From: Spirochaetia bacterium
GTDB lineage: Bacteria; Spirochaetota; Spirochaetia; CADAEX01
Reading direction: 5' to 3'
Assembly (NCBI GenBank): GCA_963662795.1
Contig: OY759746.1
Location: 2,240,001 to 2,304,000 of the forward strand
Length of the DNA stretch: 64,000 nt
Below the pieces are notes generated by a model. It saw only the letters and a list, made by a program, of their open reading frames with translations, made no database searches and was not told the origin of the DNA. The position numbers and the translations under genes were made by a program. Shown here one piece after another: positions 1-64,000 of the stretch (positions are counted from its first letter, which is position 1; each line of letters begins with the position of its first letter).

Positions 1-460
1 CGAGGGTGCGGGCGGCTTCCGGAAAAAGGTGGTCGAAGCACACCAGAAGGCCGATTTTTACGCCGTTTACAGTAAAAACAGGAAACCCCAGGTCTCCGGG
101 GGTAAAGAAGAGTTTTTCCTCGTGGAAAAGATGATTTTTCCTGTATGTCTTTATCTCCCCTTCCGGGGTAAAAAGCAGTGCGCTGTTATAAACCGCGCTC
201 CCGGATTTTTCGGCAAAGCCTGTGATAATTGTCATTTTTTTCCTGATGGCAAATTCTGCGAGTTTTTCGGTTGATTTTCCCGGAACAGCTTCCGAGAGTG
301 CAAGGACTTCCTGTTTATCGTTAAAAACATAGCCTGTGAGCGCAAGCTCGGGGAGGACCGCAAGGTCAGCTTCGCTCCCGGAAAGGGCATCTGTAATTTT
401 TTTCAGGTTCTGCTCCGGCTCACCTAAAACAGGTGCGAACTGATAGAATCCTGCTCTCAT
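1..460 (-). CDS. Carbon-nitrogen hydrolase (nitrilase superfamily), runs off the window edge
   Basis: Manual translation from ATG at 460: MRAGFYQFAPVLGEPEQNLKKI...ADLAVLPELALTGY (catalytic-Glu PE motif), later YRKIHLF; AGGAG RBS upstream. Not in the ORF track. Confidence 0.85.
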   Translation of the reverse strand, partial: MRAGFYQFAPVLGEPEQNLKKITDALSGSEADLAVLPELALTGYVFNDKQEVLALSEAVPGKSTEKLAEFAIRKKMTIITGFAEKSGSAVYNSALLFTPEGEIKTYRKNHLFHEEKLFFTPGDLGFPVFTVNGVKIGLLVCFDHLFPEAARTL

Positions 461-633
461 GTCTGTCTCCTTGAAAAAATTTAATAAATAGTATAGTATA
501 TATGATATATAAAAAGTCAATTATCCGCCGGCTTAGGCAGAAAAAACAACATTCAAAAAATTGTATATTTTCTTAGTTTTTAATATTTTTAAAGTATACT
601 TATTTAGTATCCTTTTGTTTTGGAGGAAAATTG

Positions 634-1734
634 ATGAGAAAATTAATTATTGGGACATTTATACTGCTTTTTGCTGCAGGCGGCGGGCTGTTTGCTGTGG
701 ATGTGACTGCGACCCTGCCTGGGATTACTTACCTTGGCACTCCTGTAGACATATCTGCATTATCTGCTGATTTAAATCTGGCAATTGCTGATGCAGAGAC
801 TGAACTTTCAAGGTTTGATAAAATGGACGATCTGGCAAGGGGATTTTCAAACGCCAATTCCTATGCCTCCGATGCAGCTACGACAAGGGGATTTATGGGA
901 TATAAGTTCCTCACTATTGCCGTAGGCACAATGGTAGGTTTTCAGATGCCGAGCAACAGCATGGATGCCCTGAGCGATACCATTTCAACCATAGAAGATG
1001 ACGGCGATGCCTATTTCGGGGCAGGGTATCAGGCATTGACTGTAAGCGTAGGTGTTAACGCAGGTTTTCTTATGGACGGGCTTTACCTTACAGGAAAGAT
1101 CGGAAAGTTTTCAACAGAGACTGATGATATAAAATACGATTCATTTGTATTCGGGCTTCTTGCGAACTACCAGCTTGTTGACCCCTTTTCTATCGGAATC
1201 CTTAAATGGAGAGGGCTGCAGGTGGGAAGCGGTATTGTATATTACAAAACTGTAGCGGAAATGACTTTAAATGTTGATCCTGTTGCAACACCTGTATCAA
1301 TTGATCCGGGAACTGGCGCTGTCCCAACCAATTTATACCTTGATCCTACAATTGTTGCAGAGATAACTTCTTCCGGGTTCAAGATACCGGTTGACCTGAT
1401 AACGGGGATAAGGCTTTTCTGGATAGCAAACCTTTCCTTCGGCCTCGGTGTCGACATGAATTTCGCAGGTAGCTCTGATATTGCGCTTAAGGCAGATGGA
1501 ACAACCTATATCGGAGATGAACTCACTTCTCTTCCGGATGTGGAGGTAACTCCAGGTTCTGTTAAAGTCGACGGCGGCACAGACGGCGACGGCGCGGATA
1601 TGTTCCGTTTAAGAGCCATGGCAGGCATCGGCTTCGGACTCGGCCCGCTCAAGATAGATATACCGTTTACATATTACTTTGACGGGACAGGGCTTGGAAC
1701 AAACATAGGACTCACAGGGGCGCTGACCCTTTAA
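634..1734 (+). CDS. Exported, probable outer-membrane beta-rich protein (spirochaetal Lsa36-like)
   Basis: Signal peptide, GGAGG RBS, many amphipathic beta-strands, ends in a beta-strand (IGLTGALTL). Family resemblance is from memory only. Confidence 0.55.
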   Translation: MRKLIIGTFILLFAAGGGLFAVDVTATLPGITYLGTPVDISALSADLNLAIADAETELSRFDKMDDLARGFSNANSYASDAATTRGFMGYKFLTIAVGTMVGFQMPSNSMDALSDTISTIEDDGDAYFGAGYQALTVSVGVNAGFLMDGLYLTGKIGKFSTETDDIKYDSFVFGLLANYQLVDPFSIGILKWRGLQVGSGIVYYKTVAEMTLNVDPVATPVSIDPGTGAVPTNLYLDPTIVAEITSSGFKIPVDLITGIRLFWIANLSFGLGVDMNFAGSSDIALKADGTTYIGDELTSLPDVEVTPGSVKVDGGTDGDGADMFRLRAMAGIGFGLGPLKIDIPFTYYFDGTGLGTNIGLTGALTL

Positions 1735-1780
1735 TATCTATTTAAAAAGGAAAAAGCTTTAACATAATTATAATGCATCG

Positions 1781-1812
1781 GGGTATCGGCCATTGCGGCT
1801 GATACCCTTTTT
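1781..1812 (+). terminator. Intrinsic terminator
   Basis: GGGTATCGGCC-attgc-GGCTGATACCC hairpin followed by a T tract. Confidence 0.8.
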
Positions 1813-1865
1813 CTTTATCCGGCAAAATGTGATATAGTATATTTATAACATAACTGCGGTTAAGG

Positions 1866-2984
1866 ATGGAAAAAATGCTTGAGAATAAGATAGCTTTAGA
1901 AAAACTCACGGAAAGGGTTTACCCCAGGGTGGAAGACGAGAGAGGTTTTTACTTCCGCGACATCACGGCAATAATACATTCCTATCCGTTCAGGCGGCTC
2001 AAGCATAAAACGCAGGTGTTTTTCTCTCCAAAGAACGACCATATCTGCACGCGGATAGAGCATGTAATGCATGTGGCGACAATATCTGTGACAATCTGCA
2101 AGGCGCTGTCGCTTGAAAGCGATCTTGCCTGGGCAATCAGCCTTGCCCATGATCTCGGCCATACTCCGTTCGGGCATACTGGAGAACACATTATTTCATC
2201 CCTGCTTGCGGATCAGGGCGGGTTTAAACACGAGGGGTACTCTCTCCGTGTAGTTGACCATCTTATAAACTACGGGAAAGGGCTTAACCTTACATATGCT
2301 GTGAGGGACGGAATAATCAACCACTGCGGCGAGGTTTTTGAACAGAGCTACCGGCCCGATTTTACGATAAAGGTCCTCTCCGCTCTTGAGGGAAGGTCGG
2401 CTTACCCTTCGACATGGGAAGGGGTGGCGGTAAGGGCCTCGGACAGGATCGCATATCTGGGACGCGATCTTGAGGATGCCCTGCAGTTAAAAATTATTGA
2501 CAGAAAGCAGATCCCTTCGGTTGTGGCAGAGACACTCGGCAAAAGCAACAGCGAAATGATTGACACACTTGTTAAAGACGTTATCCGCTATGCCGGTAAA
2601 AACGGGAAAATAGGCTTTTCGGATGCGGTTTATAACGCGATGATTGTGCTGAAAGACTTTAACTACAAGAATATCTACAACAGCAGCGTGCTTGAGGATT
2701 TTCACAAGTTTATCGAACGGGTGCTTAAAACACTCTGGGAATATCTCTCCTCGATTTTTGAAAAATACGGCTATGAGTATGAAAAATATAAAGAGGAAAA
2801 AACAATGCTAGCCTCCCGCTTCAGCGACTTTCTTTCCAAGATGGAGGATTTCTATAAAAACACGGAGAAGTCAGATAAAAATGTTGTGCTTGACTACGTA
2901 GCAGGGATGACTGACGCCTATGCCCTTGACTGCATATCGGAGCTCTACCTTCCAGGGAAGTTTTTCTACAATTTTTACACCTGA
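1866..2984 (+). CDS. dgt: Deoxyguanosinetriphosphate triphosphohydrolase-like HD protein
   Basis: FRRLKHKTQVF, TRIEH, AHDLGHTPFGH, D-R-IAY and DYVAGMTD motifs. Confidence 0.88.
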   Translation: MEKMLENKIALEKLTERVYPRVEDERGFYFRDITAIIHSYPFRRLKHKTQVFFSPKNDHICTRIEHVMHVATISVTICKALSLESDLAWAISLAHDLGHTPFGHTGEHIISSLLADQGGFKHEGYSLRVVDHLINYGKGLNLTYAVRDGIINHCGEVFEQSYRPDFTIKVLSALEGRSAYPSTWEGVAVRASDRIAYLGRDLEDALQLKIIDRKQIPSVVAETLGKSNSEMIDTLVKDVIRYAGKNGKIGFSDAVYNAMIVLKDFNYKNIYNSSVLEDFHKFIERVLKTLWEYLSSIFEKYGYEYEKYKEEKTMLASRFSDFLSKMEDFYKNTEKSDKNVVLDYVAGMTDAYALDCISELYLPGKFFYNFYT

Positions 2985-3046
2985 TCGGGCAGGCAGCTGC
3001 GCCCCGGGGTAAGAAATTGTTTCCCCTTAAGACTCCGGCCTGATTT

Positions 3047-3232
3047 TCAGCAAGGCCCGCTTTTCTTCATCAGAAAATGGGTCACATTCCAGATATTCCC
3101 TTTTCCGTACCCGAATACAACAGCTGATGAAAGAAAAAAGAGCCTCCACCTGTTCCACCAGCGCTGAGCGTCATTTCCGTAGGTGTTTTCCAGTACACTC
3201 ATAATATCTTTTTTATTTGAAAAATTATTCAA
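3047..3232 (-). pseudogene. C-terminal remnant of a cyclopropane-synthase/coclaurine-N-methyltransferase-like SAM methyltransferase
   Basis: WWNRWRLFF...FGYGKG..W.VTHFL resembles the family C-terminus; no N-terminal SAM-binding domain is present. Confidence 0.55.
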
Positions 3233-3415
3233 ATAATATTAAAATATTTCTATATATAATAATAAAGATGCTGCAAAAACACGCCGAAATCCTAAAAAAT
3301 AAAAAAATGTTATTATGGTTTTTATATTCATTTTTATTGAATTTTCAAGCGCATCGCAGATTGCAGTCTACAAACCTTTTTCCGGAGATGTATATCCGGC
3401 CGGGACAGACAGGGG

Positions 3416-3734
3416 GTGCTGCTGCTGTTACGGCACCGGAACTCAATGGAAGCTGACGGCACCAGAACCATATTAAGGCATGTATATTCACATCCTGACG
3501 GGCGCCCCGCTACAACAGAAGAAGTTGTTCTTGAAAATGGGGAACTTGCGGACTTTACAGTTGATTTTCCGGAAACTGACGAATGCGGCTGCAGGCTTGA
3601 GAGGAAAGGGGAAACTCTTAAATTCAGTTTTACGAGGAGCGATAAGAACAGAACAGAACAGAACAGGAGAAAATGAATATCTTTCAACATTAGCCACAGG
3701 CCCTGCATTAAACAGCTTTATAATTAATGGTTGA
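3416..3734 (+). pseudogene. Frameshifted hypothetical gene remnant
   Basis: Two overlapping protein-like ORF pieces switch frame at an (AGAAC)4 tract, then end at a TGA (3732-3734). Confidence 0.45.
3645..3664 (+). repeat. (AGAAC)4 pentanucleotide tandem repeat
   Basis: Read directly: agaac agaac agaac agaac. Confidence 0.9.
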
Positions 3735-4281
3735 AATCCACAGGAAAAGCCTGCTTCAGACAGAAGTTGGCGGGAAAATCGAAAACCCTGTTGTGAATAT
3801 TTATTATAATTACGGAGCCTGAAATGATTATTAAGATAATTGAGCTGATTAAGGAAAACCTGTGACTGATATTATTTACTCCATGGGGTATACCGCTCGG
3901 ATATTTCCGGAGTAAATTCCGGAAGATAGTGTATAAAACAGACAGCTGGATGATAAATATCAAGCCCTGTTTTATAAAAGAGACTAAAGCGCTTTTTGTT
4001 ACCCTGTCCCCTGATGATGAAGACTATATAAGGATAAGGAATTTTTACAGGATTTATCTCACGGTTTATTTACTGCTGTTTCTCTCCTGGTATTTTCTTG
4101 CCTGATAATAACTGATAAAGTGGGAAGCATCCCTGCCGCTGCTCTTGAGTATTATGGTGGTAGAATATAATATTTCACCGTTGGAATAATTACCATTAAT
4201 AGATTTATCGTGATGGAAATTCCTGGAAAATTCTGGTATATCTCATACGAATTAATCTGATTTTTTATGTGGAGGGGCGTT

Positions 4282-5118
4282 TTGAAGTTTGTCTCAGGAA
4301 TTAAATGCAGTGACAGGAATGATCGCGGGCTCTGGTTTATTTTCAGCAGGAATAAAATGCTTTATGCAAAGGATGGGGAGAAGATAACCGTACCTCAGCT
4401 TTTATCGCCCTCGGAACTGGGACTGAAAACAACGCCCCCGGTATATTTCGGACAGGCTGACGGGGTAAGCTGCTGGACCGCTGAGCTGCTTGATACAGAT
4501 GATAACATCGCTGACTGCAGCGGCTGTCCTGAAAATACTGATTTTAAAAATCTGCGCGAGCTTTATCCACTGCTTGGAGATGAAATATTCTCTCTCGCAG
4601 GACGGGCCCTTCAATTGAACAACTGGAATATAAGCTGGCAGTACTGCCCCTCCTGCGGCGGCCCGCTTGATAATTCCAAAGAAGAAAGGGCAAAAGTCTG
4701 CGGCAAATGTTCAAAACCGTATTATCCTGTAATATCGCCGGCTATAATCGTAGCAGTTTCAAAAGACGACAGAATCCTTCTTGCAAGAAATCTTAGACAT
4801 GTAAGTTTTAAAAGGTTCAGCATACTTGCCGGTTTTGTCGAGCCGGGCGAATCGCTTGAGGAAACAGTAGCGCGGGAAGTTGAGGAAGAAGTTAACATTA
4901 AGGTAAAAAACATTAAATACTACGCAAGCCAGAGCTGGCCCTTTCCCCATTCACTGATGCTGGGATTCACTGCTGACTATGATTCAGGCGAGATCAGGGC
5001 TGACGGAATCGAGATAGGCGAGGCTGACTGGTTCAGGGCTGACAATCTTCCTGAAATACCGCCCCACGGGAGCATCAGCAGAATACTTATAGACAATTTT
5101 GTCAAAAATAATTCCTGA
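4282..5118 (+). CDS. nudC: NADH pyrophosphatase
   Basis: Zn ribbon CPSCG...CGKC, Nudix box GFVEPGESLEETVAREVEEE, SQSWPFPHSLM signature; TTG start after GGAGG. Confidence 0.93.
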   Translation: MKFVSGIKCSDRNDRGLWFIFSRNKMLYAKDGEKITVPQLLSPSELGLKTTPPVYFGQADGVSCWTAELLDTDDNIADCSGCPENTDFKNLRELYPLLGDEIFSLAGRALQLNNWNISWQYCPSCGGPLDNSKEERAKVCGKCSKPYYPVISPAIIVAVSKDDRILLARNLRHVSFKRFSILAGFVEPGESLEETVAREVEEEVNIKVKNIKYYASQSWPFPHSLMLGFTADYDSGEIRADGIEIGEADWFRADNLPEIPPHGSISRILIDNFVKNNS

Positions 5119-5173
5119 CTCCGCACTTGAGCGGTATCGGAACGGCAGCGCGGAAAAAGCGGAGGTTTTGTCT

Positions 5174-6520
5174 GTGGAAATGGATGATATTATTGATGAC
5201 GGCAGGAAATATCTTTTTTACCCCTGGAAAAAACAGGATTCGGCATCACCTCCTGTAATTGAGAAAGCCGAAGGCTGCTGTTTTTGGGACAGGGACGGAA
5301 AAACATATCTTGACATGTCTTCCCAGCTTGTCAACATGAACCTGGGCCATGGAAACAGGGAAATAATTGACGCGATAAAAACCCAGGCAGAAAAACTGGC
5401 CTTTATGGCACCCCAGTATCCCCTTGATGTCAGATCTCATCTCGCAAAAATAATAATCGAGGAAATTGCCCCTGATAACATGGGTAAGGTTTTTTTCACG
5501 CTTGGAGGCAGCGACGCCAATGAGCATGCCTTAAGAATCGCAAGGGCTTTTACAGGGAAGCACAAGGTATTAAGCAGGTACAGATCCTATCACGGAGCGA
5601 CCGCAGGCTCTGCCAACTTAAGCGGCGAACCGAGAAGATTTCCGTCGGAACCGGGAATGCCGGGTTTTGTCAAATTCTTTGATCCGTATCTGTACCGTGA
5701 AACGATTGACTTTAAAAGCGAAAAGGAAGCCTCGCAGTATTACCTTGCTAAACTTGAAGAGCAGATACTCTATGAGGGGCCTGATCAGATTGCTGCAGTT
5801 TTTATTGAAACAATTACCGGCACAAACGGTGTTATAATCCCTCCTGACGGATATCTTGAAGGACTACGCGATATCTGCACCAGATACGGTATACTTTTAA
5901 TCTGTGATGAGGTAATGACAGGCTGGGGAAGGACGGGGGAGTGGTTCGCGTTCATGCACTGGAAAATAAAGCCTGATATCATCACCTTCGCGAAAGGGAT
6001 CACATGCGGATATGTACCTCTCGGCGGCGTTATTGTCAGCAGGGAAATCAGCTCCTATTTTGATGAAATTAATTTTGTAGGAGGGCTTACATACAGTGCC
6101 CATCCAATCGGATGCGCGGCCGGAATTGCTGCGATAGGCGCCTACAGAAAATATAATGTATTTGCAAATGTCAGAAACATGGAAAAAGTGCTGATCCGGG
6201 AACTTGAAGCCCTTAAGCAGAAACATGAATGTCTCGGTGATGTAAGGGTAAAAGGGCTCTTCGGCATGATTGAGCTTGTAAAGGACAAGAAAACAAAAGA
6301 GCCGCTTGTCCCTTTCAATTCCGACCCGCAGGGGATAATGGGAAAAATAATCTCAAGGCTTTTAAATGAAGGCTTTGCCACATACAGCCACGAGAACATG
6401 ATCTCTGTCTCTCCCCCCCTGATAATAACTGAAGAAGAAATAATTGAAGCCTGCGGGATACTCGATAGAGTGCTTACCTGGGTAGACAGTGAGTACTGCA
6501 GGAGAGATGGAATTGTATAA
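5174..6520 (+). CDS. Class III PLP aminotransferase, taurine/beta-alanine:2-oxoglutarate transaminase (Toa/PydD)-like
   Basis: SSQLVN, YRSYHG, PYLYR, EGP..IAA, DEVMTGWGRTG, ITFAKG (PLP Lys), GGLTYSAHP; GGAGG RBS at 5161 favours GTG 5174 or ATG 5180. Confidence 0.8.
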   Translation: MEMDDIIDDGRKYLFYPWKKQDSASPPVIEKAEGCCFWDRDGKTYLDMSSQLVNMNLGHGNREIIDAIKTQAEKLAFMAPQYPLDVRSHLAKIIIEEIAPDNMGKVFFTLGGSDANEHALRIARAFTGKHKVLSRYRSYHGATAGSANLSGEPRRFPSEPGMPGFVKFFDPYLYRETIDFKSEKEASQYYLAKLEEQILYEGPDQIAAVFIETITGTNGVIIPPDGYLEGLRDICTRYGILLICDEVMTGWGRTGEWFAFMHWKIKPDIITFAKGITCGYVPLGGVIVSREISSYFDEINFVGGLTYSAHPIGCAAGIAAIGAYRKYNVFANVRNMEKVLIRELEALKQKHECLGDVRVKGLFGMIELVKDKKTKEPLVPFNSDPQGIMGKIISRLLNEGFATYSHENMISVSPPLIITEEEIIEACGILDRVLTWVDSEYCRRDGIV

Positions 6521-7226
6521 AAATCATAACCTCGGTTGACATATCTGATAAAATATTAACCGGGGTGTATTATGGATCCTTACCAGAAAAGAATAGTGAA
6601 TAAAAAAATCAAAGTCATTGAACATGACCAAAAAACAGAAAACGTTTCTTTAACCTGCAGATACTTTGGAATATCAAGACAAACCTTTTATGAATGAAAA
6701 AGAGCTTATGAAGAAATTGGAGAAGCTGCTTTTGTAAATAAAAGCCAGGTTTTCCATCAGGCAGCAGTCCTCTCCAGACAGCTCCACCAATTGCCCTAAA
6801 AAATCATTTATTTAAGAAAAAAATATCATTTTGGAGCTGTGAGAATTTCATGGTATCTAAAACGCTATCATAGAATAAAAATCAGTTCAGGAGGTGTTTA
6901 TTACACCTTAAAACGAAATGGACTTAATCTCCTGCCAAAAAACCTGAGAAAACGTTCTATTCCGTCGTTTCAAAGATATGAGAAGCTTACTTCCGGGTCA
7001 TCATGTTCAGGTTGACGTTAAATTCTTATTCTTTTATGATGAAAATGGCAAAAGAATCAAGCGTTTCCAGTATACTGCAATTGATGATTCGACCAGAGTA
7101 AGGGCTTTAAAAATATACAAGCGACATACTCAGGAAAATGCGGTTGATTTTATAAATTACATTATTTCGTCATTTTCTTTTAGAATCCATACTATCCGAA
7201 CTGACAATGGTCATGACCCACACATT
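6514..7226 (+). mobile_element. IS481-family insertion sequence remnant (transposase pseudogene)
   Basis: TGT end, ATG 6572 HTH (CRYFGISRQTFYE*K) with stop at 6695, frameshifts, rve core PGHHVQVDVKF..QYTAIDDSTR..IRTDNG truncated at about 7216. Confidence 0.85.
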
Positions 7227-8060
7227 TTACACAATGTAAAGTTTAATACCTTTTTCCTTGAAAATATTTTGAAACTCAGAAGATATCTTTGAATCAGTAA
7301 TTATAATATCAAATTCATCTATATCAGCAAAATATACATTTTGTACATTACCAAATTTTGATGAATCTACCAATAATATTTTTGTATGAGATGAAGCAAT
7401 AATTGCTTTTTTAATATTTACAACATAAGGATTTGAGCATGTTACACCTAGCTGTTCGCTCACTCCGCCAGCTGCGAAAAATGCCTTATTAAATCGATTT
7501 TTGCGTAAAAGATTAATACTTTCTTCACATTCAAACACAAGAGTTTCTTCATGAAAATATCCTCCAGGGAAAATAATATCACAACCTTTTTTCATCTGAA
7601 TATTTACAAGTACATAGAATGCATGACATCCCACAATAAGATTTTTATTTTCAGGAATATTTCTTGATAGATACTCCATTGTTGAACCTGAATCAATATA
7701 GATATTATCACCTTCTTCAATTAACTCTATTGCTTTATTAACTATACGTATTTTTTCATCAACATTTCGATGTATTTCTGTTGGGAGATCATAGGTAACT
7801 TCATTTTTCTGATAAGTCTGCTGTTTATCACAATATTTATTGTACATAACGACTCCATTGATAACTGTAACAATATTTCTTTCATTCAATAACATTACAT
7901 CTCTATAAATAGTCATTTTAGTTACACCACAAAATTTAGCTAACTCATTTATAGTTATTATTTTATCTTTTTTTAGTTTAAATATTATTCTATTAAGCCG
8001 TAATGTTTTTTTGTTAGTATCCCCAATGTTTTCATTATTTCTATGGTTAGTTTCTATCAT
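7227..8060 (-). CDS. DeoR/GlpR-family transcriptional regulator
   Basis: HTH ELAKFCGVTKMTIYRD, DSGST, DSSKFG, IITDS. Confidence 0.92.
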   Translation of the reverse strand: MIETNHRNNENIGDTNKKTLRLNRIIFKLKKDKIITINELAKFCGVTKMTIYRDVMLLNERNIVTVINGVVMYNKYCDKQQTYQKNEVTYDLPTEIHRNVDEKIRIVNKAIELIEEGDNIYIDSGSTMEYLSRNIPENKNLIVGCHAFYVLVNIQMKKGCDIIFPGGYFHEETLVFECEESINLLRKNRFNKAFFAAGGVSEQLGVTCSNPYVVNIKKAIIASSHTKILLVDSSKFGNVQNVYFADIDEFDIIITDSKISSEFQNIFKEKGIKLYIV

Positions 8061-8175
8061 TTATAATATTACCTCAAAAAATAAATAAAAATATTAATGC
8101 TAAATATATTTATACATTAGAAAATAAAAAAGTAAACTGGTTTTTTTATAAAATGTTAATTTATTAAAAAAAAAT

Positions 8176-8204
8176 TTGACAGTTATAACAATCAATGATA
8201 AAAT
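8176..8204 (+). promoter_or_regulatory. Sigma70 promoter of the tct cassette
   Basis: TTGACA-17 nt-TAAAAT with extended TGn, followed by a TAGGAGG RBS. Confidence 0.75.
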
Positions 8205-8243
8205 AATAACAATTAACTGTTATGGTTTTTTAGGAGGTATTAG

Positions 8244-9203
8244 ATGAAAAGAATAATAATGTCAATTGTTATTGTAATCCTGCTTACTCAAACGGCATGG
8301 TCTGCGGGTCAATCAGAAAAAGAATATCCAAGTAAGCCGATTCAGGTCGTTGTGCCTTATAGTGCTGGAGGCGGAACAGATATATTTGCCCGAACTGTTC
8401 TACGATATACTGATCTCAATGATGATATTGTGGTGAAAAATATTGCTGGTGGCGGTGCTAAACTTGGTACGATGGAGGTCATTAACAGTAAAGCTGATGG
8501 ATACACATTGCTTTCACATGTTATGGCGATCGCAATAGGTTATCATGCTGGACTATATGATACACCTCCATGGGAAAAGTTAGATCCTATTTGTTCGATA
8601 ACAGTTGAAGATAGTGGAATTTCTGTAAAAGCTGATTCACCTTGGAAAACAATAGATGATTTAATCAATTATGCTAAAGAAAATCCTGGGAAATTGAGAT
8701 TGGGGTTTGCTGGTGTAGGTGGAACAACTCATTCAGTTAGTGCGATTTTTGCAATGAAAGCTGGAATTGATGTAAATTTTACGCCATTTAAGGGCGGTGC
8801 AGACTCTCGGGTAGCATTGGCAGGTGGTCATATTGATGCAATTAGTACACAAGTTTCAGAAGTTATTGACTTAGTTGAAGCAGGAGAACTTCGTATGCTT
8901 GTTACTACGGGGTCGAAAAGACACTATCTTGTCCCAAATGTCCCTACTTTAAAAGAAAGTGGAATTGATTTTGTGTTTCAGGTCTGGAGAGGGTTCTTTG
9001 CGCCTAAAGGCACTCCGCAGAATATTTTAAATACCCTTGAAAAATCAATGGAGAATGCAACCAAGAATAAGGAATTTGTGGAAGTAATGAAGAAATTAGG
9101 TTATGAAATCGAATTTAGGGGATCGGAAAAATTCTTGGATGAAATAAAAAGGAATCATGTAGAATTCGCAAAAATAAGTGATATTTTAAAAGGTGAAAAG
9201 TAA
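8244..9203 (+). CDS. tctC: Tripartite tricarboxylate transporter substrate-binding protein
   Basis: YPSKPIQVVVPYSAGGGTD, PFKGGA, LAGGHID, WRGFFAPKGTP; signal peptide. Confidence 0.93.
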   Translation: MKRIIMSIVIVILLTQTAWSAGQSEKEYPSKPIQVVVPYSAGGGTDIFARTVLRYTDLNDDIVVKNIAGGGAKLGTMEVINSKADGYTLLSHVMAIAIGYHAGLYDTPPWEKLDPICSITVEDSGISVKADSPWKTIDDLINYAKENPGKLRLGFAGVGGTTHSVSAIFAMKAGIDVNFTPFKGGADSRVALAGGHIDAISTQVSEVIDLVEAGELRMLVTTGSKRHYLVPNVPTLKESGIDFVFQVWRGFFAPKGTPQNILNTLEKSMENATKNKEFVEVMKKLGYEIEFRGSEKFLDEIKRNHVEFAKISDILKGEK

Positions 9204-9234
9204 GAGGAAAGAATAGTTTCTTCACTAAAATTAA

Positions 9235-9276
9235 GTAAATTGTTCCGGTGTAATTATTATGCTGGAACAATTTTAC
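9235..9276 (+). promoter_or_regulatory. Intergenic stem-loop after tctC (mRNA stabiliser/attenuator)
   Basis: AATTGTTCCGGTGTAAT / ATTATGCTGGAACAATT inverted repeat with G-U pairs. Confidence 0.55.
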
Positions 9277-9294
9277 TTTAAAAGGGTAGGTAAA

Positions 9295-9777
9295 ATGAAT
9301 GCATTGAAATCTGATACAAATATTGGATTTTTTATACTATTGGTAAGTATATTATTTTTCGCAGGTAGTTTTTCCATTAAGCAAAGCACTTTTTCTGCAC
9401 CCATGGCTACTGCAACTTTTTTCCCGAGAGTTGTCAGTATACTATTGGCTATTTCCAGTATCAACCTGATTATTAAAGACTATTTGAAAAAAAAGAAATC
9501 AAAAGGTCGGGTACAATCCAAAAAAATGAACGGGAGTAGTGAGAAATATGTACAGTACATGATCGGTGCAACAGCTATCTATATTTTATTGATACCAATC
9601 ATTGGGTATTTAATTTCTACAATTATTTATATGATCAGCAGCTGCTTATTTTTAGGCGCGGCATTTATTAAAAAACGATGGGTAACTATTTTAATTGCAA
9701 TTTCGATTAGTGTTTTTTCCTATTTGTTATTTACGAAGATTCTTATAGTTTTATTACCAAGCGGGGTTTTTATCTAA
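9295..9777 (+). CDS. tctB: TTT small membrane subunit
   Basis: Four to five TM segments, FFPR motif, LPSG end; lies between tctC and tctA. Confidence 0.88.
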   Translation: MNALKSDTNIGFFILLVSILFFAGSFSIKQSTFSAPMATATFFPRVVSILLAISSINLIIKDYLKKKKSKGRVQSKKMNGSSEKYVQYMIGATAIYILLIPIIGYLISTIIYMISSCLFLGAAFIKKRWVTILIAISISVFSYLLFTKILIVLLPSGVFI

Positions 9778-9796
9778 TGGAAGAGGATGGTTAGAG

Positions 9797-11296
9797 ATGT
9801 TATTTTTTGAAACATTAAAATATGGAATTGAACATGTATTCACTTTTTATACTTTATTATTAATAGGTGGCGGAGTTTTATTTGGAATAATTTTTGGAGC
9901 AATTCCTGGATTGACGGCGACTCTGGCAGTTGCACTTTTATTGCCATTTACATATGGATTGGGACCTTTCAAGGGGCTATCACTTCTCCTTGGTATTTAT
10001 GTTGGAGCCATATCTGGAGGCTTGATTTCTGCTACTCTATTAAGTATTCCAGGGACTCCATCTTCAATAGTGACGACCTTTGATGCCTACCCAATGGCAA
10101 AAAAAGGAAAACCTTTGGAAGCATTGTCTATAGGTGTTTTTTCTTCATTAGTTGGCGGGATTTTCAGTGCTATTATTCTTACGGTTATTGCCCCGCAATT
10201 AGCAAAAATTGCCCTGAAATTTGGTCCTACAGAATATTTCTCACTGGGAATATTCGGGATAACTGTTGTAGCAAGTTTGTGTGCAAAAAATCTAAATAAA
10301 GGGATAATTGCAACATTACTAGGAATGCTTATAGCTACTGTTGGTATGGATCCGGTTACTGCTCGTCCCCGCTTTACTATGGGTTTTTTACAACTGGAGG
10401 GTGGATTTTCTTCACTTGCAACAATGTTAGGATTCTATGCTGCTGCACAAATATTTATCGATACAAAAAATATGGATATTGAACAGGAAGTTATTAAAAT
10501 TAACAATAAAAGCAATATCTTTTTTATGCCATTCAAATTAGTAAGTAAGCAGAAGATGAATTTATTACGTTCTGCAATAATTGGGACATTTATTGGCATT
10601 TTACCCGGAGCCGGAGGGAGTACTGCTGGTTTTTTAGCTTATGATCAGGCAAAAAAAGCATCAAAAGAAATAGAAAAATTTGGGACAGGGTATATTGATG
10701 GAATTGTTGCCTCTGAAACTGCTAACAATGCAGTTACCGGAGGGGCACTAATTCCGTTAATGACTCTTGGTATCCCGGGAGATGTTGTAACAGCAATTTT
10801 ATTGGGTGGTCTTATGATCCATGGATTAAGACCAGGTCCCCTATTGTTTAGAGACAATGCAGATGTGGTCGGTACAATCTTTGTTGCTCTTTTTGTATCA
10901 AATCTTTTTATGTATGTGATTGAAGCTGGTCTTATGAGAAGATTGACGAAGATAATTCAAATCCCCAAACATATTCTTATGCCAACCATAATGATAATGT
11001 GTGTAATTGGTGTATATTCCCTGAATAACAGGATATTTGATATGTGGGTTCTTTTAGTCTTTGGAATTTTTGGATATATTCTTGTTAAAAATGATATATC
11101 CCCAGCACCACTGGTTTTAGGGTACATTCTTACTGATATCATTGAGAGAAATTGGCGAGTTTCTGTAATGTCTTCGAAAGGAGATTTGATGCCTTTTATT
11201 ACTAGTCCAATATCATTATTATTATTAATTTTATCCTTAATTTCAATTTTATACCCATTTATTTCAGGCAAACTATCTATAAATCAAAAAAAATAA
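9797..11296 (+). CDS. tctA: TTT large membrane subunit
   Basis: GAIPGL, IPGTP, ETANNA, TLGIPGD, GLRPGP motifs. Confidence 0.95.
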   Translation: MLFFETLKYGIEHVFTFYTLLLIGGGVLFGIIFGAIPGLTATLAVALLLPFTYGLGPFKGLSLLLGIYVGAISGGLISATLLSIPGTPSSIVTTFDAYPMAKKGKPLEALSIGVFSSLVGGIFSAIILTVIAPQLAKIALKFGPTEYFSLGIFGITVVASLCAKNLNKGIIATLLGMLIATVGMDPVTARPRFTMGFLQLEGGFSSLATMLGFYAAAQIFIDTKNMDIEQEVIKINNKSNIFFMPFKLVSKQKMNLLRSAIIGTFIGILPGAGGSTAGFLAYDQAKKASKEIEKFGTGYIDGIVASETANNAVTGGALIPLMTLGIPGDVVTAILLGGLMIHGLRPGPLLFRDNADVVGTIFVALFVSNLFMYVIEAGLMRRLTKIIQIPKHILMPTIMIMCVIGVYSLNNRIFDMWVLLVFGIFGYILVKNDISPAPLVLGYILTDIIERNWRVSVMSSKGDLMPFITSPISLLLLILSLISILYPFISGKLSINQKK

Positions 11297-11318
11297 ATTG
11301 TTTAAGGATTAGATTATA

Positions 11319-12098
11319 ATGATTAAAACTACGAAAAAAGATTTATTTGATATTCATTCAAAAAATGCAGTAGTTGTCGGTGGTGCTAGCGGTATTGGTA
11401 AGGCTATTTCTTATGCCTATGCTGAATTTGGTGCCAATGTATCAATAGTAGACATTAATTATGATGCTGCATTAAAAGTTGCTGAAGAAATAAATAAAAC
11501 ATTTAACAGTTTTGCAAAAGCTTATAAATCTAATGTTTCAGATAAGCAGCAGGTTTTCGAAAGTATAAATAACATAAAAAAAGATTTTGGCTCAATTGAT
11601 ATTTTTGTGTACAGTGCGGGAATTAATTTCAGAGAATATGTTGTTGATATCATAGAGAAAAACTGGGACAGCATTATAACTGTAAATCTGAAAGGAGCAT
11701 TTCTTTACGGCCAGGCTGTTGGAATGGAAATGATCAAAACAGGAGGAGGTAAGATAATAAATATTGCCTCTGTTTCTTCTCATCTTGGTCATCCTAAAAG
11801 GGGAGCATATGCTGCAAGCAAGGGTGGTTTAATACAGCTGACTAAAGTTATGGCTAATGAGTGGGCTAAATACAATATTAATGTTAATGCAATTTCCCCT
11901 GTAGCTGTATTAACACCTTTGGTTAAAGATCTGGTTGATACTGAAGATAAGATGAAAGAATTAACTAAAAACATCCCTATGGGGAGAATTGCAGAACCTG
12001 ATGATATCGTTGGAACAGCAATATACTTGTCTTCAAAAGCTTCAAATTTTGTTACTGGAGTAAACATCTTTGTTGATGGCGGAAGAATAATTGATTGA
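11319..12098 (+). CDS. Short-chain dehydrogenase/reductase (gluconate-5-dehydrogenase-like)
   Basis: GGASGIG, acidic residue in VDIN (NAD preference), YAASK, NVNAI, VDGG. Confidence 0.88.
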   Translation: MIKTTKKDLFDIHSKNAVVVGGASGIGKAISYAYAEFGANVSIVDINYDAALKVAEEINKTFNSFAKAYKSNVSDKQQVFESINNIKKDFGSIDIFVYSAGINFREYVVDIIEKNWDSIITVNLKGAFLYGQAVGMEMIKTGGGKIINIASVSSHLGHPKRGAYAASKGGLIQLTKVMANEWAKYNINVNAISPVAVLTPLVKDLVDTEDKMKELTKNIPMGRIAEPDDIVGTAIYLSSKASNFVTGVNIFVDGGRIID

Positions 12099-12128
12099 TT
12101 TTACTAAAATTATTAAGGAGTTTTGATC

Positions 12129-13790
12129 ATGCTTGAAAATAATGGAGCAAATTATCTTGCAAAATTTTTAAAAAATTATGGAGTATCACATGTTTTTTAT
12201 GTACTTGCGATATTAAGAAAAAGTTTGTCGTATATGGAAAAACAGGGAATTAAGAGGATAACAGCTCATAGTGAAAAAGCTGCTGTATATATGGCTGATG
12301 GGTATGCCCGAATTTCACATAAACCTGGTATAGCTATGTCACAGTCAGTTGGAGCGGCAAATCTTGCTGCCGGACTTCAGGACCCCTTTTTAGCTCATTC
12401 TCCTGTAATAGCAATAACCGGAAGAAAACCATTTATTGCACAATACAGAAATGCATATCAGGAAATAAAGCATGAACCAATGTTTGATCCTGTAACAAAA
12501 TATAATGTTAATATTGATACAGGTCTTCAGTTGCCCTTATTACTGAGACAGGCGTTTAGAGAGGCTACAAGCGGAGCACCCCGGCCGGTACATCTGGATT
12601 TATTGGGTTTTGCCGGAGAAAATATCGAAAATGAAATTATCAGTGATGATCTTGATGTTGAGCTGGAATACACTAAATTCCCTTCATACAGACCTGTCCC
12701 TGAAGATAAGGAATTTGAAAAAGCTGTAGATTTAATAAAAAAAGCAAATAAACCTGTTATTGTTTATGGCATCGGAGCTGTCGCTTCCAGTGCCGGTGAA
12801 GAGATATTAAAGCTCTCTGAATTATTATCAATTCCTGTTGCTTATTCTGTTAATGGTAAAGGCCTGCTTCCGGATACATACAGTTTAAACGCCGGTAGTG
12901 TCGGTACTTATTCCTGCTTATCTGCAAATGAAATTGTCTCAGAAGCTGATTTGGTAATCTATATCGGATGTGGTGTTGGAGATCAGGTGACAATGAACTG
13001 GACTATACCTTCAGATGAAGTAATAAAAATTCAAATAGATATTGATCCTTCTGAACTTGGACGAAATTATAAAAACACAACCGGTCTTCTCGGAGATGCT
13101 AAAAAAACGGTTGCCAAACTTGTTCAGTTGTTGAGGAAAGTAGAGAAAAAATCAGAATGGGCAGATATTGCTTTAAATATTATTAATACATGGAAAAAGA
13201 AAATTGAGCCCTTAAGAAATTCAGATCAAAAACCAATCAGACCAGAAAGATTATGTAAAGAAATAAGTGATACAATTCCGGATGACGCAATTGTTGTAGC
13301 TGATACCGGATATTCTGCCATGTGGGCGAGCAGTATGATTGAATTTAAAAGTATTGAGCAAACTTTCATAAGAGCAGCCGGTTCCCTGGGCTGGGCGTTT
13401 CCCGCTTCTCTTGGGGCAAAATGTGCAGCCCCGGATAGACCGGTTATTTGTTTTACAGGTGACGGCGGATTCTGGTATCATTTTGCTGAACTTGAAACTG
13501 CTATAAGATGGAATATAAATACTATAACGATCATAAATAATAACAGTGCTTTTGGGCAAAGTATTGTAGGAATAGAAAATGCATATGAGGAAAGAAAAGG
13601 TAATAGTGAAGAATTATATGCTTTTAAAAAGACTAATTTTGCAAATATAGCCAATGAAATGGGATGCTTAGGTATAAGAGTAGAAAAACCTGAAGATATT
13701 TCATCAGCTATTAAGCAGGCTCTGGATTCACCATTACCAGTTGTTATTGATGTGATTTCCGACCGCTTAAGCAAACCAGTTACTTGTTAA
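12129..13790 (+). CDS. Thiamine-diphosphate-dependent enzyme (acetolactate-synthase fold, unknown substrate)
   Basis: HSEKAAVYMADGYAR, GDGG...NNN ThDP motif; no ilvN small subunit nearby. Confidence 0.88.
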   Translation: MLENNGANYLAKFLKNYGVSHVFYVLAILRKSLSYMEKQGIKRITAHSEKAAVYMADGYARISHKPGIAMSQSVGAANLAAGLQDPFLAHSPVIAITGRKPFIAQYRNAYQEIKHEPMFDPVTKYNVNIDTGLQLPLLLRQAFREATSGAPRPVHLDLLGFAGENIENEIISDDLDVELEYTKFPSYRPVPEDKEFEKAVDLIKKANKPVIVYGIGAVASSAGEEILKLSELLSIPVAYSVNGKGLLPDTYSLNAGSVGTYSCLSANEIVSEADLVIYIGCGVGDQVTMNWTIPSDEVIKIQIDIDPSELGRNYKNTTGLLGDAKKTVAKLVQLLRKVEKKSEWADIALNIINTWKKKIEPLRNSDQKPIRPERLCKEISDTIPDDAIVVADTGYSAMWASSMIEFKSIEQTFIRAAGSLGWAFPASLGAKCAAPDRPVICFTGDGGFWYHFAELETAIRWNINTITIINNNSAFGQSIVGIENAYEERKGNSEELYAFKKTNFANIANEMGCLGIRVEKPEDISSAIKQALDSPLPVVIDVISDRLSKPVTC

Positions 13791-13813
13791 CTGAGTAATT
13801 GGAGGGGGGTATT

Positions 13814-14596
13814 ATGTTACTTAAGAATGATGTTGCAATAGTTACAGGTGGTGCAAAAGAAATTGGGCAAAAAATTGCTTTTGGCTTGGCAAAAGAAGGG
13901 GCTAAAGTTGTAGTTGTAGATATTGATGATGAAGAAGGGAAAAAGACTGTAGATATTATTAAAAAGGAATATAGAACTGAAGCTTTGTCTTTCAGTATTG
14001 ATGTCTGCAATGATAATCAGGTAAATGATATGGTGAAAAAGGTAATAAACGAATTTGGAGAAATTACCATTTTAATTAATAATGCAGGAATAATGGGGCC
14101 GGTTGACAATATTGAAAATATTTCTGAAGAGGATTGGGATAAGACAATGTCTGTTAATTTAAAAGGAGTGTTTCTTTGTTCTAAATATGTAATTCCATAT
14201 ATGAAAAAAAAGAAAAATGGCAACATTGTAAACATTGCCTCAATATCCGGTAAAAGAGCTCTTCCGCTCCGAACACCATATACTACCACCAAAATGGGAG
14301 TGATTGGACTTACCAGAACTTTAGCTGCTGAAGTTGGATCTTCCGGTATTAGGGTAAATTCAATTTGTCCTGGCTCTGTTCTTGGTAATCGTCAGAAGTA
14401 TGTTTTTGAAGGGATTATGAAGGCGACAGGAAAAAGCTGGGACCAGGTAAAAAAGGAGAAGGCTGAAGTAACAGCTTTAAAAACTTTTGTCGATCCTGAA
14501 TATATTGCAAATACAGTCGTATTTTTATGTTCAAAACAATCCTGGGTTATAACCGGACAGGATATAAATGTCTGCGGTGGAGCGATTATGTATTGA
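13814..14596 (+). CDS. Short-chain dehydrogenase/reductase
   Basis: TGGAKEIG, NNAG, YTTTK, RVNSICPG, ITGQ. Confidence 0.88.
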   Translation: MLLKNDVAIVTGGAKEIGQKIAFGLAKEGAKVVVVDIDDEEGKKTVDIIKKEYRTEALSFSIDVCNDNQVNDMVKKVINEFGEITILINNAGIMGPVDNIENISEEDWDKTMSVNLKGVFLCSKYVIPYMKKKKNGNIVNIASISGKRALPLRTPYTTTKMGVIGLTRTLAAEVGSSGIRVNSICPGSVLGNRQKYVFEGIMKATGKSWDQVKKEKAEVTALKTFVDPEYIANTVVFLCSKQSWVITGQDINVCGGAIMY

Positions 14597-14727
14597 AATG
14601 AACTTTTTGCTTTTTTGCAATAGTATCATGATTATTAGTTGAGATATGTAAGCGTAATTCTAAAATACGTCCCCCTTGACTTTGATTATATTGTATCAAT
14701 TTTAAAATAATTATATGGAGGAAAATA

Positions 14728-16107
14728 ATGGAAGCGAAAGAAATGGTAGCTGCTCTGATAAAAAGAGGGAGGGCGGCGCAGAAGATAGCGGACGGATACA
14801 GCCAGGAAAAGGTTGATGAACTTGTAAAGGCGATATCATGGGCTATAGTAAAGAAGGAAAACTCGGAAAAAATAGCGCGCCTTGCGGTGGATGAATCGCA
14901 GCTCGGACACTATGAAGGAAAATACGGAAAGCTGCAAAAGAAAATCCGCGGTGTAGTTCGTGATGTGGCCGGAGTAAAATCTGTAGGTATAATTGAGCGT
15001 GATGAGAAAAAAGGACTCCTTAAAATAGCAAAACCTGTTGGAGTAATAGGGGCGCTTGTCCCCTGCACAAATCCTGAGGCGACCCCTGTAATCAAGGCGA
15101 TAAACTCGATCAAGGGAAGAAACGCAATCATCTTCGCGCCGCACCCGAGGACAAAGAAAACCAATACCCTTATAGTAAACATTATGAGGGACGCGCTTAA
15201 AAGACACGGAGCGCCGGAAGACCTTATAATCGGAATAGAAGAGCCTTCGATGGACGCAAGCGGAGAGCTTATGGCCCAGTGCGACCTTGTTGTTGCAACA
15301 GGCGGGGCAGGGATGGTAAAAGCTGCATATTCATCAGGAACTCCTGCATACGGAGTAGGTGCCGGAAATGTTGTAGTTGTAGTTGATGAGACAGCAGACT
15401 TTAAAGACAGCGCAAAGAAGATAATGCTGAGCAAGACATTTGATCTTGCAACCAGCTGCAGCGCGGACAATAATATCGTTCTTGTCGATGAGGTTTATGA
15501 AAAAATGCTTGATGAGCTTAAGGCAGTGGGCGGGTACATGTGCTCATCCGATGAGAAGGCAAAGCTTCAGAAGGTAGTCTTTCCAGATAATCATCTCGGA
15601 CGGGACCATGTCGCACAGAGTGCACAGAAGATAGCATCCCTTGCGGGGTTTAAAATACCTGAAGGTGTAACCTTCATCCTTGTTGAGGAAGACGGTGTAG
15701 GGGCAAGCCATCCGTTCAGCGGAGAGAAGATGAGCGTAATCGCAGCTGTTCATAAAGTAGCTGATTTTAAGGCCGCGATTGATAAGGTAAACGAGATAAC
15801 ATCCTATCAGGGCGCGGGGCACTCCTGTGGACTTTACTCAAATGATATGAAGCGGATAGAAGAGTACGGTCTTAAAACAAAGACAAGCCGCGTAATGATA
15901 AGGCAGCCGCAGGTGTTCGGGAACAGCGGAAACTGGGACAACGGTCTTCCATTTACCCTTACCTTGGGATGCGGGACATGGGGAGGCAACATCTCAAGCG
16001 AGAACATCACCTGGAAGCATTTTATCAACATAACATGGCTTTCGATGCCTATCCCTGAGGTAATACCCAGAGATGAGGACCTCTTCGGCGATATCATGAA
16101 GGAATAG
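14728..16107 (+). CDS. CoA-acylating aldehyde dehydrogenase, SauS (sulfoacetaldehyde dehydrogenase)-like
   Basis: KPVGVIGALVPCTNP, ATGGAGMV, GVGAGN, FDLATSCS (catalytic Cys), GEKMS, GHSCG, DNGLPFTLTLGCGTWGGN..SEN. Confidence 0.8.
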   Translation: MEAKEMVAALIKRGRAAQKIADGYSQEKVDELVKAISWAIVKKENSEKIARLAVDESQLGHYEGKYGKLQKKIRGVVRDVAGVKSVGIIERDEKKGLLKIAKPVGVIGALVPCTNPEATPVIKAINSIKGRNAIIFAPHPRTKKTNTLIVNIMRDALKRHGAPEDLIIGIEEPSMDASGELMAQCDLVVATGGAGMVKAAYSSGTPAYGVGAGNVVVVVDETADFKDSAKKIMLSKTFDLATSCSADNNIVLVDEVYEKMLDELKAVGGYMCSSDEKAKLQKVVFPDNHLGRDHVAQSAQKIASLAGFKIPEGVTFILVEEDGVGASHPFSGEKMSVIAAVHKVADFKAAIDKVNEITSYQGAGHSCGLYSNDMKRIEEYGLKTKTSRVMIRQPQVFGNSGNWDNGLPFTLTLGCGTWGGNISSENITWKHFINITWLSMPIPEVIPRDEDLFGDIMKE

Positions 16108-16661
16108 ATTATTTAATATTAGGATTCAGAAACGATTGTAAATATTTTATATTTCTAACACTTTAAAAATGGAATAGAGGTTTGTATTTAATTGGACTAA
16201 CCACTAGGCTAAATTGCAGAGGAATTAAAATTTATTTCTGTGATGACAAATTATAATAATAATTTTTAATTTTCAAAACTGAGAATAGCGGTCTTATGAG
16301 TAGGCCTGCGAACAATGAAGTAAATATCATCTTCTTTATACTATTGATTATGAGCTGATTATTTTTGAGCTTTGAAAGAGGAAGAATATCAGAAATACTG
16401 ATCTATACTTTATATAGAATTTTATCAGTGATCTTGTAAGTGATTAGATTATAAGGCAAGAATGAAAAATATTTACAGATAATACAATGACTACATTGTT
16501 TTGCATATCTAAAAGTTATCCAATTTATGATAAAAATTATTTAGTATTATACATTTTGTGATTTTAATGGATAAAACATTTGTGTATAATTGCCCTATAT
16601 ACCGTAAAAATTCAGGTAAAAACCTGTAAAATAGAATGGTTATGCCTAACAGGAGGTCCAG

Positions 16662-18212
16662 GTGGGTAACAAGGAAGCAATGCTGCGTTTTAGAGAGATG
16701 CAGGCTAAAGCATTTGCCGGAGGCGGTGAAGCGAGAGTCGCCTCCCAGCATGAAAAAGGAAAACAGACAGCGCGGGAAAGAATAAATCTTCTCGTAGAAG
16801 AGGGATCTTTTATTGAAGATGGAACATATATTACGGGACGGGCGGATAATTTCGGTCTTGATAAACTCAAATTCCCCGGAGACGGTGTTGTAACCGGCAG
16901 CGGTAAAATCAATGATAAACAGGTTTTCCTGTCGTCACAGGATTTTACAGTTCTCGGAGGATCGCTCGGCGAAATGCATGCGGAGAGGATTGCCTCTGCA
17001 CAGGAGCTTGCGCTTAAAAACGGAACTCCGTTTATCCAGATAAATGACTCCGGCGGAGCAAGAATCCAGGAAGGGATACTCTCTCTCGGCGGATACGGAA
17101 AAATATTCAGGAATAATACAATTTCATCCGGGGTTATTCCCCAGATTTCTGTAATACTCGGCCCCTGTGCCGGAGGAGCTGTTTACTCCCCTGCCATTAC
17201 TGATTTTGTTTTTATGGTAGACGGCATAAGCAACATGTATATTACAGGTCCGGATGTCATCAAGGCGGTAACAGGGGAAGAAATATCCCATGAAGCGCTT
17301 GGCGGAGCTTCTGCCCATTGTGTTAAAAGCGGTGTAGCTCATTTCATGTATAAAACAGAGGAAGACTGTCTTGAGGGCGTAAGAAAGCTTTTAAGCTATC
17401 TTCCGTCAAACAATATGGAAAAACCTCCCTTTGTGCCGTCAGGCGATTCTCCTGACAGGGACACATCAGCCCTTAATGATATCATACCTGAAGAGTCAAA
17501 TAAGTCGTATGACATGAAAGACTGCATTAACGAAGTTTTTGACGAGGGAAGTTTTTTTGAGGTTCATGCCGAATATGCGAAAAGCGTTGTAGTCGGTTTC
17601 GCAAGGCTAAACGGCAGGACAGTAGGTGTATTCGGTAACCAGCCGAAGGTTTTTGCCGCCTCGCTTGATATAAACTCATCAGATAAAGGGGCAAGGTTTG
17701 TAAGGTTCTGCGATTCATTCAATATCCCTATTATAACCTTTGTGGATGTTCCGGGATTTCTTCCTGGTATTGCGCAGGAGCACGGCGGTATAATAAGACA
17801 CGGAGCCAAGATTCTTTACGCGATAGCGGAAGCCACTGTTCCAAAGATCGCGCTTATCATAAGAAAATCATACGGCGGGGCATTTATAGCAATGTCGGCC
17901 AAGCAGCTCGGGTATGACAGGTCAATAGCGTTTCCGTCAGCTGAAATTGCTGTCATGGGAGCTGAAGGGGCGGCGAATGTCATCTTCAGAAAAGAAATCA
18001 ATGCATCAGACGATCCCGCTGCCAAAAGGGCGGAAAAAATTGATGAATTCCGTGAGCAGTTCATGAATCCTTTTGTCGCGGCCGGTTACGGATATGTTGA
18101 TGATGTAATTGACCCGAAGAACACAAGAATTGAGCTTATAAGGTCTCTTGAGATGCATTCAAGGAAAAGGGAAGAGAGGCCGGCCAAGAAGCACGGCAAT
18201 ATTCCTCTGTAG
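16662..18212 (+). CDS. mmdA: (Methyl)malonyl-CoA decarboxylase carboxyltransferase alpha subunit
   Basis: QDFTVLGGSLG, DSGGARIQEG, GPCAGGAVYSPA, DVPGFLPG, KKHGNIPL; followed by delta, biotin and beta subunits. Confidence 0.88.
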   Translation: MGNKEAMLRFREMQAKAFAGGGEARVASQHEKGKQTARERINLLVEEGSFIEDGTYITGRADNFGLDKLKFPGDGVVTGSGKINDKQVFLSSQDFTVLGGSLGEMHAERIASAQELALKNGTPFIQINDSGGARIQEGILSLGGYGKIFRNNTISSGVIPQISVILGPCAGGAVYSPAITDFVFMVDGISNMYITGPDVIKAVTGEEISHEALGGASAHCVKSGVAHFMYKTEEDCLEGVRKLLSYLPSNNMEKPPFVPSGDSPDRDTSALNDIIPEESNKSYDMKDCINEVFDEGSFFEVHAEYAKSVVVGFARLNGRTVGVFGNQPKVFAASLDINSSDKGARFVRFCDSFNIPIITFVDVPGFLPGIAQEHGGIIRHGAKILYAIAEATVPKIALIIRKSYGGAFIAMSAKQLGYDRSIAFPSAEIAVMGAEGAANVIFRKEINASDDPAAKRAEKIDEFREQFMNPFVAAGYGYVDDVIDPKNTRIELIRSLEMHSRKREERPAKKHGNIPL

Positions 18213-18231
18213 AAAGAGGGGAGAGGTGATA

Positions 18232-18597
18232 ATGGATATACAGGCGTACAGTTATACAGTTTTATCAAGTATTATCGGGATGGGAATCGTCTTCGCGTTT
18301 TTGGGTTTCCTTTCTCTGCTGATGGTTTTCATAAAGAGGGTTTTTGACAGTCCCGCTTCACCGGCAAACGCTGTAAAAACAAAACCTGCAGATGCCGTGG
18401 CGAACGCTAACGAGGCAGGCAGGGGATCTGAAAACAGCGCAGAGGATAATATGTGGATAATTGCCGCTGTTGCCGCATTCCTTGAAGACGAGGATATGCC
18501 TAAAAGCGCAATGGCATGGCAGCCGGCCGAAAGCGAAAAACATGACCCATGGGTTTCTGTGCCGGGTGTTCAGAGACAACCGTCAAGAGTATTTTAA
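18232..18597 (+). CDS. mmdD: Na+-translocating decarboxylase delta/OadG-type subunit
   Basis: GMGIVFAFL TM, Ala/Pro linker, IIAAVAA; GAGGTG RBS before ATG 18232. Confidence 0.8.
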   Translation: MDIQAYSYTVLSSIIGMGIVFAFLGFLSLLMVFIKRVFDSPASPANAVKTKPADAVANANEAGRGSENSAEDNMWIIAAVAAFLEDEDMPKSAMAWQPAESEKHDPWVSVPGVQRQPSRVF

Positions 18598-18672
18598 TAT
18601 ACGGATGACAAACTGAAATTACTTATGGTTTAAGACCTAAAGCAAAGTCCACAGGATTAACGGAGAATTGAT

Positions 18673-19110
18673 ATGAAAAAGAATATAAAATTTGAACTGG
18701 CTGGAAAAAAATACAGCGTTGATGTTGAGAGAGAAGGTGATTCTCTTATTATTGAAAATGAAGGGAAGAGTGTGACGGTAAATCTGCTTGAGGGGGAGAA
18801 AAAAGCGGCAAGACCTAAACCCCGGCCGGTTTCTGCTCCTGCCGTATCAGCAGCACCCGCACCAACAGCTGCTCCAGCTGCCGCTGTGTCTGCAGGCGCA
18901 GGAGATATAGTTGCTCCGATGACAGGAACAATAAAGGAAATAAAGGTTTCCAGGGGTGATAAAGTAAGTGCAGATCAGCTTGTTGTAATAATGGAAGCAA
19001 TGAAAATGGATATTGAAGTGTTTTCACATATATCCGGAACAGTTTCTGATATCTATCTGGCGCCGGGAAGCAGCGTCAAGGAAAATCAGCCTGTTGTTAA
19101 ACTGGCTTAG
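18673..19110 (+). CDS. mmdC: Biotin carrier subunit
   Basis: Ala/Pro linker, APMTG, EAMKM biotinylation site. Confidence 0.9.
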   Translation: MKKNIKFELAGKKYSVDVEREGDSLIIENEGKSVTVNLLEGEKKAARPKPRPVSAPAVSAAPAPTAAPAAAVSAGAGDIVAPMTGTIKEIKVSRGDKVSADQLVVIMEAMKMDIEVFSHISGTVSDIYLAPGSSVKENQPVVKLA

Positions 19111-19121
19111 GGGGGGAATAA

Positions 19122-20237
19122 ATGGGACTTTTACATCTGTTTCAGGAATTCCTTAACAGCACAAGTTTTTCAGTTATAACCTGGAAAGATTATGTGATGA
19201 TAGGTGTCGGATGTGTTTTGCTTTATCTGGCAATTGTCAAAGGCTATGAACCGCTTCTTCTTATTCCGATCGGATTTGGAGCCGTACTTGTCAACATCCC
19301 TCTCGCCGGAATGCTTGATGAGGGGGGGCTGTTAAAATATTTCTACTTCGGGATTGAAGCAGGGATATTTCCCCCGCTTATCTTTATGGGTATAGGTGCA
19401 ATGACCGATTTCGGCCCGCTTCTTGCCAAACCGCAGACGTTTCTTCTCGGGGCCGCTGCCCAGTTCGGGATTTTCGGCACTCTTCTTGGAGCCAAAGCGC
19501 TTGGATTTGATTTCGCGGAATCAGCTTCAATCGCGATTATCGGAGGAGCGGACGGTCCGACAGCAATTTATCTTACATCAAAACTTGCTCCCCATCTTCT
19601 CGGGCCTATAGCTGTTGCCGCATACTCGTATATGGCTCTGGTTCCTTTTATCCAGCCTCCGATAATTAAAGCGCTCACTTCCAAAAATGACAGGAAGATT
19701 GTGATGTCCGAGGTCAGGGAAGTATCAAAAAAGGTAAAGATTATATTTCCGATAGTTACCTGTATTATCGCGTCGCTTGTAATACCGGCGGCAACCCCTC
19801 TTTTAGGTATGCTGATGGTAGGAAACCTTTTCAGGGAATGCGGTGTTGTTGAGAGGCTTTCAAAAACTGCCCAGAATGAACTTATAAACATAGTTACAAT
19901 TTTTCTTGGCCTTTCTGTAGGTTCGAAGATGTCTGCTGAATATTTTCTTACAGCAAAAACACTTATGATTATCGGTCTTGGACTTATCGCATTTTCAGTA
20001 GGAACTGCCTCAGGTGTCCTTCTTGGACAGTTGATGAAAGTCTTTTCCGGCGGCAAAATAAATCCGATGATAGGGGCCGCCGGTGTCTCTGCTGTGCCGA
20101 TGGCTGCGAGAGTAGTTCAGAAAGTAGGGCAGCAGGCAAACCCCAAAAATTTTCTCCTTATGAATGCAATGGGGCCCAATGTCGCAGGAGTTATCGGATC
20201 TGCCGTTGCGGCCGGCGTACTTTTGTCCTTGGCGTGA
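19122..20237 (+). CDS. mmdB: Na+-translocating decarboxylase beta subunit
   Basis: [45 protein letters not shown]. Confidence 0.95.
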
Positions 20238-20266
20238 TCCTCACTTTTTTTCAATATTTTCACTTT

Positions 20267-20303
20267 TTTCCTGCTGTCTCCCTATAAGGGGGACGGCAGG
20301 AAA
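20267..20303 (+). terminator. Stem-loop terminator after the mmd operon
   Basis: TTTCCTGCTGTCTCCC ... GGGGGACGGCAGGAAA hairpin. Confidence 0.65.
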
Positions 20304-20427
20304 TCTTAATCTTACATCGTTCGTAAAAAAGCATTGTGTTGCAAAGAGATAATAAAAACTGTACAGCATATAACGGGAAAACTGATAGCAAGGGGTTTTA
20401 AAATGTATCCGGAGCCATACCCGTAGA

Positions 20428-20628
20428 ATGGGAGTAATTAACCTATATTTATCCATTAACCGGAAAAAGCATATTGATGATTTAAAAAACAAAATGGAAA
20501 AGTATGTTTTACCGGATAAAGAGTTTTCCGGTAAAACGCTTTCTGATATTACCAGGGGCGACATAATTGATCTGATGCAAAGGCTTGCCCGGGAACCCTC
20601 TGATAAAATACCTGGGCGGGACAGATAA
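20428..20628 (+). pseudogene. Tyrosine integrase N-terminal (core-binding) fragment
   Basis: EKYVLPD...LSDITRGDIIDLMQRL resembles integrase SAM-like domains; no catalytic domain; sits where AT-rich DNA begins. Confidence 0.45.
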
Positions 20629-21051
20629 AAACAGGGATACGCAGGCGTTCTATACACATATTAAATCTGAGAATCTTGTAATTGTCGCGGATAAGATCGA
20701 TGATATCTACAGTGGAAAGAGTAATGTAATCCAGTTTGAGAAGAATGTCTGAATAGTAACGTCCATTCCCCCAGTTGATAATCAAAGGGAATCAACAGCA
20801 TTACTAAAAATATACCAAAAAAAATTCTCTGAATATACAAAAAAACTCAATTTAAATAATCTAATAATTGCAAAATCCATGAAAATAATAATTGACAATA
20901 TTCAAAATATTCTAATGAAATGATTAAAGAAAAAAAGTTGGAAATAAGAAATGTTTTACAACTAGACCTTAATAAATAATAATACAGTTTAAATATTTAT
21001 TCAGTAATAAAAATAATAGAGTATTTAATATATTCATAGGGGTTAATTTAA

Positions 21052-22155
21052 TTGATAAATTCCATACTCAATTCAATGAAGGATATACCTAATTTATCTA
21101 AAACACGGATAAATCAAAAGTCTTTGATGATTCTTTTAGAATCATCATCATTGAGAATTATCATAACTGATAATACGGGGCAAGTTGTATATGTTAACTG
21201 GAATTTTGCCTTAAGCCTTGGATATACAAGGGAGGAATTGTGCAGTCGTCGTTTTCAAGATATAACTGTTTCAACTTATCTTCCGGAAAATATAAATAAA
21301 TTTCAGAATATTATAAACAAACGGTCTGATTCATATTATATGGAAAAACAATTAATAAAAAAAAATGGTCAGATTATCAATGTCAGAATTGATGCTTTTC
21401 CTTTTTTTTTAGATATGAATGATTCAATACATGTGATTGGATTTTTTCAAGATTGTACTTCTTCTGTTGAAAATGATAAGATAACAATAAATACTGAACT
21501 GGATAAAAAATACAATGAAATGCCACTAGGAATTTTAGTTTGTGATAAAGATAAATGTATTGTATATGGGAATAAGTTCGCTGCTGATTTTCTTGGATTC
21601 TCAGAAAAGGAAATGGAAAAACTTCCTCTGGAAAAAATCTTAGATATTAATCAAAATAAAAAAATATTTTCTGAGATGATGCAAAAAAAAATTTTTGATA
21701 AAAAATTAATATTACAGGACAAGAATCGTTTTTCTCTTTTTGTTCATGCACAAATATTTATTTATCCGGCAAATATAATTAATAATGAATATTTTTTTAC
21801 AATTATCTTTCAGGATAATCATTATATTAACAATAAAAATAATAAAGATTTTCGGGAGAATATGCTTTTCAGTGACTTAGAAAAAGTAAGAGAATCAATT
21901 AACTCATTTTTAGAAGATTTTATGGATAAACGGCAATCACACACAATTATTAATCTTGATGATTATAACATTACTAATCGGGAGAGAACAGTACTTGCTT
22001 TAATCCTAGAAAGAAAAACAACAAAAGAAATTGCCTATAATTTAGGGTTAGCTGAAATAACCATAAGAAAATATTTAACAAGTTTATATCAAAAATTAAA
22101 AGTTAGTGGAAGGGAAGATCTATTATTTTTACTTCTTGGAAAAACAATAGAATAG
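21052..22155 (+). CDS. PAS-PAS-LuxR transcriptional regulator
   Basis: Two PAS-like segments (YVN..F...LGY.REEL; YGN..AADFLG), C-terminal ITNRER..L..KEIA..LGLAEITIRKY HTH. Confidence 0.85.
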   Translation: MINSILNSMKDIPNLSKTRINQKSLMILLESSSLRIIITDNTGQVVYVNWNFALSLGYTREELCSRRFQDITVSTYLPENINKFQNIINKRSDSYYMEKQLIKKNGQIINVRIDAFPFFLDMNDSIHVIGFFQDCTSSVENDKITINTELDKKYNEMPLGILVCDKDKCIVYGNKFAADFLGFSEKEMEKLPLEKILDINQNKKIFSEMMQKKIFDKKLILQDKNRFSLFVHAQIFIYPANIINNEYFFTIIFQDNHYINNKNNKDFRENMLFSDLEKVRESINSFLEDFMDKRQSHTIINLDDYNITNRERTVLALILERKTTKEIAYNLGLAEITIRKYLTSLYQKLKVSGREDLLFLLLGKTIE

Positions 22156-22224
22156 TAGTTTTTTATTTGATATAAAAAATATTTTAAAATACTTTAACTT
22201 TATCGGGTATTTGATATTACTCGT

Positions 22225-22848
22225 CTAAAATAAAAATAATTGTGATTCTTCTGGATGACTTATTTTTTCCTGCCAGTATTTTCTTTCATCCCTCTCCACG
22301 GCTTTTGTCTTATGGGAATGAATGTAACGCAGAATAACATCCATATTTTTTGTATTGAAATAGATAATCCGCCCCCTGTTCCCTCCCAAGTCCACAGCGT
22401 CTAAAAATATTTTCTCAGTTTTCAGAAATTCAATAATGAATTTCTGATTAATATCAGATATTTTAAAAAAATCATCTTTTTCATCAAAATCAAGGACTGC
22501 AGCTCCTCCGAAAACTTTTGCCCTTATCTGTGAGCGTATGGCTCCCTTCTTCATCATATCATTGATTAAAAGCTCCATTGAATTAATGCCGTACCTTCCC
22601 GCTTCGCAGAGCAGAAGAGGAGGATGAGCCTTTGGATAGCGGGGAGCTGCCAGCAGAAAATGATTCATACCTGCCACTGAATTTTCCCGATCATAAAGAC
22701 AGGCTGAAACGCAGGACCCCAAAAGAGTCTGGATTATTAAAGGCTTTGATGAACAATAGAATTCTCCTGGGTGAATTACAAAAAGATCAAGATCTGAAGG
22801 CAGATGTTTAAGTGAATGTTTTAAAAAATTACTTCGATTGATAATCAT
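22225..22848 (-). CDS. cheD: Chemoreceptor glutamine deamidase
   Basis: TLLGSCVSACLYD, GMNHFLL, AKVFGGA, DLGG..GR. Confidence 0.92.
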   Translation of the reverse strand: MIINRSNFLKHSLKHLPSDLDLFVIHPGEFYCSSKPLIIQTLLGSCVSACLYDRENSVAGMNHFLLAAPRYPKAHPPLLLCEAGRYGINSMELLINDMMKKGAIRSQIRAKVFGGAAVLDFDEKDDFFKISDINQKFIIEFLKTEKIFLDAVDLGGNRGRIIYFNTKNMDVILRYIHSHKTKAVERDERKYWQEKISHPEESQLFLF

Positions 22849-22858
22849 GTATTAATTA

Positions 22859-23920
22859 TTACGTACTTGATAATTTATTACGAACATATTCAGGTATATC
22901 TTTTAGTGGGAGGACACAATCAGATGCTCCCAGATTAATTGCTTCCTTTGGCATTCCCCATACAATAGAGGAAGCCTCATCCTGCGCAATTGTATAACCG
23001 CCGGCATTCTTTATCTTAAGCAATCCCTGTGCCCCATCCTTTCCCATTCCCGTGAGAAGAATGCCAATGCAGTTCCGTCCTGCCTGTATAGCAACGGATT
23101 CAAACATGGTATCTACTGCAGGCCGCTGGTTGCATACTTTCGGGCCGGAAACGATTCTTAAAGTTCTTTCAGTACCTTGAGTCCTGAGAAGCATATGGTA
23201 ATTCCCAGGAGCGATGTAAATTGTTCCTGAAAGAAGTCGTTCCCCGTTTTCTGCTTCTTTCACCATCACCTGACATATATCATTCAACCGGGACGCAAAA
23301 GTCGCGGTAAACCTTTCTGGCATATGTATCACTACCAGAGTGGGAGGGAAATCCGGATACCAGTTTTTAAATATTTCTTCGAGGGCAATAGTTCCCCCTG
23401 TGGAAGCTCCAACCGCAATCAGTTGATTAGTTGTTTTAAGTGTTGCCAGATAACTCTTTTGTCCCTTTTTTCCTGTTACAGCTGTTTCCTGCAGTTTTTT
23501 TGAATTGGCCTGGAGTTTCGAAAGATCAACTTCATTGGCAGAGATAATTCGATCTATTAGAATATCAACTACTTCCTCTATACTGAAAGGTCCACCCGGT
23601 TTGGGAACCACGTCCACAGCTCCCAATTCCAGGGCTTCCATGGCAGCCTTACTGGAAGATTTTGCCAGTGAAGAGACAATTATGACCGGTTTGGGATAAT
23701 ATTTCATTAACTGCCGGAGAAATGTCAATCCGTCCATTCTGGGCATTTCAATATCAAGAGTAATAACATCAACATCAGTTTTTTCAAGCTTATCCCGCGC
23801 AACATAGGGATCAATTGCGCTTCCCACAACTTCGATTCTTGGATCCCTGGAAAGCTTTTCCGTAAGGATCTCACGAACAATTGCTGAGTCATCCACTATC
23901 AGCACTTTAATTTTACTCAT
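22859..23920 (-). CDS. cheB: Chemotaxis response regulator methylesterase
   Basis: REC domain (VDDS, LDIEMP, KP) plus GASTGG, HMP, LTGMGKDGA. Confidence 0.96.
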   Translation of the reverse strand: MSKIKVLIVDDSAIVREILTEKLSRDPRIEVVGSAIDPYVARDKLEKTDVDVITLDIEMPRMDGLTFLRQLMKYYPKPVIIVSSLAKSSSKAAMEALELGAVDVVPKPGGPFSIEEVVDILIDRIISANEVDLSKLQANSKKLQETAVTGKKGQKSYLATLKTTNQLIAVGASTGGTIALEEIFKNWYPDFPPTLVVIHMPERFTATFASRLNDICQVMVKEAENGERLLSGTIYIAPGNYHMLLRTQGTERTLRIVSGPKVCNQRPAVDTMFESVAIQAGRNCIGILLTGMGKDGAQGLLKIKNAGGYTIAQDEASSIVWGMPKEAINLGASDCVLPLKDIPEYVRNKLSST

Positions 23921-23924
23921 AAAT

Positions 23925-24728
23925 TCAAACCGTCCTTATAAACATGGAATGGCCCATTTTCTTAAGCTGTGGAGGGGGATTTAAAAGTGCTTCCGTATGT
24001 CCCACAAACAATAGCCCGCCAATTTTTAAATTATGAACCAGATTATCAATGACCTGTTGTCGACCCGAATCATCAAAATAAATCATTACATTGCGGCAAA
24101 AAATATAGTCAAATAATTCACTGAACCTTATATCTTCAAATAAATTCAGCTTTTTAATCCTGAGGTATTGCCTGAGTTCTTTTCTTATTTGATAGGAATC
24201 ATTATCACGTTTCTGAAAATATTTGAGGATATGGGCACGTGAGGTATTTGAAAACTTACCGGAAGAATAAACTCCCTTGTTCATTACCTTGAGGACCTGA
24301 GCATTCACATCAGAGCTGACTATCGTAAAATCTTCGATTCCCTTCTCCAGAAGCGTGATGGCAATGGAATAAGGTTCCTCTCCAGTAGAACTTGCAGCGC
24401 ACCAGATTAATGGTGCCTCAGTCTTTTTCTTAGTTATTTCTTCAGAGAGAATTTCAAAATGAGATTCTTCCCGGAAAAAAAATGTATGACCTACCGTAAT
24501 CGTTTTAAGCAACAGGTCCACTGCTGGCGGATAACCTCTTGAAACCTGATCATAAAAGTCCCACAGATTCCCTGTAATAGCAGATAGCTTGTCGAGTTTG
24601 GCTTTTAAAAGGTAAAGCTTTAACGAGTCATAGTATATACCATAGTTGCGGTAAATCAGTTCGCTATACTTTGAAAGAAGCTCCCTACTTACAGGTTCCG
24701 ATTTATTGTTTTCAGGAGCTTTAAACAT
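23925..24728 (-). CDS. cheR: Chemotaxis protein methyltransferase
   Basis: TFFFRE, IWCAASSTGEEPYS, IFCRNVMIYF, GHTE. Confidence 0.95.
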   Translation of the reverse strand: MFKAPENNKSEPVSRELLSKYSELIYRNYGIYYDSLKLYLLKAKLDKLSAITGNLWDFYDQVSRGYPPAVDLLLKTITVGHTFFFREESHFEILSEEITKKKTEAPLIWCAASSTGEEPYSIAITLLEKGIEDFTIVSSDVNAQVLKVMNKGVYSSGKFSNTSRAHILKYFQKRDNDSYQIRKELRQYLRIKKLNLFEDIRFSELFDYIFCRNVMIYFDDSGRQQVIDNLVHNLKIGGLLFVGHTEALLNPPPQLKKMGHSMFIRTV

Positions 24729-26407
24729 TATTTATCATCCACATCCTGAAATTCTTCATCGTCATCCAGCGGGATTCTGTAATTCTTACTTTCATTATTA
24801 GCCGAAATAGCCAGCCTCTCCTGATTTTTAGGTAACTGATACATACGGCCTCCCTTGGAAATTAACCCCTGAGTGCTTTTTATTTTATCAGATTCACTCC
24901 GTTTGGATTTAGGAGCGGATTTCTTCATTGAAACTGCAGACTGGTTAACAGCTCCCATCACCAGAACAGACAGTTCTGTAACCATCTCATTCAGGCCTTC
25001 CACCTGGGATTTAAGCTCTTCCGCTGCGCTGGCTGTCTCTTCAGAACTTGCCGCATTCTGCTGAACAACAGTGTCAAACTGGATAATTGCAGTGTTTGTC
25101 TGGCTGATTCCCATGTCCTGCTGACGGCTTGCCGTCTCAACCTCTTTAGTCATCTCGTTTACCTTTTTGGAGTTGGTAGTAATTTCCTTAAAAACTTCAG
25201 CCAGTTCGTTTGCAAGATTGAGGCCTTCCTGGCTTTTCTGCAGTGAAGTCTTGATCATCTGGGCAGTCTCCTTGGCGCTGGAAGCACTCCTGTTGGCCAG
25301 ATTTTTTACCTCATCGGCAACAACTGCAAATCCCAGGCCCGCTTCCCCGGCCCGCGCTGCTTCAACCGCAGCGTTTAATGCCAGCATATTTGTCTGAAAG
25401 GCAATGTCATCAATCACATCGATAACAGCGCTGATATCGTCAGCAGATTTACCGATCTCGGTCATTGCTATCAGCATTTTATCCATCTGCTCCGATCCCT
25501 GAACTGAAGCATCAGAACTCTTGGCTGCAAGAAGACTTGCCTCCTTGGCGTTTTCCACATTCTGTTTTACCATGGATGCCAATTCCTCCATGGAACTTGT
25601 AGTCTCTTCGATTCCGGAGGCCTGTTCTGTTGCCCCGCTTGCTATCTGCTGGGCACTGACCGAAAGCTGATTGGAAGCGTTTCCTATCTGATCCGATCCG
25701 TTGGTCAGAGAATCAACTATCCGCAATATCGGCTTTGTTATAGACCGGGAAAGGATAATCCCGAGAATTATAGCCAGAAGAAAGCCGGCGCAGACAGCTA
25801 TCATTATAATCTTTTCCATCAAACCAATTGATGAAACTGCAATGGCTGTTTGTTCATCTGCATAATACTTTCTCACATACTCAACAAGATTCCGTAGACT
25901 CTCAGATATAATTTCAATATTTGTGTTCACTTCATTAAGATAAAAAGCATCTGTCAGAGTTTTACCGTAGGTAATCTCATCCATCCCCTGAGCTCTGCTG
26001 TCCTGCGCCTGTTTGATAAACAGATTATTGTATTTGCTAGCATTTTCTAATTTAAGGCGATAATCCTTGTAAAGTTTTGTTTCTTCCTCAGTTTTTGCAG
26101 TTTTTTCATACTCGCTGAGGAAACCAAGCATTTCAGTCCTCGCTGTATTGATGTTATTTATATGATATTCAAATCTGTTCTGAGGTATAAATGGTGAGGT
26201 TAAGATACTCAGACTTCCGCTGATTCTCTCTGTCCGGATAAAAACACTGTTCAGATTTTGAATATTGGGTATGGTACTATCAGCTAAATTTCTAAGATTA
26301 TTAGACGCTATTTGAATACCCCAAAAACCTACAGAACCCACTGCCAGTGTGATTACTCCAACTACTAAAAAACCGGTTATCAATTTTACAGACAGACTAA
26401 ATTTCAT
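24728..26407 (-). CDS. Methyl-accepting chemotaxis protein (2 TM, 4HB sensor)
   Basis: [33 protein letters not shown], methylation helices (EQAS..EET, QQNAA.SEE). Confidence 0.95.
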
Positions 26408-26925
26408 TTTTCACTCCTTTCATTTGTCGCGCATTTAGATGCGACTTTTTTTATTTGTACAAACTCTTCATCATTGAGAATCTTGATGACATCAAGTATG
26501 ATTTTCATTCCCTCAGGAGTATCAGCAACTCCTTTTATGTACTCTGCCTTGACCTTGGAATTGATGTACGGCAAAGGATTAATCTTCTCTTCCGGTATGG
26601 GAATTACTTCATGGATTGCATCAACCACAAGTCCCATAAGCATCATGTCTCCATCCAGACTAACTTCAACAACTATAATGGTTGTCCTCTTGTGGTATTC
26701 ATTAAACGGAAGGCCGAATTTAAGTCTCAGATCAATAATAGGAATAATCTGTCCCCTGAGGTTGATCACCCCACGTATAAAATCCGGGGTCTGGGGCAAG
26801 GGTGTGATATCTGTCATACCCATCAGTTCCTTGACCTTAAGAATCTCCATGCAGTAACTTTCACCAGCCAGGGTAAAGTTCATAAAACGCGAACCTGCTG
26901 AAGTTCTTCTTCTGCTGTTCTCCAT
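26404..26925 (-). CDS. cheW: Chemotaxis coupling protein
   Basis: [28 protein letters not shown]; start taken at ATG 26925 behind AAGGAG. Confidence 0.95.
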
Positions 26926-26947
26926 AATTTTCTCCTTATTCAATTTT

Positions 26948-27304
26948 TCAGATAAGCTTTTTGATTGCCCCCAGAAGCCTATCAGGCTCACATGGCTTAA
27001 CAATCCAGCCGGATGCCCCCAACTCCCGTCCTTTTTGCTTTAGTTCTTCCTTTGTCTCAGTTGTGAGCATAAGTATCGGTGTGGATGTGTAAGAAGGTAA
27101 TTGCCTGATTTCATCAAGCAGGGTTATACCATCCATTTCAGGCATATTGACATCCAGCAAAAAAAGATCAACCTGCTGAGAGTTCAGTTTTTCCAGTGCC
27201 CTGACTCCATTTTCTGCCTCAATAACAGTATATTCTCCAACTAAAGCGTTTTTTAATATGTTTCTTATAGAAGTAGAATCATCAACGAGCATTATGGTTT
27301 TCAT
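26948..27304 (-). CDS. cheY: Single-domain response regulator
   Basis: VDDS, LDVNMPEMDG, LTTE, GWIVKP; inside the che operon. Confidence 0.9.
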   Translation of the reverse strand: MKTIMLVDDSTSIRNILKNALVGEYTVIEAENGVRALEKLNSQQVDLFLLDVNMPEMDGITLLDEIRQLPSYTSTPILMLTTETKEELKQKGRELGASGWIVKPCEPDRLLGAIKKLI

Positions 27305-27316
27305 AAAAATCCCTCC

Positions 27317-28570
27317 TTAAAATAACTCAAAATCGTTATTACTCCTCTGCAGGTCAATTTTTTCAGCTAGCCCCAGACTTTTAATGGCAACTTCCAAAGC
27401 GTCTAACTCCCTGGAAGTTGTAAGCCGTTTGCGAAACCGTTCTATACTGTCAGTTTCCCTGAATTCAACATTTGATCCCTGGTGGTTTCGGATGAGTTCT
27501 GTTAACATTTTTAAAAAATCTTCCGTGACAAGATCAAGATTTTCCACTTCCTGAATAATTATTGCATGAAGCATTGACAGGGGAAAAAGATCATTCATGT
27601 TTCCTTCCAGTCCTTTAATAAACTGAAGTATTCCTGAATACAGATTCTTGAATTGACTGTAATGTCTGATAATGATTTCATTAAGATCATTAAAGGTTTC
27701 TTTTTCTTCATGGACCATGGTGGTAAGGCTGTTTTTATTATCCTCAAGTTCCAGGTAGACAGAGCTGAATATCCCCTTGCTTGAATCCGCAGTGACTCTG
27801 ATATCCTTGAGAAATTTCTGAGTCTCGTGAGCCAGTTTCTGTATTTCGTTGGCTATTACTTTAAAACCATTGCCCTTAACTCCAGCCCGGGCCGACTCAA
27901 TTGAAGCATTAATGGATAAAATATGAACACGCTCTGCTATGTCGGAAATATCACCTGTGAGTTTAAAAATGGAATCAAGGACAGCTTTGAGGCTTTTAAA
28001 TTTATTTTCAAAAACAGTAAAAGCATCAACAGATTTTTGGGCAACCAGATTTATATCAACCTGTAATTTATCTACATTGCCCGTCATTATATCAAGAGAG
28101 GATGAATTTATGATCTCCTGATCATGTTCCTGAACCTGTGCTATAAAATCTTTCATACCTGTTTTAATGACAACAAGACTCTCAGACATGGGTTCAGTGG
28201 TTTTATTCAGGTAGTCAACAATGCTTTTGAAAAGTGAGGGTATTGCTTTTTCATAAACCCCTATTTCCCCGATTAATACAGGACTTATTTTTTCAAGTTC
28301 CTCACTGTATCCGTTTCCCTGGATTGGTATTTTTTCGGTTACAGGTGGAGCTATCTCCTGTTTAATTGATGACACCTCTGTTTGATTAGTCTGTGGAATA
28401 TATCCAGGTAAAGGTATGCGGATTAACAAAAAAATACCCGTAATGCCTGTAATGAACGATAAAACAGACAGAACCAGAGCAAATGTATTAATAGTCCCTA
28501 AATAAAAAACAACAAGCGCTTCAAGTCCGGTTAGCCCTGTTACAGCTAATAATATCGCCCAATTTTTCAA
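27317..28570 (-). CDS. Atypical chemoreceptor (MCP tip domain, two adjacent TMs, no periplasmic sensor)
   Basis: IAERVHILSINASIESARAG..G.GFKVIANEIQKLA; ends DFELF. Confidence 0.8.
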   Translation of the reverse strand: MKNWAILLAVTGLTGLEALVVFYLGTINTFALVLSVLSFITGITGIFLLIRIPLPGYIPQTNQTEVSSIKQEIAPPVTEKIPIQGNGYSEELEKISPVLIGEIGVYEKAIPSLFKSIVDYLNKTTEPMSESLVVIKTGMKDFIAQVQEHDQEIINSSSLDIMTGNVDKLQVDINLVAQKSVDAFTVFENKFKSLKAVLDSIFKLTGDISDIAERVHILSINASIESARAGVKGNGFKVIANEIQKLAHETQKFLKDIRVTADSSKGIFSSVYLELEDNKNSLTTMVHEEKETFNDLNEIIIRHYSQFKNLYSGILQFIKGLEGNMNDLFPLSMLHAIIIQEVENLDLVTEDFLKMLTELIRNHQGSNVEFRETDSIERFRKRLTTSRELDALEVAIKSLGLAEKIDLQRSNNDFELF

Positions 28571-30663
28571 TTATCAGCCTCCAGTAAGCTGAGTTCTATT
28601 ATCTGGTCCACATCCAGAACAAGACCTATCTTTCCTCCACCCAGAACTGTCCCTGAAGTTACTCCTTTCATTTTTTTGAACCGGGAGCCCAACGATTTTA
28701 TGACAACTTCCCTTTTGGCAATAATCTCATCCACCAGAAGAAGAAATTTTCTTTTATCGGAACTTTCAGTTAATATTCCAATTACATTTTGCTCCGGAGG
28801 TGGGGGACTCATCCCTAATACCTGATGCATCCGCAGTACCAAGACAACACCTCCCCTCATGTCTATCATTTCTACTTTTCCATTTATTGTGTAAATCCTG
28901 GAGGTATTTACTTTAAATGCCTCAATTACAGAGCTGATAGGAAAAATAAAGAGATTTTCCCCAATCCGTGAAATCATCCCATCAATAATTGCTGTGCTTA
29001 AGGGAAAAGAAAGGTGAAAATAGGTGTAATTTCCCGGTTTGGTTTCAATTTCAATCTTTCCGCGATTATTTGCGATTGCCGAACGGACAATATCCATACC
29101 TACACCGCGCCCTGATATAAGATCAATATTTTCACGGGTACTGAATCCTGAGGTAAATATTAGCCCGTGTACCTGGGAATCACTCATTGATTCAGCTGCT
29201 TCGGGCCGTATAAATCCCTTGGCAATTGCTTTTGCAAGGATTTTTTCCCGGCTCAGTCCTGCTCCATCATCACCTATGGTTATAACAATAATATTCCCCA
29301 GCCTTTTAGCTCCAAGAAATATTGTACCCTGGGGATCCTTTCCAGCCTGTTGTCTGATTTCCGTTGTTTCAATTCCATGATCCAAAGAGTTCCGAATCAG
29401 GTGGATCAGCGGTTCTTCTAGTTTTTCAATAAGATTCCTGTCAATTTCCAGATCCTCTCCAAATATTTCCAGTTTGACCGGTTTATTGAGTTTTTTACTT
29501 AAATCCCTGATAACCCGCTTGATGTTACTGAACAGGGTCTGAACTGTTTCTGTACGCAATTCCATTGCACCGAACTGGATGCTGCGGGTGATTTTTCTCA
29601 TCTGAACAAGCGCAGGAGTATTTTCTGTTATCTGTCCCATGGAAATCAGAAGCTCTCCAATCATATCTACCAGAAAGTTGACCTTGGATGCCCGAACCTT
29701 AATAATCGGGTCTGTGGTTGCAATTTCGGAACGGCTCTGAACCGGTGCTTCTGTTTTTTGTTTTCCAAGGGTTTCCTGAAGTTCCTGGGATGTAAGATAA
29801 TTCTCTACTACGGCTATTTCTCCGAATTTTTTTGTATATGCCGATTCTTTCTGTTTTTGAAGAATCTGCTCCTTATCTGTTTCATTCAGTTTACCTTCCT
29901 GGACCAGGATATTGCCAAGGGCTGATTTTGTCTGATATGAGAGTTGCTCAAGTTTCTGAAAGTATAAATCCATTGAAACATTGCTGGAAACAAGATAGTC
30001 CCCGGTTTTAAGTTTATTGACAATCTGCAGGGACATATCCAGTCCTTCAAGGAGCATTTCTATTATTTCAGAATTCGGTTCCAGTTTTTTACTTCTGAGA
30101 GAGTCAAGCAAATTTTCAATGTTGTGTGTTAATTCTCCCAGAGAAGCAATTTTAAGAAAACCGCATTCACCTTTAATTGTATGAAACACACGGAAAAGCT
30201 TATTTATCAGATCAAGATTTGTAAAATCCTGTTCAAGATCAAGTATCAGTGTCTGGGCCTGAACCAGCCGGTCAGACGCCTCGGCGATAAATATCTGAAA
30301 TGATTCATCATCATGATAAATACCTGAAGCCTGTATACCCTCCCTTATTGTGCTGCCAATTAATTTTTTCATCCGCTCTTTTAAATCCTTAACAGCGTCA
30401 GGTGAGCTGTCTGGATCCATACACTGGAGAAGATCAATACCCTGGGTTAAATTATCCATAAAACCGGGTTGTCCTGCCTTGTTCATCTCGGCTCTGATTA
30501 AATTCAAAAGCCATTGAATCAACTCATAGGGCTCTTCCTGTTCAAGATAAAAATCTGTTAGAAGAGCGACGGAATCCTCAATGTCTGAAAGAAGCAAAAA
30601 ATCTCCTGTGTCATAATTCAATAAAGCATTGGTGATAACATTAAACTGTTCTTCACGATTCAT
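28567..30663 (-). CDS. cheA: Chemotaxis histidine kinase
   Basis: HPT FRVFHTIKG, HLIRNSLDHG, DDGAG, GFST, SGRGVGMD, C-terminal CheW-like domain. Confidence 0.96.
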   Translation of the reverse strand: MNREEQFNVITNALLNYDTGDFLLLSDIEDSVALLTDFYLEQEEPYELIQWLLNLIRAEMNKAGQPGFMDNLTQGIDLLQCMDPDSSPDAVKDLKERMKKLIGSTIREGIQASGIYHDDESFQIFIAEASDRLVQAQTLILDLEQDFTNLDLINKLFRVFHTIKGECGFLKIASLGELTHNIENLLDSLRSKKLEPNSEIIEMLLEGLDMSLQIVNKLKTGDYLVSSNVSMDLYFQKLEQLSYQTKSALGNILVQEGKLNETDKEQILQKQKESAYTKKFGEIAVVENYLTSQELQETLGKQKTEAPVQSRSEIATTDPIIKVRASKVNFLVDMIGELLISMGQITENTPALVQMRKITRSIQFGAMELRTETVQTLFSNIKRVIRDLSKKLNKPVKLEIFGEDLEIDRNLIEKLEEPLIHLIRNSLDHGIETTEIRQQAGKDPQGTIFLGAKRLGNIIVITIGDDGAGLSREKILAKAIAKGFIRPEAAESMSDSQVHGLIFTSGFSTRENIDLISGRGVGMDIVRSAIANNRGKIEIETKPGNYTYFHLSFPLSTAIIDGMISRIGENLFIFPISSVIEAFKVNTSRIYTINGKVEMIDMRGGVVLVLRMHQVLGMSPPPPEQNVIGILTESSDKRKFLLLVDEIIAKREVVIKSLGSRFKKMKGVTSGTVLGGGKIGLVLDVDQIIELSLLEADN

Positions 30664-30799
30664 GGATAATCCTTGTTTTTAGAAAAATATGAAGTATTAT
30701 TTTTAGCAAAAACAAACATCAATAAATGATTGATCTGTTTTCAATATCTTTCTCTTAACGTAAAATTAGTATTATCAGGCAATACAATACGCCTAATAA

Positions 30800-32506
30800 T
30801 TATTCGAATGCTAAATGATAAATACATTCCTCATCATATATTTTTCTGAAATTTTCTGAATTTAACGGTTCCCCCAGAAAGAACCCTTGATATTGTGAAC
30901 AGCCTTTTCTTTTAAGAATCTTGAATTGCTTCTCTGACTCTATTCCTTTTGCTGCCACATCCAGGGATAATGTCTGAGCTAACGAAATAATCATTTCGAT
31001 TATTGCTAAAGTTTTCTTGCTTTCTCCTAAATAAGTAATAAATGATTTATCTATTTTTAAAATGTCTACTGGATAATCTTTTAACTTGGAGAGAGAAGAA
31101 GAACCAGTTCCAAAATCATCAATGGCAATTCGAATTCCCATCGCCTGCAGAATCTTTAAATTCTTGATTGATGCCTTATTGTTCTTCACCAATCCAATTT
31201 CGATAATTTCAATTTCAAGACTGATAGGGGATACCCCGAATGTACCTAATGCGTTAGAGATATCTTTCACAATATTACCGTTCTCTATCGAATATGGAGA
31301 AATATTTACTGCAACTGGGATGGATAAATGATTTTCCTGATTCCATGATTTAATCTGCTGGCAAGCATTAAAAACAACATACCGATCAATATCCAGTATC
31401 TGTCCTGTTTTTTCCGCGAATGAAATAAATTGATTTGGTTCTAGTAATCCGTGTGTTGGAGACTGCCAACGGATCAGGGCTTCAATTTTACATAATTTCC
31501 CCAAATTATTGAATATGGGCTGATAATGTAATATAAACTCCTGGTTATCAAAAGCTTTCTCAATTTCCCATTTTAAAATATAAGGAAAGACTAATAAGTT
31601 TTGGGATTTCTTACTGAATATCTCATGAAAATTAAACCCTTTTCCCATTTTTTCAGATAAAGCATATTTGCATATTTTAGCTTTACCTTTTGTCGGATGT
31701 GGATAATAGGGTAGAAGTGATCTCTCCAGATTAAGAGTCACTTTAACCGATTCATTATCCCTTATAAGGTGGTATGAAAATATTTCAGTAACCCTTTTTT
31801 CAATACTATCGATATCTTTTTGAAAGTTGATATTTTCGAATAAAAGCAGATAATCATTAGATGTTATCCGACACATTGTATCGTTTTGTCTGTATATGCT
31901 TTGCAGCTTGTTAGCCGTTAATGATAATAAGTCATCATTAATTGTTTTTATTTCTTTTCCAGTTTGAGATTTGTAATATTTAAAATTCAAAGCCATTATC
32001 ATGAGGATTTGATTGTTTTGAAGGGCAAGAATAATTTTTTCTTGAAAAGAATTCAGAAATATATTTTTATTAACAAACCCTGCGTCATAGTCTATATGAA
32101 AATTGTGATTCTGATTACTGAAAAGGTTGTTGTTTGTGCGTGGCTTTTTGATATTTATTATAATCCCATCAAATATTGGATCATTAATCATACCAATAAA
32201 TGTGATATCTACATTTATACGGTGACCGTTAATATCTAAAATCCGAAAGGAAGATTTCAAAGTATATTCAAGAGGTTGAGTTGCTAAATTTCTAAGAATC
32301 TGTGCAAATTTTATTTTTTCTTCTTCAAAAATATATTCTGTAATATTGGATCCCAAAAATACTTCGGATGAGTAGCCAAAGATTTTGTGGGATGAGGCTG
32401 TTTCGTGAAGAATTATACCCGTCTCATCCACAATAAGCATGATCTCATTAATATATTTAGTTAAAGTTTCTATGCAGGTTTGAATTTGAATAATATTATT
32501 TTTCAT
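30800..32506 (-). CDS. PAS + degenerate GGDEF + EAL protein
   Basis: PAS N-terminus, RITSNDY in place of GGDEF, YQP..EALIRW, DDFGTG, KIDKSF, AAKGIE. Confidence 0.88.
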   Translation of the reverse strand: MKNNIIQIQTCIETLTKYINEIMLIVDETGIILHETASSHKIFGYSSEVFLGSNITEYIFEEEKIKFAQILRNLATQPLEYTLKSSFRILDINGHRINVDITFIGMINDPIFDGIIINIKKPRTNNNLFSNQNHNFHIDYDAGFVNKNIFLNSFQEKIILALQNNQILMIMALNFKYYKSQTGKEIKTINDDLLSLTANKLQSIYRQNDTMCRITSNDYLLLFENINFQKDIDSIEKRVTEIFSYHLIRDNESVKVTLNLERSLLPYYPHPTKGKAKICKYALSEKMGKGFNFHEIFSKKSQNLLVFPYILKWEIEKAFDNQEFILHYQPIFNNLGKLCKIEALIRWQSPTHGLLEPNQFISFAEKTGQILDIDRYVVFNACQQIKSWNQENHLSIPVAVNISPYSIENGNIVKDISNALGTFGVSPISLEIEIIEIGLVKNNKASIKNLKILQAMGIRIAIDDFGTGSSSLSKLKDYPVDILKIDKSFITYLGESKKTLAIIEMIISLAQTLSLDVAAKGIESEKQFKILKRKGCSQYQGFFLGEPLNSENFRKIYDEECIYHLAFE

Positions 32507-32943
32507 AATATAGTAACTAAATATTTAAAAATGTTAGAAATATTGGGAAGTAAAAGATTTTCTACAATTGATGCATTCACTTATGTCTCCAAGTGTTCTA
32601 TATAAAAAGTTTCGCATCACTTGGCTAATGTGTAAATCTATCAATGTATATAAAAAAAGGAAACAATTGTATAATTATTTGGAATATCAAAGGCCGTTAA
32701 AAATTATTATTAATGCATCTTTGGGATTTGTATGTTTTATTTCTAATGTTGTAATAGTACTATCATGCTGTGGTTGATTATTACAAGCAGTTGGGTTACC
32801 CGGTCGATAGATAAAATCCATTCAAGACATTTTATGTTTATTTCTTTATCTATAAACTCTCGTGCAGTGCTCCGTTGTTTTTCCAATTCTAAAAAAATCA
32901 AAAATATCCAGTATCATGTTTTATATATTAATAGTCTTATCCT

Positions 32944-33690
32944 TTATAAAGAGACAGTAAATTCCTCACTCTGAGCAATCCCAACCATCCAGGGGATATT
33001 TTCATAAATAAGATTGCAATAGACTGTAACAAATGCTGATAAATCACCGCTAGCCTCTATGCCATCTTTTATAAAGTCCTCTTTCATCGCAGGGTAAAAT
33101 ATCCAGGTTAGCGCATTATCTATCATTTCCCCATATCCTAGCGACATATTTTTGTCCACCCTTACCGTTGTCTGATATATATATTTCTGGGAGGCATAGC
33201 TCACAACAGCAGAGAAATCAGGAATATCGGATAGGGTCACTCCTGTATTATTTTTATTTAAATTGAGTGACAGGACGTTGGTTGTATGCACTCCACCACC
33301 GGCAGTAGCAGTAACACTATCTATTTTTTCTGGATCTCGTTCTCCCTTCATTGAAAAAAATGCCACAATGAAATATTCGCGACCACTCTGAACAAACGGA
33401 CAGATAAGTGTCCTTGATTTTTTTATCTGGTCTAACGCGGTGTTTCGAATATCGGCAAAGGTATGACTACCGTCAACAGGATTGCTGCTTTCCAATTGAA
33501 CTGAGATGAATATCCGTGTTGTTTCTGGCGGAATATCGGTAAAAATGAGACGAATACCATCTGGCACGCTATTGGCGCTTAATTTGATGTCCTGATATAA
33601 TGCATCTTTATTGCTCACGCATCCCATAAATGCAAAAATATATAACATTATGAAACAGTGTATTTTCAATAAAAAAATATTGTGTTTCAT
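32944..33690 (-). CDS. Putative lipoprotein of unknown function
   Basis: GGAGG RBS, hydrophobic signal with FAFMG-C lipobox. Confidence 0.65.
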   Translation of the reverse strand: MKHNIFLLKIHCFIMLYIFAFMGCVSNKDALYQDIKLSANSVPDGIRLIFTDIPPETTRIFISVQLESSNPVDGSHTFADIRNTALDQIKKSRTLICPFVQSGREYFIVAFFSMKGERDPEKIDSVTATAGGGVHTTNVLSLNLNKNNTGVTLSDIPDFSAVVSYASQKYIYQTTVRVDKNMSLGYGEMIDNALTWIFYPAMKEDFIKDGIEASGDLSAFVTVYCNLIYENIPWMVGIAQSEEFTVSL

Positions 33691-34022
33691 GTTACCCTCC
33701 AAAAGAAGTAATAGAAAAACTAGATATCCAAATCAAGAACAGTTAAAATATTTACCATCTCCAATCTACTCTAATATATCTTAGCATTAGTGACAATAAT
33801 GCGTTAAGGAGTATTAATATTAATAATTTGAAGTGAAAAATGAAATGTAGACGATTCTTTTTCCAGGTAATCCTACAACTGCTCCATGTATATGGGAAGG
33901 GGATTTTTATGTGAAAGGGATGCGGCGAGTTTTTTGAGACGGAGTAGTGGGAGACGCGGGTAAGATTAATGTCATGTGAATGAGTATGAAAAATGAAAAA
34001 GTAATTGAAATCAGGGAAAAGT

Positions 34023-34490
34023 CTAATTAATTTTTATATATGGATACAGCTTTTTGGCACATTCTGGACAGAGTGAGTGTGTGAAATTTATACCTGAATG
34101 AGTATGTATATATTCTTCAACCTGTCGCCAATATCCTTTATCGTCTCTAATTTTTTTACATGATGAACAAATCGGCAGTAAATATGACAATACATCAACT
34201 TCTTTTTTTATATTTTCCAGTTTATAAATTGTATTTAAAAGCTCCTCGTTAAGATGTGCTGTTTCCCTTTCTTTCTCATAGAGTTTTCTTAAAATTCTAT
34301 GTTGATTTTTAAATATTATATGTGCAGCGACTGTGGCACTGATAGAACTGAAGACTATTGTAATAAGATGTGATTCCCATATGGCAATATCCGGAAATAA
34401 AAATTGTTTCAGTGTTTCATAAGAGGTCATTGAAATAAGCATAAGAATGAAAATAAATATTAATCGGATAAATAAATTCTTAGTTGACAC
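34023..34490 (-). CDS. Small membrane protein with coiled coil and C-terminal CxxC..CxxC domain
   Basis: Two TMs, coiled coil, LLPICSSCKKIRDDKGYW..VEEY..FTHSLCPEC. Confidence 0.75.
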   Translation of the reverse strand: MSTKNLFIRLIFIFILMLISMTSYETLKQFLFPDIAIWESHLITIVFSSISATVAAHIIFKNQHRILRKLYEKERETAHLNEELLNTIYKLENIKKEVDVLSYLLPICSSCKKIRDDKGYWRQVEEYIHTHSGINFTHSLCPECAKKLYPYIKIN

Positions 34491-34648
34491 TTGTTAGTCC
34501 TGATAATTTGAATTTCTGGATAAAGAATATTACGCATAAAGAAGCTGATAGTACATATATTAACACAATTTTAATAATATTGAATGGTAATTTGGGGAAA
34601 ACTAGCTATGATATTGTAGAATGAAGCACAGGGGCGCGGGTAATCCCC

Positions 34649-35601
34649 GAGCCTGTCAAGAATTTTCTGTAAACTCCATTAGACCGGAACCCGGCCTTCA
34701 AATTTTATAGCCAGAAAATTCAATGCCTGGCTCCAATTCTGTATAGGCATCGCCCATTTTTTTCCAATGTTCTGCAGGGCCATATATAATGCAGCTGTAC
34801 GTCCGTTTCAGGAAAGACCGTGCGGAATGGCCTCGGGAAATCCGGTTAAGCCGTCAACCGCCGTTATCAGAATATCCTGTATCCCCGGTTTCTCAACTCG
34901 GTAATGATGGACAGCCAGAATTTGCCCCCTTCATTTTCTCCAGGCCAGAGCCCCGACAGCTCTCTTTTTGACCCTCCAGGGTAATAGCCGGGGCCAGATA
35001 AAATCGATTTCTTCTGAATCCGGCTGTTCTCCCGAACCTTCATGACTATCGCGTCGAAGAATACAATGGGGTAAACAGATTCCATATCCCGGTTTCTCCA
35101 GGCTTCCAGTTCGGCCAGAATACCGTCCGTTATGGATAAGGGGAATCCTCGTTTCCGTAGATTTTTTTCAGGTGTTCGGTGATTCCCGGTTGGACATCCC
35201 CCGGGCGTACATCGATAATATCTTGTCGCTGAATCCCGTGATTTTTCGTTTATGCTTCCCTACAGTTTTGGGTTCAAAGTTTGAATCCCGATCTCGTGGG
35301 ATTTCAATTTCAATGTCTCCCTGATCGCTTCTTACGGTTTTCTTGCTGTTGCCGTTACGCGGTTATCCGTCGGCTTTTCATTGGCTTCTATACTTCTCGT
35401 ACCCGAGATGCTCTGTCAATTCGTTGTTCAGGGCGTTGATTCCATCAACGCCTTTGTAAGCTGTTTGATAATCCCGGCCTCACCTAAAAGGTTTTCAGGA
35501 TTTTTATAATTCTTCAGTAATTCCTGCAATAATTCTTTTGAAATAGCGCATGTACTCCTCTTTTTGAGTTCGGCTATTTACAAAAAATATCTTATACCCT
35601 C
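34649..35601 (-). mobile_element. IS256-family element, internally deleted and frameshifted
   Basis: Imperfect terminal IRs GAGCCTGTCAAGAATTTTCTGTAAA / GAGGGTATAAGATATTTTTTGTAAA; fragments YPIVFFDAIVMKVRE, GLW..ENEG.KFW...ELRNRG, IPRDRD..FEP. Confidence 0.88.
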
Positions 35602-35631
35602 GAAAAATCTTTATAAAAAAGAATCAATGGT

Positions 35632-37062
35632 TTAGTCTGTCAATTGCGCAACAACACAGTCACGCCCATTGTTTTTTGCCATATAAAGCGCGCGATCTGT
35701 TCGGCCTATAATTGTTTCCCATGTGTCTTTTTCTTTAAGCACTGAGATACCTATACTTACTGTCAAATACCCTTCCGGAAGAATTATTGAATGAATTTCC
35801 TGTCTGAGCCTTTCTGCTATTAAAGATGCTTCATCGCTTGTTGTTTCTGTAAGAACAATAATAAATTCCTCTCCCCCAGTTCTACCGATAAAATCTATAA
35901 TACGCATATTTTTTTTTAATATTTTTCCAAGTTTTGTAAGCACAAGGTCTCCCTCAGGGTGTCCGTAGGTATCATTAATTTTTTTAAAATAATCAATATC
36001 TAATGACAATACAGCCATGTCATGCTTATACCTGATCGTTCTTATTATTTCTTCTTGTAATCTTTCAAAAAAATATCTTCTGTTCATAACTCCTGTAAGA
36101 CTGTCAAATCTTGCTAATATCTCAAGTTCTTTCTGGGTCTTAATTAAATCGTTCAGCATATACAGAAATTTTCTTATAAGGTAAATAATTAATATGGTAC
36201 TAAGAAAGTGAATAATTATTCTTCCCAAGCTTCTGAAAGTCCATTTTGAGATCATTGTGGAATTATCTATATCAAAAGTAATTTTGATAGGATAATTAGG
36301 TACAGATTCATATATTAAATACCGTTGATTTTTTATATGTCTACTTTTTTTTATCAATGCAGTACCTGATTTTTCATTGGAAAAAAAATGAAATATTTCA
36401 CCTGGAACAGAAGTGCCTATCACTTTATCTTCAAGCGGGCTTCTGGCAAGAATAATACCGTCATTTCTTACCACTGTGACTTTTAAATTATTTTCATCCG
36501 TAAATGATCTGTTTAAATAATTAAAAATACTTATTTTTGTTACTGCAGTTATTACTGACAGATATTTATTATTTTCAAGTGGAAAAGATACAGGTAATAT
36601 CCACTCTCCGGTAATTCTGCTTTTTTCGGGAGATGAATGATAAATGCCTCTTTTCAGAGGATTCTGCTGCACAAGAAAATATTCTCTGTCACTGACATTG
36701 ATAAGTGGTTGCCCTGATGTATCAGGCTGAAGATAAAGATCACCTTTTTTGTCAATGAATAATAATTCAGTAAATCCATTTGTATTTCTTGTAAATGTTG
36801 ATATCATTTCGTCAAGTTGTGTTTTATTTTCATAGTTTGAATTCAACAATATTGCCAGTTCTTTGAGACTTAAAGTGATTAAATCCATCTGTTGACTAGT
36901 CTGCACTGCTGCAGTTTGACAATAAATACGCATCTTTTCTTTTTCAGAAGCAACTAAACTATCATATTCATTTTTTATCAGACTTAACCCGATAGTCCAG
37001 TAAATGATAAGACCTGTTATTGTTATTTGTAATACAATTCTTTTAATATGATGTAAAATCAT
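35632..37062 (-). CDS. Membrane diguanylate cyclase with Cache-type sensor
   Basis: Two TMs, NVSDREYF Cache motif, DSLTG, DIDYFKKINDTYGH, GGEEF, ALYMAK..GR. Confidence 0.92.
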   Translation of the reverse strand: MILHHIKRIVLQITITGLIIYWTIGLSLIKNEYDSLVASEKEKMRIYCQTAAVQTSQQMDLITLSLKELAILLNSNYENKTQLDEMISTFTRNTNGFTELLFIDKKGDLYLQPDTSGQPLINVSDREYFLVQQNPLKRGIYHSSPEKSRITGEWILPVSFPLENNKYLSVITAVTKISIFNYLNRSFTDENNLKVTVVRNDGIILARSPLEDKVIGTSVPGEIFHFFSNEKSGTALIKKSRHIKNQRYLIYESVPNYPIKITFDIDNSTMISKWTFRSLGRIIIHFLSTILIIYLIRKFLYMLNDLIKTQKELEILARFDSLTGVMNRRYFFERLQEEIIRTIRYKHDMAVLSLDIDYFKKINDTYGHPEGDLVLTKLGKILKKNMRIIDFIGRTGGEEFIIVLTETTSDEASLIAERLRQEIHSIILPEGYLTVSIGISVLKEKDTWETIIGRTDRALYMAKNNGRDCVVAQLTD

Positions 37063-38130
37063 AAATTCCTCATTTTGTATTATTTCTTATATCATTTTTT
37101 AAAAATAAAATGGTGACTGATGAATATTAGCATACACATATTATGGTGCGATACATATTAACCGAATGTTTAAAGTTAATTAATACTTTGTATTTAAACA
37201 ATTAAAATACTATCTTTATCTATCTATGAGAGATGAAAAAAAATCGATATAGTTTTTTGAAAATAAAATATGTAAGCAATATATTCATTTCTTTTATTAA
37301 CGATAATGTCTTCAGCATCAGTTTGAGATTATATTTTCAATATTTTTTGTATTAATTGATGTATACTTGTATGCAATCGCATTCTTAATAATTGTTATTG
37401 TTGGATTTAAAGTAAATAATTATGTTATGATTAATGCTATTATAATAGTTAGTATCAGCATTAATAGTTTATTCATCAAGTTTCCTCTTCACTTACAATA
37501 TGATATTTACGTTAATTACTATTAAATAGAATTAAGAAAATCTAATGATATTATTATGAAGATTTTATATAGAAGTAATTCTGTGTCTTTGTCCCATTAA
37601 GAAGTTTCTTTCTTTTTGGATAAATTGCAAGAAGTAAGTTATATTAATTAGTGAATTGTTTTTATTCTAATTCTGGTCATAAATATACTGAAGGATTTTA
37701 TAACAGAGGACGATAAAAAGTTCCTTGAAAATACTCCTAACCGGATTTTGGAGGAATTCCTTGGAGCTGAAAATACGGACAAAGTAAGAAATGTATACAC
37801 CCCAACATTCAGTTGAAAAAGTGAGAATAATTATTTATTATATATAACAGGCAGAACGGATAGGGTTTTGCCCTTTTTTATTCTTTTCTGAATGATAGAA
37901 GAACTGATAGCAACCTGATTAAAATCATATTGATTATTTTGAAAAACGATTTATAATATATTATCTTCTTCTATCTATATGTTTTATCAGTACATTTATC
38001 CTATTGCCTGTAAGGGAGACAGCTTTTTTTCATAAAAGGAAGCGCCGGAAAAACTCCCGGAATTTTATTTAATTCTTATTGTCGGTAAATTTGATTTTAT
38101 TCCAATTGTGAGTATATATTATATATAGAT

Positions 38131-38694
38131 ATGGAAATTATAGATATTGCGGAAACATTAATAATTCAAGGTATGTACTCTGATGCCAAAACAGTTCTCA
38201 ACCGTCTTCTTGAAGATGAGCCTGATAACAATGAGGCAGTATGTCTTATAGGAATAGCTCTGACTGAAAGCGGAGAAAATGACAGGGCAATCAAGGCGCT
38301 GGATTACTGTCTTAGTAAAAACAGGTACAACGCAGCAGCATGGGAGGCCCTCGGCTGTGCCTGGATGAGAAAGAGCGAACTGGAAAAGGCAAAAGAGGCA
38401 CTTGAATCCGCAGTGAAACTTGAACCCGCGAACTGGTCTGTAAAAAGAAATATGGGCGTTCTGTATATTTTAAAAAGAGATTACAAAAAAGCAAAAGAAC
38501 TTCTGGAATTTGCCAGAGAAAAAAAACCTGAAGACTATAAAACCATTTACGCTCTTATATACGCCTGTGTAAATCTGAAAGATTATAATGAAGCGGAAAA
38601 TCTTATAAGGGAAATCCTTTTTCTTGATATTACTGAAGATATAAAAACTGATGTTGAGCAGCTGCTGATACGCATACAGGCAAAAATGATTTAA
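38131..38694 (+). CDS. Tetratricopeptide repeat protein
   Basis: Repeated TPR-like helices (AWEALG..., A...L..A..L.P). Confidence 0.8.
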   Translation: MEIIDIAETLIIQGMYSDAKTVLNRLLEDEPDNNEAVCLIGIALTESGENDRAIKALDYCLSKNRYNAAAWEALGCAWMRKSELEKAKEALESAVKLEPANWSVKRNMGVLYILKRDYKKAKELLEFAREKKPEDYKTIYALIYACVNLKDYNEAENLIREILFLDITEDIKTDVEQLLIRIQAKMI

Positions 38695-38736
38695 TATATA
38701 GCAATTCTGTATTTAATGAATATTAATAAAAAAAAA

Positions 38737-38765
38737 TTGATAAAATTATCAACATGCCTTATACT
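38737..38765 (+). promoter_or_regulatory. Sigma70 promoter of ackA with an overlapping palindrome
   Basis: TTGATA-17 nt-TATACT; TTGATAA-aa-TTATCAA perfect inverted repeat over the -35. Confidence 0.7.
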
Positions 38766-38828
38766 AACCGGGTAAAAGTTCAGTCACTACTAAATTAATT
38801 ATTATTTTTCAGGATACACCGGAGGTGC

Positions 38829-40037
38829 ATGGTGAATATTCTTGTTTTAAACAGCGGCAGTTCTTCAATAAAATTCAATCTCTGGAAGATTGAATCAAGG
38901 AAACTTCTTTGTAAGGGCCTTATTGAAAAGATAGGGAAAAAAGACAGTTCCATGACTTACGGACCCAACGGCGGAAAAATAGTTTTTGAAAAAGAGATAT
39001 TGAACCATAAAGACGGCATACAGTTTGTTCTTGATACAATAACAGATGGTAAAAACGGGGTGATAAAAAATATCAGGGAAATAGATGCAGTCGGCCACAG
39101 GGTAGTGCATGGCGGAGAAAAAATAACAAGATCCGAGTTTGTAACAAAAGAAATTGAAAAAATTATTGAAGACTGTATAATGCTGGCTCCTTTGCACAAC
39201 CCGGCTAATCTTGAAGGAATAATAGCGATAGAAAAAGTCCTTCCCGGAGTTCCCAATATAGCGGTTTTTGATACTGCATTTCACTCTTCAATGCCCCCCA
39301 AAGCTTTTATTTATCCGCTTCCCTATGAATTCTACGAAAAATATAAAATAAGAAAATACGGATTTCACGGTACATCTCATAAATATGTTTCATTAAAGGG
39401 CGCTGAAATCCTCGGACTGAAGCCGGAGAAATTCAACTGCATAACCTGCCATCTTGGAAACGGGTCTTCAATCGCCGCCGTAAAGAACGGCCTGTCTGTC
39501 GACACGACAATGGGTTTTACACCTCTTGCGGGACTTCCTATGGGGACAAGGACCGGAAGTATTGATCCTTCGATAATCCTTTACATGATTGAGAAGCTAG
39601 GTTATGAGCCCAAAGCAGTCAATGACATTTTAAACAAGGAATCAGGTTTCAAGGGAATATCAGGGATTTCATCTGACCTGAGGGAAATAAGCGCAGCCGC
39701 CAAAGAGGGGCATGAGAGGGCAATTCTTACATTAAAGATTTTCGCTCATGCTGCCAAAAAGTTTATCGCGGGGCTTGCTACTGAATTGGACGGAAGGGTT
39801 GATGCGATAATATTCACCGGCGGAATCGGCGAAAATTCATCCGAGTCAAGGGAGCTTATCTGCGAAGGACTGCAGATATTCGGAGCTCATATAGACCTGG
39901 AAAAAAACTCATTTATTAAAGGCGAGGGTTTTATTTCACAGGATGATTCCCCGGTAAGGATCATGGTTATTCCCACAAATGAAGAGCTGATGATAGCCCT
40001 TGAGACACAGCGAATTCTTGAAGCAAAAAAGCAGTAA
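38829..40037 (+). CDS. ackA: Acetate kinase
   Basis: LNSGSSSIK, GHRVVHGG, APLHNP, YGFHGTSH, HLGNG, FTGGIGEN, TNEE. Confidence 0.97.
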   Translation: MVNILVLNSGSSSIKFNLWKIESRKLLCKGLIEKIGKKDSSMTYGPNGGKIVFEKEILNHKDGIQFVLDTITDGKNGVIKNIREIDAVGHRVVHGGEKITRSEFVTKEIEKIIEDCIMLAPLHNPANLEGIIAIEKVLPGVPNIAVFDTAFHSSMPPKAFIYPLPYEFYEKYKIRKYGFHGTSHKYVSLKGAEILGLKPEKFNCITCHLGNGSSIAAVKNGLSVDTTMGFTPLAGLPMGTRTGSIDPSIILYMIEKLGYEPKAVNDILNKESGFKGISGISSDLREISAAAKEGHERAILTLKIFAHAAKKFIAGLATELDGRVDAIIFTGGIGENSSESRELICEGLQIFGAHIDLEKNSFIKGEGFISQDDSPVRIMVIPTNEELMIALETQRILEAKKQ

Positions 40038-40099
40038 AATAACCTGCAGACTGTATATTCCTTAACCTGTATCCAACTCAGCCCTGTAAATACGCCTTA

Positions 40100-41053
40100 T
40101 TATAAAATACCGTCTGCGTAAGAGGTGAAATCAGCAATTGCATCATCCAAATACCTGTCGGTTGTATACCCGGATGCCTTGCTGTGTCCGCCCCCTCCGA
40201 AGTGCTTCGCAATGCTGCTTAAGTCTATATCATCACGCGTTCTGAGGCTTACGCTGCATTTGCCGTTTTTCTCTTCCCTGAAAGAGGCTGTTATTCTGAT
40301 GCCTTTGGTCCCAAGAAATATCTGGTAAAGCATGTCCTTGTCCCTGTCGGTTTCCTTAAAAAACTCAAGATCAGAAATCTTTTCATGGAAAACAAGGAGT
40401 TTACCGTTATGTGATATTACTGCTCTTTCCAGCATCATTTTAAGGAAAGTTATTGATCCTGTTCCCCTGTTGCCGTAAATGGAATAAAAAATTGAATTAG
40501 GCGAAGCGCCAAGATCGCAAAGTTCTCCCGCTGCCTTAAGCGCGTTTCCCGAAGAGGATGTAAGATGTCTGAAAAAGCCTGTATCTGTGCAGAGTCCCAT
40601 AAAAAGCAGACTGCTTTCCTCCATGCTTATTCTATAGTTGTTTTGCTTTAAGAAATTGTAGACAAGATATGTTGCTGAAGGCGCGCTGCTGTCAATATAT
40701 GACGCTGAGGCAGCTTTTGGTTCTGTAAGATGATGGTCAATAACTGCCTGGGGGAATCGCCCCGCATATTCCGCAAAAGGGCCCGTCCTTTCGGCATTTG
40801 CGCAGTCGACAAGGAATACCGCTGTTTTTTCAGTAATATCAGCTTCTGATACTTTTACTCTGAAATAATTTTCATAAGGCTTTATTTCTCTCCGTGTGAA
40901 AGGTACCTGGCTGTAAAGTGATGTTTTTTTCCTCAGTGACCGTAAAAAATTTGATATTACTATTTGACTGCATATACTGTCGGCATCCGGATCTTCATGC
41001 CCGAATACAAGAAAATTATCAAAATTATTAATAAAATCCATAATGGCTTTCAT
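40100..41053 (-). CDS. nrnA: DHH/DHHA1 phosphoesterase (NrnA-like oligoribonuclease/pAp phosphatase)
   Basis: HEDPDADS, IDHH, TDTGFF, SLR, GGGGH..ASG. Confidence 0.82.
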   Translation of the reverse strand: MKAIMDFINNFDNFLVFGHEDPDADSICSQIVISNFLRSLRKKTSLYSQVPFTRREIKPYENYFRVKVSEADITEKTAVFLVDCANAERTGPFAEYAGRFPQAVIDHHLTEPKAASASYIDSSAPSATYLVYNFLKQNNYRISMEESSLLFMGLCTDTGFFRHLTSSSGNALKAAGELCDLGASPNSIFYSIYGNRGTGSITFLKMMLERAVISHNGKLLVFHEKISDLEFFKETDRDKDMLYQIFLGTKGIRITASFREEKNGKCSVSLRTRDDIDLSSIAKHFGGGGHSKASGYTTDRYLDDAIADFTSYADGIL

Positions 41054-41078
41054 ATTGCATACCGCTCCGGTGAATTTA

Positions 41079-42242
41079 TCATTTTAAAAGAAGGATATAT
41101 TTCTGAGGAGATCCCCCTGAAATAACCAGTGACTTATTTATAATATAACAATTTATTTCCGTTCTTATACCGAAATCATTAAAATAAAGTCCAGGTTCCA
41201 CTGAAAAACATGAACCTTCAATCAGCGGCCGGTTATCAGGGAATTCAACAGAGTCAAGATTTGCGCCGTATCCGTGCAGTTCAAGGTCAATTGCATGACC
41301 GGTTCTGTGTTTGATTGCATCTCCATAGCCTGATCCGTAAAGAACACTTCTTGCGATGGAGTCTGCTTCAGCTCCTGATACAGATGCATTTTTATCAAGC
41401 TGCCTGCTTATGAAATTTGTAACCGCATCTCTTGCTTCCATGACTGCTCCAAAGGAATTCTCCAAAGGTGCAGGGCAGAAGGGAGCTGTAAATCCGGCCC
41501 AGGAAATATCAGCATATACAGAACCGGGAATATCAAGTCTGCCCCAGATATCAAACTGTACCGGCATGTTTTTTTCAAGTACAGTATCACTTGTACCGGT
41601 ATCATAATGAGGGTCAGCTGTGTTTCCGGCAAATGCCAGAAGCGGAAGATGCTCTGTAACCAGATTATTTTCCCTGTACCTGTCAAGAATAAAAGCCTGT
41701 ATTTCCTTTTCTGTGACAGCCTGATTTTTTCCTATACAGGAAGAGATAAGATCCCAGCTTTCAGATATGATCTCATAGAGCGCCTTGCCTGCCTTCTCAT
41801 GTGAAGCCATCTGTTCTTTATCAAGCACTCCGATTGTTTTCTGAACAAGGGGGGCGGAGCTCTTGGTTCTGATTCCACAGCTCTCAAGCAGGGAAGCTGT
41901 ACCGCTGTCAAGAAAAGATATCTGGGTCAGGTTTATATCGTCCTGGACTGCAAAAAGCATTTCTTTAAATCTGCCTAAAATTACCTTAAGTTCATCCCTT
42001 GAGGTATATATAATCTTTTCGCCCGGCAGATGATCGAGAGCATCAGGTTCAACATTGTGTGTGATTTTTATATTTTTCCTGTCAGGAAAAATCAGATAAA
42101 ACCAGCCCCTGCTGTTTAATTTTGTACTGTCAATCCCTAAAATCAGATCCGAAAGAAGATCCCTGTGTCTGAAATTAAAAAAAAGCCATCCGGAATAGTT
42201 TTCTTCCAGAATGGCTTTTTCTATTTTATCCGCGTTGTACAT
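41079..42242 (-). CDS. M24-family (Xaa-Pro) aminopeptidase
   Basis: DPHY, YADIS, HRTGH, FSVEPGLY, GIRTE. Confidence 0.85.
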   Translation of the reverse strand: MYNADKIEKAILEENYSGWLFFNFRHRDLLSDLILGIDSTKLNSRGWFYLIFPDRKNIKITHNVEPDALDHLPGEKIIYTSRDELKVILGRFKEMLFAVQDDINLTQISFLDSGTASLLESCGIRTKSSAPLVQKTIGVLDKEQMASHEKAGKALYEIISESWDLISSCIGKNQAVTEKEIQAFILDRYRENNLVTEHLPLLAFAGNTADPHYDTGTSDTVLEKNMPVQFDIWGRLDIPGSVYADISWAGFTAPFCPAPLENSFGAVMEARDAVTNFISRQLDKNASVSGAEADSIARSVLYGSGYGDAIKHRTGHAIDLELHGYGANLDSVEFPDNRPLIEGSCFSVEPGLYFNDFGIRTEINCYIINKSLVISGGSPQKYILLLK

Positions 42243-42655
42243 TAAAAGGAGAATTCAGGCTTGTCTATATCAAAACTGTTATCGTATTTGTTGGGATCGG
42301 AAAGAGTTCCCCATGAAGGGTCGGATTTCTGTTCTCTTAAATACAGCCTCAGGTGGGAAAAGCCATTTTTGTCCCAGTATATGTTCATATAGGGATATTC
42401 AGGTTTAGACCCGTAAAAAACTTCCGCCAGCCATTTGTTGTCTGGCATCTGGGGGACCTGAAACCATTTATAGGGGATAAATACCCTGTGAAGATCCATG
42501 TTCTGTTTTTCATAAACTACCACAAATCCTTTCTGGTGGTGGTATACCTTGTATACTGTAACAGCTTTAACATAATAGTCTGACTCAGCACTGTATGTGC
42601 TGTATGTTATTGTCGCAAGTATTATCAGTGACAATATGACAACCCATTTTTTCAA
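42242..42655 (-). CDS. Exported hypothetical protein, translationally coupled to the peptidase
   Basis: GGAGG RBS + TTG, signal peptide, TAATG stop/start overlap. Confidence 0.7.
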   Translation of the reverse strand: MKKWVVILSLIILATITYSTYSAESDYYVKAVTVYKVYHHQKGFVVVYEKQNMDLHRVFIPYKWFQVPQMPDNKWLAEVFYGSKPEYPYMNIYWDKNGFSHLRLYLREQKSDPSWGTLSDPNKYDNSFDIDKPEFSF

Positions 42656-42753
42656 TTTAACGCCTCCGGATTGAAGAATAAAAAATACATTACAATTTAA
42701 TTAAAGATTCTTAAATTATATAACCAATAATTATTGAAATCAAGACAAAATAA

Positions 42754-43695
42754 TTATTCAAGACCTAAAGTGGCAAGCATGACCGCCTTTATTGTATGTT
42801 TGCGGTTTTCAGCCTGGTTCCAGGCTTCTGATCTGTTACCGTCAACAACATCTGCCGTTACTTCGTTTCCCTTAACCGCGGGAAGACAGTGCATGAATAC
42901 CGTATCTGTCTTGCCTGTGTTTTCCATCAGGGAACTGTTTACCTGATAAGGTTTAAGCAGTTTTACCCTTTCGGCAAGTTTGTCTTCCTCTCCCATTGAT
43001 GCCCATACATCTGTATATATTACATCGGCATCTTTAACCGCTTTTTTTACATCAGTTGTTATTTCAACAAGAGAACCTGATTTTTCTGCGAATTGTCTCG
43101 ACATAGTTACGATATTTTCCGAAGGAAGCAGCGAATGGGGAGAAGCAACAGTGATATCGGTACCCATTTTTGAGCATCCAATCATAAGTGAATTGGCAAC
43201 GTTGTTTCTGCCGTCACCCACATATACAAGCTTTATCCCTTCAAGCTTGCCTTTACTCTCTTCCACTGTCATTAAATCGGCAAGTATCTGAGTAGGATGA
43301 AAATCATCAGTAAGACCGTTGTATACAGGGACGCCGGAGTATTCTGCGAGAGTCTGGGCGTTTGAGGTCTTAAATCCCCTGAACTGAATACAGTCAAACA
43401 TTCTTCCCAGAACACGCGCTGTATCTTCTATTGATTCCTTCGCGCCGAGCTGAATATCTGCATTGGAAAGAAAAACAGGATGTCCCCCCTCTTCCCCGAA
43501 AGCAGTTTCAAAGGCGCATCTGGTTCTGGTTGATCTTTTTTCAAAAAGCAGGGCAATGGTAAGTCCTTTGAATCTTTCTTTACCTGAATGTTTTTCTTTT
43601 TTAACACTGTGTGAAAGGTCCAGCAGGTATCTGATTTCTTCCCTGCTGAAATCACGTAAAGTAATAAGCGATCTTCCCTTGAGGCTGGCTGACAT
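42754..43695 (-). CDS. argF: Ornithine carbamoyltransferase
   Basis: FEKRSTRTR, HPTQ, DVWASMG, FMHCLPA, QAENRKH. Confidence 0.93.
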   Translation of the reverse strand: MSASLKGRSLITLRDFSREEIRYLLDLSHSVKKEKHSGKERFKGLTIALLFEKRSTRTRCAFETAFGEEGGHPVFLSNADIQLGAKESIEDTARVLGRMFDCIQFRGFKTSNAQTLAEYSGVPVYNGLTDDFHPTQILADLMTVEESKGKLEGIKLVYVGDGRNNVANSLMIGCSKMGTDITVASPHSLLPSENIVTMSRQFAEKSGSLVEITTDVKKAVKDADVIYTDVWASMGEEDKLAERVKLLKPYQVNSSLMENTGKTDTVFMHCLPAVKGNEVTADVVDGNRSEAWNQAENRKHTIKAVMLATLGLE

Positions 43696-43742
43696 ATTTC
43701 GACCCCCCTGTATTTTAAATTCCAATTGTATTGATGGACAGC

Positions 43743-44993
43743 TTATGCTGTTTTCTGATCAGAAATGATTATTTCCGCTTTCTCTTTCCCTTCAATCACA
43801 TCCCGTGTAATAATGACTTTTTTGTTTCCTTCGATGGAAGGAAGATCATACATTATGTTAAGCATGATTGATTCTACAATAGAGCGTATACCCCTGGCTC
43901 CTGTTTTTCTTGATATTGCAAGCTCTGAAACCGCGTCAACCGCGTCATCCGTAAATTCCAGCTCTGTGTCATCAAGTTTGAGAAATTCCGTATACTGTCT
44001 GATTATAGCGTTTTTTGGTTCTGTTATAATTCTTCTTAAGTCTTCTTTTGTAAGGTTTTCAAGCGCAACCTGGATTGGAAGCCTTCCGATAAATTCCGGT
44101 ATAAGGCCGAATTTGATAAGATCATCCGGGTGCAGCTTCGAATACAGCTCAGAAAGATTTTTCTCTTCGGTCGGTTTAATGTCAGCGCCGAACCCCATCG
44201 GATGCTGTGAAACCCTTGCCTCAATTATCTTGTCAAGTCCGACAAAGGCGCCTCCGCAGATAAAGAGTATGTTCTCCGTGTTGATTTTAAGCATTTCCTG
44301 GTTCGGGTGTTTTCTTCCCCCCTGAGGCGGAACAGAAGCAATTGATCCTTCAATTATTTTTAAAAGCGCCTGCTGAACACCTTCTCCCGATACATCCCGT
44401 GTTATGGAAATATTTTCACCTTTCTTTGAAATTTTGTCTATTTCGTCAATATAGATAATCCCTTTCTCGGCAGCCTCGATGCTGTTGTTTGCCGACTGAA
44501 TAAGTTTCAGGAGGATATTTTCCACATCTTCCCCGACATACCCTGCTTCAGTAAGGGTTGTCGCATCAGCTATCGCGAACGGGACATTCAGTTTTTTTGC
44601 AAGACTTTTGGCAAGAAGTGTTTTACCTGTTCCGGTCGGTCCGATTATAAGGACATTTGATTTTTCTATTTCAACTTCACTGTTTAGCTTGTCTGAACCT
44701 GATATTCTTTTATAGTGGTTATATACTGCCACGGAAAGTGTTTTCTTTGCGTTTTCCTGGCCTATTACATACAGATCAAGGAATTTTTTAATCTCTTCAG
44801 GTTTTGATACTTTATCTGCAGCAATATCCCTGTTTATGACTTTGTTGTCACCCTGACTTATTATCCTGTTGCAGACTCCGACACACTCGTCACAGATATG
44901 GACACCCGGTCCTGAGATAATCTTTTTTGCCATTTCTCCGGGTTTCCCGCAGAAAGAGCATATCTGATATGTGTCTTTTTTATTTTTTGCCAT
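43743..44993 (-). CDS. clpX: ATP-dependent Clp protease ATP-binding subunit
   Basis: CSFCGK zinc finger, [27 protein letters not shown]. Confidence 0.98.
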
Positions 44994-44999
44994 TAAAAA

Positions 45000-45596
45000 T
45001 TAACTCCTGGTAAGGATGGAATCGATAAGACCGTACTGCCGGCCTTCTTCCGCTGACATGTAATAGTCCCTTTCAAGATCTTTTGATACTGTTTTGACTG
45101 TTTTCCCGGTATGTTTTGCAAAGTAATCAATAATAAGGGTTTTCAGGCGGACTATCTCTCTTGCCTGTATATCAATATCCCTTGCCTGTCCCTGTACCCC
45201 TCCCCACGGCTGGTGGATAAGTATCCGGCTCGAAGGAAGACACTGTCTTTTTCCCGGTGTGCCGCATGTAAGTAACAGCGCCCCCATTGAAGCAGCCTGA
45301 CCCATGCATATAGTCTGAACGTCCGGCCTTATGTGCTGTATTGTGTCATAAACAGCAAGGCCTGCCGTAACAGAGCCGCCCGGAGAGTTTATATAAAGGC
45401 TGATGTCCCTCTGGGGATCCTGTGATTCGAGAAAGAGAAGCTGGGCTACAACAAGGTCTGCTGTAAGATCGTTTATTTCTCCGTCAAGAAAAACAATCCT
45501 GTCTTTAAGAAGGCGTGAATAGATATCATAGGACCTTTCGCCCGCACCTGTCTGTTCAATGACTATAGGTACAAGACTATTCATTTTTTCATTCAT
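45000..45596 (-). CDS. clpP: Clp protease proteolytic subunit
   Basis: [24 protein letters not shown]. Confidence 0.98.
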
Positions 45597-45621
45597 ATTT
45601 TATAACCTGCATTATATAAGA

Positions 45622-46980
45622 TTAATTATTCATCTGGATAAAATCAAGGAATTTAACTGTTTCTCCTGTTTTTATCACGCTGCTGTCGATCAGCATCTCA
45701 TAAGTTTTTCTTTCGATAAGGGAATGTTTCAAATAGGAGCTCATATTATTGTCTTCAATATATTTTCTGAACTCATCTTCTCCCATTCCGCTCTGAGCTG
45801 CCTGTTTTTTCAGTTCTTCTTCCGCCTCTTCGTCAGAAACTTCCAGTTTTTCCTCATCCATGATTTTACTCACTATAAGCTGCCCTTTGACGCTTTTTAC
45901 GGCAGAGGGTTTCCATTCTTCGAGAAGATCATCTTTTGTTTTATTCTGCATTTCAAGTAATTTAAGGACCTTGGTATCGTCTCCTCCAAACTGATACAGA
46001 AAATTCTGCCAGGAGTGTTCAAGTTCCTGCTCAACCATTGAGGAAGGCACATCAAGTGCCGATGCCTCAACAATTTTATCGATTATCCGCTGCTGTTTTA
46101 AAGCTTTGAGTTTTGAATCAATCATTCCATTCTGTTTTTCTTTGATGTCTTTTTTCAGATCATCAAGAGTTTTGTATTTTTCGCTTATATCCTGAGCAAG
46201 CTCATCATCAATAGCCGGAAGCTGTTTTGATTTGATCCCTGTTACCCTGATTTTGACTTTGACTTTTTTTCCGGCAAGTTCCTTGTATTCGAAGTCATCG
46301 CCGAATGTTTTTTCAACAGTTTTTTCTTCGTCTGTTTTCATCCCTGTAACATCGTCGTCAATCTTGTAATAGTTATATCCTGTTCCGACTGTGAAAGTAA
46401 AATCTTCCCTTGATGTACCCTCAACAGTATTTCCGTCTTCATCTATTTCACAGTAGCTGATTGTCGCTACATCGTTTTTCTCTACAACGCCCTCTTTTTT
46501 TTCTGTTACGACAGCATTCTGTTCCTGATATCTCTCAAGTTCCCTCTTTTCGTCTTCCTTTGAAATTTTTACTTTCGGAATTTCAATTTCAACACCTTTA
46601 TACTGTCCAAGTGTGATTTCAGGATATGTCTCATAGGAAACCTTGAAAACAAGGTCCTTATCAAGGTCTACCGTGAAAGATTCTTCATCGACAAGCCTGG
46701 GTGTGTAATATGGGAGCGGCTTTTTTTCAACATCTTTTAAAACATCTTCAAGGCTTTTTTCAACAAGGTTATAGCCTGATTCCATTTTAAGGCTGTCGCT
46801 GTATTTTCTTTCAAGAATGGCAACAGGAACTTTACCTTTCCTGAAACCCTTAACCTGTGCTGTTTTTGCGTATTTTCCCAATAATTCATCATACTCTTTT
46901 TTGAGTGATTCTTTTTCGATTGTTACGGAAAGTTCTACAACTGAATTCTCCAGAGTTTTAATCTCTTTATTCTTGATCAC
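45622..46980 (-). CDS. tig: Trigger factor
   Basis: GFRKGKVP ribosome-binding motif, tig-clpP-clpX synteny. Confidence 0.95.
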   Translation of the reverse strand: MIKNKEIKTLENSVVELSVTIEKESLKKEYDELLGKYAKTAQVKGFRKGKVPVAILERKYSDSLKMESGYNLVEKSLEDVLKDVEKKPLPYYTPRLVDEESFTVDLDKDLVFKVSYETYPEITLGQYKGVEIEIPKVKISKEDEKRELERYQEQNAVVTEKKEGVVEKNDVATISYCEIDEDGNTVEGTSREDFTFTVGTGYNYYKIDDDVTGMKTDEEKTVEKTFGDDFEYKELAGKKVKVKIRVTGIKSKQLPAIDDELAQDISEKYKTLDDLKKDIKEKQNGMIDSKLKALKQQRIIDKIVEASALDVPSSMVEQELEHSWQNFLYQFGGDDTKVLKLLEMQNKTKDDLLEEWKPSAVKSVKGQLIVSKIMDEEKLEVSDEEAEEELKKQAAQSGMGEDEFRKYIEDNNMSSYLKHSLIERKTYEMLIDSSVIKTGETVKFLDFIQMNN

Positions 46981-47199
46981 AATTTCCCTCTTTTCTAAGT
47001 ATTGTTATGTCGGCGCTGATTACGGCATAGACTGCTTCGTAATAATCCTGCGGCCGTGACGGGAATACCGAACATCTGATCAGAATCCCCATATTTTACT
47101 GATATATATGAAAACATATCAAAAGGGCGGTTTTTTGTATATACCCGTAGGGTATTAGAATATCCAAAGGGTATTTGATAACAATTGAACCGGCACATA

Positions 47200-47228
47200 A
47201 AAAAAGCGGCCCTTTAATGGACCGCTTG
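47200..47228 (-). terminator. Terminator after the tRNA cluster
   Basis: AAGCGGTCC...GGGCCGCTT hairpin followed by a T tract on the minus strand. Confidence 0.7.
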
Positions 47229-47239
47229 CTAAAAATTAG

Positions 47240-47311
47240 AGCGGGAGACGAGACTTGAACTCGCGACATCCACCTTGGCAAGGTGGAGCTCTACCACTGA
47301 GCTACTCCCGC
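47240..47311 (-). tRNA. tRNA-Gly(GCC)
   Basis: Reverse complement GCGGGAGTAGCTCAGTGGTAGAGC..CTTGCCAAG..GTTCAAGTC..CTCCCGCT folds as a cloverleaf. Confidence 0.95.
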
Positions 47312-47340
47312 AGATCAATTTTTTTCCTTCCCTGCTTTAT

Positions 47341-47422
47341 TGCGAGAGAAGGGACTTGAACCCTTAAACCCGAAGGCACCAGATCCTAAGTCTGGCGTGT
47401 CTGCCAATTTCACCACTCTCGC
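47341..47422 (-). tRNA. tRNA-Leu(TAG)
   Basis: GCGAGAGTGGTGAAATTGGCAGAC..CCAGA-CTTAGGA-TCTGG, long variable arm, GTTCAAGTC. Confidence 0.95.
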
Positions 47423-47526
47423 ATTTTATAACATGATAACAGAAAGTAAGTCAAGAGGAAACTGTTTTTAGCTGTCCGGTAAATACCTCTTCAGCACATA
47501 AAAAAGACAGCTGCCAAATGAAAAAA

Positions 47527-47599
47527 TGAGCCGTGAAGGGATCGAACCTTCGACCCGCAGATTAAGAGTCTGCTGCTCTACCAGCTGAGCTAACGGCCC
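47527..47599 (-). tRNA. tRNA-Lys(CTT)
   Basis: GGGCCGTTAGCTCAGCTGGTAGAGC, GCAGA-CTCTTAA-TCTGC, GTTCGATCC. Confidence 0.95.
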
Positions 47600-47613
47600 T
47601 GGTTAAAAAAACA

Positions 47614-47687
<74 letters not shown>

Positions 47688-47699
47688 CAGAAATAAATG

Positions 47700-47772
47700 G
47701 GTGGATGACGGGGCTCGAACCCGCAACAGCTGGAACCACAATCCAGTGCTCTACCATTGAACTACATCCACC
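47700..47772 (-). tRNA. tRNA-His(GTG)
   Basis: G-1/C73 pair, CTGGA-TTGTGGT-TCCAG, GTTCGAGCC. Confidence 0.95.
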
Positions 47773-47837
47773 ATCACTTTCGGTAAGTAATATGGAGGAT
47801 TTATCCTGTTTTGTCAAGAACCAGGATTTTTGCGCAG

Positions 47838-50048
47838 TTATTCTTTTATTGCAGATACAAAGAGGTAAACGCTCTTCCATTTCACCTCTCTGCCTCCAAG
47901 TTTTTTAATTGATTCCTCCCTTATTTTACTGTAAAGAGCAGTTCCGGCGGAGGATGAAAGGATGCTGCCGTAGCTGTCCGGTTTTTCAATATTAAACCAC
48001 TTCTCAATATCAGAAGTCTGGATAAGGCGGGTTTCAAACCATGTTTTTTCCCGGCTCCTTATTTCCCTGAAGCCGGCCCCTGACAGGGTCTCTTTTATGA
48101 TATCTTCACTCAAATCTGTAATATTGCCCGTTCTTGATGTATATATTCTTTCTTCCGCATTTATAAATTCCTGCAGTTCATGGCTGCTGAGGAAAGAGGT
48201 ATCAAGGAGCTGCGAAATTCTGGAAGACTTTGAAACAAGGTTTTCCGCAATTGAAATCCTTCCTCCTGTATCAAGTAATGTGAAGAAGCCTGCTGCAAGG
48301 GCAGATCTGTCATTATACCGGAGAAAGATATTTTTACCTGTAATAATATCAAAAATACCTGGTTCTGTTTCTTTTGCCATATAATCATTTAGATGATTTT
48401 TTATAACAACAGGTTTATCCCCGTTTTCTGCCGGCAGGGGATGTTTTTCAATTATTTCGATGTCTGAAGGATTGTCCCCGATATAAAAAACCCCTCCTTC
48501 AGGGACATGCCGCAGCCCTTCCCATACAAGAAGGCCCCTGTCCGCGGATGCCACAAGTATTCTGTCATATCGCCTTATCTTTATCTGCGAGAATATCTCT
48601 TCCCTGACGGCAGAGAGAATTACGTTTTTATTATCAGAGATCCTTTTAAGCCATGCGTCCCTTTTTTTGTCTGGAGGGGAAAATGTCAGAATTTCCTCAT
48701 CAGTGTCCTCCCTTTCGGCCTGTGCTGCGAGCTGTACTTCCCTCCTTCTGGAAAGTTCATTTTTAAGTTCTGCCTCAAATCCGATATCACCGGGTCTGTA
48801 GAAAATACGTCCTTTCAGGGCTTCCGGCAGGTACTGCTGGGCAACCCAGTGGTCCCTGTATGCGTGGGGATAAAGATAGTTTTTGCCATGCCCGAAACTG
48901 TTTTTGTCTCTGGATGAATCCTTGAGATTTACCGGAACTTCACTTTGTTTTTCCTCTCTTACAGCTTCAAGCGCGTCAAAGAAGGAGAGGGCAGTGTTTG
49001 ATTTTTTGGCGCATGCAAGATAAAGGGCTGTTTCAGCCAGAATAAGCTGTCCTTCAGGCATTCCAATTCTCTCAAAAGCCTGCGCCGCGGCATTTACAAC
49101 AAGAAGTGCGTTCGGATCTGCAAGGCCGATATCTTCAGCTGCTGAAATTATCATTCTTCTGAGAATGAACTTGGGATCTTCTCCCGCATCAACCATCCTT
49201 GCCATCCAGTAAAGGGCGGCATCCGGGTCGGATCCCCTTATTGATTTGATAAAAGCGCTGATTGTATCAAAATGGTAATCCCCTTCTTTATCATAGAGCA
49301 GTACTTTTTTCTGAATACTCTCTTCAGCTGTTTCCATGGAGACATATATCGGCCGCCCTTCCTGGGGAGGGAACTCTTCCGGTGTAGTTTCTATCGCAAG
49401 CTCAAGTGCATTGAGCATACTTCTTGCGTCTCCATTCGCTATATCGGCAAGATGTTCAAGCGAACCTTTTTCAAATTCTATCTTATATTTACCGTACCCC
49501 TTCTCTGTATCGGATAAGGCCTTTTCAGCTGCTCTTAACAGGTCTTCTTTTGTAAGGGGGAGAAGCTGAAATATCCTGCTCCTGCTTACAAGGGCGGAAT
49601 TTACCTCATAGAAGGGGTTTTCCGTTGTCGCCCCGATAAGGATAAAGGTTCCGTTTTCAACCCATGGCAGGAGCGCGTCCTGCTGGGCCTTGTTCCACCT
49701 GTGTACTTCATCGACAAAGAGGATTGTCTTCTGGTCATAAAGTTCAAGTTTCTTCTTTGCCTCAATTATGGCCTCACGTATCTCTTTTACTCCGGAGAGG
49801 ACGGCATTGATTGTAATAAAAGCGCTTTTGGTAGTTTTCGCGATAATCCGCGCAAGTGTTGTTTTCCCTGTTCCCGGAGGTCCGTAGAATATAAGGGATG
49901 AAAGCTGGTCTGCCTGTATTGCCCGGCGAAGCAGCCTCCCTTTTCCTACAAGATGTTCCTGGCCGATAAAATCATCCAGATTCTCAGGCCGCATCCTTGC
50001 AGCGAGAGGCAGAGCTTTTTGGTCTGCTGATGCGATAAATAAGTCCAT
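47838..50048 (-). CDS. rarA: Replication-associated recombination ATPase with C-terminal methyltransferase-like extension
   Basis: [49 protein letters not shown]; about 250 extra C-terminal aa. Confidence 0.9.
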
Positions 50049-50475
50049 ACGCAGATTATAGTTTAAAAAAGATTTTTCTGTAAGATTTATTCCCTTTCTG
50101 CTCAAGGATATTAATAGCCGGTTTTTTATGGCAGAAGCAGGACCTGAGCAAAAAAACTCCAATAAATTTCAGTAAAAATTTTCAGGGTAAAAAGAACGAA
50201 AAATCCTTTTTTTGAAGAGATTATCATATTAAATGATATGAATAAGTGAAAATGTCTGAAAAATAACACAACAATCAGGCCGAAATCAAGGATTTATTAT
50301 TTTAATGTGAATTGTATAACTACAAATAAAAATAGGTATTTTATTAATCAAAAATTTATGTTAATAAAATATTATTGCACATTTAATGTAACTGATGTTA
50401 CAATAAAAACTGCAGTACAGATGAAATTTCAGTAATTTTATCCGGTACTGATAATCTAAGCAATGAAGGGAGTTT

Positions 50476-51048
50476 GTGCAAATGAAAACCGAGCTTGATG
50501 AAGCCAAGAAAGAAACCGCACAGTGCAGCTGCAGCGAAGATGAAGAATCTTTATATTCAGGTCTTGATGTGGTAATAGACGGGTTTATAGGTGTCCCCGG
50601 GGCCCTGATTCCGGTTCTCCAGTCCACGCAGAATATTTTCGGCTATCTGCCGGAAAAAGCGCTTAAGCATATAAGTGAAAGAATGAAGATACCATACAGT
50701 GAAGTAACAGGTGTTGTAACATTTTATTCATATTTTTCCACTGTTCCACGCGGGAAACACATAATCAGGGTCTGCCTTGGCACTTCCTGCTATGTCAGAG
50801 GGGGAAAAGAGGTACTGGAGGCGATCCAGAAAAAACTTTCAATTCCTGTGGGCGGCACTACTGTGGACAAGATGTTCTCACTGGAAGTCGGCAGATGTTT
50901 CGGTGCATGCGGTCTTGCGCCTACAATTTCAATAGACGGAGAAGTGTATAAAAAAGTAAAACCGACAAAAATAGGTGAAATAATTGAACCGTTTTATGCT
51001 GAAGCTGACGCTGAAGCTAATGCCGGTGCTGACAGGGAGGAGGTTTAA
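50476..51048 (+). CDS. hydC: [FeFe]-hydrogenase 1 gamma subunit (NuoE-like, 2Fe-2S)
   Basis: VTFY, CLGTSC, CFGACGLAP. Confidence 0.9.
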   Translation: MQMKTELDEAKKETAQCSCSEDEESLYSGLDVVIDGFIGVPGALIPVLQSTQNIFGYLPEKALKHISERMKIPYSEVTGVVTFYSYFSTVPRGKHIIRVCLGTSCYVRGGKEVLEAIQKKLSIPVGGTTVDKMFSLEVGRCFGACGLAPTISIDGEVYKKVKPTKIGEIIEPFYAEADAEANAGADREEV

Positions 51049-54000
51049 ATGGGTAAGGAAAAAAAATTGAAAAATAAAATAACCACTCTTGCCGATCTCG
51101 AAAAAATAAAACAGGAGTCCCTGAAAAGGATGGCTGTAAGACTTCAGGATCCGGCGGAAAAAGGGCTTCCCGGAGATACCCCTTTTCATATTATGTTCTG
51201 TTTCGGGACAGGGTGTCTTTCATCAGGCGCTGCCTTTGTAAAGAAGGCATTTGCAGAAAATCTTGAAAAAAACGGGCTTGCGGACAAGGTTACACTTGTA
51301 GAAACTGGCTGTAACGGATTCTGCGCCGGCGGGCCGATTGTTGTAGTCTATCCCGGAGGATATTTTTATCAGAAAGTCTCTCCTGAAGATGCTGTTGATA
51401 TTGTTGAAAGCCACCTTGTAAAAGGTAAACCTGTAAAGCGGCTTATGTTTCATAATCCTGTCAACGGGGAGGTAATACCCAAGTATAAGGATATTTACTT
51501 TTTCGCTCTCCAGAATCTGAGAGTTCTTCACAACAAAGGTCTTATATCCGCAGACAGTATCGATGATTATATAGCCCGTGACGGGTATTTCGGATTTTAT
51601 AAGGCGCTTAAAGAGCTGGAGCCGGACGGGATAATCAAGGAAATTGCTGAATCAGGCCTTAGAGGAAGGGGCGGCGCAGGCTTTACAACAGGAATGAAAT
51701 GGAAGTTCTGCAGCAGGACAGAAAGCAATAAAAAATACATTATCTGCAATGCTGATGAAGGGGACCCGGGAGCGTTCATGGATAGAAGTATTCTTGAGGC
51801 AGATCCCCATGCCGTACTTGAAGGAATGATGATAGGAGCAAGAGCGATTGGGGCAGATACCGGTTATATTTACTGCAGGGCGGAATATCCGCTTGCTATT
51901 CAGCGCCTGGAACACTCAATAAACGAATGCCGTGAAATGGGTCTTCTTGGTAAAAACATCCTTGGAACTGATTTTTCATTTGACATAAAGATTGCTCAGG
52001 GTTCAGGAGCATTTGTCTGCGGAGAAGAGACCGCACTTATGAGATCCATAGAAGGGAAAAGGGGAGAGCCGAGGCCCCGTCCTCCGTTTCCGGCTGTTAA
52101 AGGTCTTTTTGATAAACCTTCCGTACTTAATAATGTTGAAACATTCGGCAATGTCCCTCTCATAATAAAAAACGGCGCAAAGTGGTTCAGGGAAACCGGA
52201 ACTGAAAAATCTCCCGGGACAAAGATATTTGCGCTTACAGGGAATGTTAATAATATTGGCCTAGTCGAAGTAAATATGGGTACGCCGCTCGGAGATATCA
52301 TATATGAAATCGGGGGAGGGATCCCCAACGGGAAGAAGTTCAAGGCTGCCCAGATGGGAGGCCCGTCCGGCGGATGCATAACAAAAGAGCATCTTAATGT
52401 GCCGGTTGATTACGAATCAGTTATTGAACTTGGCGCCATAATGGGCTCAGGCGGACTTATCGTAATGGATGAAGACACCTGTATGGTGGACATGGCAAGG
52501 TTCTTTCTTGAATTCATCCAGGAAGAGTCCTGCGGAAAATGCGTTCCATGCCGCGTAGGAACAAAAAGGATGCTTGAGATTGTTACCCGGATATGCGAAG
52601 GGAAGGGAGAGCTCGAAGATATTGACAGACTTGTTTCGCTGGGAAATCAGATCAAGGATACGGCATTATGCGGTCTTGGTCAGACTGCCCCTAATCCTGT
52701 TCTTTCGACTATAAGGTATTTCAGGAGTGAATATGAGGCCCACATCCTTGAAAAGAGGTGTCCCGCCGGTGTATGTCCGAGTCTTGTAAGGGCCCCGTGT
52801 CAGAGCGGATGCCCGGCAAAGGTTGATATACCGTCATTTGTGGCTTTGACCGGCGACAAGAGATACGCTGAAGCGCTGCAGGTGCACAGGAACAGGAACC
52901 CGTTTGCGGCAATCTGCGCAAGGGTCTGCTTTCATACCTGTGAGGACAAGTGCAGAAGGGCAACGCTTGATGAATCTGTTTCGATCCGGGGAGTAAAAAG
53001 ATTCCTTGTTGATCAGGAAGTTATTGTCCAGAAGCCTGAAAGCAGAGAGAGCGAACGGAACGCAAAAAGAAAAATAGCTATTATCGGAGCAGGGCCTGCA
53101 GGTCTCTCCTGCGGATATTTTCTCGCAAGGCTTGGATACAAACCTAAAGTATTTGAATCGGAATTAAGGCCGGGCGGTATGCTTGTGCAGACTATTCCAT
53201 CCTACAGACTGCCCCGGGAAACACTTGCCCGTGAAATAAGAATGATAGAACAGCTTGGTGTTGATATTGAAACAGGTGTGTCCCTCGGTAAGGACTTTAC
53301 ATTGAAGAGCCTCGCTGATGAGGGGTATGAGGCTGTTTTCATGGGTGTCGGGGCGCCTGATCCCATTACCCTTGGACTTCTTGGAGAAGAAGCGGAAAAT
53401 GTAACAGACGCAATACCTTTCCTCAAGCAGTACAATATCAGGGGTTCTGTCCCGGTCGGGAAGAACGTAATAGTTATCGGAGGGGGAAACGCCGCAATTG
53501 ACGCCGCGAGAACTGCCCTCCGGCTCGGCGCTGAAAGTGTAAAGGTTGTTTACAGAAGAAGCCAGGGAGAGATGCCGGCATATGAAGAAGAAATTGATGA
53601 AGCTATTTCCGAAGGTGTTGTTCTTATGACATTGACACAGCCTGTTGAGGTCATAAAAAATGAGAAAGGCGCTGCTTCCGGCCTCAGGTGCATTCCCATG
53701 AAACTGGGCGAATATGACAGGACAGGAAGAAGAAGACCGACAGAAAAAGAGGGAGAAACATTCATAATTGATGCCGACCAGATAATTATCGCAATCGGCC
53801 AGAAACTTAAAACAGAAAAACTGCTCGGCGAAACAATGCCTGCCCTTACAAGACAGGGCTTTATCCAGACAAACCCGGTTACAGGCCAGACAAGCCTTCC
53901 GTGGCTTTTTGCCGGAGGCGATAACGCTACCGGTCCTGCTTCTGTTGTTAACGCAATAGCAGGCGGCGAGAAAGCGGCAGTAGGTATTCATGACTATCTT

Positions 54001-54273
54001 CTCGGGGAAGGCGAGCCTTTTTGGAGAGAGGAGCAGGTTCTTGATACTGAATATGATCCTGACGCGGATCCTGTTCCCTATCCGAGGGAAAAACAGAGAT
54101 CGATCGCTGTTGAGAGAAGAAGACATAATTTTGATGAAGTAGAACTGGCATGGAATGAAAGTGTAGCTGTCAGACAGTGCAAAAGATGCCTGAGATGTGA
54201 TTATGGAAAAGTTCCCGGTCCGCTTGTGGAAACAACGGTCCAGGTAGTAAGGGAGGTACCAATAAATGCCTAA
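51049..54273 (+). CDS. hydB: [FeFe]-hydrogenase 1 beta subunit: thioredoxin-2Fe2S + NuoF (FMN/NADH) fused to a GltD/Nfn-like FAD/NADP(H) module
   Basis: GLRGRGGAGF, CNADEGDPGAFMDR, GAFVCGEE, GGPSGG, ESCGKCVPCR, then CQSGCP, GAGPAG, GGGNAAID, YRR, FAGGD, CLRCD. Confidence 0.9.
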   Translation: MGKEKKLKNKITTLADLEKIKQESLKRMAVRLQDPAEKGLPGDTPFHIMFCFGTGCLSSGAAFVKKAFAENLEKNGLADKVTLVETGCNGFCAGGPIVVVYPGGYFYQKVSPEDAVDIVESHLVKGKPVKRLMFHNPVNGEVIPKYKDIYFFALQNLRVLHNKGLISADSIDDYIARDGYFGFYKALKELEPDGIIKEIAESGLRGRGGAGFTTGMKWKFCSRTESNKKYIICNADEGDPGAFMDRSILEADPHAVLEGMMIGARAIGADTGYIYCRAEYPLAIQRLEHSINECREMGLLGKNILGTDFSFDIKIAQGSGAFVCGEETALMRSIEGKRGEPRPRPPFPAVKGLFDKPSVLNNVETFGNVPLIIKNGAKWFRETGTEKSPGTKIFALTGNVNNIGLVEVNMGTPLGDIIYEIGGGIPNGKKFKAAQMGGPSGGCITKEHLNVPVDYESVIELGAIMGSGGLIVMDEDTCMVDMARFFLEFIQEESCGKCVPCRVGTKRMLEIVTRICEGKGELEDIDRLVSLGNQIKDTALCGLGQTAPNPVLSTIRYFRSEYEAHILEKRCPAGVCPSLVRAPCQSGCPAKVDIPSFVALTGDKRYAEALQVHRNRNPFAAICARVCFHTCEDKCRRATLDESVSIRGVKRFLVDQEVIVQKPESRESERNAKRKIAIIGAGPAGLSCGYFLARLGYKPKVFESELRPGGMLVQTIPSYRLPRETLAREIRMIEQLGVDIETGVSLGKDFTLKSLADEGYEAVFMGVGAPDPITLGLLGEEAENVTDAIPFLKQYNIRGSVPVGKNVIVIGGGNAAIDAARTALRLGAESVKVVYRRSQGEMPAYEEEIDEAISEGVVLMTLTQPVEVIKNEKGAASGLRCIPMKLGEYDRTGRRRPTEKEGETFIIDADQIIIAIGQKLKTEKLLGETMPALTRQGFIQTNPVTGQTSLPWLFAGGDNATGPASVVNAIAGGEKAAVGIHDYLLGEGEPFWREEQVLDTEYDPDADPVPYPREKQRSIAVERRRHNFDEVELAWNESVAVRQCKRCLRCDYGKVPGPLVETTVQVVREVPINA

Positions 54274-56038
54274 AGCAGAAATAAACAACATGGAAATACA
54301 GTTTGAAGCCGGCGATACAATACTTAAGGCAGCCCATGCTTCAGGGATAGAGATACCCACACTTTGCTTTCTTGAGGGAAAAGATCCCCAGGGCGCATGC
54401 AGGGTATGCGTTGTCGAGATTGATAAAAACAAGCCTCTGGCTGTCGCGTGTGCTACGCCGATTATTGAAGGCATGAAGATCATGACCAATACCAAAAGGG
54501 TGCGGGAAGCGAGAAGGACCGTTGTCGAACTTCTTTTAAGCGAGCATGAAGGGAACTGTCAGTACTGCGACAGGGCTGAAGACTGTGAACTCAAAAAGCT
54601 GGCTTACCAGCTTGGAGTAAGTGAAATACGATACGAAGGGGAAAAACCTTTATCATGGATTGATGAGACAACACCGGCCCTTATAAGGGATCAGGCAAAA
54701 TGCATTAAATGCAGAAGATGTGTAACTGTATGCAATAATGTACAGGGTGTCGGCGCGCTGTTTCCCCAGGGACGCGGATATTCAACTGTTATCAGCACTG
54801 CCTTTGATTCTGGTCTTGATACTGTTGCATGCGTTCAGTGCGGCCAGTGCTCAGCTGTCTGCCCTGTCGGGGCTATTACTGAAAGAAACCATATTGATGC
54901 GGTTTGGAGAGCCATAGAGGATCCTGAAAAATTCGTTGTTGTCCAGACAGCTCCCGCAATCAGGGCAGCGCTGGGCGAGTGTTTCGGATATGAGCCGGGT
55001 ACCCTTGTTACAGGCAAGATGGTTTCCGCCCTGAGGCTATTGGGATTTGACAGGGTCTTTGATACAAACTTTACGGCAGACCTTACCATACTGGAGGAGG
55101 GGACAGAACTTCTTACAAGATTAAAAAGCGCGCTTGTTGATAAAAAGCCGGCTTCGTTTCCGATGTTCACCTCCTGCTCACCCGGATGGATTAAGTTCGC
55201 CGAGTATTTTTACCCGGAATTTCTTCCAAACCTTTCAACCTGCAAAAGCCCGCAACAGATGTTCGGCGCTGTAGCTAAAACATATTACGCTGAGAAAGCG
55301 GGTGTTGATCCGAAAAAAATGGTTGTTGTATCTGTAATGCCCTGTACCGCAAAGAAATTTGAAGCAGAAAGGCCTGAAATGGCATCCAGCGGAAGCAAGG
55401 ATGTTGATTATGTTCTCACTACACGGGAACTGGGGCGGATGATCCAGTCCGCAGGAATTGATTTCAAGGTCCTTCCCGACGGTAAAATCGACAGCCCGAT
55501 AGGGATGTCTTCAGGCGCGGCCGACATTTTCGCCAATACCGGCGGTGTAATGGAAGCGGCCCTCAGGACAGTACACGAGATAGTAACAGGCAGGGAACTT
55601 CCGATGGAGAATCTGCATGTGAAACCGGTTGAGGGACTTGCCGGAATCAAGGAGGCATCCGTGACTTTTACAGGCACGGTCCCTGACTGGAATTTCCTCG
55701 AGGGTGTTACGGCAAAAGTTGCTGTTGCCCACGGACTCGGGAACACAAGGACCCTTCTTGACAGCATCAACGAGGGGAAGAGCCAGTATCATTTTGTCGA
55801 GATCATGACCTGTCCCGGCGGGTGTATCGGAGGAGGAGGCCAGCCGCGCCTTACGACTGATGATGTCAGGCTGGCAAGGATCAGGGCAATTTACAAGGAA
55901 GATGAGGGTAAGGAAATAAGGAAATCACATATGAACCCTGAGATTTTAAGGATATATGAGGATTATCTTGTTAAACCGCTTGGAGAAAAATCTCACCATC
56001 TGCTTCATACTCACTATATTGAGAGATCCAGGGTGTAA
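54266..56038 (+). CDS. hydA: [FeFe]-hydrogenase 1 catalytic subunit (group A, multimeric type)
   Basis: H-cluster motifs FTSCSPGW, MPCTAKKFE, EIMTCPGGCIGGGGQP; N-terminal 2Fe-2S, His-ligated 4Fe-4S and 2x4Fe-4S domains. Confidence 0.96.
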   Translation: MPKAEINNMEIQFEAGDTILKAAHASGIEIPTLCFLEGKDPQGACRVCVVEIDKNKPLAVACATPIIEGMKIMTNTKRVREARRTVVELLLSEHEGNCQYCDRAEDCELKKLAYQLGVSEIRYEGEKPLSWIDETTPALIRDQAKCIKCRRCVTVCNNVQGVGALFPQGRGYSTVISTAFDSGLDTVACVQCGQCSAVCPVGAITERNHIDAVWRAIEDPEKFVVVQTAPAIRAALGECFGYEPGTLVTGKMVSALRLLGFDRVFDTNFTADLTILEEGTELLTRLKSALVDKKPASFPMFTSCSPGWIKFAEYFYPEFLPNLSTCKSPQQMFGAVAKTYYAEKAGVDPKKMVVVSVMPCTAKKFEAERPEMASSGSKDVDYVLTTRELGRMIQSAGIDFKVLPDGKIDSPIGMSSGAADIFANTGGVMEAALRTVHEIVTGRELPMENLHVKPVEGLAGIKEASVTFTGTVPDWNFLEGVTAKVAVAHGLGNTRTLLDSINEGKSQYHFVEIMTCPGGCIGGGGQPRLTTDDVRLARIRAIYKEDEGKEIRKSHMNPEILRIYEDYLVKPLGEKSHHLLHTHYIERSRV

Positions 56039-56087
56039 ATTCTGTTTTTCCCGATAATTGAAACGGGAAAAGAACATAAATCGTGTT

Positions 56088-56136
56088 AAAAAAAAGAAAG
56101 GCTGCATGCGGATTTGCCCGCGCGCAGCCTTTTTTT
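56088..56136. terminator. Bidirectional intrinsic terminator between the two hydrogenase operons
   Basis: A tract, AAAGGCTGCATGCGG / CCGCGCGCAGCCTTT hairpin, T tract. Confidence 0.85.
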
Positions 56137-56161
56137 ATTTCTTTATGAAAAAAACCTGATG

Positions 56162-57934
56162 CTAAACTGATTTCGGCGTATAGCTGGTATGCAGAAGATG
56201 ATGTGAAATCTCGCCCAGAGGCTTGATGAGAAAATTCCTGTACAGGGCCTGTATTTCGGGATTTTCATGCGATTTCCTTATCCCGAGATTTATATCCTCC
56301 CTGTATATCGATTCCGCCCTTTTTTTTCTTATCTCCCATGTGGTTGGGATGGGCTGTCCTCCTCCGCCGAGGCATCCTCCCGGGCATGCCATTACCTCAA
56401 TAAAAGCATAGGGGGATTTCCCTTCTTTTATCTCATCAAGAAGTTTTCTCGCGTTTTTAAGGGTATGGGCAACGGCAACCCGTACCGGCTTTCCTTTAAT
56501 ATTGATTTCAGCTTCTTTTATCCCTTCCATACCCCTTACATCCGCAAACTCAACCTTATCAAGGGTAGTACCTGTCAGCACCTCATAGGCTGTCCGCAGG
56601 GCTGCTTCCATTACACCTCCGGTTGCCCCGAATATTACAGCTGCCCCGGTTGATTTTCCAAGCGGATTGTCAAATTCCTCTTCCGGGAGCCCTGCAAAAT
56701 CAAGTCCGGTCTCCCTGAACATCCTCGCAAGCTCTCTTGTTGTAAGGGCATAATCCACATCCGGAAAACCTGCCCTGTTTGTAAGTTTTTTTCTCTCTTT
56801 CCAGTAGTGGAAAGCGGAATTCATTTCAGGCCTTTCTGCTTCATATTTCTTGGCGGTACAGGGCATTACAGATATGACCCTGATCTTTTCAGGGTCAAGG
56901 TCCGCCTGCCCGGCGTACCAGGTTTTTGCCAAAGCCCCGAACATCTGCTGCGGGCTCTTGCAGGTTGAGATATTTGCAAGCTGATCAGGGAAAAAGTGCT
57001 CAATGAATTTGATCCATCCGGGAGAGCAGGAGGTAATCATCGGGAGGGTTCCTCCTGTTGATATCCTTTTTATAAGCTCATGCCCCTCTTCCATTATTGT
57101 AAGGTCTGCCGTGAATTGTGTATCAAAAACCCTGTCAAATCCCAGTTTTCTGATTCCGGCTACCATTTTTCCTGTTACCAGGGCCCCGCTCTCCATCCCC
57201 ATGGCTTCTCCTATTCCAATGCGGATAGCCGGGGCGGTCTGTATAATGGTAAAAATATCAGGATCGTAAATATCCCGCCAGATGCTGCTGATATCTGATT
57301 TTTCAACAATTGCGCCGGTCGGGCAGACCAAAGAGCACTGACCGCAGTTGGTGCATACGGAGCTGCCCAGTCCCCTGTCCATGAATGTTGTTACACGGCT
57401 GTGAAGGCCCCGGCCTGTGACATCTATCGCGTTTACCGTCTGGATTTCGCTGCATACGCTTATGCACCTGTTGCAGAGGATGCATTTATTCGGGTCCCGG
57501 ATAAGAGAAGGGGAAGATGTATCGAGCGGCAGTGTTTTTGTCCTGGTCTTTGCGTAATGCTGTTCACGCACGCCGAGCTCCCATGCCAGTTTTTGCAGTT
57601 CACAATTCTGGTTCCTGTCGCATTTAAGGCAGTCATCAGGATGGTTGGCAAGGATAAGTTCCAGGTTTGTTTTTCTTGCTTTTCTTATTCTCTCGGAGTT
57701 TGTTGTTATTTCCATATCTGCCCAGACTGAATAGGAACATGAGCGGACAAGCTTTTTTGAGTCTTTTACTTCAATACAGCATATTGCGCAGGATGCGTTT
57801 GAAGCGACATCCTCCATAAAGCATAAATGGGGAATATTTATCCCTACCTCTTTGCAGGCATTAAGAATCGTGGTTCCCTCATCAACCAGGTAATCCTTTC
57901 CGTCAATAATTATGTTTATCTTTTTTCTCATCAT
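56162..57934 (-). CDS. hydA: [FeFe]-hydrogenase 2 catalytic subunit
   Basis: ITSCSPGW, MPCTAKKYE, EVMACPGGCLGGGGQP; GGAGG RBS with ATGA overlap to the hydB stop. Confidence 0.96.
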   Translation of the reverse strand: MMRKKINIIIDGKDYLVDEGTTILNACKEVGINIPHLCFMEDVASNASCAICCIEVKDSKKLVRSCSYSVWADMEITTNSERIRKARKTNLELILANHPDDCLKCDRNQNCELQKLAWELGVREQHYAKTRTKTLPLDTSSPSLIRDPNKCILCNRCISVCSEIQTVNAIDVTGRGLHSRVTTFMDRGLGSSVCTNCGQCSLVCPTGAIVEKSDISSIWRDIYDPDIFTIIQTAPAIRIGIGEAMGMESGALVTGKMVAGIRKLGFDRVFDTQFTADLTIMEEGHELIKRISTGGTLPMITSCSPGWIKFIEHFFPDQLANISTCKSPQQMFGALAKTWYAGQADLDPEKIRVISVMPCTAKKYEAERPEMNSAFHYWKERKKLTNRAGFPDVDYALTTRELARMFRETGLDFAGLPEEEFDNPLGKSTGAAVIFGATGGVMEAALRTAYEVLTGTTLDKVEFADVRGMEGIKEAEINIKGKPVRVAVAHTLKNARKLLDEIKEGKSPYAFIEVMACPGGCLGGGGQPIPTTWEIRKKRAESIYREDINLGIRKSHENPEIQALYRNFLIKPLGEISHHLLHTSYTPKSV

Positions 57935-60900
57935 CTGACACCTCCCGTACCGGAAAGCTTTATGTCGCACCTTAAGCACCTCATTGCCTCGCGCCGGGCC
58001 TGGTCTCCCATATAACCCAGGTTGATTTCCTGAAAATTCCCCTTCCTGTCTTTTACATTTAAATGCCTGCTCTCAATTCCCTCCGCAGATATTATCTCCT
58101 CAGGTATTTCATTGCCGTACTCAAATGTCCTGAACAGGGAGTCAAATCTGTGTTTACCTGTCAGGTCGAAATCAATTATTGAGGAAGCTGTTTTTGCAAG
58201 ACCCATGGCTTCGGCTGCAGTAGACGGGCCTGTTGTTACATCGCCGGCCGCATAAACCAGGGGTTTTCCTGTCCTGCAGGTATAGGGATTGATATAAGCT
58301 GTCCCTTTTTCCGTTGTTATTATTTTTTCCTGTTCAAGGAGGGCTGAATCTACCTTTTCGCCTACTGCAATTACGACAGTATCGCATTTAAGGACAGAGA
58401 TATTACCTGTTTTAACCGGTTTTCTTCTCCCTGACAAATCGAACTGTCCCCCTTCCATTTTCATGATTTCAATTGTTTCCACACTTCCGTCTTTGTTTCC
58501 GGTTATCCTTACAGGATTTGCCATAAACATGAATTTAATCCCCTCAGCTTCCGCCTCGGCAATTTCGCTCTTGTTCGCCGGCATGTCCTCTTTTGCCCTT
58601 CTGTAGGCGACAGTTACATCCGCCCCCGCTCTCCATAAAGATCTTGCGGTGTCTATGGCGACATTACCGCCGCCGATAATTACCGCTTTTTTACCGAGGG
58701 GAATCATCCTCTTTTTCTCCATGTTATCAAGCAGTTCCGTACCCTGAACCACCCCTTTCAGCTGCGATCCGGAAAGGTCAAAACCGATATGCTTATAGGA
58801 CCCGATGGCAAGAAAAACTGTGTCATATTCCTTTAAAAGAGAGTCTGTGTGTATATCCCTGCCGAGGGATTTGTTGAAGAGAAATTTGACCCCGAGTTTT
58901 TTAAAAATCTGAAGCTCTTTATCAAGAATTTCTTTCGGAAGCCTGTAGGAAGGGATACCGTAACGGAGGACTCCCCCTGCTTTCGGGTTCTGGTCATAGA
59001 CTGTAATACTGTGGCCGAGCCTGGAAAGATAAAAAGCCGCTGTAAGGCCCGCGGGACCTGCTCCGATAACTGCTATTTTTTTACCGGTTGACGGGAGTTT
59101 TTCCTTTAGAAGTTTATCATATATCTCGTTCTCCCTTCCCATCTTGTACATTGTGTCTGCCAGATACCTGTGAATTTCACCCTGATGCACCGGCTCGTCG
59201 ATTGTATCCCTCCTGCATCTCATCTGGCAGTGGAAATGGCATATTCTTCCGATTGTCCCCGGCAGCGGGTTATCGCGGAGTGTTGATTCAAAGGCTTCCT
59301 CAAGCCTGTCTTCCTTAAGCAGTGTGAGGTAGGCCGGTATGTCCATGTGCATGGGACATGAGTTTGAGCAAAGCGTTGTAAAGAGCGCTTCGCAAGTCCC
59401 TGCGCTGCAGTGGTGCCGCTGGATGTGCTCTTCATATTCATTCCTGAAATATTTAAGCGTTGTCAGTACCGGATTAGGGGCTGTCTGTCCAAGCCCGCAA
59501 AGGGCCGTATCGATAATAACATTGCCGAGCTCTTCCATCACAGCAAGGTCTGAATCCTCTCCTCCCCCTTTTGTAATTTTATTCAGCAGATTAAGCTCCT
59601 GCGAAAGCCCTTCGCGGCAGGGAACGCATTTTCCGCATGACTCTGAATTCGTGAACTCAATAAAATATCTTGCCACATCAACCATGCAGTTATCCTGGTC
59701 CATTACTACCATGCCGCCGGAACCCATAATGGCCCCGAGAGACGCAAGTGACTCATAATCTATCGGAGTCCCGAATTTTGATACCGGTATGCAGCCGCCC
59801 GACGGGCCGCCTGACTGTACCGCTTTTACCTTTTTTTCCTTTCCGGCGGCGCCGCCGCCAATTTCATAAACCAGAGTAAGAAGGGATTCCCCAAGAGGAA
59901 GCTCTGCAAGTCCCGTGTTTTTAACCTTTCCTACAAGGGAAAAGACTTTTGTCCCCGGGCTTTTTCCTGTACCTGTTTTTAAAAACCACTTGCTTCCTTT
60001 TGCAATAATCACGGGAATATTGCTCCAGGTTTCCACATTGTTGATATTTGTCGGATAACACATAAATCCGCACTGTGCGGGGAAAGGGGGCCTCGGTTTG
60101 GGTCTTCCGGCTTTTCCTTCAGCTGACGCAATCAGCGCTGTTTCCTCTCCGCAGACAAAAGCGCCGGCTCCCTCAACAATTGTAAGGTCAAAGATGAAGC
60201 TGGTGCCGGGTATTTTTGCCCCTATAAACCCAGCCTCCCGGGCCTGGCTTATTGCTTTCTTAAGTCTTTCGACCGCAAGGGGATATTCTGCCCGGACATA
60301 GATTATTCCCTCGTTCGCTCCCATTGCGTATGCGCCGATCAGCATCCCTTCAATGATCATGTGAGGATCGCTTTCTATTTCGTTCCTGTTCATGTATGCC
60401 CCGGGATCCCCTTCATCCGCGTTACAGATAATGTATTTCTTTTCCGCGGATTCTTTTCCCATAAGCGCCCATTTTACGCCTGTTGGAAAGCCGGCTCCGC
60501 CCCGGCCCCGGAGCCCCGATGCCTTTACTTCACCTATAACATCCTGAGGGCTCATTTCGGTAACGGCTTTTATAAATGCTGAATAACCACCCACGGCGAT
60601 GTATTCTTCGATTGATTCCGGATCAATAAGACCCGCATCCCTTAGTACTATTTTTTTCTGGCTTTTAAAAAAAGGTATCTCGTTCCATTCCGGAACACCT
60701 TTATAGCCGCTGCCGTAGCTGATATGGTGAGTATGATGGTCCCATTCTGAAATTTTGCACAGGATGAGTCTTTCCGGGAATGAAGCTTTTTCGATTCCTT
60801 TAATGATAGCATTAACATCTTTCTTCTGTACCCTGTTAAGCACCAGTAAAGGCTGTCCCGGTATGTTTATATTGACAAGCGGTTCTTTAGAGCAGTATCC

Positions 60901-61095
60901 CAGACATCCTGTTTTTCTTAATGTTATTCCCCCTTTTTGCCCCTTTAATCCTGTTTCAAATGCCTCATAAAGCTGGTCTGCTCCGTTACCGATGCCGCAG
61001 GTCCCCATTCCGATGGAGATTGAAGGAAGGTCGGGTTTTATTTTTTTTAAGCCTGCATTTTTCATTTTACTGATTTTTTTGATGTAATCTTTCAT
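57931..61095 (-). CDS. hydB: [FeFe]-hydrogenase 2 beta subunit: NuoF fused to a GltD/Nfn-like module
   Basis: GLRGRGGAGFPTG, CNADEGDPGAYMNR, GAFVCGEE, GGPSGG, ESCGKC, GAGPAG, GGGNVAID, YRR, YAAGD, CLRCD. Confidence 0.9.
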   Translation of the reverse strand: MKDYIKKISKMKNAGLKKIKPDLPSISIGMGTCGIGNGADQLYEAFETGLKGQKGGITLRKTGCLGYCSKEPLVNINIPGQPLLVLNRVQKKDVNAIIKGIEKASFPERLILCKISEWDHHTHHISYGSGYKGVPEWNEIPFFKSQKKIVLRDAGLIDPESIEEYIAVGGYSAFIKAVTEMSPQDVIGEVKASGLRGRGGAGFPTGVKWALMGKESAEKKYIICNADEGDPGAYMNRNEIESDPHMIIEGMLIGAYAMGANEGIIYVRAEYPLAVERLKKAISQAREAGFIGAKIPGTSFIFDLTIVEGAGAFVCGEETALIASAEGKAGRPKPRPPFPAQCGFMCYPTNINNVETWSNIPVIIAKGSKWFLKTGTGKSPGTKVFSLVGKVKNTGLAELPLGESLLTLVYEIGGGAAGKEKKVKAVQSGGPSGGCIPVSKFGTPIDYESLASLGAIMGSGGMVVMDQDNCMVDVARYFIEFTNSESCGKCVPCREGLSQELNLLNKITKGGGEDSDLAVMEELGNVIIDTALCGLGQTAPNPVLTTLKYFRNEYEEHIQRHHCSAGTCEALFTTLCSNSCPMHMDIPAYLTLLKEDRLEEAFESTLRDNPLPGTIGRICHFHCQMRCRRDTIDEPVHQGEIHRYLADTMYKMGRENEIYDKLLKEKLPSTGKKIAVIGAGPAGLTAAFYLSRLGHSITVYDQNPKAGGVLRYGIPSYRLPKEILDKELQIFKKLGVKFLFNKSLGRDIHTDSLLKEYDTVFLAIGSYKHIGFDLSGSQLKGVVQGTELLDNMEKKRMIPLGKKAVIIGGGNVAIDTARSLWRAGADVTVAYRRAKEDMPANKSEIAEAEAEGIKFMFMANPVRITGNKDGSVETIEIMKMEGGQFDLSGRRKPVKTGNISVLKCDTVVIAVGEKVDSALLEQEKIITTEKGTAYINPYTCRTGKPLVYAAGDVTTGPSTAAEAMGLAKTASSIIDFDLTGKHRFDSLFRTFEYGNEIPEEIISAEGIESRHLNVKDRKGNFQEINLGYMGDQARREAMRCLRCDIKLSGTGGVR

Positions 61096-61628
61096 GAATT
61101 TCTCCTGCGGGCAGTTTTTTTCGCGGATGAGAGTTTTTTGATAATTGATTCAAGTTTTTCGGAAGTCATGTGGCTGAATATAACGCCGTCGACAGCAATT
61201 ACCGGAGCAAGGGCGCACTGTCCGAAGCATGCGACAGTTCTGACTGTAAATCTCATGTCATCTGTCGTGTAGGATGTCTCGCCTCCTGTTTCCTCTTCAT
61301 TAAGGCCGAGTTTGATCATTATATCGGCAAGAAGCGCTCTTGACCCTCTGGTATGGCAGGCCGTACCCCTGCAGACTGTAACAGTATGGTCTCCCTGGGG
61401 TTTGAGATTGAAAAATGAATAGAATGTAATAACAGAGTAGATTCCTGAAAGCGGGACTTCCATTTTTTCAGCGACATAACGGATTGCAGGTTCTGTCAGA
61501 TAACTGTGGGGAGTCGCCGTCTGAATATCTTCAAGTACTGAAAGAAGATCTCCCGGTTTTCCCCTGTATCCTGCAATAATTGAATTAAAAAGTGAATTAT
61601 CGATTTGCTGAACTTTTGATGATTTCAC
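61092..61628 (-). CDS. hydC: [FeFe]-hydrogenase 2 gamma subunit (NuoE-like)
   Basis: ITFY, CRGTAC, CFGQCALAP; TAGGAGG + GTG. Confidence 0.9.
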   Translation of the reverse strand: MKSSKVQQIDNSLFNSIIAGYRGKPGDLLSVLEDIQTATPHSYLTEPAIRYVAEKMEVPLSGIYSVITFYSFFNLKPQGDHTVTVCRGTACHTRGSRALLADIMIKLGLNEEETGGETSYTTDDMRFTVRTVACFGQCALAPVIAVDGVIFSHMTSEKLESIIKKLSSAKKTARRRNS

Positions 61629-61793
61629 ATAACCCTCCTAAAATATTTTTATAATTTATAAAAAAATTGCCAAGCTGAGGTGTGACATGGAAAAACAAAA
61701 GCTGTATTGGTTTTAAATTAGCTGTAATGAAAAAAGAAAAACATCCGGAAAATTGGCTATTTTCCGGATATAAGATGATACGGGTAATCTGAC

Positions 61794-62225
61794 TCAGTAA
61801 GGTGAAATAATGTAATTTTTAAGCTGCTCGTTTTCAAAAAGGTTGATCTGAAGAAGTTCACTTACAACATCTCCGATCGAAACCAGTCCCGCCAGCTTGC
61901 CTTCATCCATTACCGGAAGATGTCTGATTTTGTTGCTGTCGAACAGCTTCATTACGTCAATGATGTTGGCAGTTTTTTCAGCTGAAATAACTTTGGATGC
62001 CGGTGTCATGATATCGCTTACATTTTTGTCCAGATTGGTGAAACCTTTTCTCAGGATATCTCTTTCAGAAACAATTCCCTTAAGATTTCCGGCTGCATCA
62101 ACAACAACCAGCGCGCCGACTTTTTTACTGTTAAGAGTGTCTATACATTCTCTTACTTTCTGATTTTCCCTGATGGTGTAAATCTCATGTCCTTTTTTCT
62201 TGTCCAGATAGGTACCTACGTTCAT
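61794..62225 (-). CDS. Tandem CBS-domain protein
   Basis: VGALVV..GIVSERD, IRHLPV..GLVSIGD; AGGAG RBS before ATG 62225. Confidence 0.9.
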   Translation of the reverse strand: MNVGTYLDKKKGHEIYTIRENQKVRECIDTLNSKKVGALVVVDAAGNLKGIVSERDILRKGFTNLDKNVSDIMTPASKVISAEKTANIIDVMKLFDSNKIRHLPVMDEGKLAGLVSIGDVVSELLQINLFENEQLKNYIISPY

Positions 62226-62595
62226 ACAAACTCCTTTAAAAAACATTAAAACCCGGTCCTGAAAAACTACCGGCATTTAAAAACCCCGAATAGTTTCCAT
62301 GACTTTTGGACTCACGTAAATTTTAGTATGAAAAAAGCAGTAACGCAACCAATTTTTTTATAACTTTCATAATTTGAAACGGCTTATTGCATCATAAATA
62401 TCGAGAAAGCAGTGATTTAAATATGCTGAATCAAAAAAAGTATAAAATATTTGTATAAAATGTTAAAAGTTACTCTAAAATAATGATAAAGATACATAAA
62501 ACCATCAAATTATTGCGTTTAATAAATATAATTCAGACAGCTGACTGCAGTTATGTGTATAGACACTGAAAAAAGAGGCAGGTATACTTGTTTTC

Positions 62596-63165
62596 ATGGA
62601 AAAAAATAAACATCTTGTATGGATTCAGCGCGGCAGAAAATTAGTAAAGGATTTCAGGATATTCAAGGCCGTAGAGGTCGAAAGTATTTCTCCTGAAGGG
62701 GAAAAAAGTGTTTTTGTTCAGCTTGATTCTCCTGACTGGGTTAACATAGTCTGCACTGTTAAAAATGATGACGGCGAAGACTGCTTTCTCATGGTACGGC
62801 AGTTCAGACACGGCAGCGCATCGATAACGCTTGAATTCCCTGCCGGGCTTGTCGATCCCGGTGAGGAGCCGCTTGAGGCGGCAAAGCGTGAACTGCTTGA
62901 AGAAACAGGCACAAGGGCTGAAAAACTTATTTTAATAGGCAGGGCGAATCCTGACCCCGCTTTCATGAATAATACATGCTGGACATATATGGCTGTAAAT
63001 CCCGTGACTGATATGAAGCAGTCGCTTGATGAACATGAAGTTATCGATGTTGAAGTTGTTCCTGTAAAGCAGCTTGAGGCGGAAATGGGAAACGGCGAGT
63101 TTATAAACGCGATTACAATACTGGCTTACATCTGGTATAAAAAATACAGAAAAGAGATAATCTGA
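62596..63165 (+). CDS. Nudix hydrolase (ADP-ribose pyrophosphatase-like)
   Basis: RQFRHG, EFPAGLVDPGE..LEAAKRELLEETG. Confidence 0.9.
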   Translation: MEKNKHLVWIQRGRKLVKDFRIFKAVEVESISPEGEKSVFVQLDSPDWVNIVCTVKNDDGEDCFLMVRQFRHGSASITLEFPAGLVDPGEEPLEAAKRELLEETGTRAEKLILIGRANPDPAFMNNTCWTYMAVNPVTDMKQSLDEHEVIDVEVVPVKQLEAEMGNGEFINAITILAYIWYKKYRKEII

Positions 63166-63180
63166 TATGTCAGGCTGTCT

Positions 63181-63218
63181 CTTTTGAAGGCTGCCATTTC
63201 AGACAGCCTTCAGAAAAG
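63181..63218. terminator. Bidirectional hairpin terminator
   Basis: CTTTTGAAGGCTG ... CAGCCTTCAGAAAAG between convergent genes. Confidence 0.65.
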
Positions 63219-63219
63219 G

Positions 63220-63831
63220 TTAGTTCATTTTCGGCATTGGAAAAGAAAATGATGGCATTTTCTGTATCTCGATCCCTTTTGGAACCTGGAATTTGGATGC
63301 CGGGATTGAAGATGGGGTAGAAACTGATGTGGCTTCCATTGTTGTTTTCATCCCCTCATATTCAGTAACTACCTTAAGCGGCATACCTTCCCACAACCAG
63401 TATTTTTCCTGTCCGTCATCTTTCTTGTTCAGGTATATTGTGCATTTTTTACCGAGAATTGTTTCTGTTCCGACAGCAGTTCCCATGTCCTCTTCATCAA
63501 TATCCATATCAAGCGCCTCATTTTCCATCATACCGCCCATGCTGTCCAATGATTTAAGGTCCATGGCAGTTTTTTCATTCCAGTTGATCATGTATTCGCT
63601 GTCAGGTGTTATGATTGTCGTCGTACTCATTTCATCTGATTTGATTGTAGTAGACATATACACGCCGAATTTGTCAAATGCCATTTCCATAGTGCCGTTA
63701 CCCATGAATTCAGTATTATTGCCGGTAATTTTATAATTAATTACCGCCCTTTCGAGTTTGAATCCTTCTGCCGGAATCGTTGCAGATGCGGCGGTCAATA
63801 TCAGCAGTACGATTAAATATTTTTTCATCAT
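63220..63831 (-). CDS. Exported hypothetical protein (DUF4412/LolA-like fold suspected)
   Basis: Signal peptide, GTETILGKKC..Y, W.W.G.PLK, IPASKFQVP.G. Confidence 0.65.
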   Translation of the reverse strand: MMKKYLIVLLILTAASATIPAEGFKLERAVINYKITGNNTEFMGNGTMEMAFDKFGVYMSTTIKSDEMSTTTIITPDSEYMINWNEKTAMDLKSLDSMGGMMENEALDMDIDEEDMGTAVGTETILGKKCTIYLNKKDDGQEKYWLWEGMPLKVVTEYEGMKTTMEATSVSTPSSIPASKFQVPKGIEIQKMPSFSFPMPKMN

Positions 63832-63948
63832 TTCTATACTCCTTCAGAAATCCATTTTGTCAGGTATGATATTATAATATTTTTTATCGAACTTCAAATC
63901 CTTTAACTGATATTGAGTATTTGATATGCTATGATTATTAAAAAAAGA

Positions 63949-64000
63949 AGGCGCCGACCGGATTCGAACCGGTGCATGAAGGTTTTGCAGACCTCTCCCT
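63949..64000 (-). tRNA. tRNA-Cys(GCA), 5' part outside the window
   Basis: Reverse complement ...GAGGT-CTGCAAA-ACCTT..CCGGTTCGAATCCGGTCGGCGCCT. Confidence 0.9.

Follow-up and report, generated by a model that had tools for sequence, protein, structure and literature searches.

Gene neighbourhoods in many bacteria suggest a probable route from malonate semialdehyde to acetyl-CoA through a Na+-pumping decarboxylase

Do an omega-aminotransferase, a CoA-acylating aldehyde dehydrogenase and the four genes of a Na+-translocating decarboxylase, which lie on one strand of a 64,000-nucleotide stretch of a Spirochaetia genome (the window; its genome is referred to as G000), belong to a single pathway? 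The preliminary description had proposed that they convert an amine via (methyl)malonate semialdehyde and (methyl)malonyl-CoA into acyl-CoA and CO2 while a Na+ gradient is built. All six genes were confirmed, and gene neighbourhoods in many bacteria suggest that the three enzymes probably save energy while turning malonate semialdehyde into acetyl-CoA, the semialdehyde coming from inositol, pyrimidines or beta-alanine.

Gene content and a recent insert

The region comprises the following features:

4267..5118, + strand: NudC, NAD+ diphosphatase (NF001299, 267.7 bits, cut-off 158)
5174..6520, + strand: class-III omega-aminotransferase of the Toa/PydD type (PF00202, E 6e-89; NCBIfam PRK06062, 548.7 bits, cut-off 472)
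6490..16501, no strand: 10-kb insert, missing from a near-identical strain
6516..6696, no strand: short dispersed repeat, left end of the insert (85-87% identical copies at genome positions 642391 and 1260204)
6978..7292, + strand: IS481-family transposase remnant (NF033577, 54.4 bits, cut-off 224)
7227..8060, - strand: DeoR-family regulator of the cassette (DeoRC and HTH_DeoR domains)
8244-9203, + strand: tctC (Pfam TctC, above cut-off)
9259-9777, + strand: tctB (Pfam TctB, above cut-off)
9797-11296, + strand: tctA (Pfam TctA, above cut-off)
11319-12098, + strand: SDR (domain match)
12123-13790, + strand: acetolactate-synthase-like TPP enzyme (domain match)
13799-14596, + strand: SDR (domain match)
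14728..16107, + strand: CoA-acylating aldehyde dehydrogenase (best NCBIfam model SauS, 554.8 bits, cut-off 600)
16662..18212, + strand: MmdA-like carboxyltransferase (PF01039, 636.5 bits; TIGR01117, 772.7 bits, below the cut-off of 998.8)
18232..18597, + strand (ORF 18148-18597): OAD_gamma-type small membrane subunit, MmdD-like (PF04277, 47 bits, cut-off 27)
18673..19110, + strand: biotin carrier subunit, MmdC-like (PF00364; EAMKM motif; Ala/Pro-rich linker)
19122..20237, + strand: Na+-translocating decarboxylase beta subunit, OAD_beta (TIGR01109, 528.1 bits, cut-off 190.6)
20267..20303, + strand: terminator-like hairpin (stem of 17 pairs, then a T-rich tail), closing the mmd operon

The aminotransferase starts with GTG, preceded by GGAGG; the MmdD-like subunit probably starts near 18232, at the Met of MDIQAY. 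MmdA is the sole protein of its kind in the genome besides a single-chain carboxylase of 1852 residues. As had been noted before, the aminotransferase, dehydrogenase and mmd genes are co-oriented and of host-like composition, with a GC content of 0.43-0.49 as against 0.28-0.39 in the intervening stretch. NudC is a conserved left neighbour that stands outside the pathway: all seven family genomes examined show the order Lsa36-dGTPase-NudC-[aminotransferase]-mmdADCB.

The preliminary description saw only an IS481 remnant and an AT-rich cassette between aminotransferase and dehydrogenase, and took the two genes for neighbours before the cassette arrived; the latter does not hold: the dehydrogenase is itself part of the insert, which consists of the IS481 remnant, DeoR, tctCBA, SDR, TPP enzyme, SDR and dehydrogenase. 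A 59,972-nt contig (run X4) of the near-identical strain follows positions 3000-6489 of the window with 0 differences and resumes at 16502-21500, with 72 other letters in between; the breaks in synteny with G001 and G002 fall at these two places (~6489 and 16502) as well. In these three genomes the aminotransferase lies directly upstream of mmdA, and in G007 and G009 within 3.5 kb of it, whereas the dehydrogenase of insert-free relatives is found elsewhere, at the end of an inositol operon. The insert is thus recent and the juxtaposition in the window an accident of insertion; the dehydrogenase as a resident neighbour of the aminotransferase is ruled out. The inserted DNA also encodes residues 439-448 of the aminotransferase, synteny with its kin stopping at ~6489.

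An IS-associated event would have placed a foreign carboxylate-catabolic cassette, together with a third copy of the dehydrogenase, between aminotransferase and mmdA. The IS481 remnant, the sole copy in the genome, matches only model positions 127-198 of 284. The genes tctCBA encode a tripartite carboxylate transporter; of the promoter-like sites in this region, the best is at 8176-8204. No named NCBIfam model is matched above its cut-off by the TPP enzyme, whose homologs bear only generic names; among 400 further genomes from the phylum, 2 contain relatives of it, in both cases without the cassette. Probably, the pathway of the cassette also ends in an aldehyde that the dehydrogenase handles. 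Terminator-like matches within 14596-16662 are weak (3 G-C pairs) and are either on the other strand or internal to the dehydrogenase gene.

Conserved neighbourhoods of the dehydrogenase and the aminotransferase

The dehydrogenase is one of three copies in G000 that are 97-99% identical and close three operons, namely the iol operon, a split-transketolase operon and the tct cassette. In all five kin examined, which span two genera, the sole ortholog is likewise the last gene of an inositol operon (LacI-iolB-iolD-iolE-iolG), the place where IolA normally sits. Among 79 related loci from several phyla, the dehydrogenase is accompanied by inositol genes in 16, by reductive-pyrimidine genes in 7, by the aminotransferase in 11 and by mmd genes in 15 (these in Spirochaetota and Bacillota); altogether, 57 show an inositol, pyrimidine, aminotransferase, mmd, valine or transketolase context. 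Aerobic Proteobacteria and Verrucomicrobia contribute 20 loci in which the family heads the valine operon ACAD-ECH-HIBCH-HIBDH in place of MmsA, and four of five genomes with such an operon have no MmsA above cut-off.

MmsA/IolA itself was not found in G000. Its model TIGR01722 does not match the window dehydrogenase at all, stays below cut-off in G000 and exceeds it in only two of 41 genomes (G028 and G030), both of which lack the dehydrogenase ortholog and mmdA. Nine genomes carry iolD; MmsA occurs in none of them, and eight combine the dehydrogenase with mmdA.

For the aminotransferase, orthologs of 56-65% identity adjoin the dehydrogenase in pyrimidine-degradation clusters. These clusters also hold PreT/PreA (PreA 576-597 bits, cut-off 335), dihydropyrimidinase (522 bits, cut-off 393), a carbon-nitrogen hydrolase and a uracil permease, and mmd genes are frequently found next to them. 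The aminotransferase is a probable beta-alanine (or beta-aminoisobutyrate) transaminase. The suspected linkage of the three genes recurs in Bacillota and in further families of the class, often with pyrimidine genes. G000 itself was found to contain no close PreT/PreA, dihydropyrimidinase or ureidopropionase and hence no recognisable reductive pyrimidine pathway, for which the preliminary description had recommended a search; it also has no iolC above cut-off, and its iolJ-like aldolase is only 33% identical. Neither source of the semialdehyde is thus fully encoded in recognisable form in G000.

The proposed route and its alternatives

These neighbourhoods make it fairly likely that a Na+-pumping decarboxylase receives malonyl-CoA from a (methyl)malonate-semialdehyde dehydrogenase that does not itself decarboxylate. 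The semialdehyde would be supplied by the aminotransferase from beta-alanine or beta-aminoisobutyrate, or by the inositol operon elsewhere in the genome from inositol. The dehydrogenase would convert malonate semialdehyde, CoA and NAD(P)+ into malonyl-CoA without decarboxylation, and the membrane complex MmdADCB would then decarboxylate malonyl-CoA to acetyl-CoA (or methylmalonyl-CoA to propionyl-CoA) and export Na+. If so, the route conserves energy that the decarboxylating MmsA/IolA throws away. The identities of the genes, the insert, the number of dehydrogenase copies, the recurring neighbourhoods and the lack of the alternative enzymes are observed; we infer the substrates, the retention of the carboxyl group and the pumping of Na+. 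Retention by the dehydrogenase is proposed because it makes sense of the linkage to Mmd. An enzyme-bound malonyl thioester could, by analogy with MmsA, decarboxylate on the dehydrogenase, which counts against the route, as do the score of MmdA below its NCBIfam cut-off and the accidental nature of the juxtaposition in the window. Of the original proposal, the conserved linkage speaks for the route, as does the lack of mutase and epimerase: methylmalonyl-CoA mutase is below cut-off in G000 and all 19 family genomes, the epimerase has no match in any of them, and neither is encoded in the window, as stated before. The missing pyrimidine pathway of G000 speaks against it.

The dehydrogenase may instead be a general module for the last step from aldehydes to acyl-CoA, either by virtue of broad specificity or with IolA-like decarboxylation on the enzyme giving acetyl-CoA, while Mmd serves another purpose, such as linking acetyl-CoA and malonyl-CoA for fatty-acid synthesis or decarboxylating malonyl-CoA from another source. 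The near-identical copies at the ends of three unrelated operons could indeed indicate a broad-specificity enzyme. Furthermore, mmdA is present in 12 of 23 genomes of the class without dehydrogenase ortholog, including G007 and G009, where the aminotransferase lies beside mmd, so that Mmd must also play a different part or draw on a different feeder. In G003, G007 and G009, MmdA is the sole carboxyltransferase-domain protein, and these genomes lack a stand-alone AccC, yet have FabF (above cut-off) and a FabD-like gene. However, all 18 genomes (of 41) with a dehydrogenase ortholog also have mmdA, and dehydrogenase and mmdA are adjacent or co-operonic in many unrelated lineages, lying within 5 kb of each other in 7 of 12 dehydrogenase-bearing genomes outside the family. 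Two clostridial operons even unite iol genes, dehydrogenase and mmdADCB; in locus L078, the order on one strand is LacI-PfkB-dehydrogenase-aldolase II-iolB-iolD-iolE-iolG-mmdA-gamma-BCCP-beta, and L059 is similar. Acetyl-CoA made directly would leave Mmd without substrate in such operons, and a general module thus appears rather unlikely.

The preliminary description had also considered taurine, from which the aminotransferase would form sulfoacetaldehyde and SauS sulfoacetyl-CoA, an ADP-forming CoA ligase then yielding sulfoacetate and ATP, with mmd unrelated. SauS is indeed the best NCBIfam model of the dehydrogenase, the nearest solved structure to the aminotransferase is the taurine:2-oxoglutarate aminotransferase 6jix (E 3.6e-143), and an ADP-forming acyl-CoA synthetase is next to the inositol operon of G000 and that of G001, and a few kb from it in G011. 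The dehydrogenase nevertheless scores under the SauS cut-off, sulfoacetyl-CoA is the wrong type of substrate for the carboxyltransferase, and none of the neighbourhoods examined supports the taurine route: a sulfonate context was seen in 0 of 79 loci with the queries used, which covered Xsc, TauABC and SauT/SauU unsystematically. We regard it as quite improbable.

A very improbable reading places 4-aminobutyrate at the start, with a SucD-type dehydrogenase converting succinate semialdehyde into succinyl-CoA. The nearest solved structure to the dehydrogenase is indeed Clostridium kluyveri SucD (PDB 8cei, E 5.6e-97), with whose Cys242, Lys70 and Ser243 its Cys244, Lys72 and Ser245 align. Lys70 and Ser243 are the carboxylate-binding residues of SucD in the available portion of PMC10249356, and K72 and S245, whose retention also speaks for the favoured route, are conserved in 79 of 79 orthologs, but they also occur in two distant G000 paralogs and are therefore not discriminating. 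Succinyl-CoA has no way to Mmd when mutase and epimerase are lacking, and the inositol, pyrimidine and valine contexts all indicate C3 or C4-branched semialdehydes.

The biosynthetic direction, in which Mmd carboxylates acetyl-CoA using the Na+ gradient, malonyl-CoA is then reduced by the dehydrogenase and the aminotransferase provides beta-alanine destined for pantothenate, is unlikely in the extreme: the enzyme family is reversible, with SucD working reductively in the available portion of PMC10249356, and PanD was found in none of five family genomes, but neither was PanC, so that beta-alanine would have no pantothenate sink, and the neighbours (uracil permease, PreTA, dihydropyrimidinase, iol genes) are catabolic.

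Comparison with known systems

No natural precedent or published description of the favoured route, from malonate semialdehyde via malonyl-CoA to acetyl-CoA, was found in the literature. MmsA/IolA, which we take to be EC 1.2.1.27/1.2.1.18, is CoA-acylating and decarboxylating and is found at the same position of catabolic operons for inositol, valine and beta-alanine/pyrimidine, presumably acting on the same substrates. Within the aldehyde dehydrogenase superfamily, however, it lies on another branch, and it releases CO2 to give acetyl- or propionyl-CoA, whereas the window dehydrogenase is proposed to keep the carboxyl group. The closest named model, SauS (NF047625, acylating sulfoacetaldehyde dehydrogenase), has the same architecture; it converts an anionic X-CH2-CHO aldehyde into its CoA ester with retention of X, and its partner, a Toa-type taurine aminotransferase, is of the same family as that in the window, but the neighbourhoods here are those of carboxylates (inositol, pyrimidine, valine) instead of sulfonates. 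C. kluyveri SucD (succinyl-CoA reductase or acylating succinate-semialdehyde dehydrogenase) shares the catalytic Cys and the Lys and Ser for the distal carboxylate, but uses a C4 substrate, works reductively in fermentation and has no link to biotin decarboxylases.

The methylmalonyl-CoA decarboxylase of Veillonella and Propionigenium consists of the same four subunit types (carboxyltransferase, small membrane subunit, AMKM biotin carrier and OAD_beta). That Na+ pump is fed by succinate via mutase and epimerase, and the Veillonella enzyme takes malonyl-CoA as a poorer substrate. Here, in contrast, mutase and epimerase were not found, the alpha subunit is below the TIGR01117 cut-off and the main substrate is proposed to be malonyl-CoA.

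The gut bacteria Anaerostipes (PMC8355322) and Dysosmobacter (PMC13311982), for which anaerobic fates of 3-oxopropionate have been described, share, in the available text of both sources, the upstream inositol pathway to 3-oxopropionate. In that text, the former relies on a 3-oxoacid CoA transferase, whose product is then reduced to propionate, and for the latter an oxoacid dehydrogenase complex is only proposed; a term search of both main texts returned neither 'malonyl' nor 'decarboxylase'. The same two reactions in the same direction, beta-alanine to malonate semialdehyde to malonyl-CoA, make up a synthetic 'transaminase-malonyl-CoA reductase' route, which, in the available portion of bioRxiv 10.1101/2025.08.03.668335, runs the C-domain of a Chloroflexus-type malonyl-CoA reductase backwards and is called thermodynamically marginal. 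Unlike this engineered route, the one proposed here would employ another enzyme family, and the downstream decarboxylase would pull the reaction.

Gene order of the window and the insert

An ORF listing with Pfam and NCBIfam scans confirmed every gene named in the preliminary description, all of them on the plus strand.

Features of the window (coordinates, strand, feature)
4267-5118, +, NudC
5174-6520, +, class-III aminotransferase; GTG start behind GGAGG; PRK06062/NF004718, 548.7 bits against a cut-off of 472
6978-7292, +, IS481 remnant; NF033577, 54.4 bits
7227-8060, -, DeoR regulator
8244-11296, +, tctC, tctB and tctA
11319-14596, +, SDR, acetolactate-synthase-like TPP enzyme and second SDR
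14728-16107, +, CoA-acylating aldehyde dehydrogenase; best model SauS
16662-20237, +, mmd operon of four genes: carboxyltransferase, OAD_gamma-type subunit, biotin carrier and OAD_beta
20267-20303, 17-pair hairpin closing the mmd operon

The aminotransferase, dehydrogenase and mmd genes have a GC content of 0.43-0.49, as against 0.28-0.39 over most of the stretch separating the aminotransferase from the dehydrogenase. Synteny with two same-genus genomes is lost at ~6490 and regained at ~16495. In a near-identical organism, represented by a sequencing run, a single 59,972-nt contig matches window positions 3000-6489 with 0 differences and resumes at 16502-21500, skipping 10,012 bases and carrying 72 other letters in their place. 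The synteny breaks and the insert-free contig place the IS remnant, the cassette and the dehydrogenase within one insert; the gene order of the window is the outcome of a recent insertion. In the near-identical organism, the aminotransferase lies directly upstream of mmdA, and the dehydrogenase copy is on a different contig. The final ten codons of the aminotransferase (residues 439-448) are encoded by insert DNA, which replaced the original ones. A comparison of the two insert ends showed neither direct nor inverted terminal repeats. The IS481 element is called a remnant because its score comes from a partial match only, spanning positions 127-198 of 284 in NF033577 and falling short of the full-length cut-off of 224 bits. 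Promoter-like sites number 56, against a shuffled expectation of 44.7 +/- 5.3; as this excess is only ~2 standard deviations, operon boundaries are not claimed from promoters.

The cassette (7227-14596) is foreign and AT-rich, and encodes DeoR, a TctCBA transporter and an uncharacterised TPP enzyme flanked by two SDRs. The TPP enzyme reaches no NCBIfam cut-off (243 bits on the Xsc model, cut-off 676). Its homologs, which bear generic names only, occur widely in metagenomes (Desulfobacterales, Syntrophales, Poribacteria), and within the phylum just 2 of the 400 other genomes have a relative, neither in the same cassette; that it might be a 2-oxoacid decarboxylase making a carboxy-aldehyde is a guess. 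Further along the window, a cheD-cheB-cheR-MCP stretch (22209-25792) has a second copy, 99.2% identical, at genome positions 3598452-3602038.

Sequence features of the three enzymes

A PF00171 fold with a catalytic Cys and a His-Ser/Thr pair assigns the dehydrogenase to the CoA-acylating group (PduP/EutE/AdhE-N/SucD), and its nearest structure is Clostridium kluyveri SucD (8cei). C244 and H365-S366 correspond to Cys242 and His364-Thr365 there, and each is invariant in 79 of 79 orthologs. In C. kluyveri SucD the distal carboxylate is held by Lys70 and Ser243 (PMC10249356). The corresponding K72 and S245 are likewise invariant in all 79 orthologs and are also found in two distant paralogs; they thus fit an anionic substrate and do not discriminate further. 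On the SauS equivalog model (NF047625, cut-off 600 bits), the dehydrogenase scores 554.8 bits and the ortholog in the related genome G022 548.3. It is absent from the matches to the MmsA/IolA model (TIGR01722, cut-off 448.5 bits), which no protein of the source genome, G000, reaches; the best match there, 249.4 bits, comes from a different gene. With SauS or acetaldehyde dehydrogenase models giving the closest scores, these proteins could be mis-named in many carrier genomes.

G000 has three dehydrogenase copies with 97.4-98.5% DNA identity, limited to the coding region and ribosome-binding site (window 14704-16116; genome 1627556-1628955 and 1641042-1642442). All three have host-like GC, including the window copy despite the AT-rich insert. 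One of the others ends the operon LacI-iolB-iolD-iolE-iolG (locus L013, 15567-16946), and the second (locus L014, 9064-10443) is the last gene of a cluster under AraC control, after two split transketolases and a Zn-dehydrogenase. A quick IQ-TREE tree, read only for the grouping of these copies and for a well-supported valine-type clade, places the three together beside the same-genus ortholog, indicating recent duplication or gene conversion. Identity of such restricted extent, together with the host-like GC, is consistent with gene conversion between paralogs at operon ends, or with duplication that was very precise. The presence of near-identical copies in three operons suggests that the dehydrogenase may have broad specificity. 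The AraC-controlled cluster (L014 3467-10443, genome ~1635467-1642443), in which each transketolase is encoded as N and C halves, resembles transketolase-type sugar cleavage pathways; the pairing of transketolase and dehydrogenase recurs in loci L053 and L074.

The aminotransferase is of the Toa/PydD type by its NF004718 score, with 298.9 bits on PF00202. Its nearest structure is taurine:2-oxoglutarate aminotransferase (6jix, E 3.6e-143).

The decarboxylase has an integral membrane beta subunit (TIGR01109, 528.1 bits against 190.6; PF03977, 544 bits) and a 145-aa biotin carrier with EAMKM, (A/V)MKM being the biotinylation motif of such carriers. A small gamma/delta anchor was also recognized (PF04277, 47 bits against 27), which on TIGR01195 scores 32.6 bits, just below the cut-off of 36.05. 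MmdA itself reaches 772.7 bits on TIGR01117 (cut-off 998.8) and is, as judged from these profiles, a PccB/MmdA-type carboxyltransferase outside the curated MmdA set. Its Ile409 aligns with position 422 of Streptomyces coelicolor PccB, where Asp is reported to restrict the enzyme to propionyl-CoA and Ile to admit acetyl-CoA; 12S transcarboxylase has Leu there, so that the indication is weak. The second OAD_beta of G000 belongs to a separate system, an oxaloacetate decarboxylase near citrate-lyase accessory genes.

Gene neighbourhoods and the candidate route

The preliminary description had proposed that beta-alanine or beta-aminoisobutyrate is converted via (methyl)malonate semialdehyde to (methyl)malonyl-CoA, which Mmd decarboxylates while pumping Na+. 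This pathway idea is the best-supported reading, and a moderately probable one, with two corrections: the gene order of the window stems from a recent insertion, and the ancestral context of the dehydrogenase in this lineage is inositol. In all five kin examined (G001, G002, G005, G008, G011) the inositol operon ends with the best-matching ortholog (75-96% identical), at the normal position of IolA, the malonate-semialdehyde dehydrogenase. G001 has no further dehydrogenase match, and the other four have only a 43-44% paralog besides. Among 41 genomes of the class, TIGR01722 exceeds its cut-off only in G028 and G030, both devoid of the dehydrogenase ortholog and mmdA; eight of nine genomes with iolD have dehydrogenase and mmdA, and none of the nine has MmsA. 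In the ninth, G036, iolD exceeds its cut-off, and the dehydrogenase ortholog, mmdA and MmsA (over cut-off) were all not found in the whole genome, so this organism may use yet another fate of 3-oxopropionate. A 690-aa ADP-forming acyl-CoA synthetase (L013 7295-9367, minus strand; also loci L015 and L018) is encoded next to the inositol operon of G000 and of G001, and at a distance of a few kb in G011; this synthetase may yield ATP from acetyl-CoA or malonyl-CoA.

A wider scan, with one genome per species, yielded 79 loci whose relatives are 53-96% identical and which were sorted with reference proteins; the context categories overlap and sum to more than 79. Culturable carriers among them include Anaerovirgula multivorans, Marinisporobacter balticus DSM 102940, Pelosinus propionicus DSM 13327 and Ilyobacter polytropus, with Spongiibacter and Zhongshania for the valine type.

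Contexts of the dehydrogenase family gene among 79 loci
Inositol genes, 16
Reductive-pyrimidine genes, 7
Aminotransferase, 11
mmd genes, 15
Transketolase, 2
Valine-type operon, 20
None of these, 22, many on short contigs

The valine-type loci (L081, L087-L089, L091, L092, L096, L097, L100, L101, L105-L112, L114, L115) form one well-supported clade from Proteobacteria (marine Gamma- and Alphaproteobacteria) and Verrucomicrobia. Here the family gene comes first, followed by acyl-CoA dehydrogenase, enoyl-CoA hydratase, 3-hydroxyisobutyryl-CoA hydrolase and 3-hydroxyisobutyrate dehydrogenase, and thus occupies exactly the place of MmsA; MmsA over cut-off is absent from four of the five valine-type genomes checked. 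In a third context, the dehydrogenase-aminotransferase pair stands in pyrimidine-type clusters of G020, G022, G032 and 4 of the 79 loci (L085, L104, L113, L116), which hold some or all of uracil permease, carbon-nitrogen hydrolase and PreT/PreA; those of G020, G022, G032, L085 and L116 are accompanied by mmd. Malonate and methylmalonate semialdehyde are thus the substrates to which all three contexts, each from an independent pathway, point. Between uracil permease and mmdA, pyrimidine-type clusters encode two small conserved proteins without a Pfam or NCBIfam match (L027 8106-8932, L026 7722-8785, L028 7691-8628, and also in L085, L104 and L116).

The argument that the carboxyl group is retained is based on the linkage of the dehydrogenase to the decarboxylase, to which the mmd genes beside the pyrimidine-type clusters also belong. 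mmdA occurs in all 18 of the 41 class genomes that have a dehydrogenase ortholog; 12 of these 18 lie outside the family of 19 genomes, and in seven of the 12 the two genes are within 5 kb of each other (less than 400 bases apart in four). In locus L078 (Vallitaleaceae), a same-strand series with little space between genes runs LacI, PfkB kinase, dehydrogenase, class-II aldolase, iolB, iolD, iolE, iolG, mmdA, gamma, biotin carrier and beta, and L059 resembles it. Within the family, the order Lsa36-dGTPase-NudC-[aminotransferase]-mmdADCB was found in seven of seven genomes examined. The aminotransferase is part of it in four, directly in G001 and G002, at 1.3 kb in G007 and at 3.5 kb in G009; it was not seen at that site in G003, G005 and G011.

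Several observations weaken the route, among them the possible broad specificity of the dehydrogenase noted above. mmdA is also found in 12 of the 23 class genomes without a dehydrogenase ortholog, including G007 and G009. These two have the aminotransferase beside mmd, and their sole dehydrogenase relative, a paralog of 41-43% identity, belongs to a conserved cluster that also holds citrate-synthase-like genes. In G000 itself, PreT/PreA, dihydropyrimidinase and ureidopropionase gave no close match, tblastn with the kin proteins finding only 26-37% identity, most likely to paralogous enzymes; iolC over cut-off was not found there, and an iolJ-like aldolase is only 33% identical. The paralog cluster (L126 5083-12102, genome ~1133083-1140102; L127, L128) is kept in G000, G007 and G009 and comprises citrate synthase, a 298-aa citrate-synthase-like protein, a 354-aa protein without a Pfam match, the paralog, a HAD hydrolase and LysR.

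A role of Mmd in lipid synthesis would explain its occurrence without the dehydrogenase. In G003, G007 and G009, MmdA is the sole carboxyltransferase-domain protein; AccA/AccD and stand-alone AccC were not found, pyruvate carboxylase only, and FabF (over cut-off) and a FabD-like gene are present. G000 and G005 additionally have a single-chain protein of 1852 aa that combines biotin carboxylase, biotin carrier and carboxyltransferase domains (G000 genome 2732671-2738229; L131 1671-7229). In some kin, Mmd may thus also link acetyl-CoA with malonyl-CoA in lipid synthesis. That the module is a two-way malonyl-CoA node, not only a catabolic drain, seems improbable: in G003, G007 and G009, with no acetyl-CoA carboxylase genes of any kind, Mmd would have to make malonyl-CoA for fatty-acid synthesis, reversed on the Na+ gradient or with CO2 taken from another biotin enzyme, or else the acylating dehydrogenase would feed fatty-acid synthesis ATP-free from malonate semialdehyde.

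The taurine route, named as the alternative in the preliminary description, would call on the sulfoacetate/taurine pathway genes SauT, SauU, Xsc and Pta; in a survey of annotations, none was seen among the annotated genes of the window or the annotated loci. Methylmalonyl-CoA mutase and epimerase (PF01642, TIGR03081), which usually supply methylmalonyl-CoA in the succinate-to-propionate pathway, have no match in G000 (98% complete, single contig), another point for retention of the carboxyl group by the dehydrogenase; the mutase cut-off is reached in none of the 19 family genomes, only in G022, G026, G032 and G034, with the same pattern for the epimerase. Beta-alanine synthesis for pantothenate is unlikely, since neither PanC nor PanD turned up in any of five family genomes, and the neighbouring genes are catabolic; the biosynthetic reading was therefore rejected. 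A GABA reading was also rejected, G000 having no mutase.

Significance and comparison with known systems

If true, the malonyl-CoA route would fill a gap, the fate of 3-oxopropionate being unsettled in anaerobes that degrade inositol, pyrimidines or beta-alanine. It would also add a case of energy conservation in which decarboxylation drives Na+ export: the activated carboxyl group, lost with the usual enzyme, would here be retained as a CoA ester and then spent on Na+ pumping. Marine bacteria with valine operons would make methylmalonyl-CoA directly and spare the ATP of propionyl-CoA carboxylase. For engineering, where an ATP-free malonyl-CoA route is now being built with a poorly suited reductase, a natural family working in the oxidative direction would be useful.

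In the literature searched, subscription journals and supplements lying outside the search, no description was found of a natural path that leads from malonate semialdehyde via malonyl-CoA to a pump of the Mmd type. The available portion of a 2025 aldehyde dehydrogenase review discusses malonyl-CoA only for reductive archaeal and Chloroflexus enzymes, and a 2025 preprint presents beta-alanine to semialdehyde to malonyl-CoA as an engineered, non-canonical route (bioRxiv 10.1101/2025.08.03.668335). Anaerostipes is described as passing 3-oxopropionate through a CoA transferase to propionate (PMC8355322), and for Dysosmobacter, a gut inositol fermenter reported in 2026, an oxoacid dehydrogenase complex is only proposed for the 3-oxopropionate step (PMC13311982); a term search for 'malonyl' gave no hit in the main text of either paper.

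Follow-up and report, generated by a model that had tools for sequence, protein, structure and literature searches.

Convergent operons predicted to encode two trimeric [FeFe]-hydrogenases with a HydB-FAD/NADP(H) module fusion in a Spirochaetia bacterium

Described systems and their relation to the locus

Solved structures of Bfu enzymes are described with a low-potential path that leads from cluster C1 via B3/B4 to ferredoxin (PMC12018979). A HydB fused to a flavin module is not a new architecture, as it is in print as 'sub-type I BfuABC' of the group A3 [FeFe]-hydrogenases in an in silico study (Zheng & Huang 2024, mSystems; PMC11406978), and the same fusion was noted in silico in 2018 in Vallitalea guaymasensis L81 (PMC6163223). 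The first-pass annotation of this DNA had stated that similar fusions exist and that their biochemistry is scarce, which is borne out by these two reports and by full-text literature searches, in which no biochemical characterisation of the fused architecture was found. In the definition of Schut et al. 2022, BfuB carries IPR011538, IPR019554, IPR019575 and IPR017896 (4Fe-4S ferredoxin-type), and since the ferredoxin-type domain is needed, the fused type was left out of that survey (PMC9304861).

StnABC/NfnABC of S. ovata (8oh5), C. saccharolyticus (9bov) and T. sibiricus (9n5u) share with the present complexes a BfuBC core and a permuted GltD cassette with a Lys ligand. Their cassette is located in the A subunit on the mid-potential input path, and their BfuB keeps B3/B4 and reduces ferredoxin, whereas in the present complexes the cassette takes the place of B3/B4 on BfuB, with a hydrogenase containing Fe_hyd_lg_C as the A subunit. 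The bifurcating HydABC of A. woodii, T. kivui and T. maritima (7q4v, 8a6t, 7p5h), as well as the NiFe-HydABCSL of A. mobile (7t2r), match the HydB core with 631-801 bits over approximately residues 47-582, and HydA and HydC of the bifurcating HydABC are of the same kind as here; unlike in these enzymes, the ferredoxin-type B3/B4 domain is absent and a second flavin and nucleotide site is present. NfnAB (NfnSL) of T. maritima (4ylf) and P. furiosus (5jca) shares the fold of its FAD/NADPH subunit (311 and 275 bits, respectively).

The locus lies in a window of 64,000 nucleotides (the whole stretch of DNA analysed) from a Spirochaetia bacterium (GCA_963662795.1 OY759746.1:2240001-2304000). Both operons resemble sub-type I BfuABC, as characterised in the available text of its description, in the BfuB domain order, the M3-type HydA and the C-B-A gene order without HydD. 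In both HydB proteins, DPD_II (Fer4_20) and a C-terminal FAD/NAD(P) domain stand instead of B3/B4, and adjacent genes encode a bfuC and an H-cluster-bearing bfuA of the M3a type. Relatives of HydB1 bear names from phyla listed for sub-type I (Spirochaetota, Planctomycetota, Hydrogenedentota; PMC11406978). Sequence analysis and a structure model identify each operon as encoding a predicted soluble trimeric [FeFe]-hydrogenase of the sub-type I BfuABC kind. Unlike in the available text of the sub-type I reports, two members of deeply diverged subfamilies are arranged tail to tail here. The circular permutation of the module, a Lys/His split at one cluster ligand and a Gly-Gly variant of the B5 site would likewise be new details relative to that text (PMC11406978, PMC6163223). 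When the definition of Schut et al. was applied with Pfam families as proxies, the first three BfuB domains were found in HydB1, Complex1_51K and NADH_4Fe-4S, with SLBB not listed, in HydB2, and a ferredoxin-type domain in neither; PF01257 was present in both HydC, and Fer2_4/Fer2 together with Fer4_7 in both HydA, as defined there for BfuC and BfuA (PMC9304861).

Organisation of the operons and the HydA subunits

Two hydC-hydB-hydA operons converge at 50476-56038 on the plus strand and 56162-61628 on the minus strand, with open reading frames exactly at these coordinates. The first consists of hydC1 (50476..51048, +), encoding a NuoE-like [2Fe-2S] subunit of 190 aa (PF01257, E 9.5e-46) with Cys at 100, 105, 141 and 145 and an N-terminal CxC besides, hydB1 (51049..54273, +), whose product of 1074 aa joins a NuoF-type core to a GltD-type module, and hydA1 (54266..56038, +), encoding an M3-type [FeFe]-hydrogenase catalytic subunit of 590 aa (PF02906, E 8.6e-97). 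An alternative ATG start of hydC1 is present at 50482. On the opposite strand, hydC2 (61092..61628, -) encodes a NuoE-like [2Fe-2S] subunit of 178 aa (PF01257, E 5.5e-42; Cys at 86, 91, 134 and 138), hydB2 (57931..61095, -) a 1054-aa protein made up of the same two parts, and hydA2 (56162..57979, -) an M3-type catalytic subunit of 605 aa when read from GTG (PF02906, E 5e-95). Translation of hydA2 probably begins instead at the ATG at 57934, where start codon and hydB2 stop overlap, for a product of 590 aa.

Between hydA1 and hydA2, a hairpin resembling a bidirectional intrinsic terminator is situated at 56093..56136. Its folding energy is -28.5 kcal/mol on the plus strand and -25.6 kcal/mol on the minus strand (z = -5.5 and -5.4), values equalled by none of 200 shuffles, and it is flanked by an A-run and a U-run that give U-runs on either strand; it is absent from the output of a simple terminator scan. 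These reading frames and the hairpin confirm the earlier description of two complete operons converging on one terminator.

HydA1 and HydA2, which are 51% identical, scored 876 and 866 bits against NF040763 (NCBIfam FeFe_hydrog_A6; curated cut-off 765), placing both in the NADH-dependent multimeric group A. Both contain Fer2_4, NADH-G_4Fe-4S_3, Fer4, Fe_hyd_lg_C and Fe_hyd_SSU without a C-terminal extension, and carry the natural Ser ligand of the H-cluster cubane, as in A. woodii. According to the HydDB rule, GltD without NuoF in the protein next to HydA indicates group A2 (glutamate-synthase-linked) and NuoF indicates A3. The neighbouring HydB has both, and the printed rule gives priority to NuoF, but it reads the downstream protein, while hydB is located upstream here.

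The two copies are ancient paralogues from deeply diverged subfamilies and not the product of a recent duplication, with 49% and 34% identity between the respective halves of HydB1 and HydB2. All 120 matches listed for each copy (the best 240 database clusters) are full-length fusions, and they come from many phyla.

The HydB core and its C-terminal module

Complex1_51K was found in HydB1 (E 2e-45) and HydB2 (7e-48), Fer4_20 with E 5e-20 and 1.5e-21 and Pyr_redox_2 with 7e-31 and 1e-37, respectively, so that all three families of the domain search proposed in the first-pass annotation were recovered in both proteins. NADH_4Fe-4S is also present in both, and the order PF10589, PF14691, PF07992 is the same. 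In HydB1, the FMN/NAD(H) core with SLBB and the domain of the [4Fe-4S] cluster B1 extends over 51643..52743 (+; residues 199-565; PF01512, PF10531, PF10589), and its best solved relatives are the bifurcating BfuB subunits 7t2r_B, 7q4v_B and 8a6t_B.

Both proteins contain the motifs ADEGDPGA[F/Y]M, GAFVCGEE, GGPSG, GAGPAG, GGGN..ID and YRR, with ADEGDPGAFM and ADEGDPGAYM as the two versions of the NADH-site motif. In two sets of relatives these motifs are kept in 115-120 of 120 sequences per set, and most are invariant. The marks of a bifurcating HydB given by Losey et al. 2020, i.e. A/E and M in the NADH-site motif, F near FMN and GGPSG (PMC7311640), occur in both proteins, and 119-120 of 120 relatives of each protein share them. 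The hinge ligands H565, C571 and C576 are conserved as well in the alignment of relatives.

The N-terminal thioredoxin-like [2Fe-2S] domain of HydB1 (51184..51408, +; residues 46-120; PF01257) has the B5 cysteines 51, 56, 88 and 92, which 119-120 of 120 sequences share. In HydB2, Gly occupies two of these four positions, as it does in 117/120 and 118/120 of its relatives; HydB2 also has a conserved Cys33 and Cys113, and its Pfam 2Fe-2S_thioredx score of 20.8 bits lies under the gathering score of 24.8. The claim that the residues associated with bifurcation are kept in both proteins is therefore correct for the motifs and fails for the canonical N-terminal [2Fe-2S] ligands of HydB2. A Gly change at B5 as in HydB2 has been described for StnB, and in T. 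sibiricus NfnB the B5 site is occupied by Zn, yet the enzyme bifurcates (PMC12018979).

No ferredoxin-type Fer4 family was matched at E<=1e-3 in HydB1 or HydB2 using Pfam. The loss of the ferredoxin domain had been predicted correctly, yet Fer4_20 puts two [4Fe-4S] sites at the same place. In HydB1 this domain (52774..53019, +; residues 576-657) contains Cys 584, 588, 627, 631 and 635 and Lys650, all invariant among relatives at the ligand positions. An AF2 model of HydB1 (pLDDT 88.5, pTM 0.84) matched 9mqx_B with Z 52.3 (model 8-643 to chain 1-612) and 9n5u_B with Z 49.6 (model 44-1052 to chain 3-596), where the residue numbers are only the ends of the aligned ranges; Z was 42-50 for 7p5h, 8a6t and 7t2r, with 7q4v outside the matches listed. 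Whole BfuB chains including B3/B4 align across the junction in this model, which suggests that the Fer4_20 clusters occupy the place of B3/B4.

The FAD and NADP(H) Rossmann domains of HydB1 follow at 53071..54003 (+; residues 675-985; PF07992) with GAGPAG, GGGNAAID and YRR. GxGxxA and YRR are the same as in three solved NADPH-using relatives and are invariant in 240/240 sequences. PF14691 was matched from profile position 24 (24-108 in HydB1) or 19 only, and the segment that opens the Fer4_20 fold is found, permuted, in the C-terminal tail with RCLRC (54115..54207, +; residues 1023-1053). This tail can be aligned to residues 12-43 of T. maritima NfnB and to StnC/NfnA as far as residue ~566, and 119-120 of 120 sequences share its C1047 and C1050. 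The module is accordingly of a circularly permuted StnC/NfnA-Bfu type, with the CxxC supplied by the tail. Among solved structures, it is closest to C. saccharolyticus NfnA (9bov_A, 355 bits), T. sibiricus NfnA (9n5u_A) and StnC (8oh5_C), with T. maritima NfnB (4ylf_B) scoring behind all three. Lys650 aligns with StnC K170 and is Lys in 120/120 HydB1-type sequences, and HydB2 has His at this position.

Of the GltD/NfnB/StnC-type assignment made earlier, alignments and permutation uphold the StnC/NfnA-Bfu part. An NfnB-type module was rejected, as the first Fer4_20 segment sits C-terminally and StnC/NfnA relatives score higher; NfnB is not permuted, and that of T. maritima has Glu where HydB1 and HydB2 have Lys and His. 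Judging by open reading frames and Pfam, no NfnA/NfnS-like partner gene is present within either operon. The permuted form was found in 150/150 best representatives, at many positions in many proteins, this module type being a widely reused electron-transfer cassette. The low-potential exit domain of HydB (B3/B4) is replaced by a complete FAD/NADP(H) module whose cofactor motifs are all conserved. The FAD of StnC was found by experiment to be non-bifurcating, NADPH-specific and the entry point of NADPH (PMC10482914). The Arg of IPxYRLP, cited to tell bifurcating from non-bifurcating FAD, is conserved in both kinds, and a non-bifurcating reading of the FAD in HydB is thus one of family resemblance.

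Possible functions of the two complexes

The most likely function, tentatively put forward here and close to that suggested in the first-pass annotation, would be to link H2 reversibly with both NAD(H) and NADP(H) without ferredoxin. By sequence, HydA is predicted to bear the H-cluster, HydC and the HydB core to keep the Bfu-type bifurcation site (FMN, B1 and C1 clusters), and the permuted cassette to contribute FAD, an NADP(H) site and a pair of [4Fe-4S] clusters in place of B3/B4. Electrons from H2 would enter via HydA and reach FMN, one pair leaving as NADH (the nucleotide at the FMN site being putative), and the branch that normally reduces ferredoxin would pass over both Fer4_20 clusters to FAD and on to NADP+. 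The overall equation would read 2 H2 + NAD+ + NADP+ <-> NADH + NADPH + 2 H+, without soluble ferredoxin. In the fermentative direction, NADPH (~-380 mV in cells) could serve as the low-potential driver that lets NADH (~-280 mV) reduce protons. From these potentials, an H2 ceiling of ~100-150 Pa was calculated for NADPH plus NADH; NADH on its own would reach a few Pa, and NADH together with ferredoxin ~0.15 bar. The NADPH-NADH gap in driving force is small compared to that of ferredoxin-NADH, and obligatory coupling may bring little benefit.

This modest calculated gain would fit an uncoupled dual-nucleotide hydrogenase, in which electrons can also enter or leave at the FAD module, either nucleotide (NADH or NADPH) suffices for exchange with the H-cluster, and plain NADPH:NAD+ transhydrogenase activity occurs without obligatory confurcation or bifurcation. 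The reuse of the permuted module at many positions is consistent with such an enzyme, and HydABC whose HydB lacks B3/B4 is described as non-bifurcating (PMC7311640, PMC11406978). However, the near-complete conservation of the bifurcation marks (A and M of ADEGDPGAxM, F of GAFVCGEE, GGPSG) and of the hinge ligands would be unexpected if gating had been lost, and we regard this explanation as unlikely.

Ferredoxin could also still be a substrate, docking on exposed Fer4_20 clusters or between the C-terminal domain of HydC and the module, with NADP(H) as a fourth substrate and the activities of HydABC and Nfn combined in one enzyme. In NfnAB, clusters of the same Fer4_20 fold are the ferredoxin exit. 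The modelled location of these clusters at the B3/B4 place points the same way, and T. sibiricus NfnABC binds ferredoxin between the C-terminal domain of its C subunit and B3/B4 (PMC12018979). Reduced ferredoxin would be made by the 1189-aa PFOR of the same genome, which also encodes two Rnf/Nqr D-subunit homologues; the organism is fully equipped for ferredoxin metabolism, and a ferredoxin-free hydrogenase is neither forced nor predicted by its genome. Nevertheless, clusters of the StnC/NfnA-Bfu type pass electrons on within the enzyme instead of reducing ferredoxin (PMC10482914), and a canonical HydABC with the ferredoxin domain and an Nfn-Bfu operon are already present elsewhere in the genome, which makes a role for ferredoxin here rather doubtful.

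It is very improbable that the FAD is a second, Nfn-like bifurcating flavin (2 NADPH + NAD+ + H+ -> 2 NADP+ + NADH + H2), with NADPH split into one electron going uphill to proton reduction and one downhill to NAD+, as postulated by Zheng & Huang 2024 (PMC11406978): this was calculated as feasible even at high H2 and the Arg contacting the flavin in NfnB is conserved in 240/240 sequences, but the same Arg is kept in the non-bifurcating StnC, the T. maritima NfnB ligand Glu is exchanged for Lys or His, and with no NfnA-like [2Fe-2S] partner in either operon a single electron path out of FAD is visible.

On the earlier suggestion that the two copies run in opposite senses or suit different H2 pressures, only the ancient paralogy and the ligand difference have a bearing, and neither supports it directly. 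The differing cluster ligands (Lys/His) may tune the two operons differently.

Architecture of the twin operons

ORF calling in the window recovered six open reading frames at exactly the coordinates claimed in the first-pass annotation, and Pfam and NCBIfam searches confirmed that they form two complete hydC-hydB-hydA sets, located at 50476-56038 on the plus strand and 56162-61628 on the minus strand. Adjoining genes overlap or abut at the junctions of both operons; an ATG at 57934 overlaps the hydB2 stop and gives a HydA2 of 590 aa from that start. In the 123-bp gap between hydA1 and hydA2, folding revealed a hairpin bordered by A-runs and U-runs and stable whichever strand is folded (-28.5 and -25.6 kcal/mol; z about -5.5; 0 of 200 shuffles as good), which agrees with the shared terminator proposed for the converging operons. 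This terminator was not listed by a simple consensus terminator scan.

Both HydC belong to the NuoE-like [2Fe-2S] proteins and retain all four cysteines of the cluster. An extra N-terminal CxC was seen at residues 17-19 of HydC1 (window 50524-50532); the Nfn-BfuC of the same genome carries CTCC at this place, while HydC2 and the canonical HydC are without it. Both HydA are M3-type [FeFe]-hydrogenases, scoring 876 and 866 bits with NF040763 of NCBIfam (curated cut-off 765). HydA1 (55172-55186) and HydA2 (about 57031-57017, minus strand) read TSCSPGW in place of TSCCP, by which a cysteine ligand of the H-cluster cubane becomes serine; the canonical HydA paralogue of this genome has TSCCP. The serine form is a published natural variant (Ser301 in A. 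woodii) and was present in 51 of the 67 HydA matches in the fetched loci. As a mark of fused operons it was rejected, not being specific (13 of 15 fused-linked against 36 of 48 unfused-linked HydAs).

Pfam showed the same domain order in both HydB proteins: a thioredoxin-like N-domain, Complex1_51K, NADH_4Fe-4S, Fer4_20 and Pyr_redox_2, with SLBB listed for HydB1 only. The combination of Complex1_51K, Fer4_20 and Pyr_redox_2 suggested for a domain search is thus present in both, and the claimed absence of the ferredoxin-type dicluster domain was borne out, no Pfam match to it being found in either. The anatomy described in the first-pass annotation was right except for the N-terminal [2Fe-2S] site (B5) of HydB2. 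HydB1 has the canonical four cysteines there; in HydB2 two of the four are replaced by glycine (also in 117 and 118 of 120 relatives), and conserved Cys33 and Cys113 are added. This glycine pattern is like that described for StnB and like that of the genome's own Nfn-BfuB. Among relatives (alignment of 120 per set), conservation extends to the B1 cluster cysteines and to the hinge ligands H565, C571 and C576; one B1 column is Gly in 24 of 120 HydB1-type rows, which may be an alignment effect.

Fer4_20 was matched only from profile position 24 (HydB1) or 19 (HydB2), and its missing first segment, which carries a CxxC, forms the C-terminal tail of HydB. HydB1 residues 1020-1051 correspond in the alignment to T. 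maritima NfnB 12-43, and HydB1 581-1051 is collinear with C. saccharolyticus NfnA 101-567 and StnC 101-566. On these alignments the HydB module is circularly permuted. When the module was used in an exhaustive profile search, the best 150 representatives all matched through to the tail, and the cassette sat at many different points within proteins of 296-1504 aa. Seven proteins of about 650 aa (P0267, P0303, P0318, P0356, P0359, P0363 and P0390) contain only the NuoF C-terminal [4Fe-4S] domain and the permuted GltD cassette; judging by alignment from HydB1 residue 535, this family probably corresponds to NCBIfam PRK12771, and some of its members may be gene fragments.

The seven cysteines that HydB has in common with StnC, the FAD motif GxGxxG, the NADPH motif GxGxxA and YRR are kept in at least 119 of 120 sequences of each set. 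YRR is the same as in three relatives with experimental NADPH use; the NADPH specificity of Stn is given as experimental in the StnC paper (PMC10482914). The same paper describes K170 of StnC as essential and proposes it as a cluster ligand. This position is Lys in 120/120 HydB1-type and His in 120/120 HydB2-type sequences, and Glu in T. maritima NfnB.

An AF2 model of HydB1 built with 113 sequences had a pLDDT of 88.5 and a pTM of 0.84. Its core matched bifurcating BfuB chains with Z 42-52, and its module matched NfnA with Z 48.2 (model 580-1061) and StnC with Z 46.2 (model 580-1059). Alignments of BfuB chains that include the ferredoxin-docking B3/B4 domain extend over the junction (9mqx_B, model 8-643; 9n5u_B, model 44-1052, rmsd 2.2 over 551 residues), these ranges giving end points only. 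The model fits an arrangement in which the Fe-S part of the cassette would occupy the B3/B4 position.

Distribution and origin of the fused HydB

A word-indexed database search with each HydB gave 8000 scored candidates, and for each query all of the best 120 clusters were full-length fusions (PF01512, PF14691, PF07992), with 58-88% identity and 93-100% coverage for HydB1 and 60-73% and 90-100% for HydB2. Among these best 120, source names of the HydB1 type include Planctomycetota, Hydrogenedentes, Lentisphaerae, Spirochaetales, Chitinispirillaceae and Omnitrophota, and those of the HydB2 type include Sphaerochaeta, Paludibacter/Bacteroidota and Goldbacteria. When one genome per species was scanned by pattern, at least 19 loci among the 80 listed had matches reaching query residue 1013 or further, with record titles from Verrucomicrobiota, Smithella, Nitrospiraceae, Bacteroidales, Actinomycetota, Desulfobacterales, Bacillota/Halanaerobiales, Armatimonadota, Hyphomicrobiales and Anaerolineae. 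Record names of fused HydB come from Spirochaetota, Planctomycetota, Verrucomicrobiota, Bacteroidota, Chloroflexota and Thermodesulfobacteriota, among others. The feature itself is genuine and strongly conserved.

The earlier expectation that similar fusions occur in genomes with little biochemistry held for both the database listings and the literature: no purified or assayed enzyme with a fused HydB was found in full-text articles (main texts from journals that are not subscription-only). The architecture itself is already in print, its kind having been described though uncharacterised. Zheng & Huang 2024, where they define sub-type I BfuABC, postulate a second, FAD-based bifurcation centre and describe the sub-type as without biochemical validation (PMC11406978). 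The Bfu survey of Schut et al. 2022 states a ferredoxin-type domain as required in BfuB (PMC9304861), so that the fused type was left out by construction, and the HydDB rule, as worded, gives NuoF priority over GltD (PMC5037454), which hides the difference between fused and ordinary enzymes. Particular to the window are the two deep HydB subfamilies side by side and the ligand differences between them.

Five loci (L048, L062 and L091, from Anaerolineae and Deltaproteobacteria MAG contigs, and also L023 and L088) encode a fused BfuB with no full hydrogenase after it; the partner is a protein matching only the first ~200 HydA residues (the NuoG-like Fe-S part), or HydA is absent. The NADPH-armed BfuB is therefore not confined to hydrogenases. 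In two 'delta proteobacterium' MAG contigs (L018 and L019), fused HydB-like genes have about 270 extra residues separating the NuoF core from the GltD cassette.

The two copies have diverged, as had been stated: HydB1 and HydB2 share 49% identity over the core and 34% over the module, HydA1 and HydA2 51%, and HydC1 and HydC2 37%. Each HydB half resembles an unfused protein of this genome more closely than it does its twin (HydB1 core to canonical HydB, 56% identical; HydB1 module to the Nfn-BfuA module, 39%). By these comparisons the twin operons are old paralogues. Among 41 genomes of the same class, this one included, full-length HydB1-type genes were present in 12, and 2 others had a copy cut off by a contig end; the HydB2 type was full-length in only 5, belonging to its own genus and one sister genus, with 1 further copy truncated. 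The convergent pair recurs, 3.7 kb apart, in another genome of the genus (G001).

Core trees placed HydB1 among hydrogenase HydBs and HydB2 beside the genome's own Nfn-BfuB (SH-like 98, SH-aLRT 95), the Nfn-BfuB row being a long branch (1.22). Loci L005-L014 and HSPs with internal stops were omitted from the core tree, and L018 and L019, with their insert, were counted as unfused. A single clade of all fused cores was rejected by the AU test (lnL difference 174, p 7e-35), the tested group having been named after the first tree was viewed. The module trees contradict each other: FastTree on 163 modules united HydB1-type and HydB2-type modules in one 28-leaf clade (SH-like support 95 for a 32-row set), whereas an IQ-TREE quick tree of 66 modules had no supported joint clade, and on it the NuoF-fused label needs 7 changes, at least 5 of them forced. 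The operons have a GC of 0.44-0.49 against 0.397 for the genome, but the canonical hyd and bfu genes are GC-rich as well (0.44-0.50), so that operon GC is uninformative on horizontal transfer.

Proposed coupling of H2 to NAD(H) and NADP(H)

In the solved Bfu enzymes, as outlined in PMC12018979, electrons from the A subunit reach B1 and the FMN, where NAD(H) binds, and the low-potential branch leads from C1 by way of the B3/B4 domain to ferredoxin, whose docking site is on that domain. For StnC, it is described that NADPH reduces a non-bifurcating FAD, from which electrons pass singly to two [4Fe-4S] clusters (PMC10482914). With the cassette in place of B3/B4, NADP(H) would become the partner of the low-potential arm, and the reaction would be 2 H2 + NAD+ + NADP+ <-> NADH + NADPH + 2 H+. 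The functional idea of H2/NADH/NADPH coupling put forward earlier is a reasonable hypothesis. That fused HydABC reversibly couples H2 to NAD(H) and NADP(H) via the Bfu core and the cassette, without soluble ferredoxin, is given a little less than an even chance. More tentatively, the enzymes may form a new Bfu reaction class, with ferredoxin-free confurcation of NADH and NADPH to H2 or the reverse bifurcation, in which NADP(H) is the low-potential arm and the Lys-ligated (HydB1) and His-ligated (HydB2) versions are tuned to different H2/redox regimes in one cell.

Uncoupled use of the two nucleotides by the fused hydrogenase is considered unlikely, and retained use of ferredoxin is doubtful to the same degree. 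A bifurcating FAD of the Nfn kind within the cassette is improbable. Sequence alone does not separate coupling from these rivals. All of these proteins keep the Arg to which a decisive role in NfnB is ascribed, the only difference lying in its geometry.

Cellular potentials listed by Schut et al. (PMC9304861) are about -280 mV for NAD, -380 mV for NADP and -500 mV for ferredoxin, and -414 mV for H2 at 1 bar. The equilibrium H2 calculated from them is ~3 Pa with NADH alone, ~150 Pa with NADH and NADPH, and ~0.15 bar with NADH and ferredoxin. Fused enzymes coupling H2 to both nucleotides would thus fill an intermediate niche.

The mechanism of Bfu-type bifurcation is still debated, and a natural variant with a two-electron NADP(H) flavin at the end of the ferredoxin arm offers a ready-made way to probe the gating of the low-potential branch. 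If ferredoxin-free coupling is true, annotation as NuoF or FAD-dependent oxidoreductase understates the function, metabolic models of many anaerobes need a direct H2-NADPH link, and cofactor regeneration could profit from a catalyst that makes NADPH from H2 without ferredoxin. This genome is well suited to such tests, having both deep subfamilies together and canonical HydABC and Nfn-Bfu as internal controls.

Genomic setting and regulation

The 3.93-Mb genome (G000) contains seven Fe_hyd_lg_C matches. The canonical hydrogenase cluster (G000:C1:2542890-2550715; 2890-10715 in fetched locus L001) consists of hydC, a gene for a HATPase_c protein, a 130-aa ORF without Pfam match, hydB (598 aa, with a Fer4 dicluster) and hydA; the canonical HydB was closest to Spirochaetota sequences in the core tree. 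A 908-aa protein with CHASE2 and adenylate/guanylate-cyclase domains comes after the canonical hydA. The Stn-like Nfn-Bfu operon (G000:C1:1737581-1742016; 4581-9016 in locus L002) encodes proteins of 193, 597 and 684 aa and adjoins a 2-hydroxyacid dehydrogenase gene. Its A subunit, at 684 aa, is unusually short, with Fer2_4, the permuted GltD cassette and one Fer4 dicluster. The genome also carries gltB-gltD-like ORFs, identified by size and similarity only, as well as a 1189-aa PFOR and two Rnf/Nqr D-subunit homologues. With PFOR, the Rnf/Nqr D homologues, canonical HydABC and Nfn-Bfu present, the organism looks like a ferredoxin-using fermenter to which the two fused enzymes are extra.

A Rex-operator-like consensus matched the window at 7 places, where 6.5 would be expected, none near either promoter, and was rejected as a lead. 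Among the 23 sequencing runs listed, none was of RNA. The best promoter-like site upstream of hydC1 is at 50376-50404 and has an extended TG. Its -10 hexamer is overlapped by a perfect palindrome, TGTAAC-N4-GTTACA, at 50387-50402, which could be a candidate operator; nothing similar was noticed ahead of hydC2. The flanks hold housekeeping genes, which encode trigger factor, an MgsA-type ATPase, a NUDIX protein and a CBS protein that has a terminator to itself. Immediately after the CBS-domain gene (61794-62276) comes a T-run hairpin of 13 bp (61741-61771, minus strand), so that this gene is probably not co-transcribed with hydC2.
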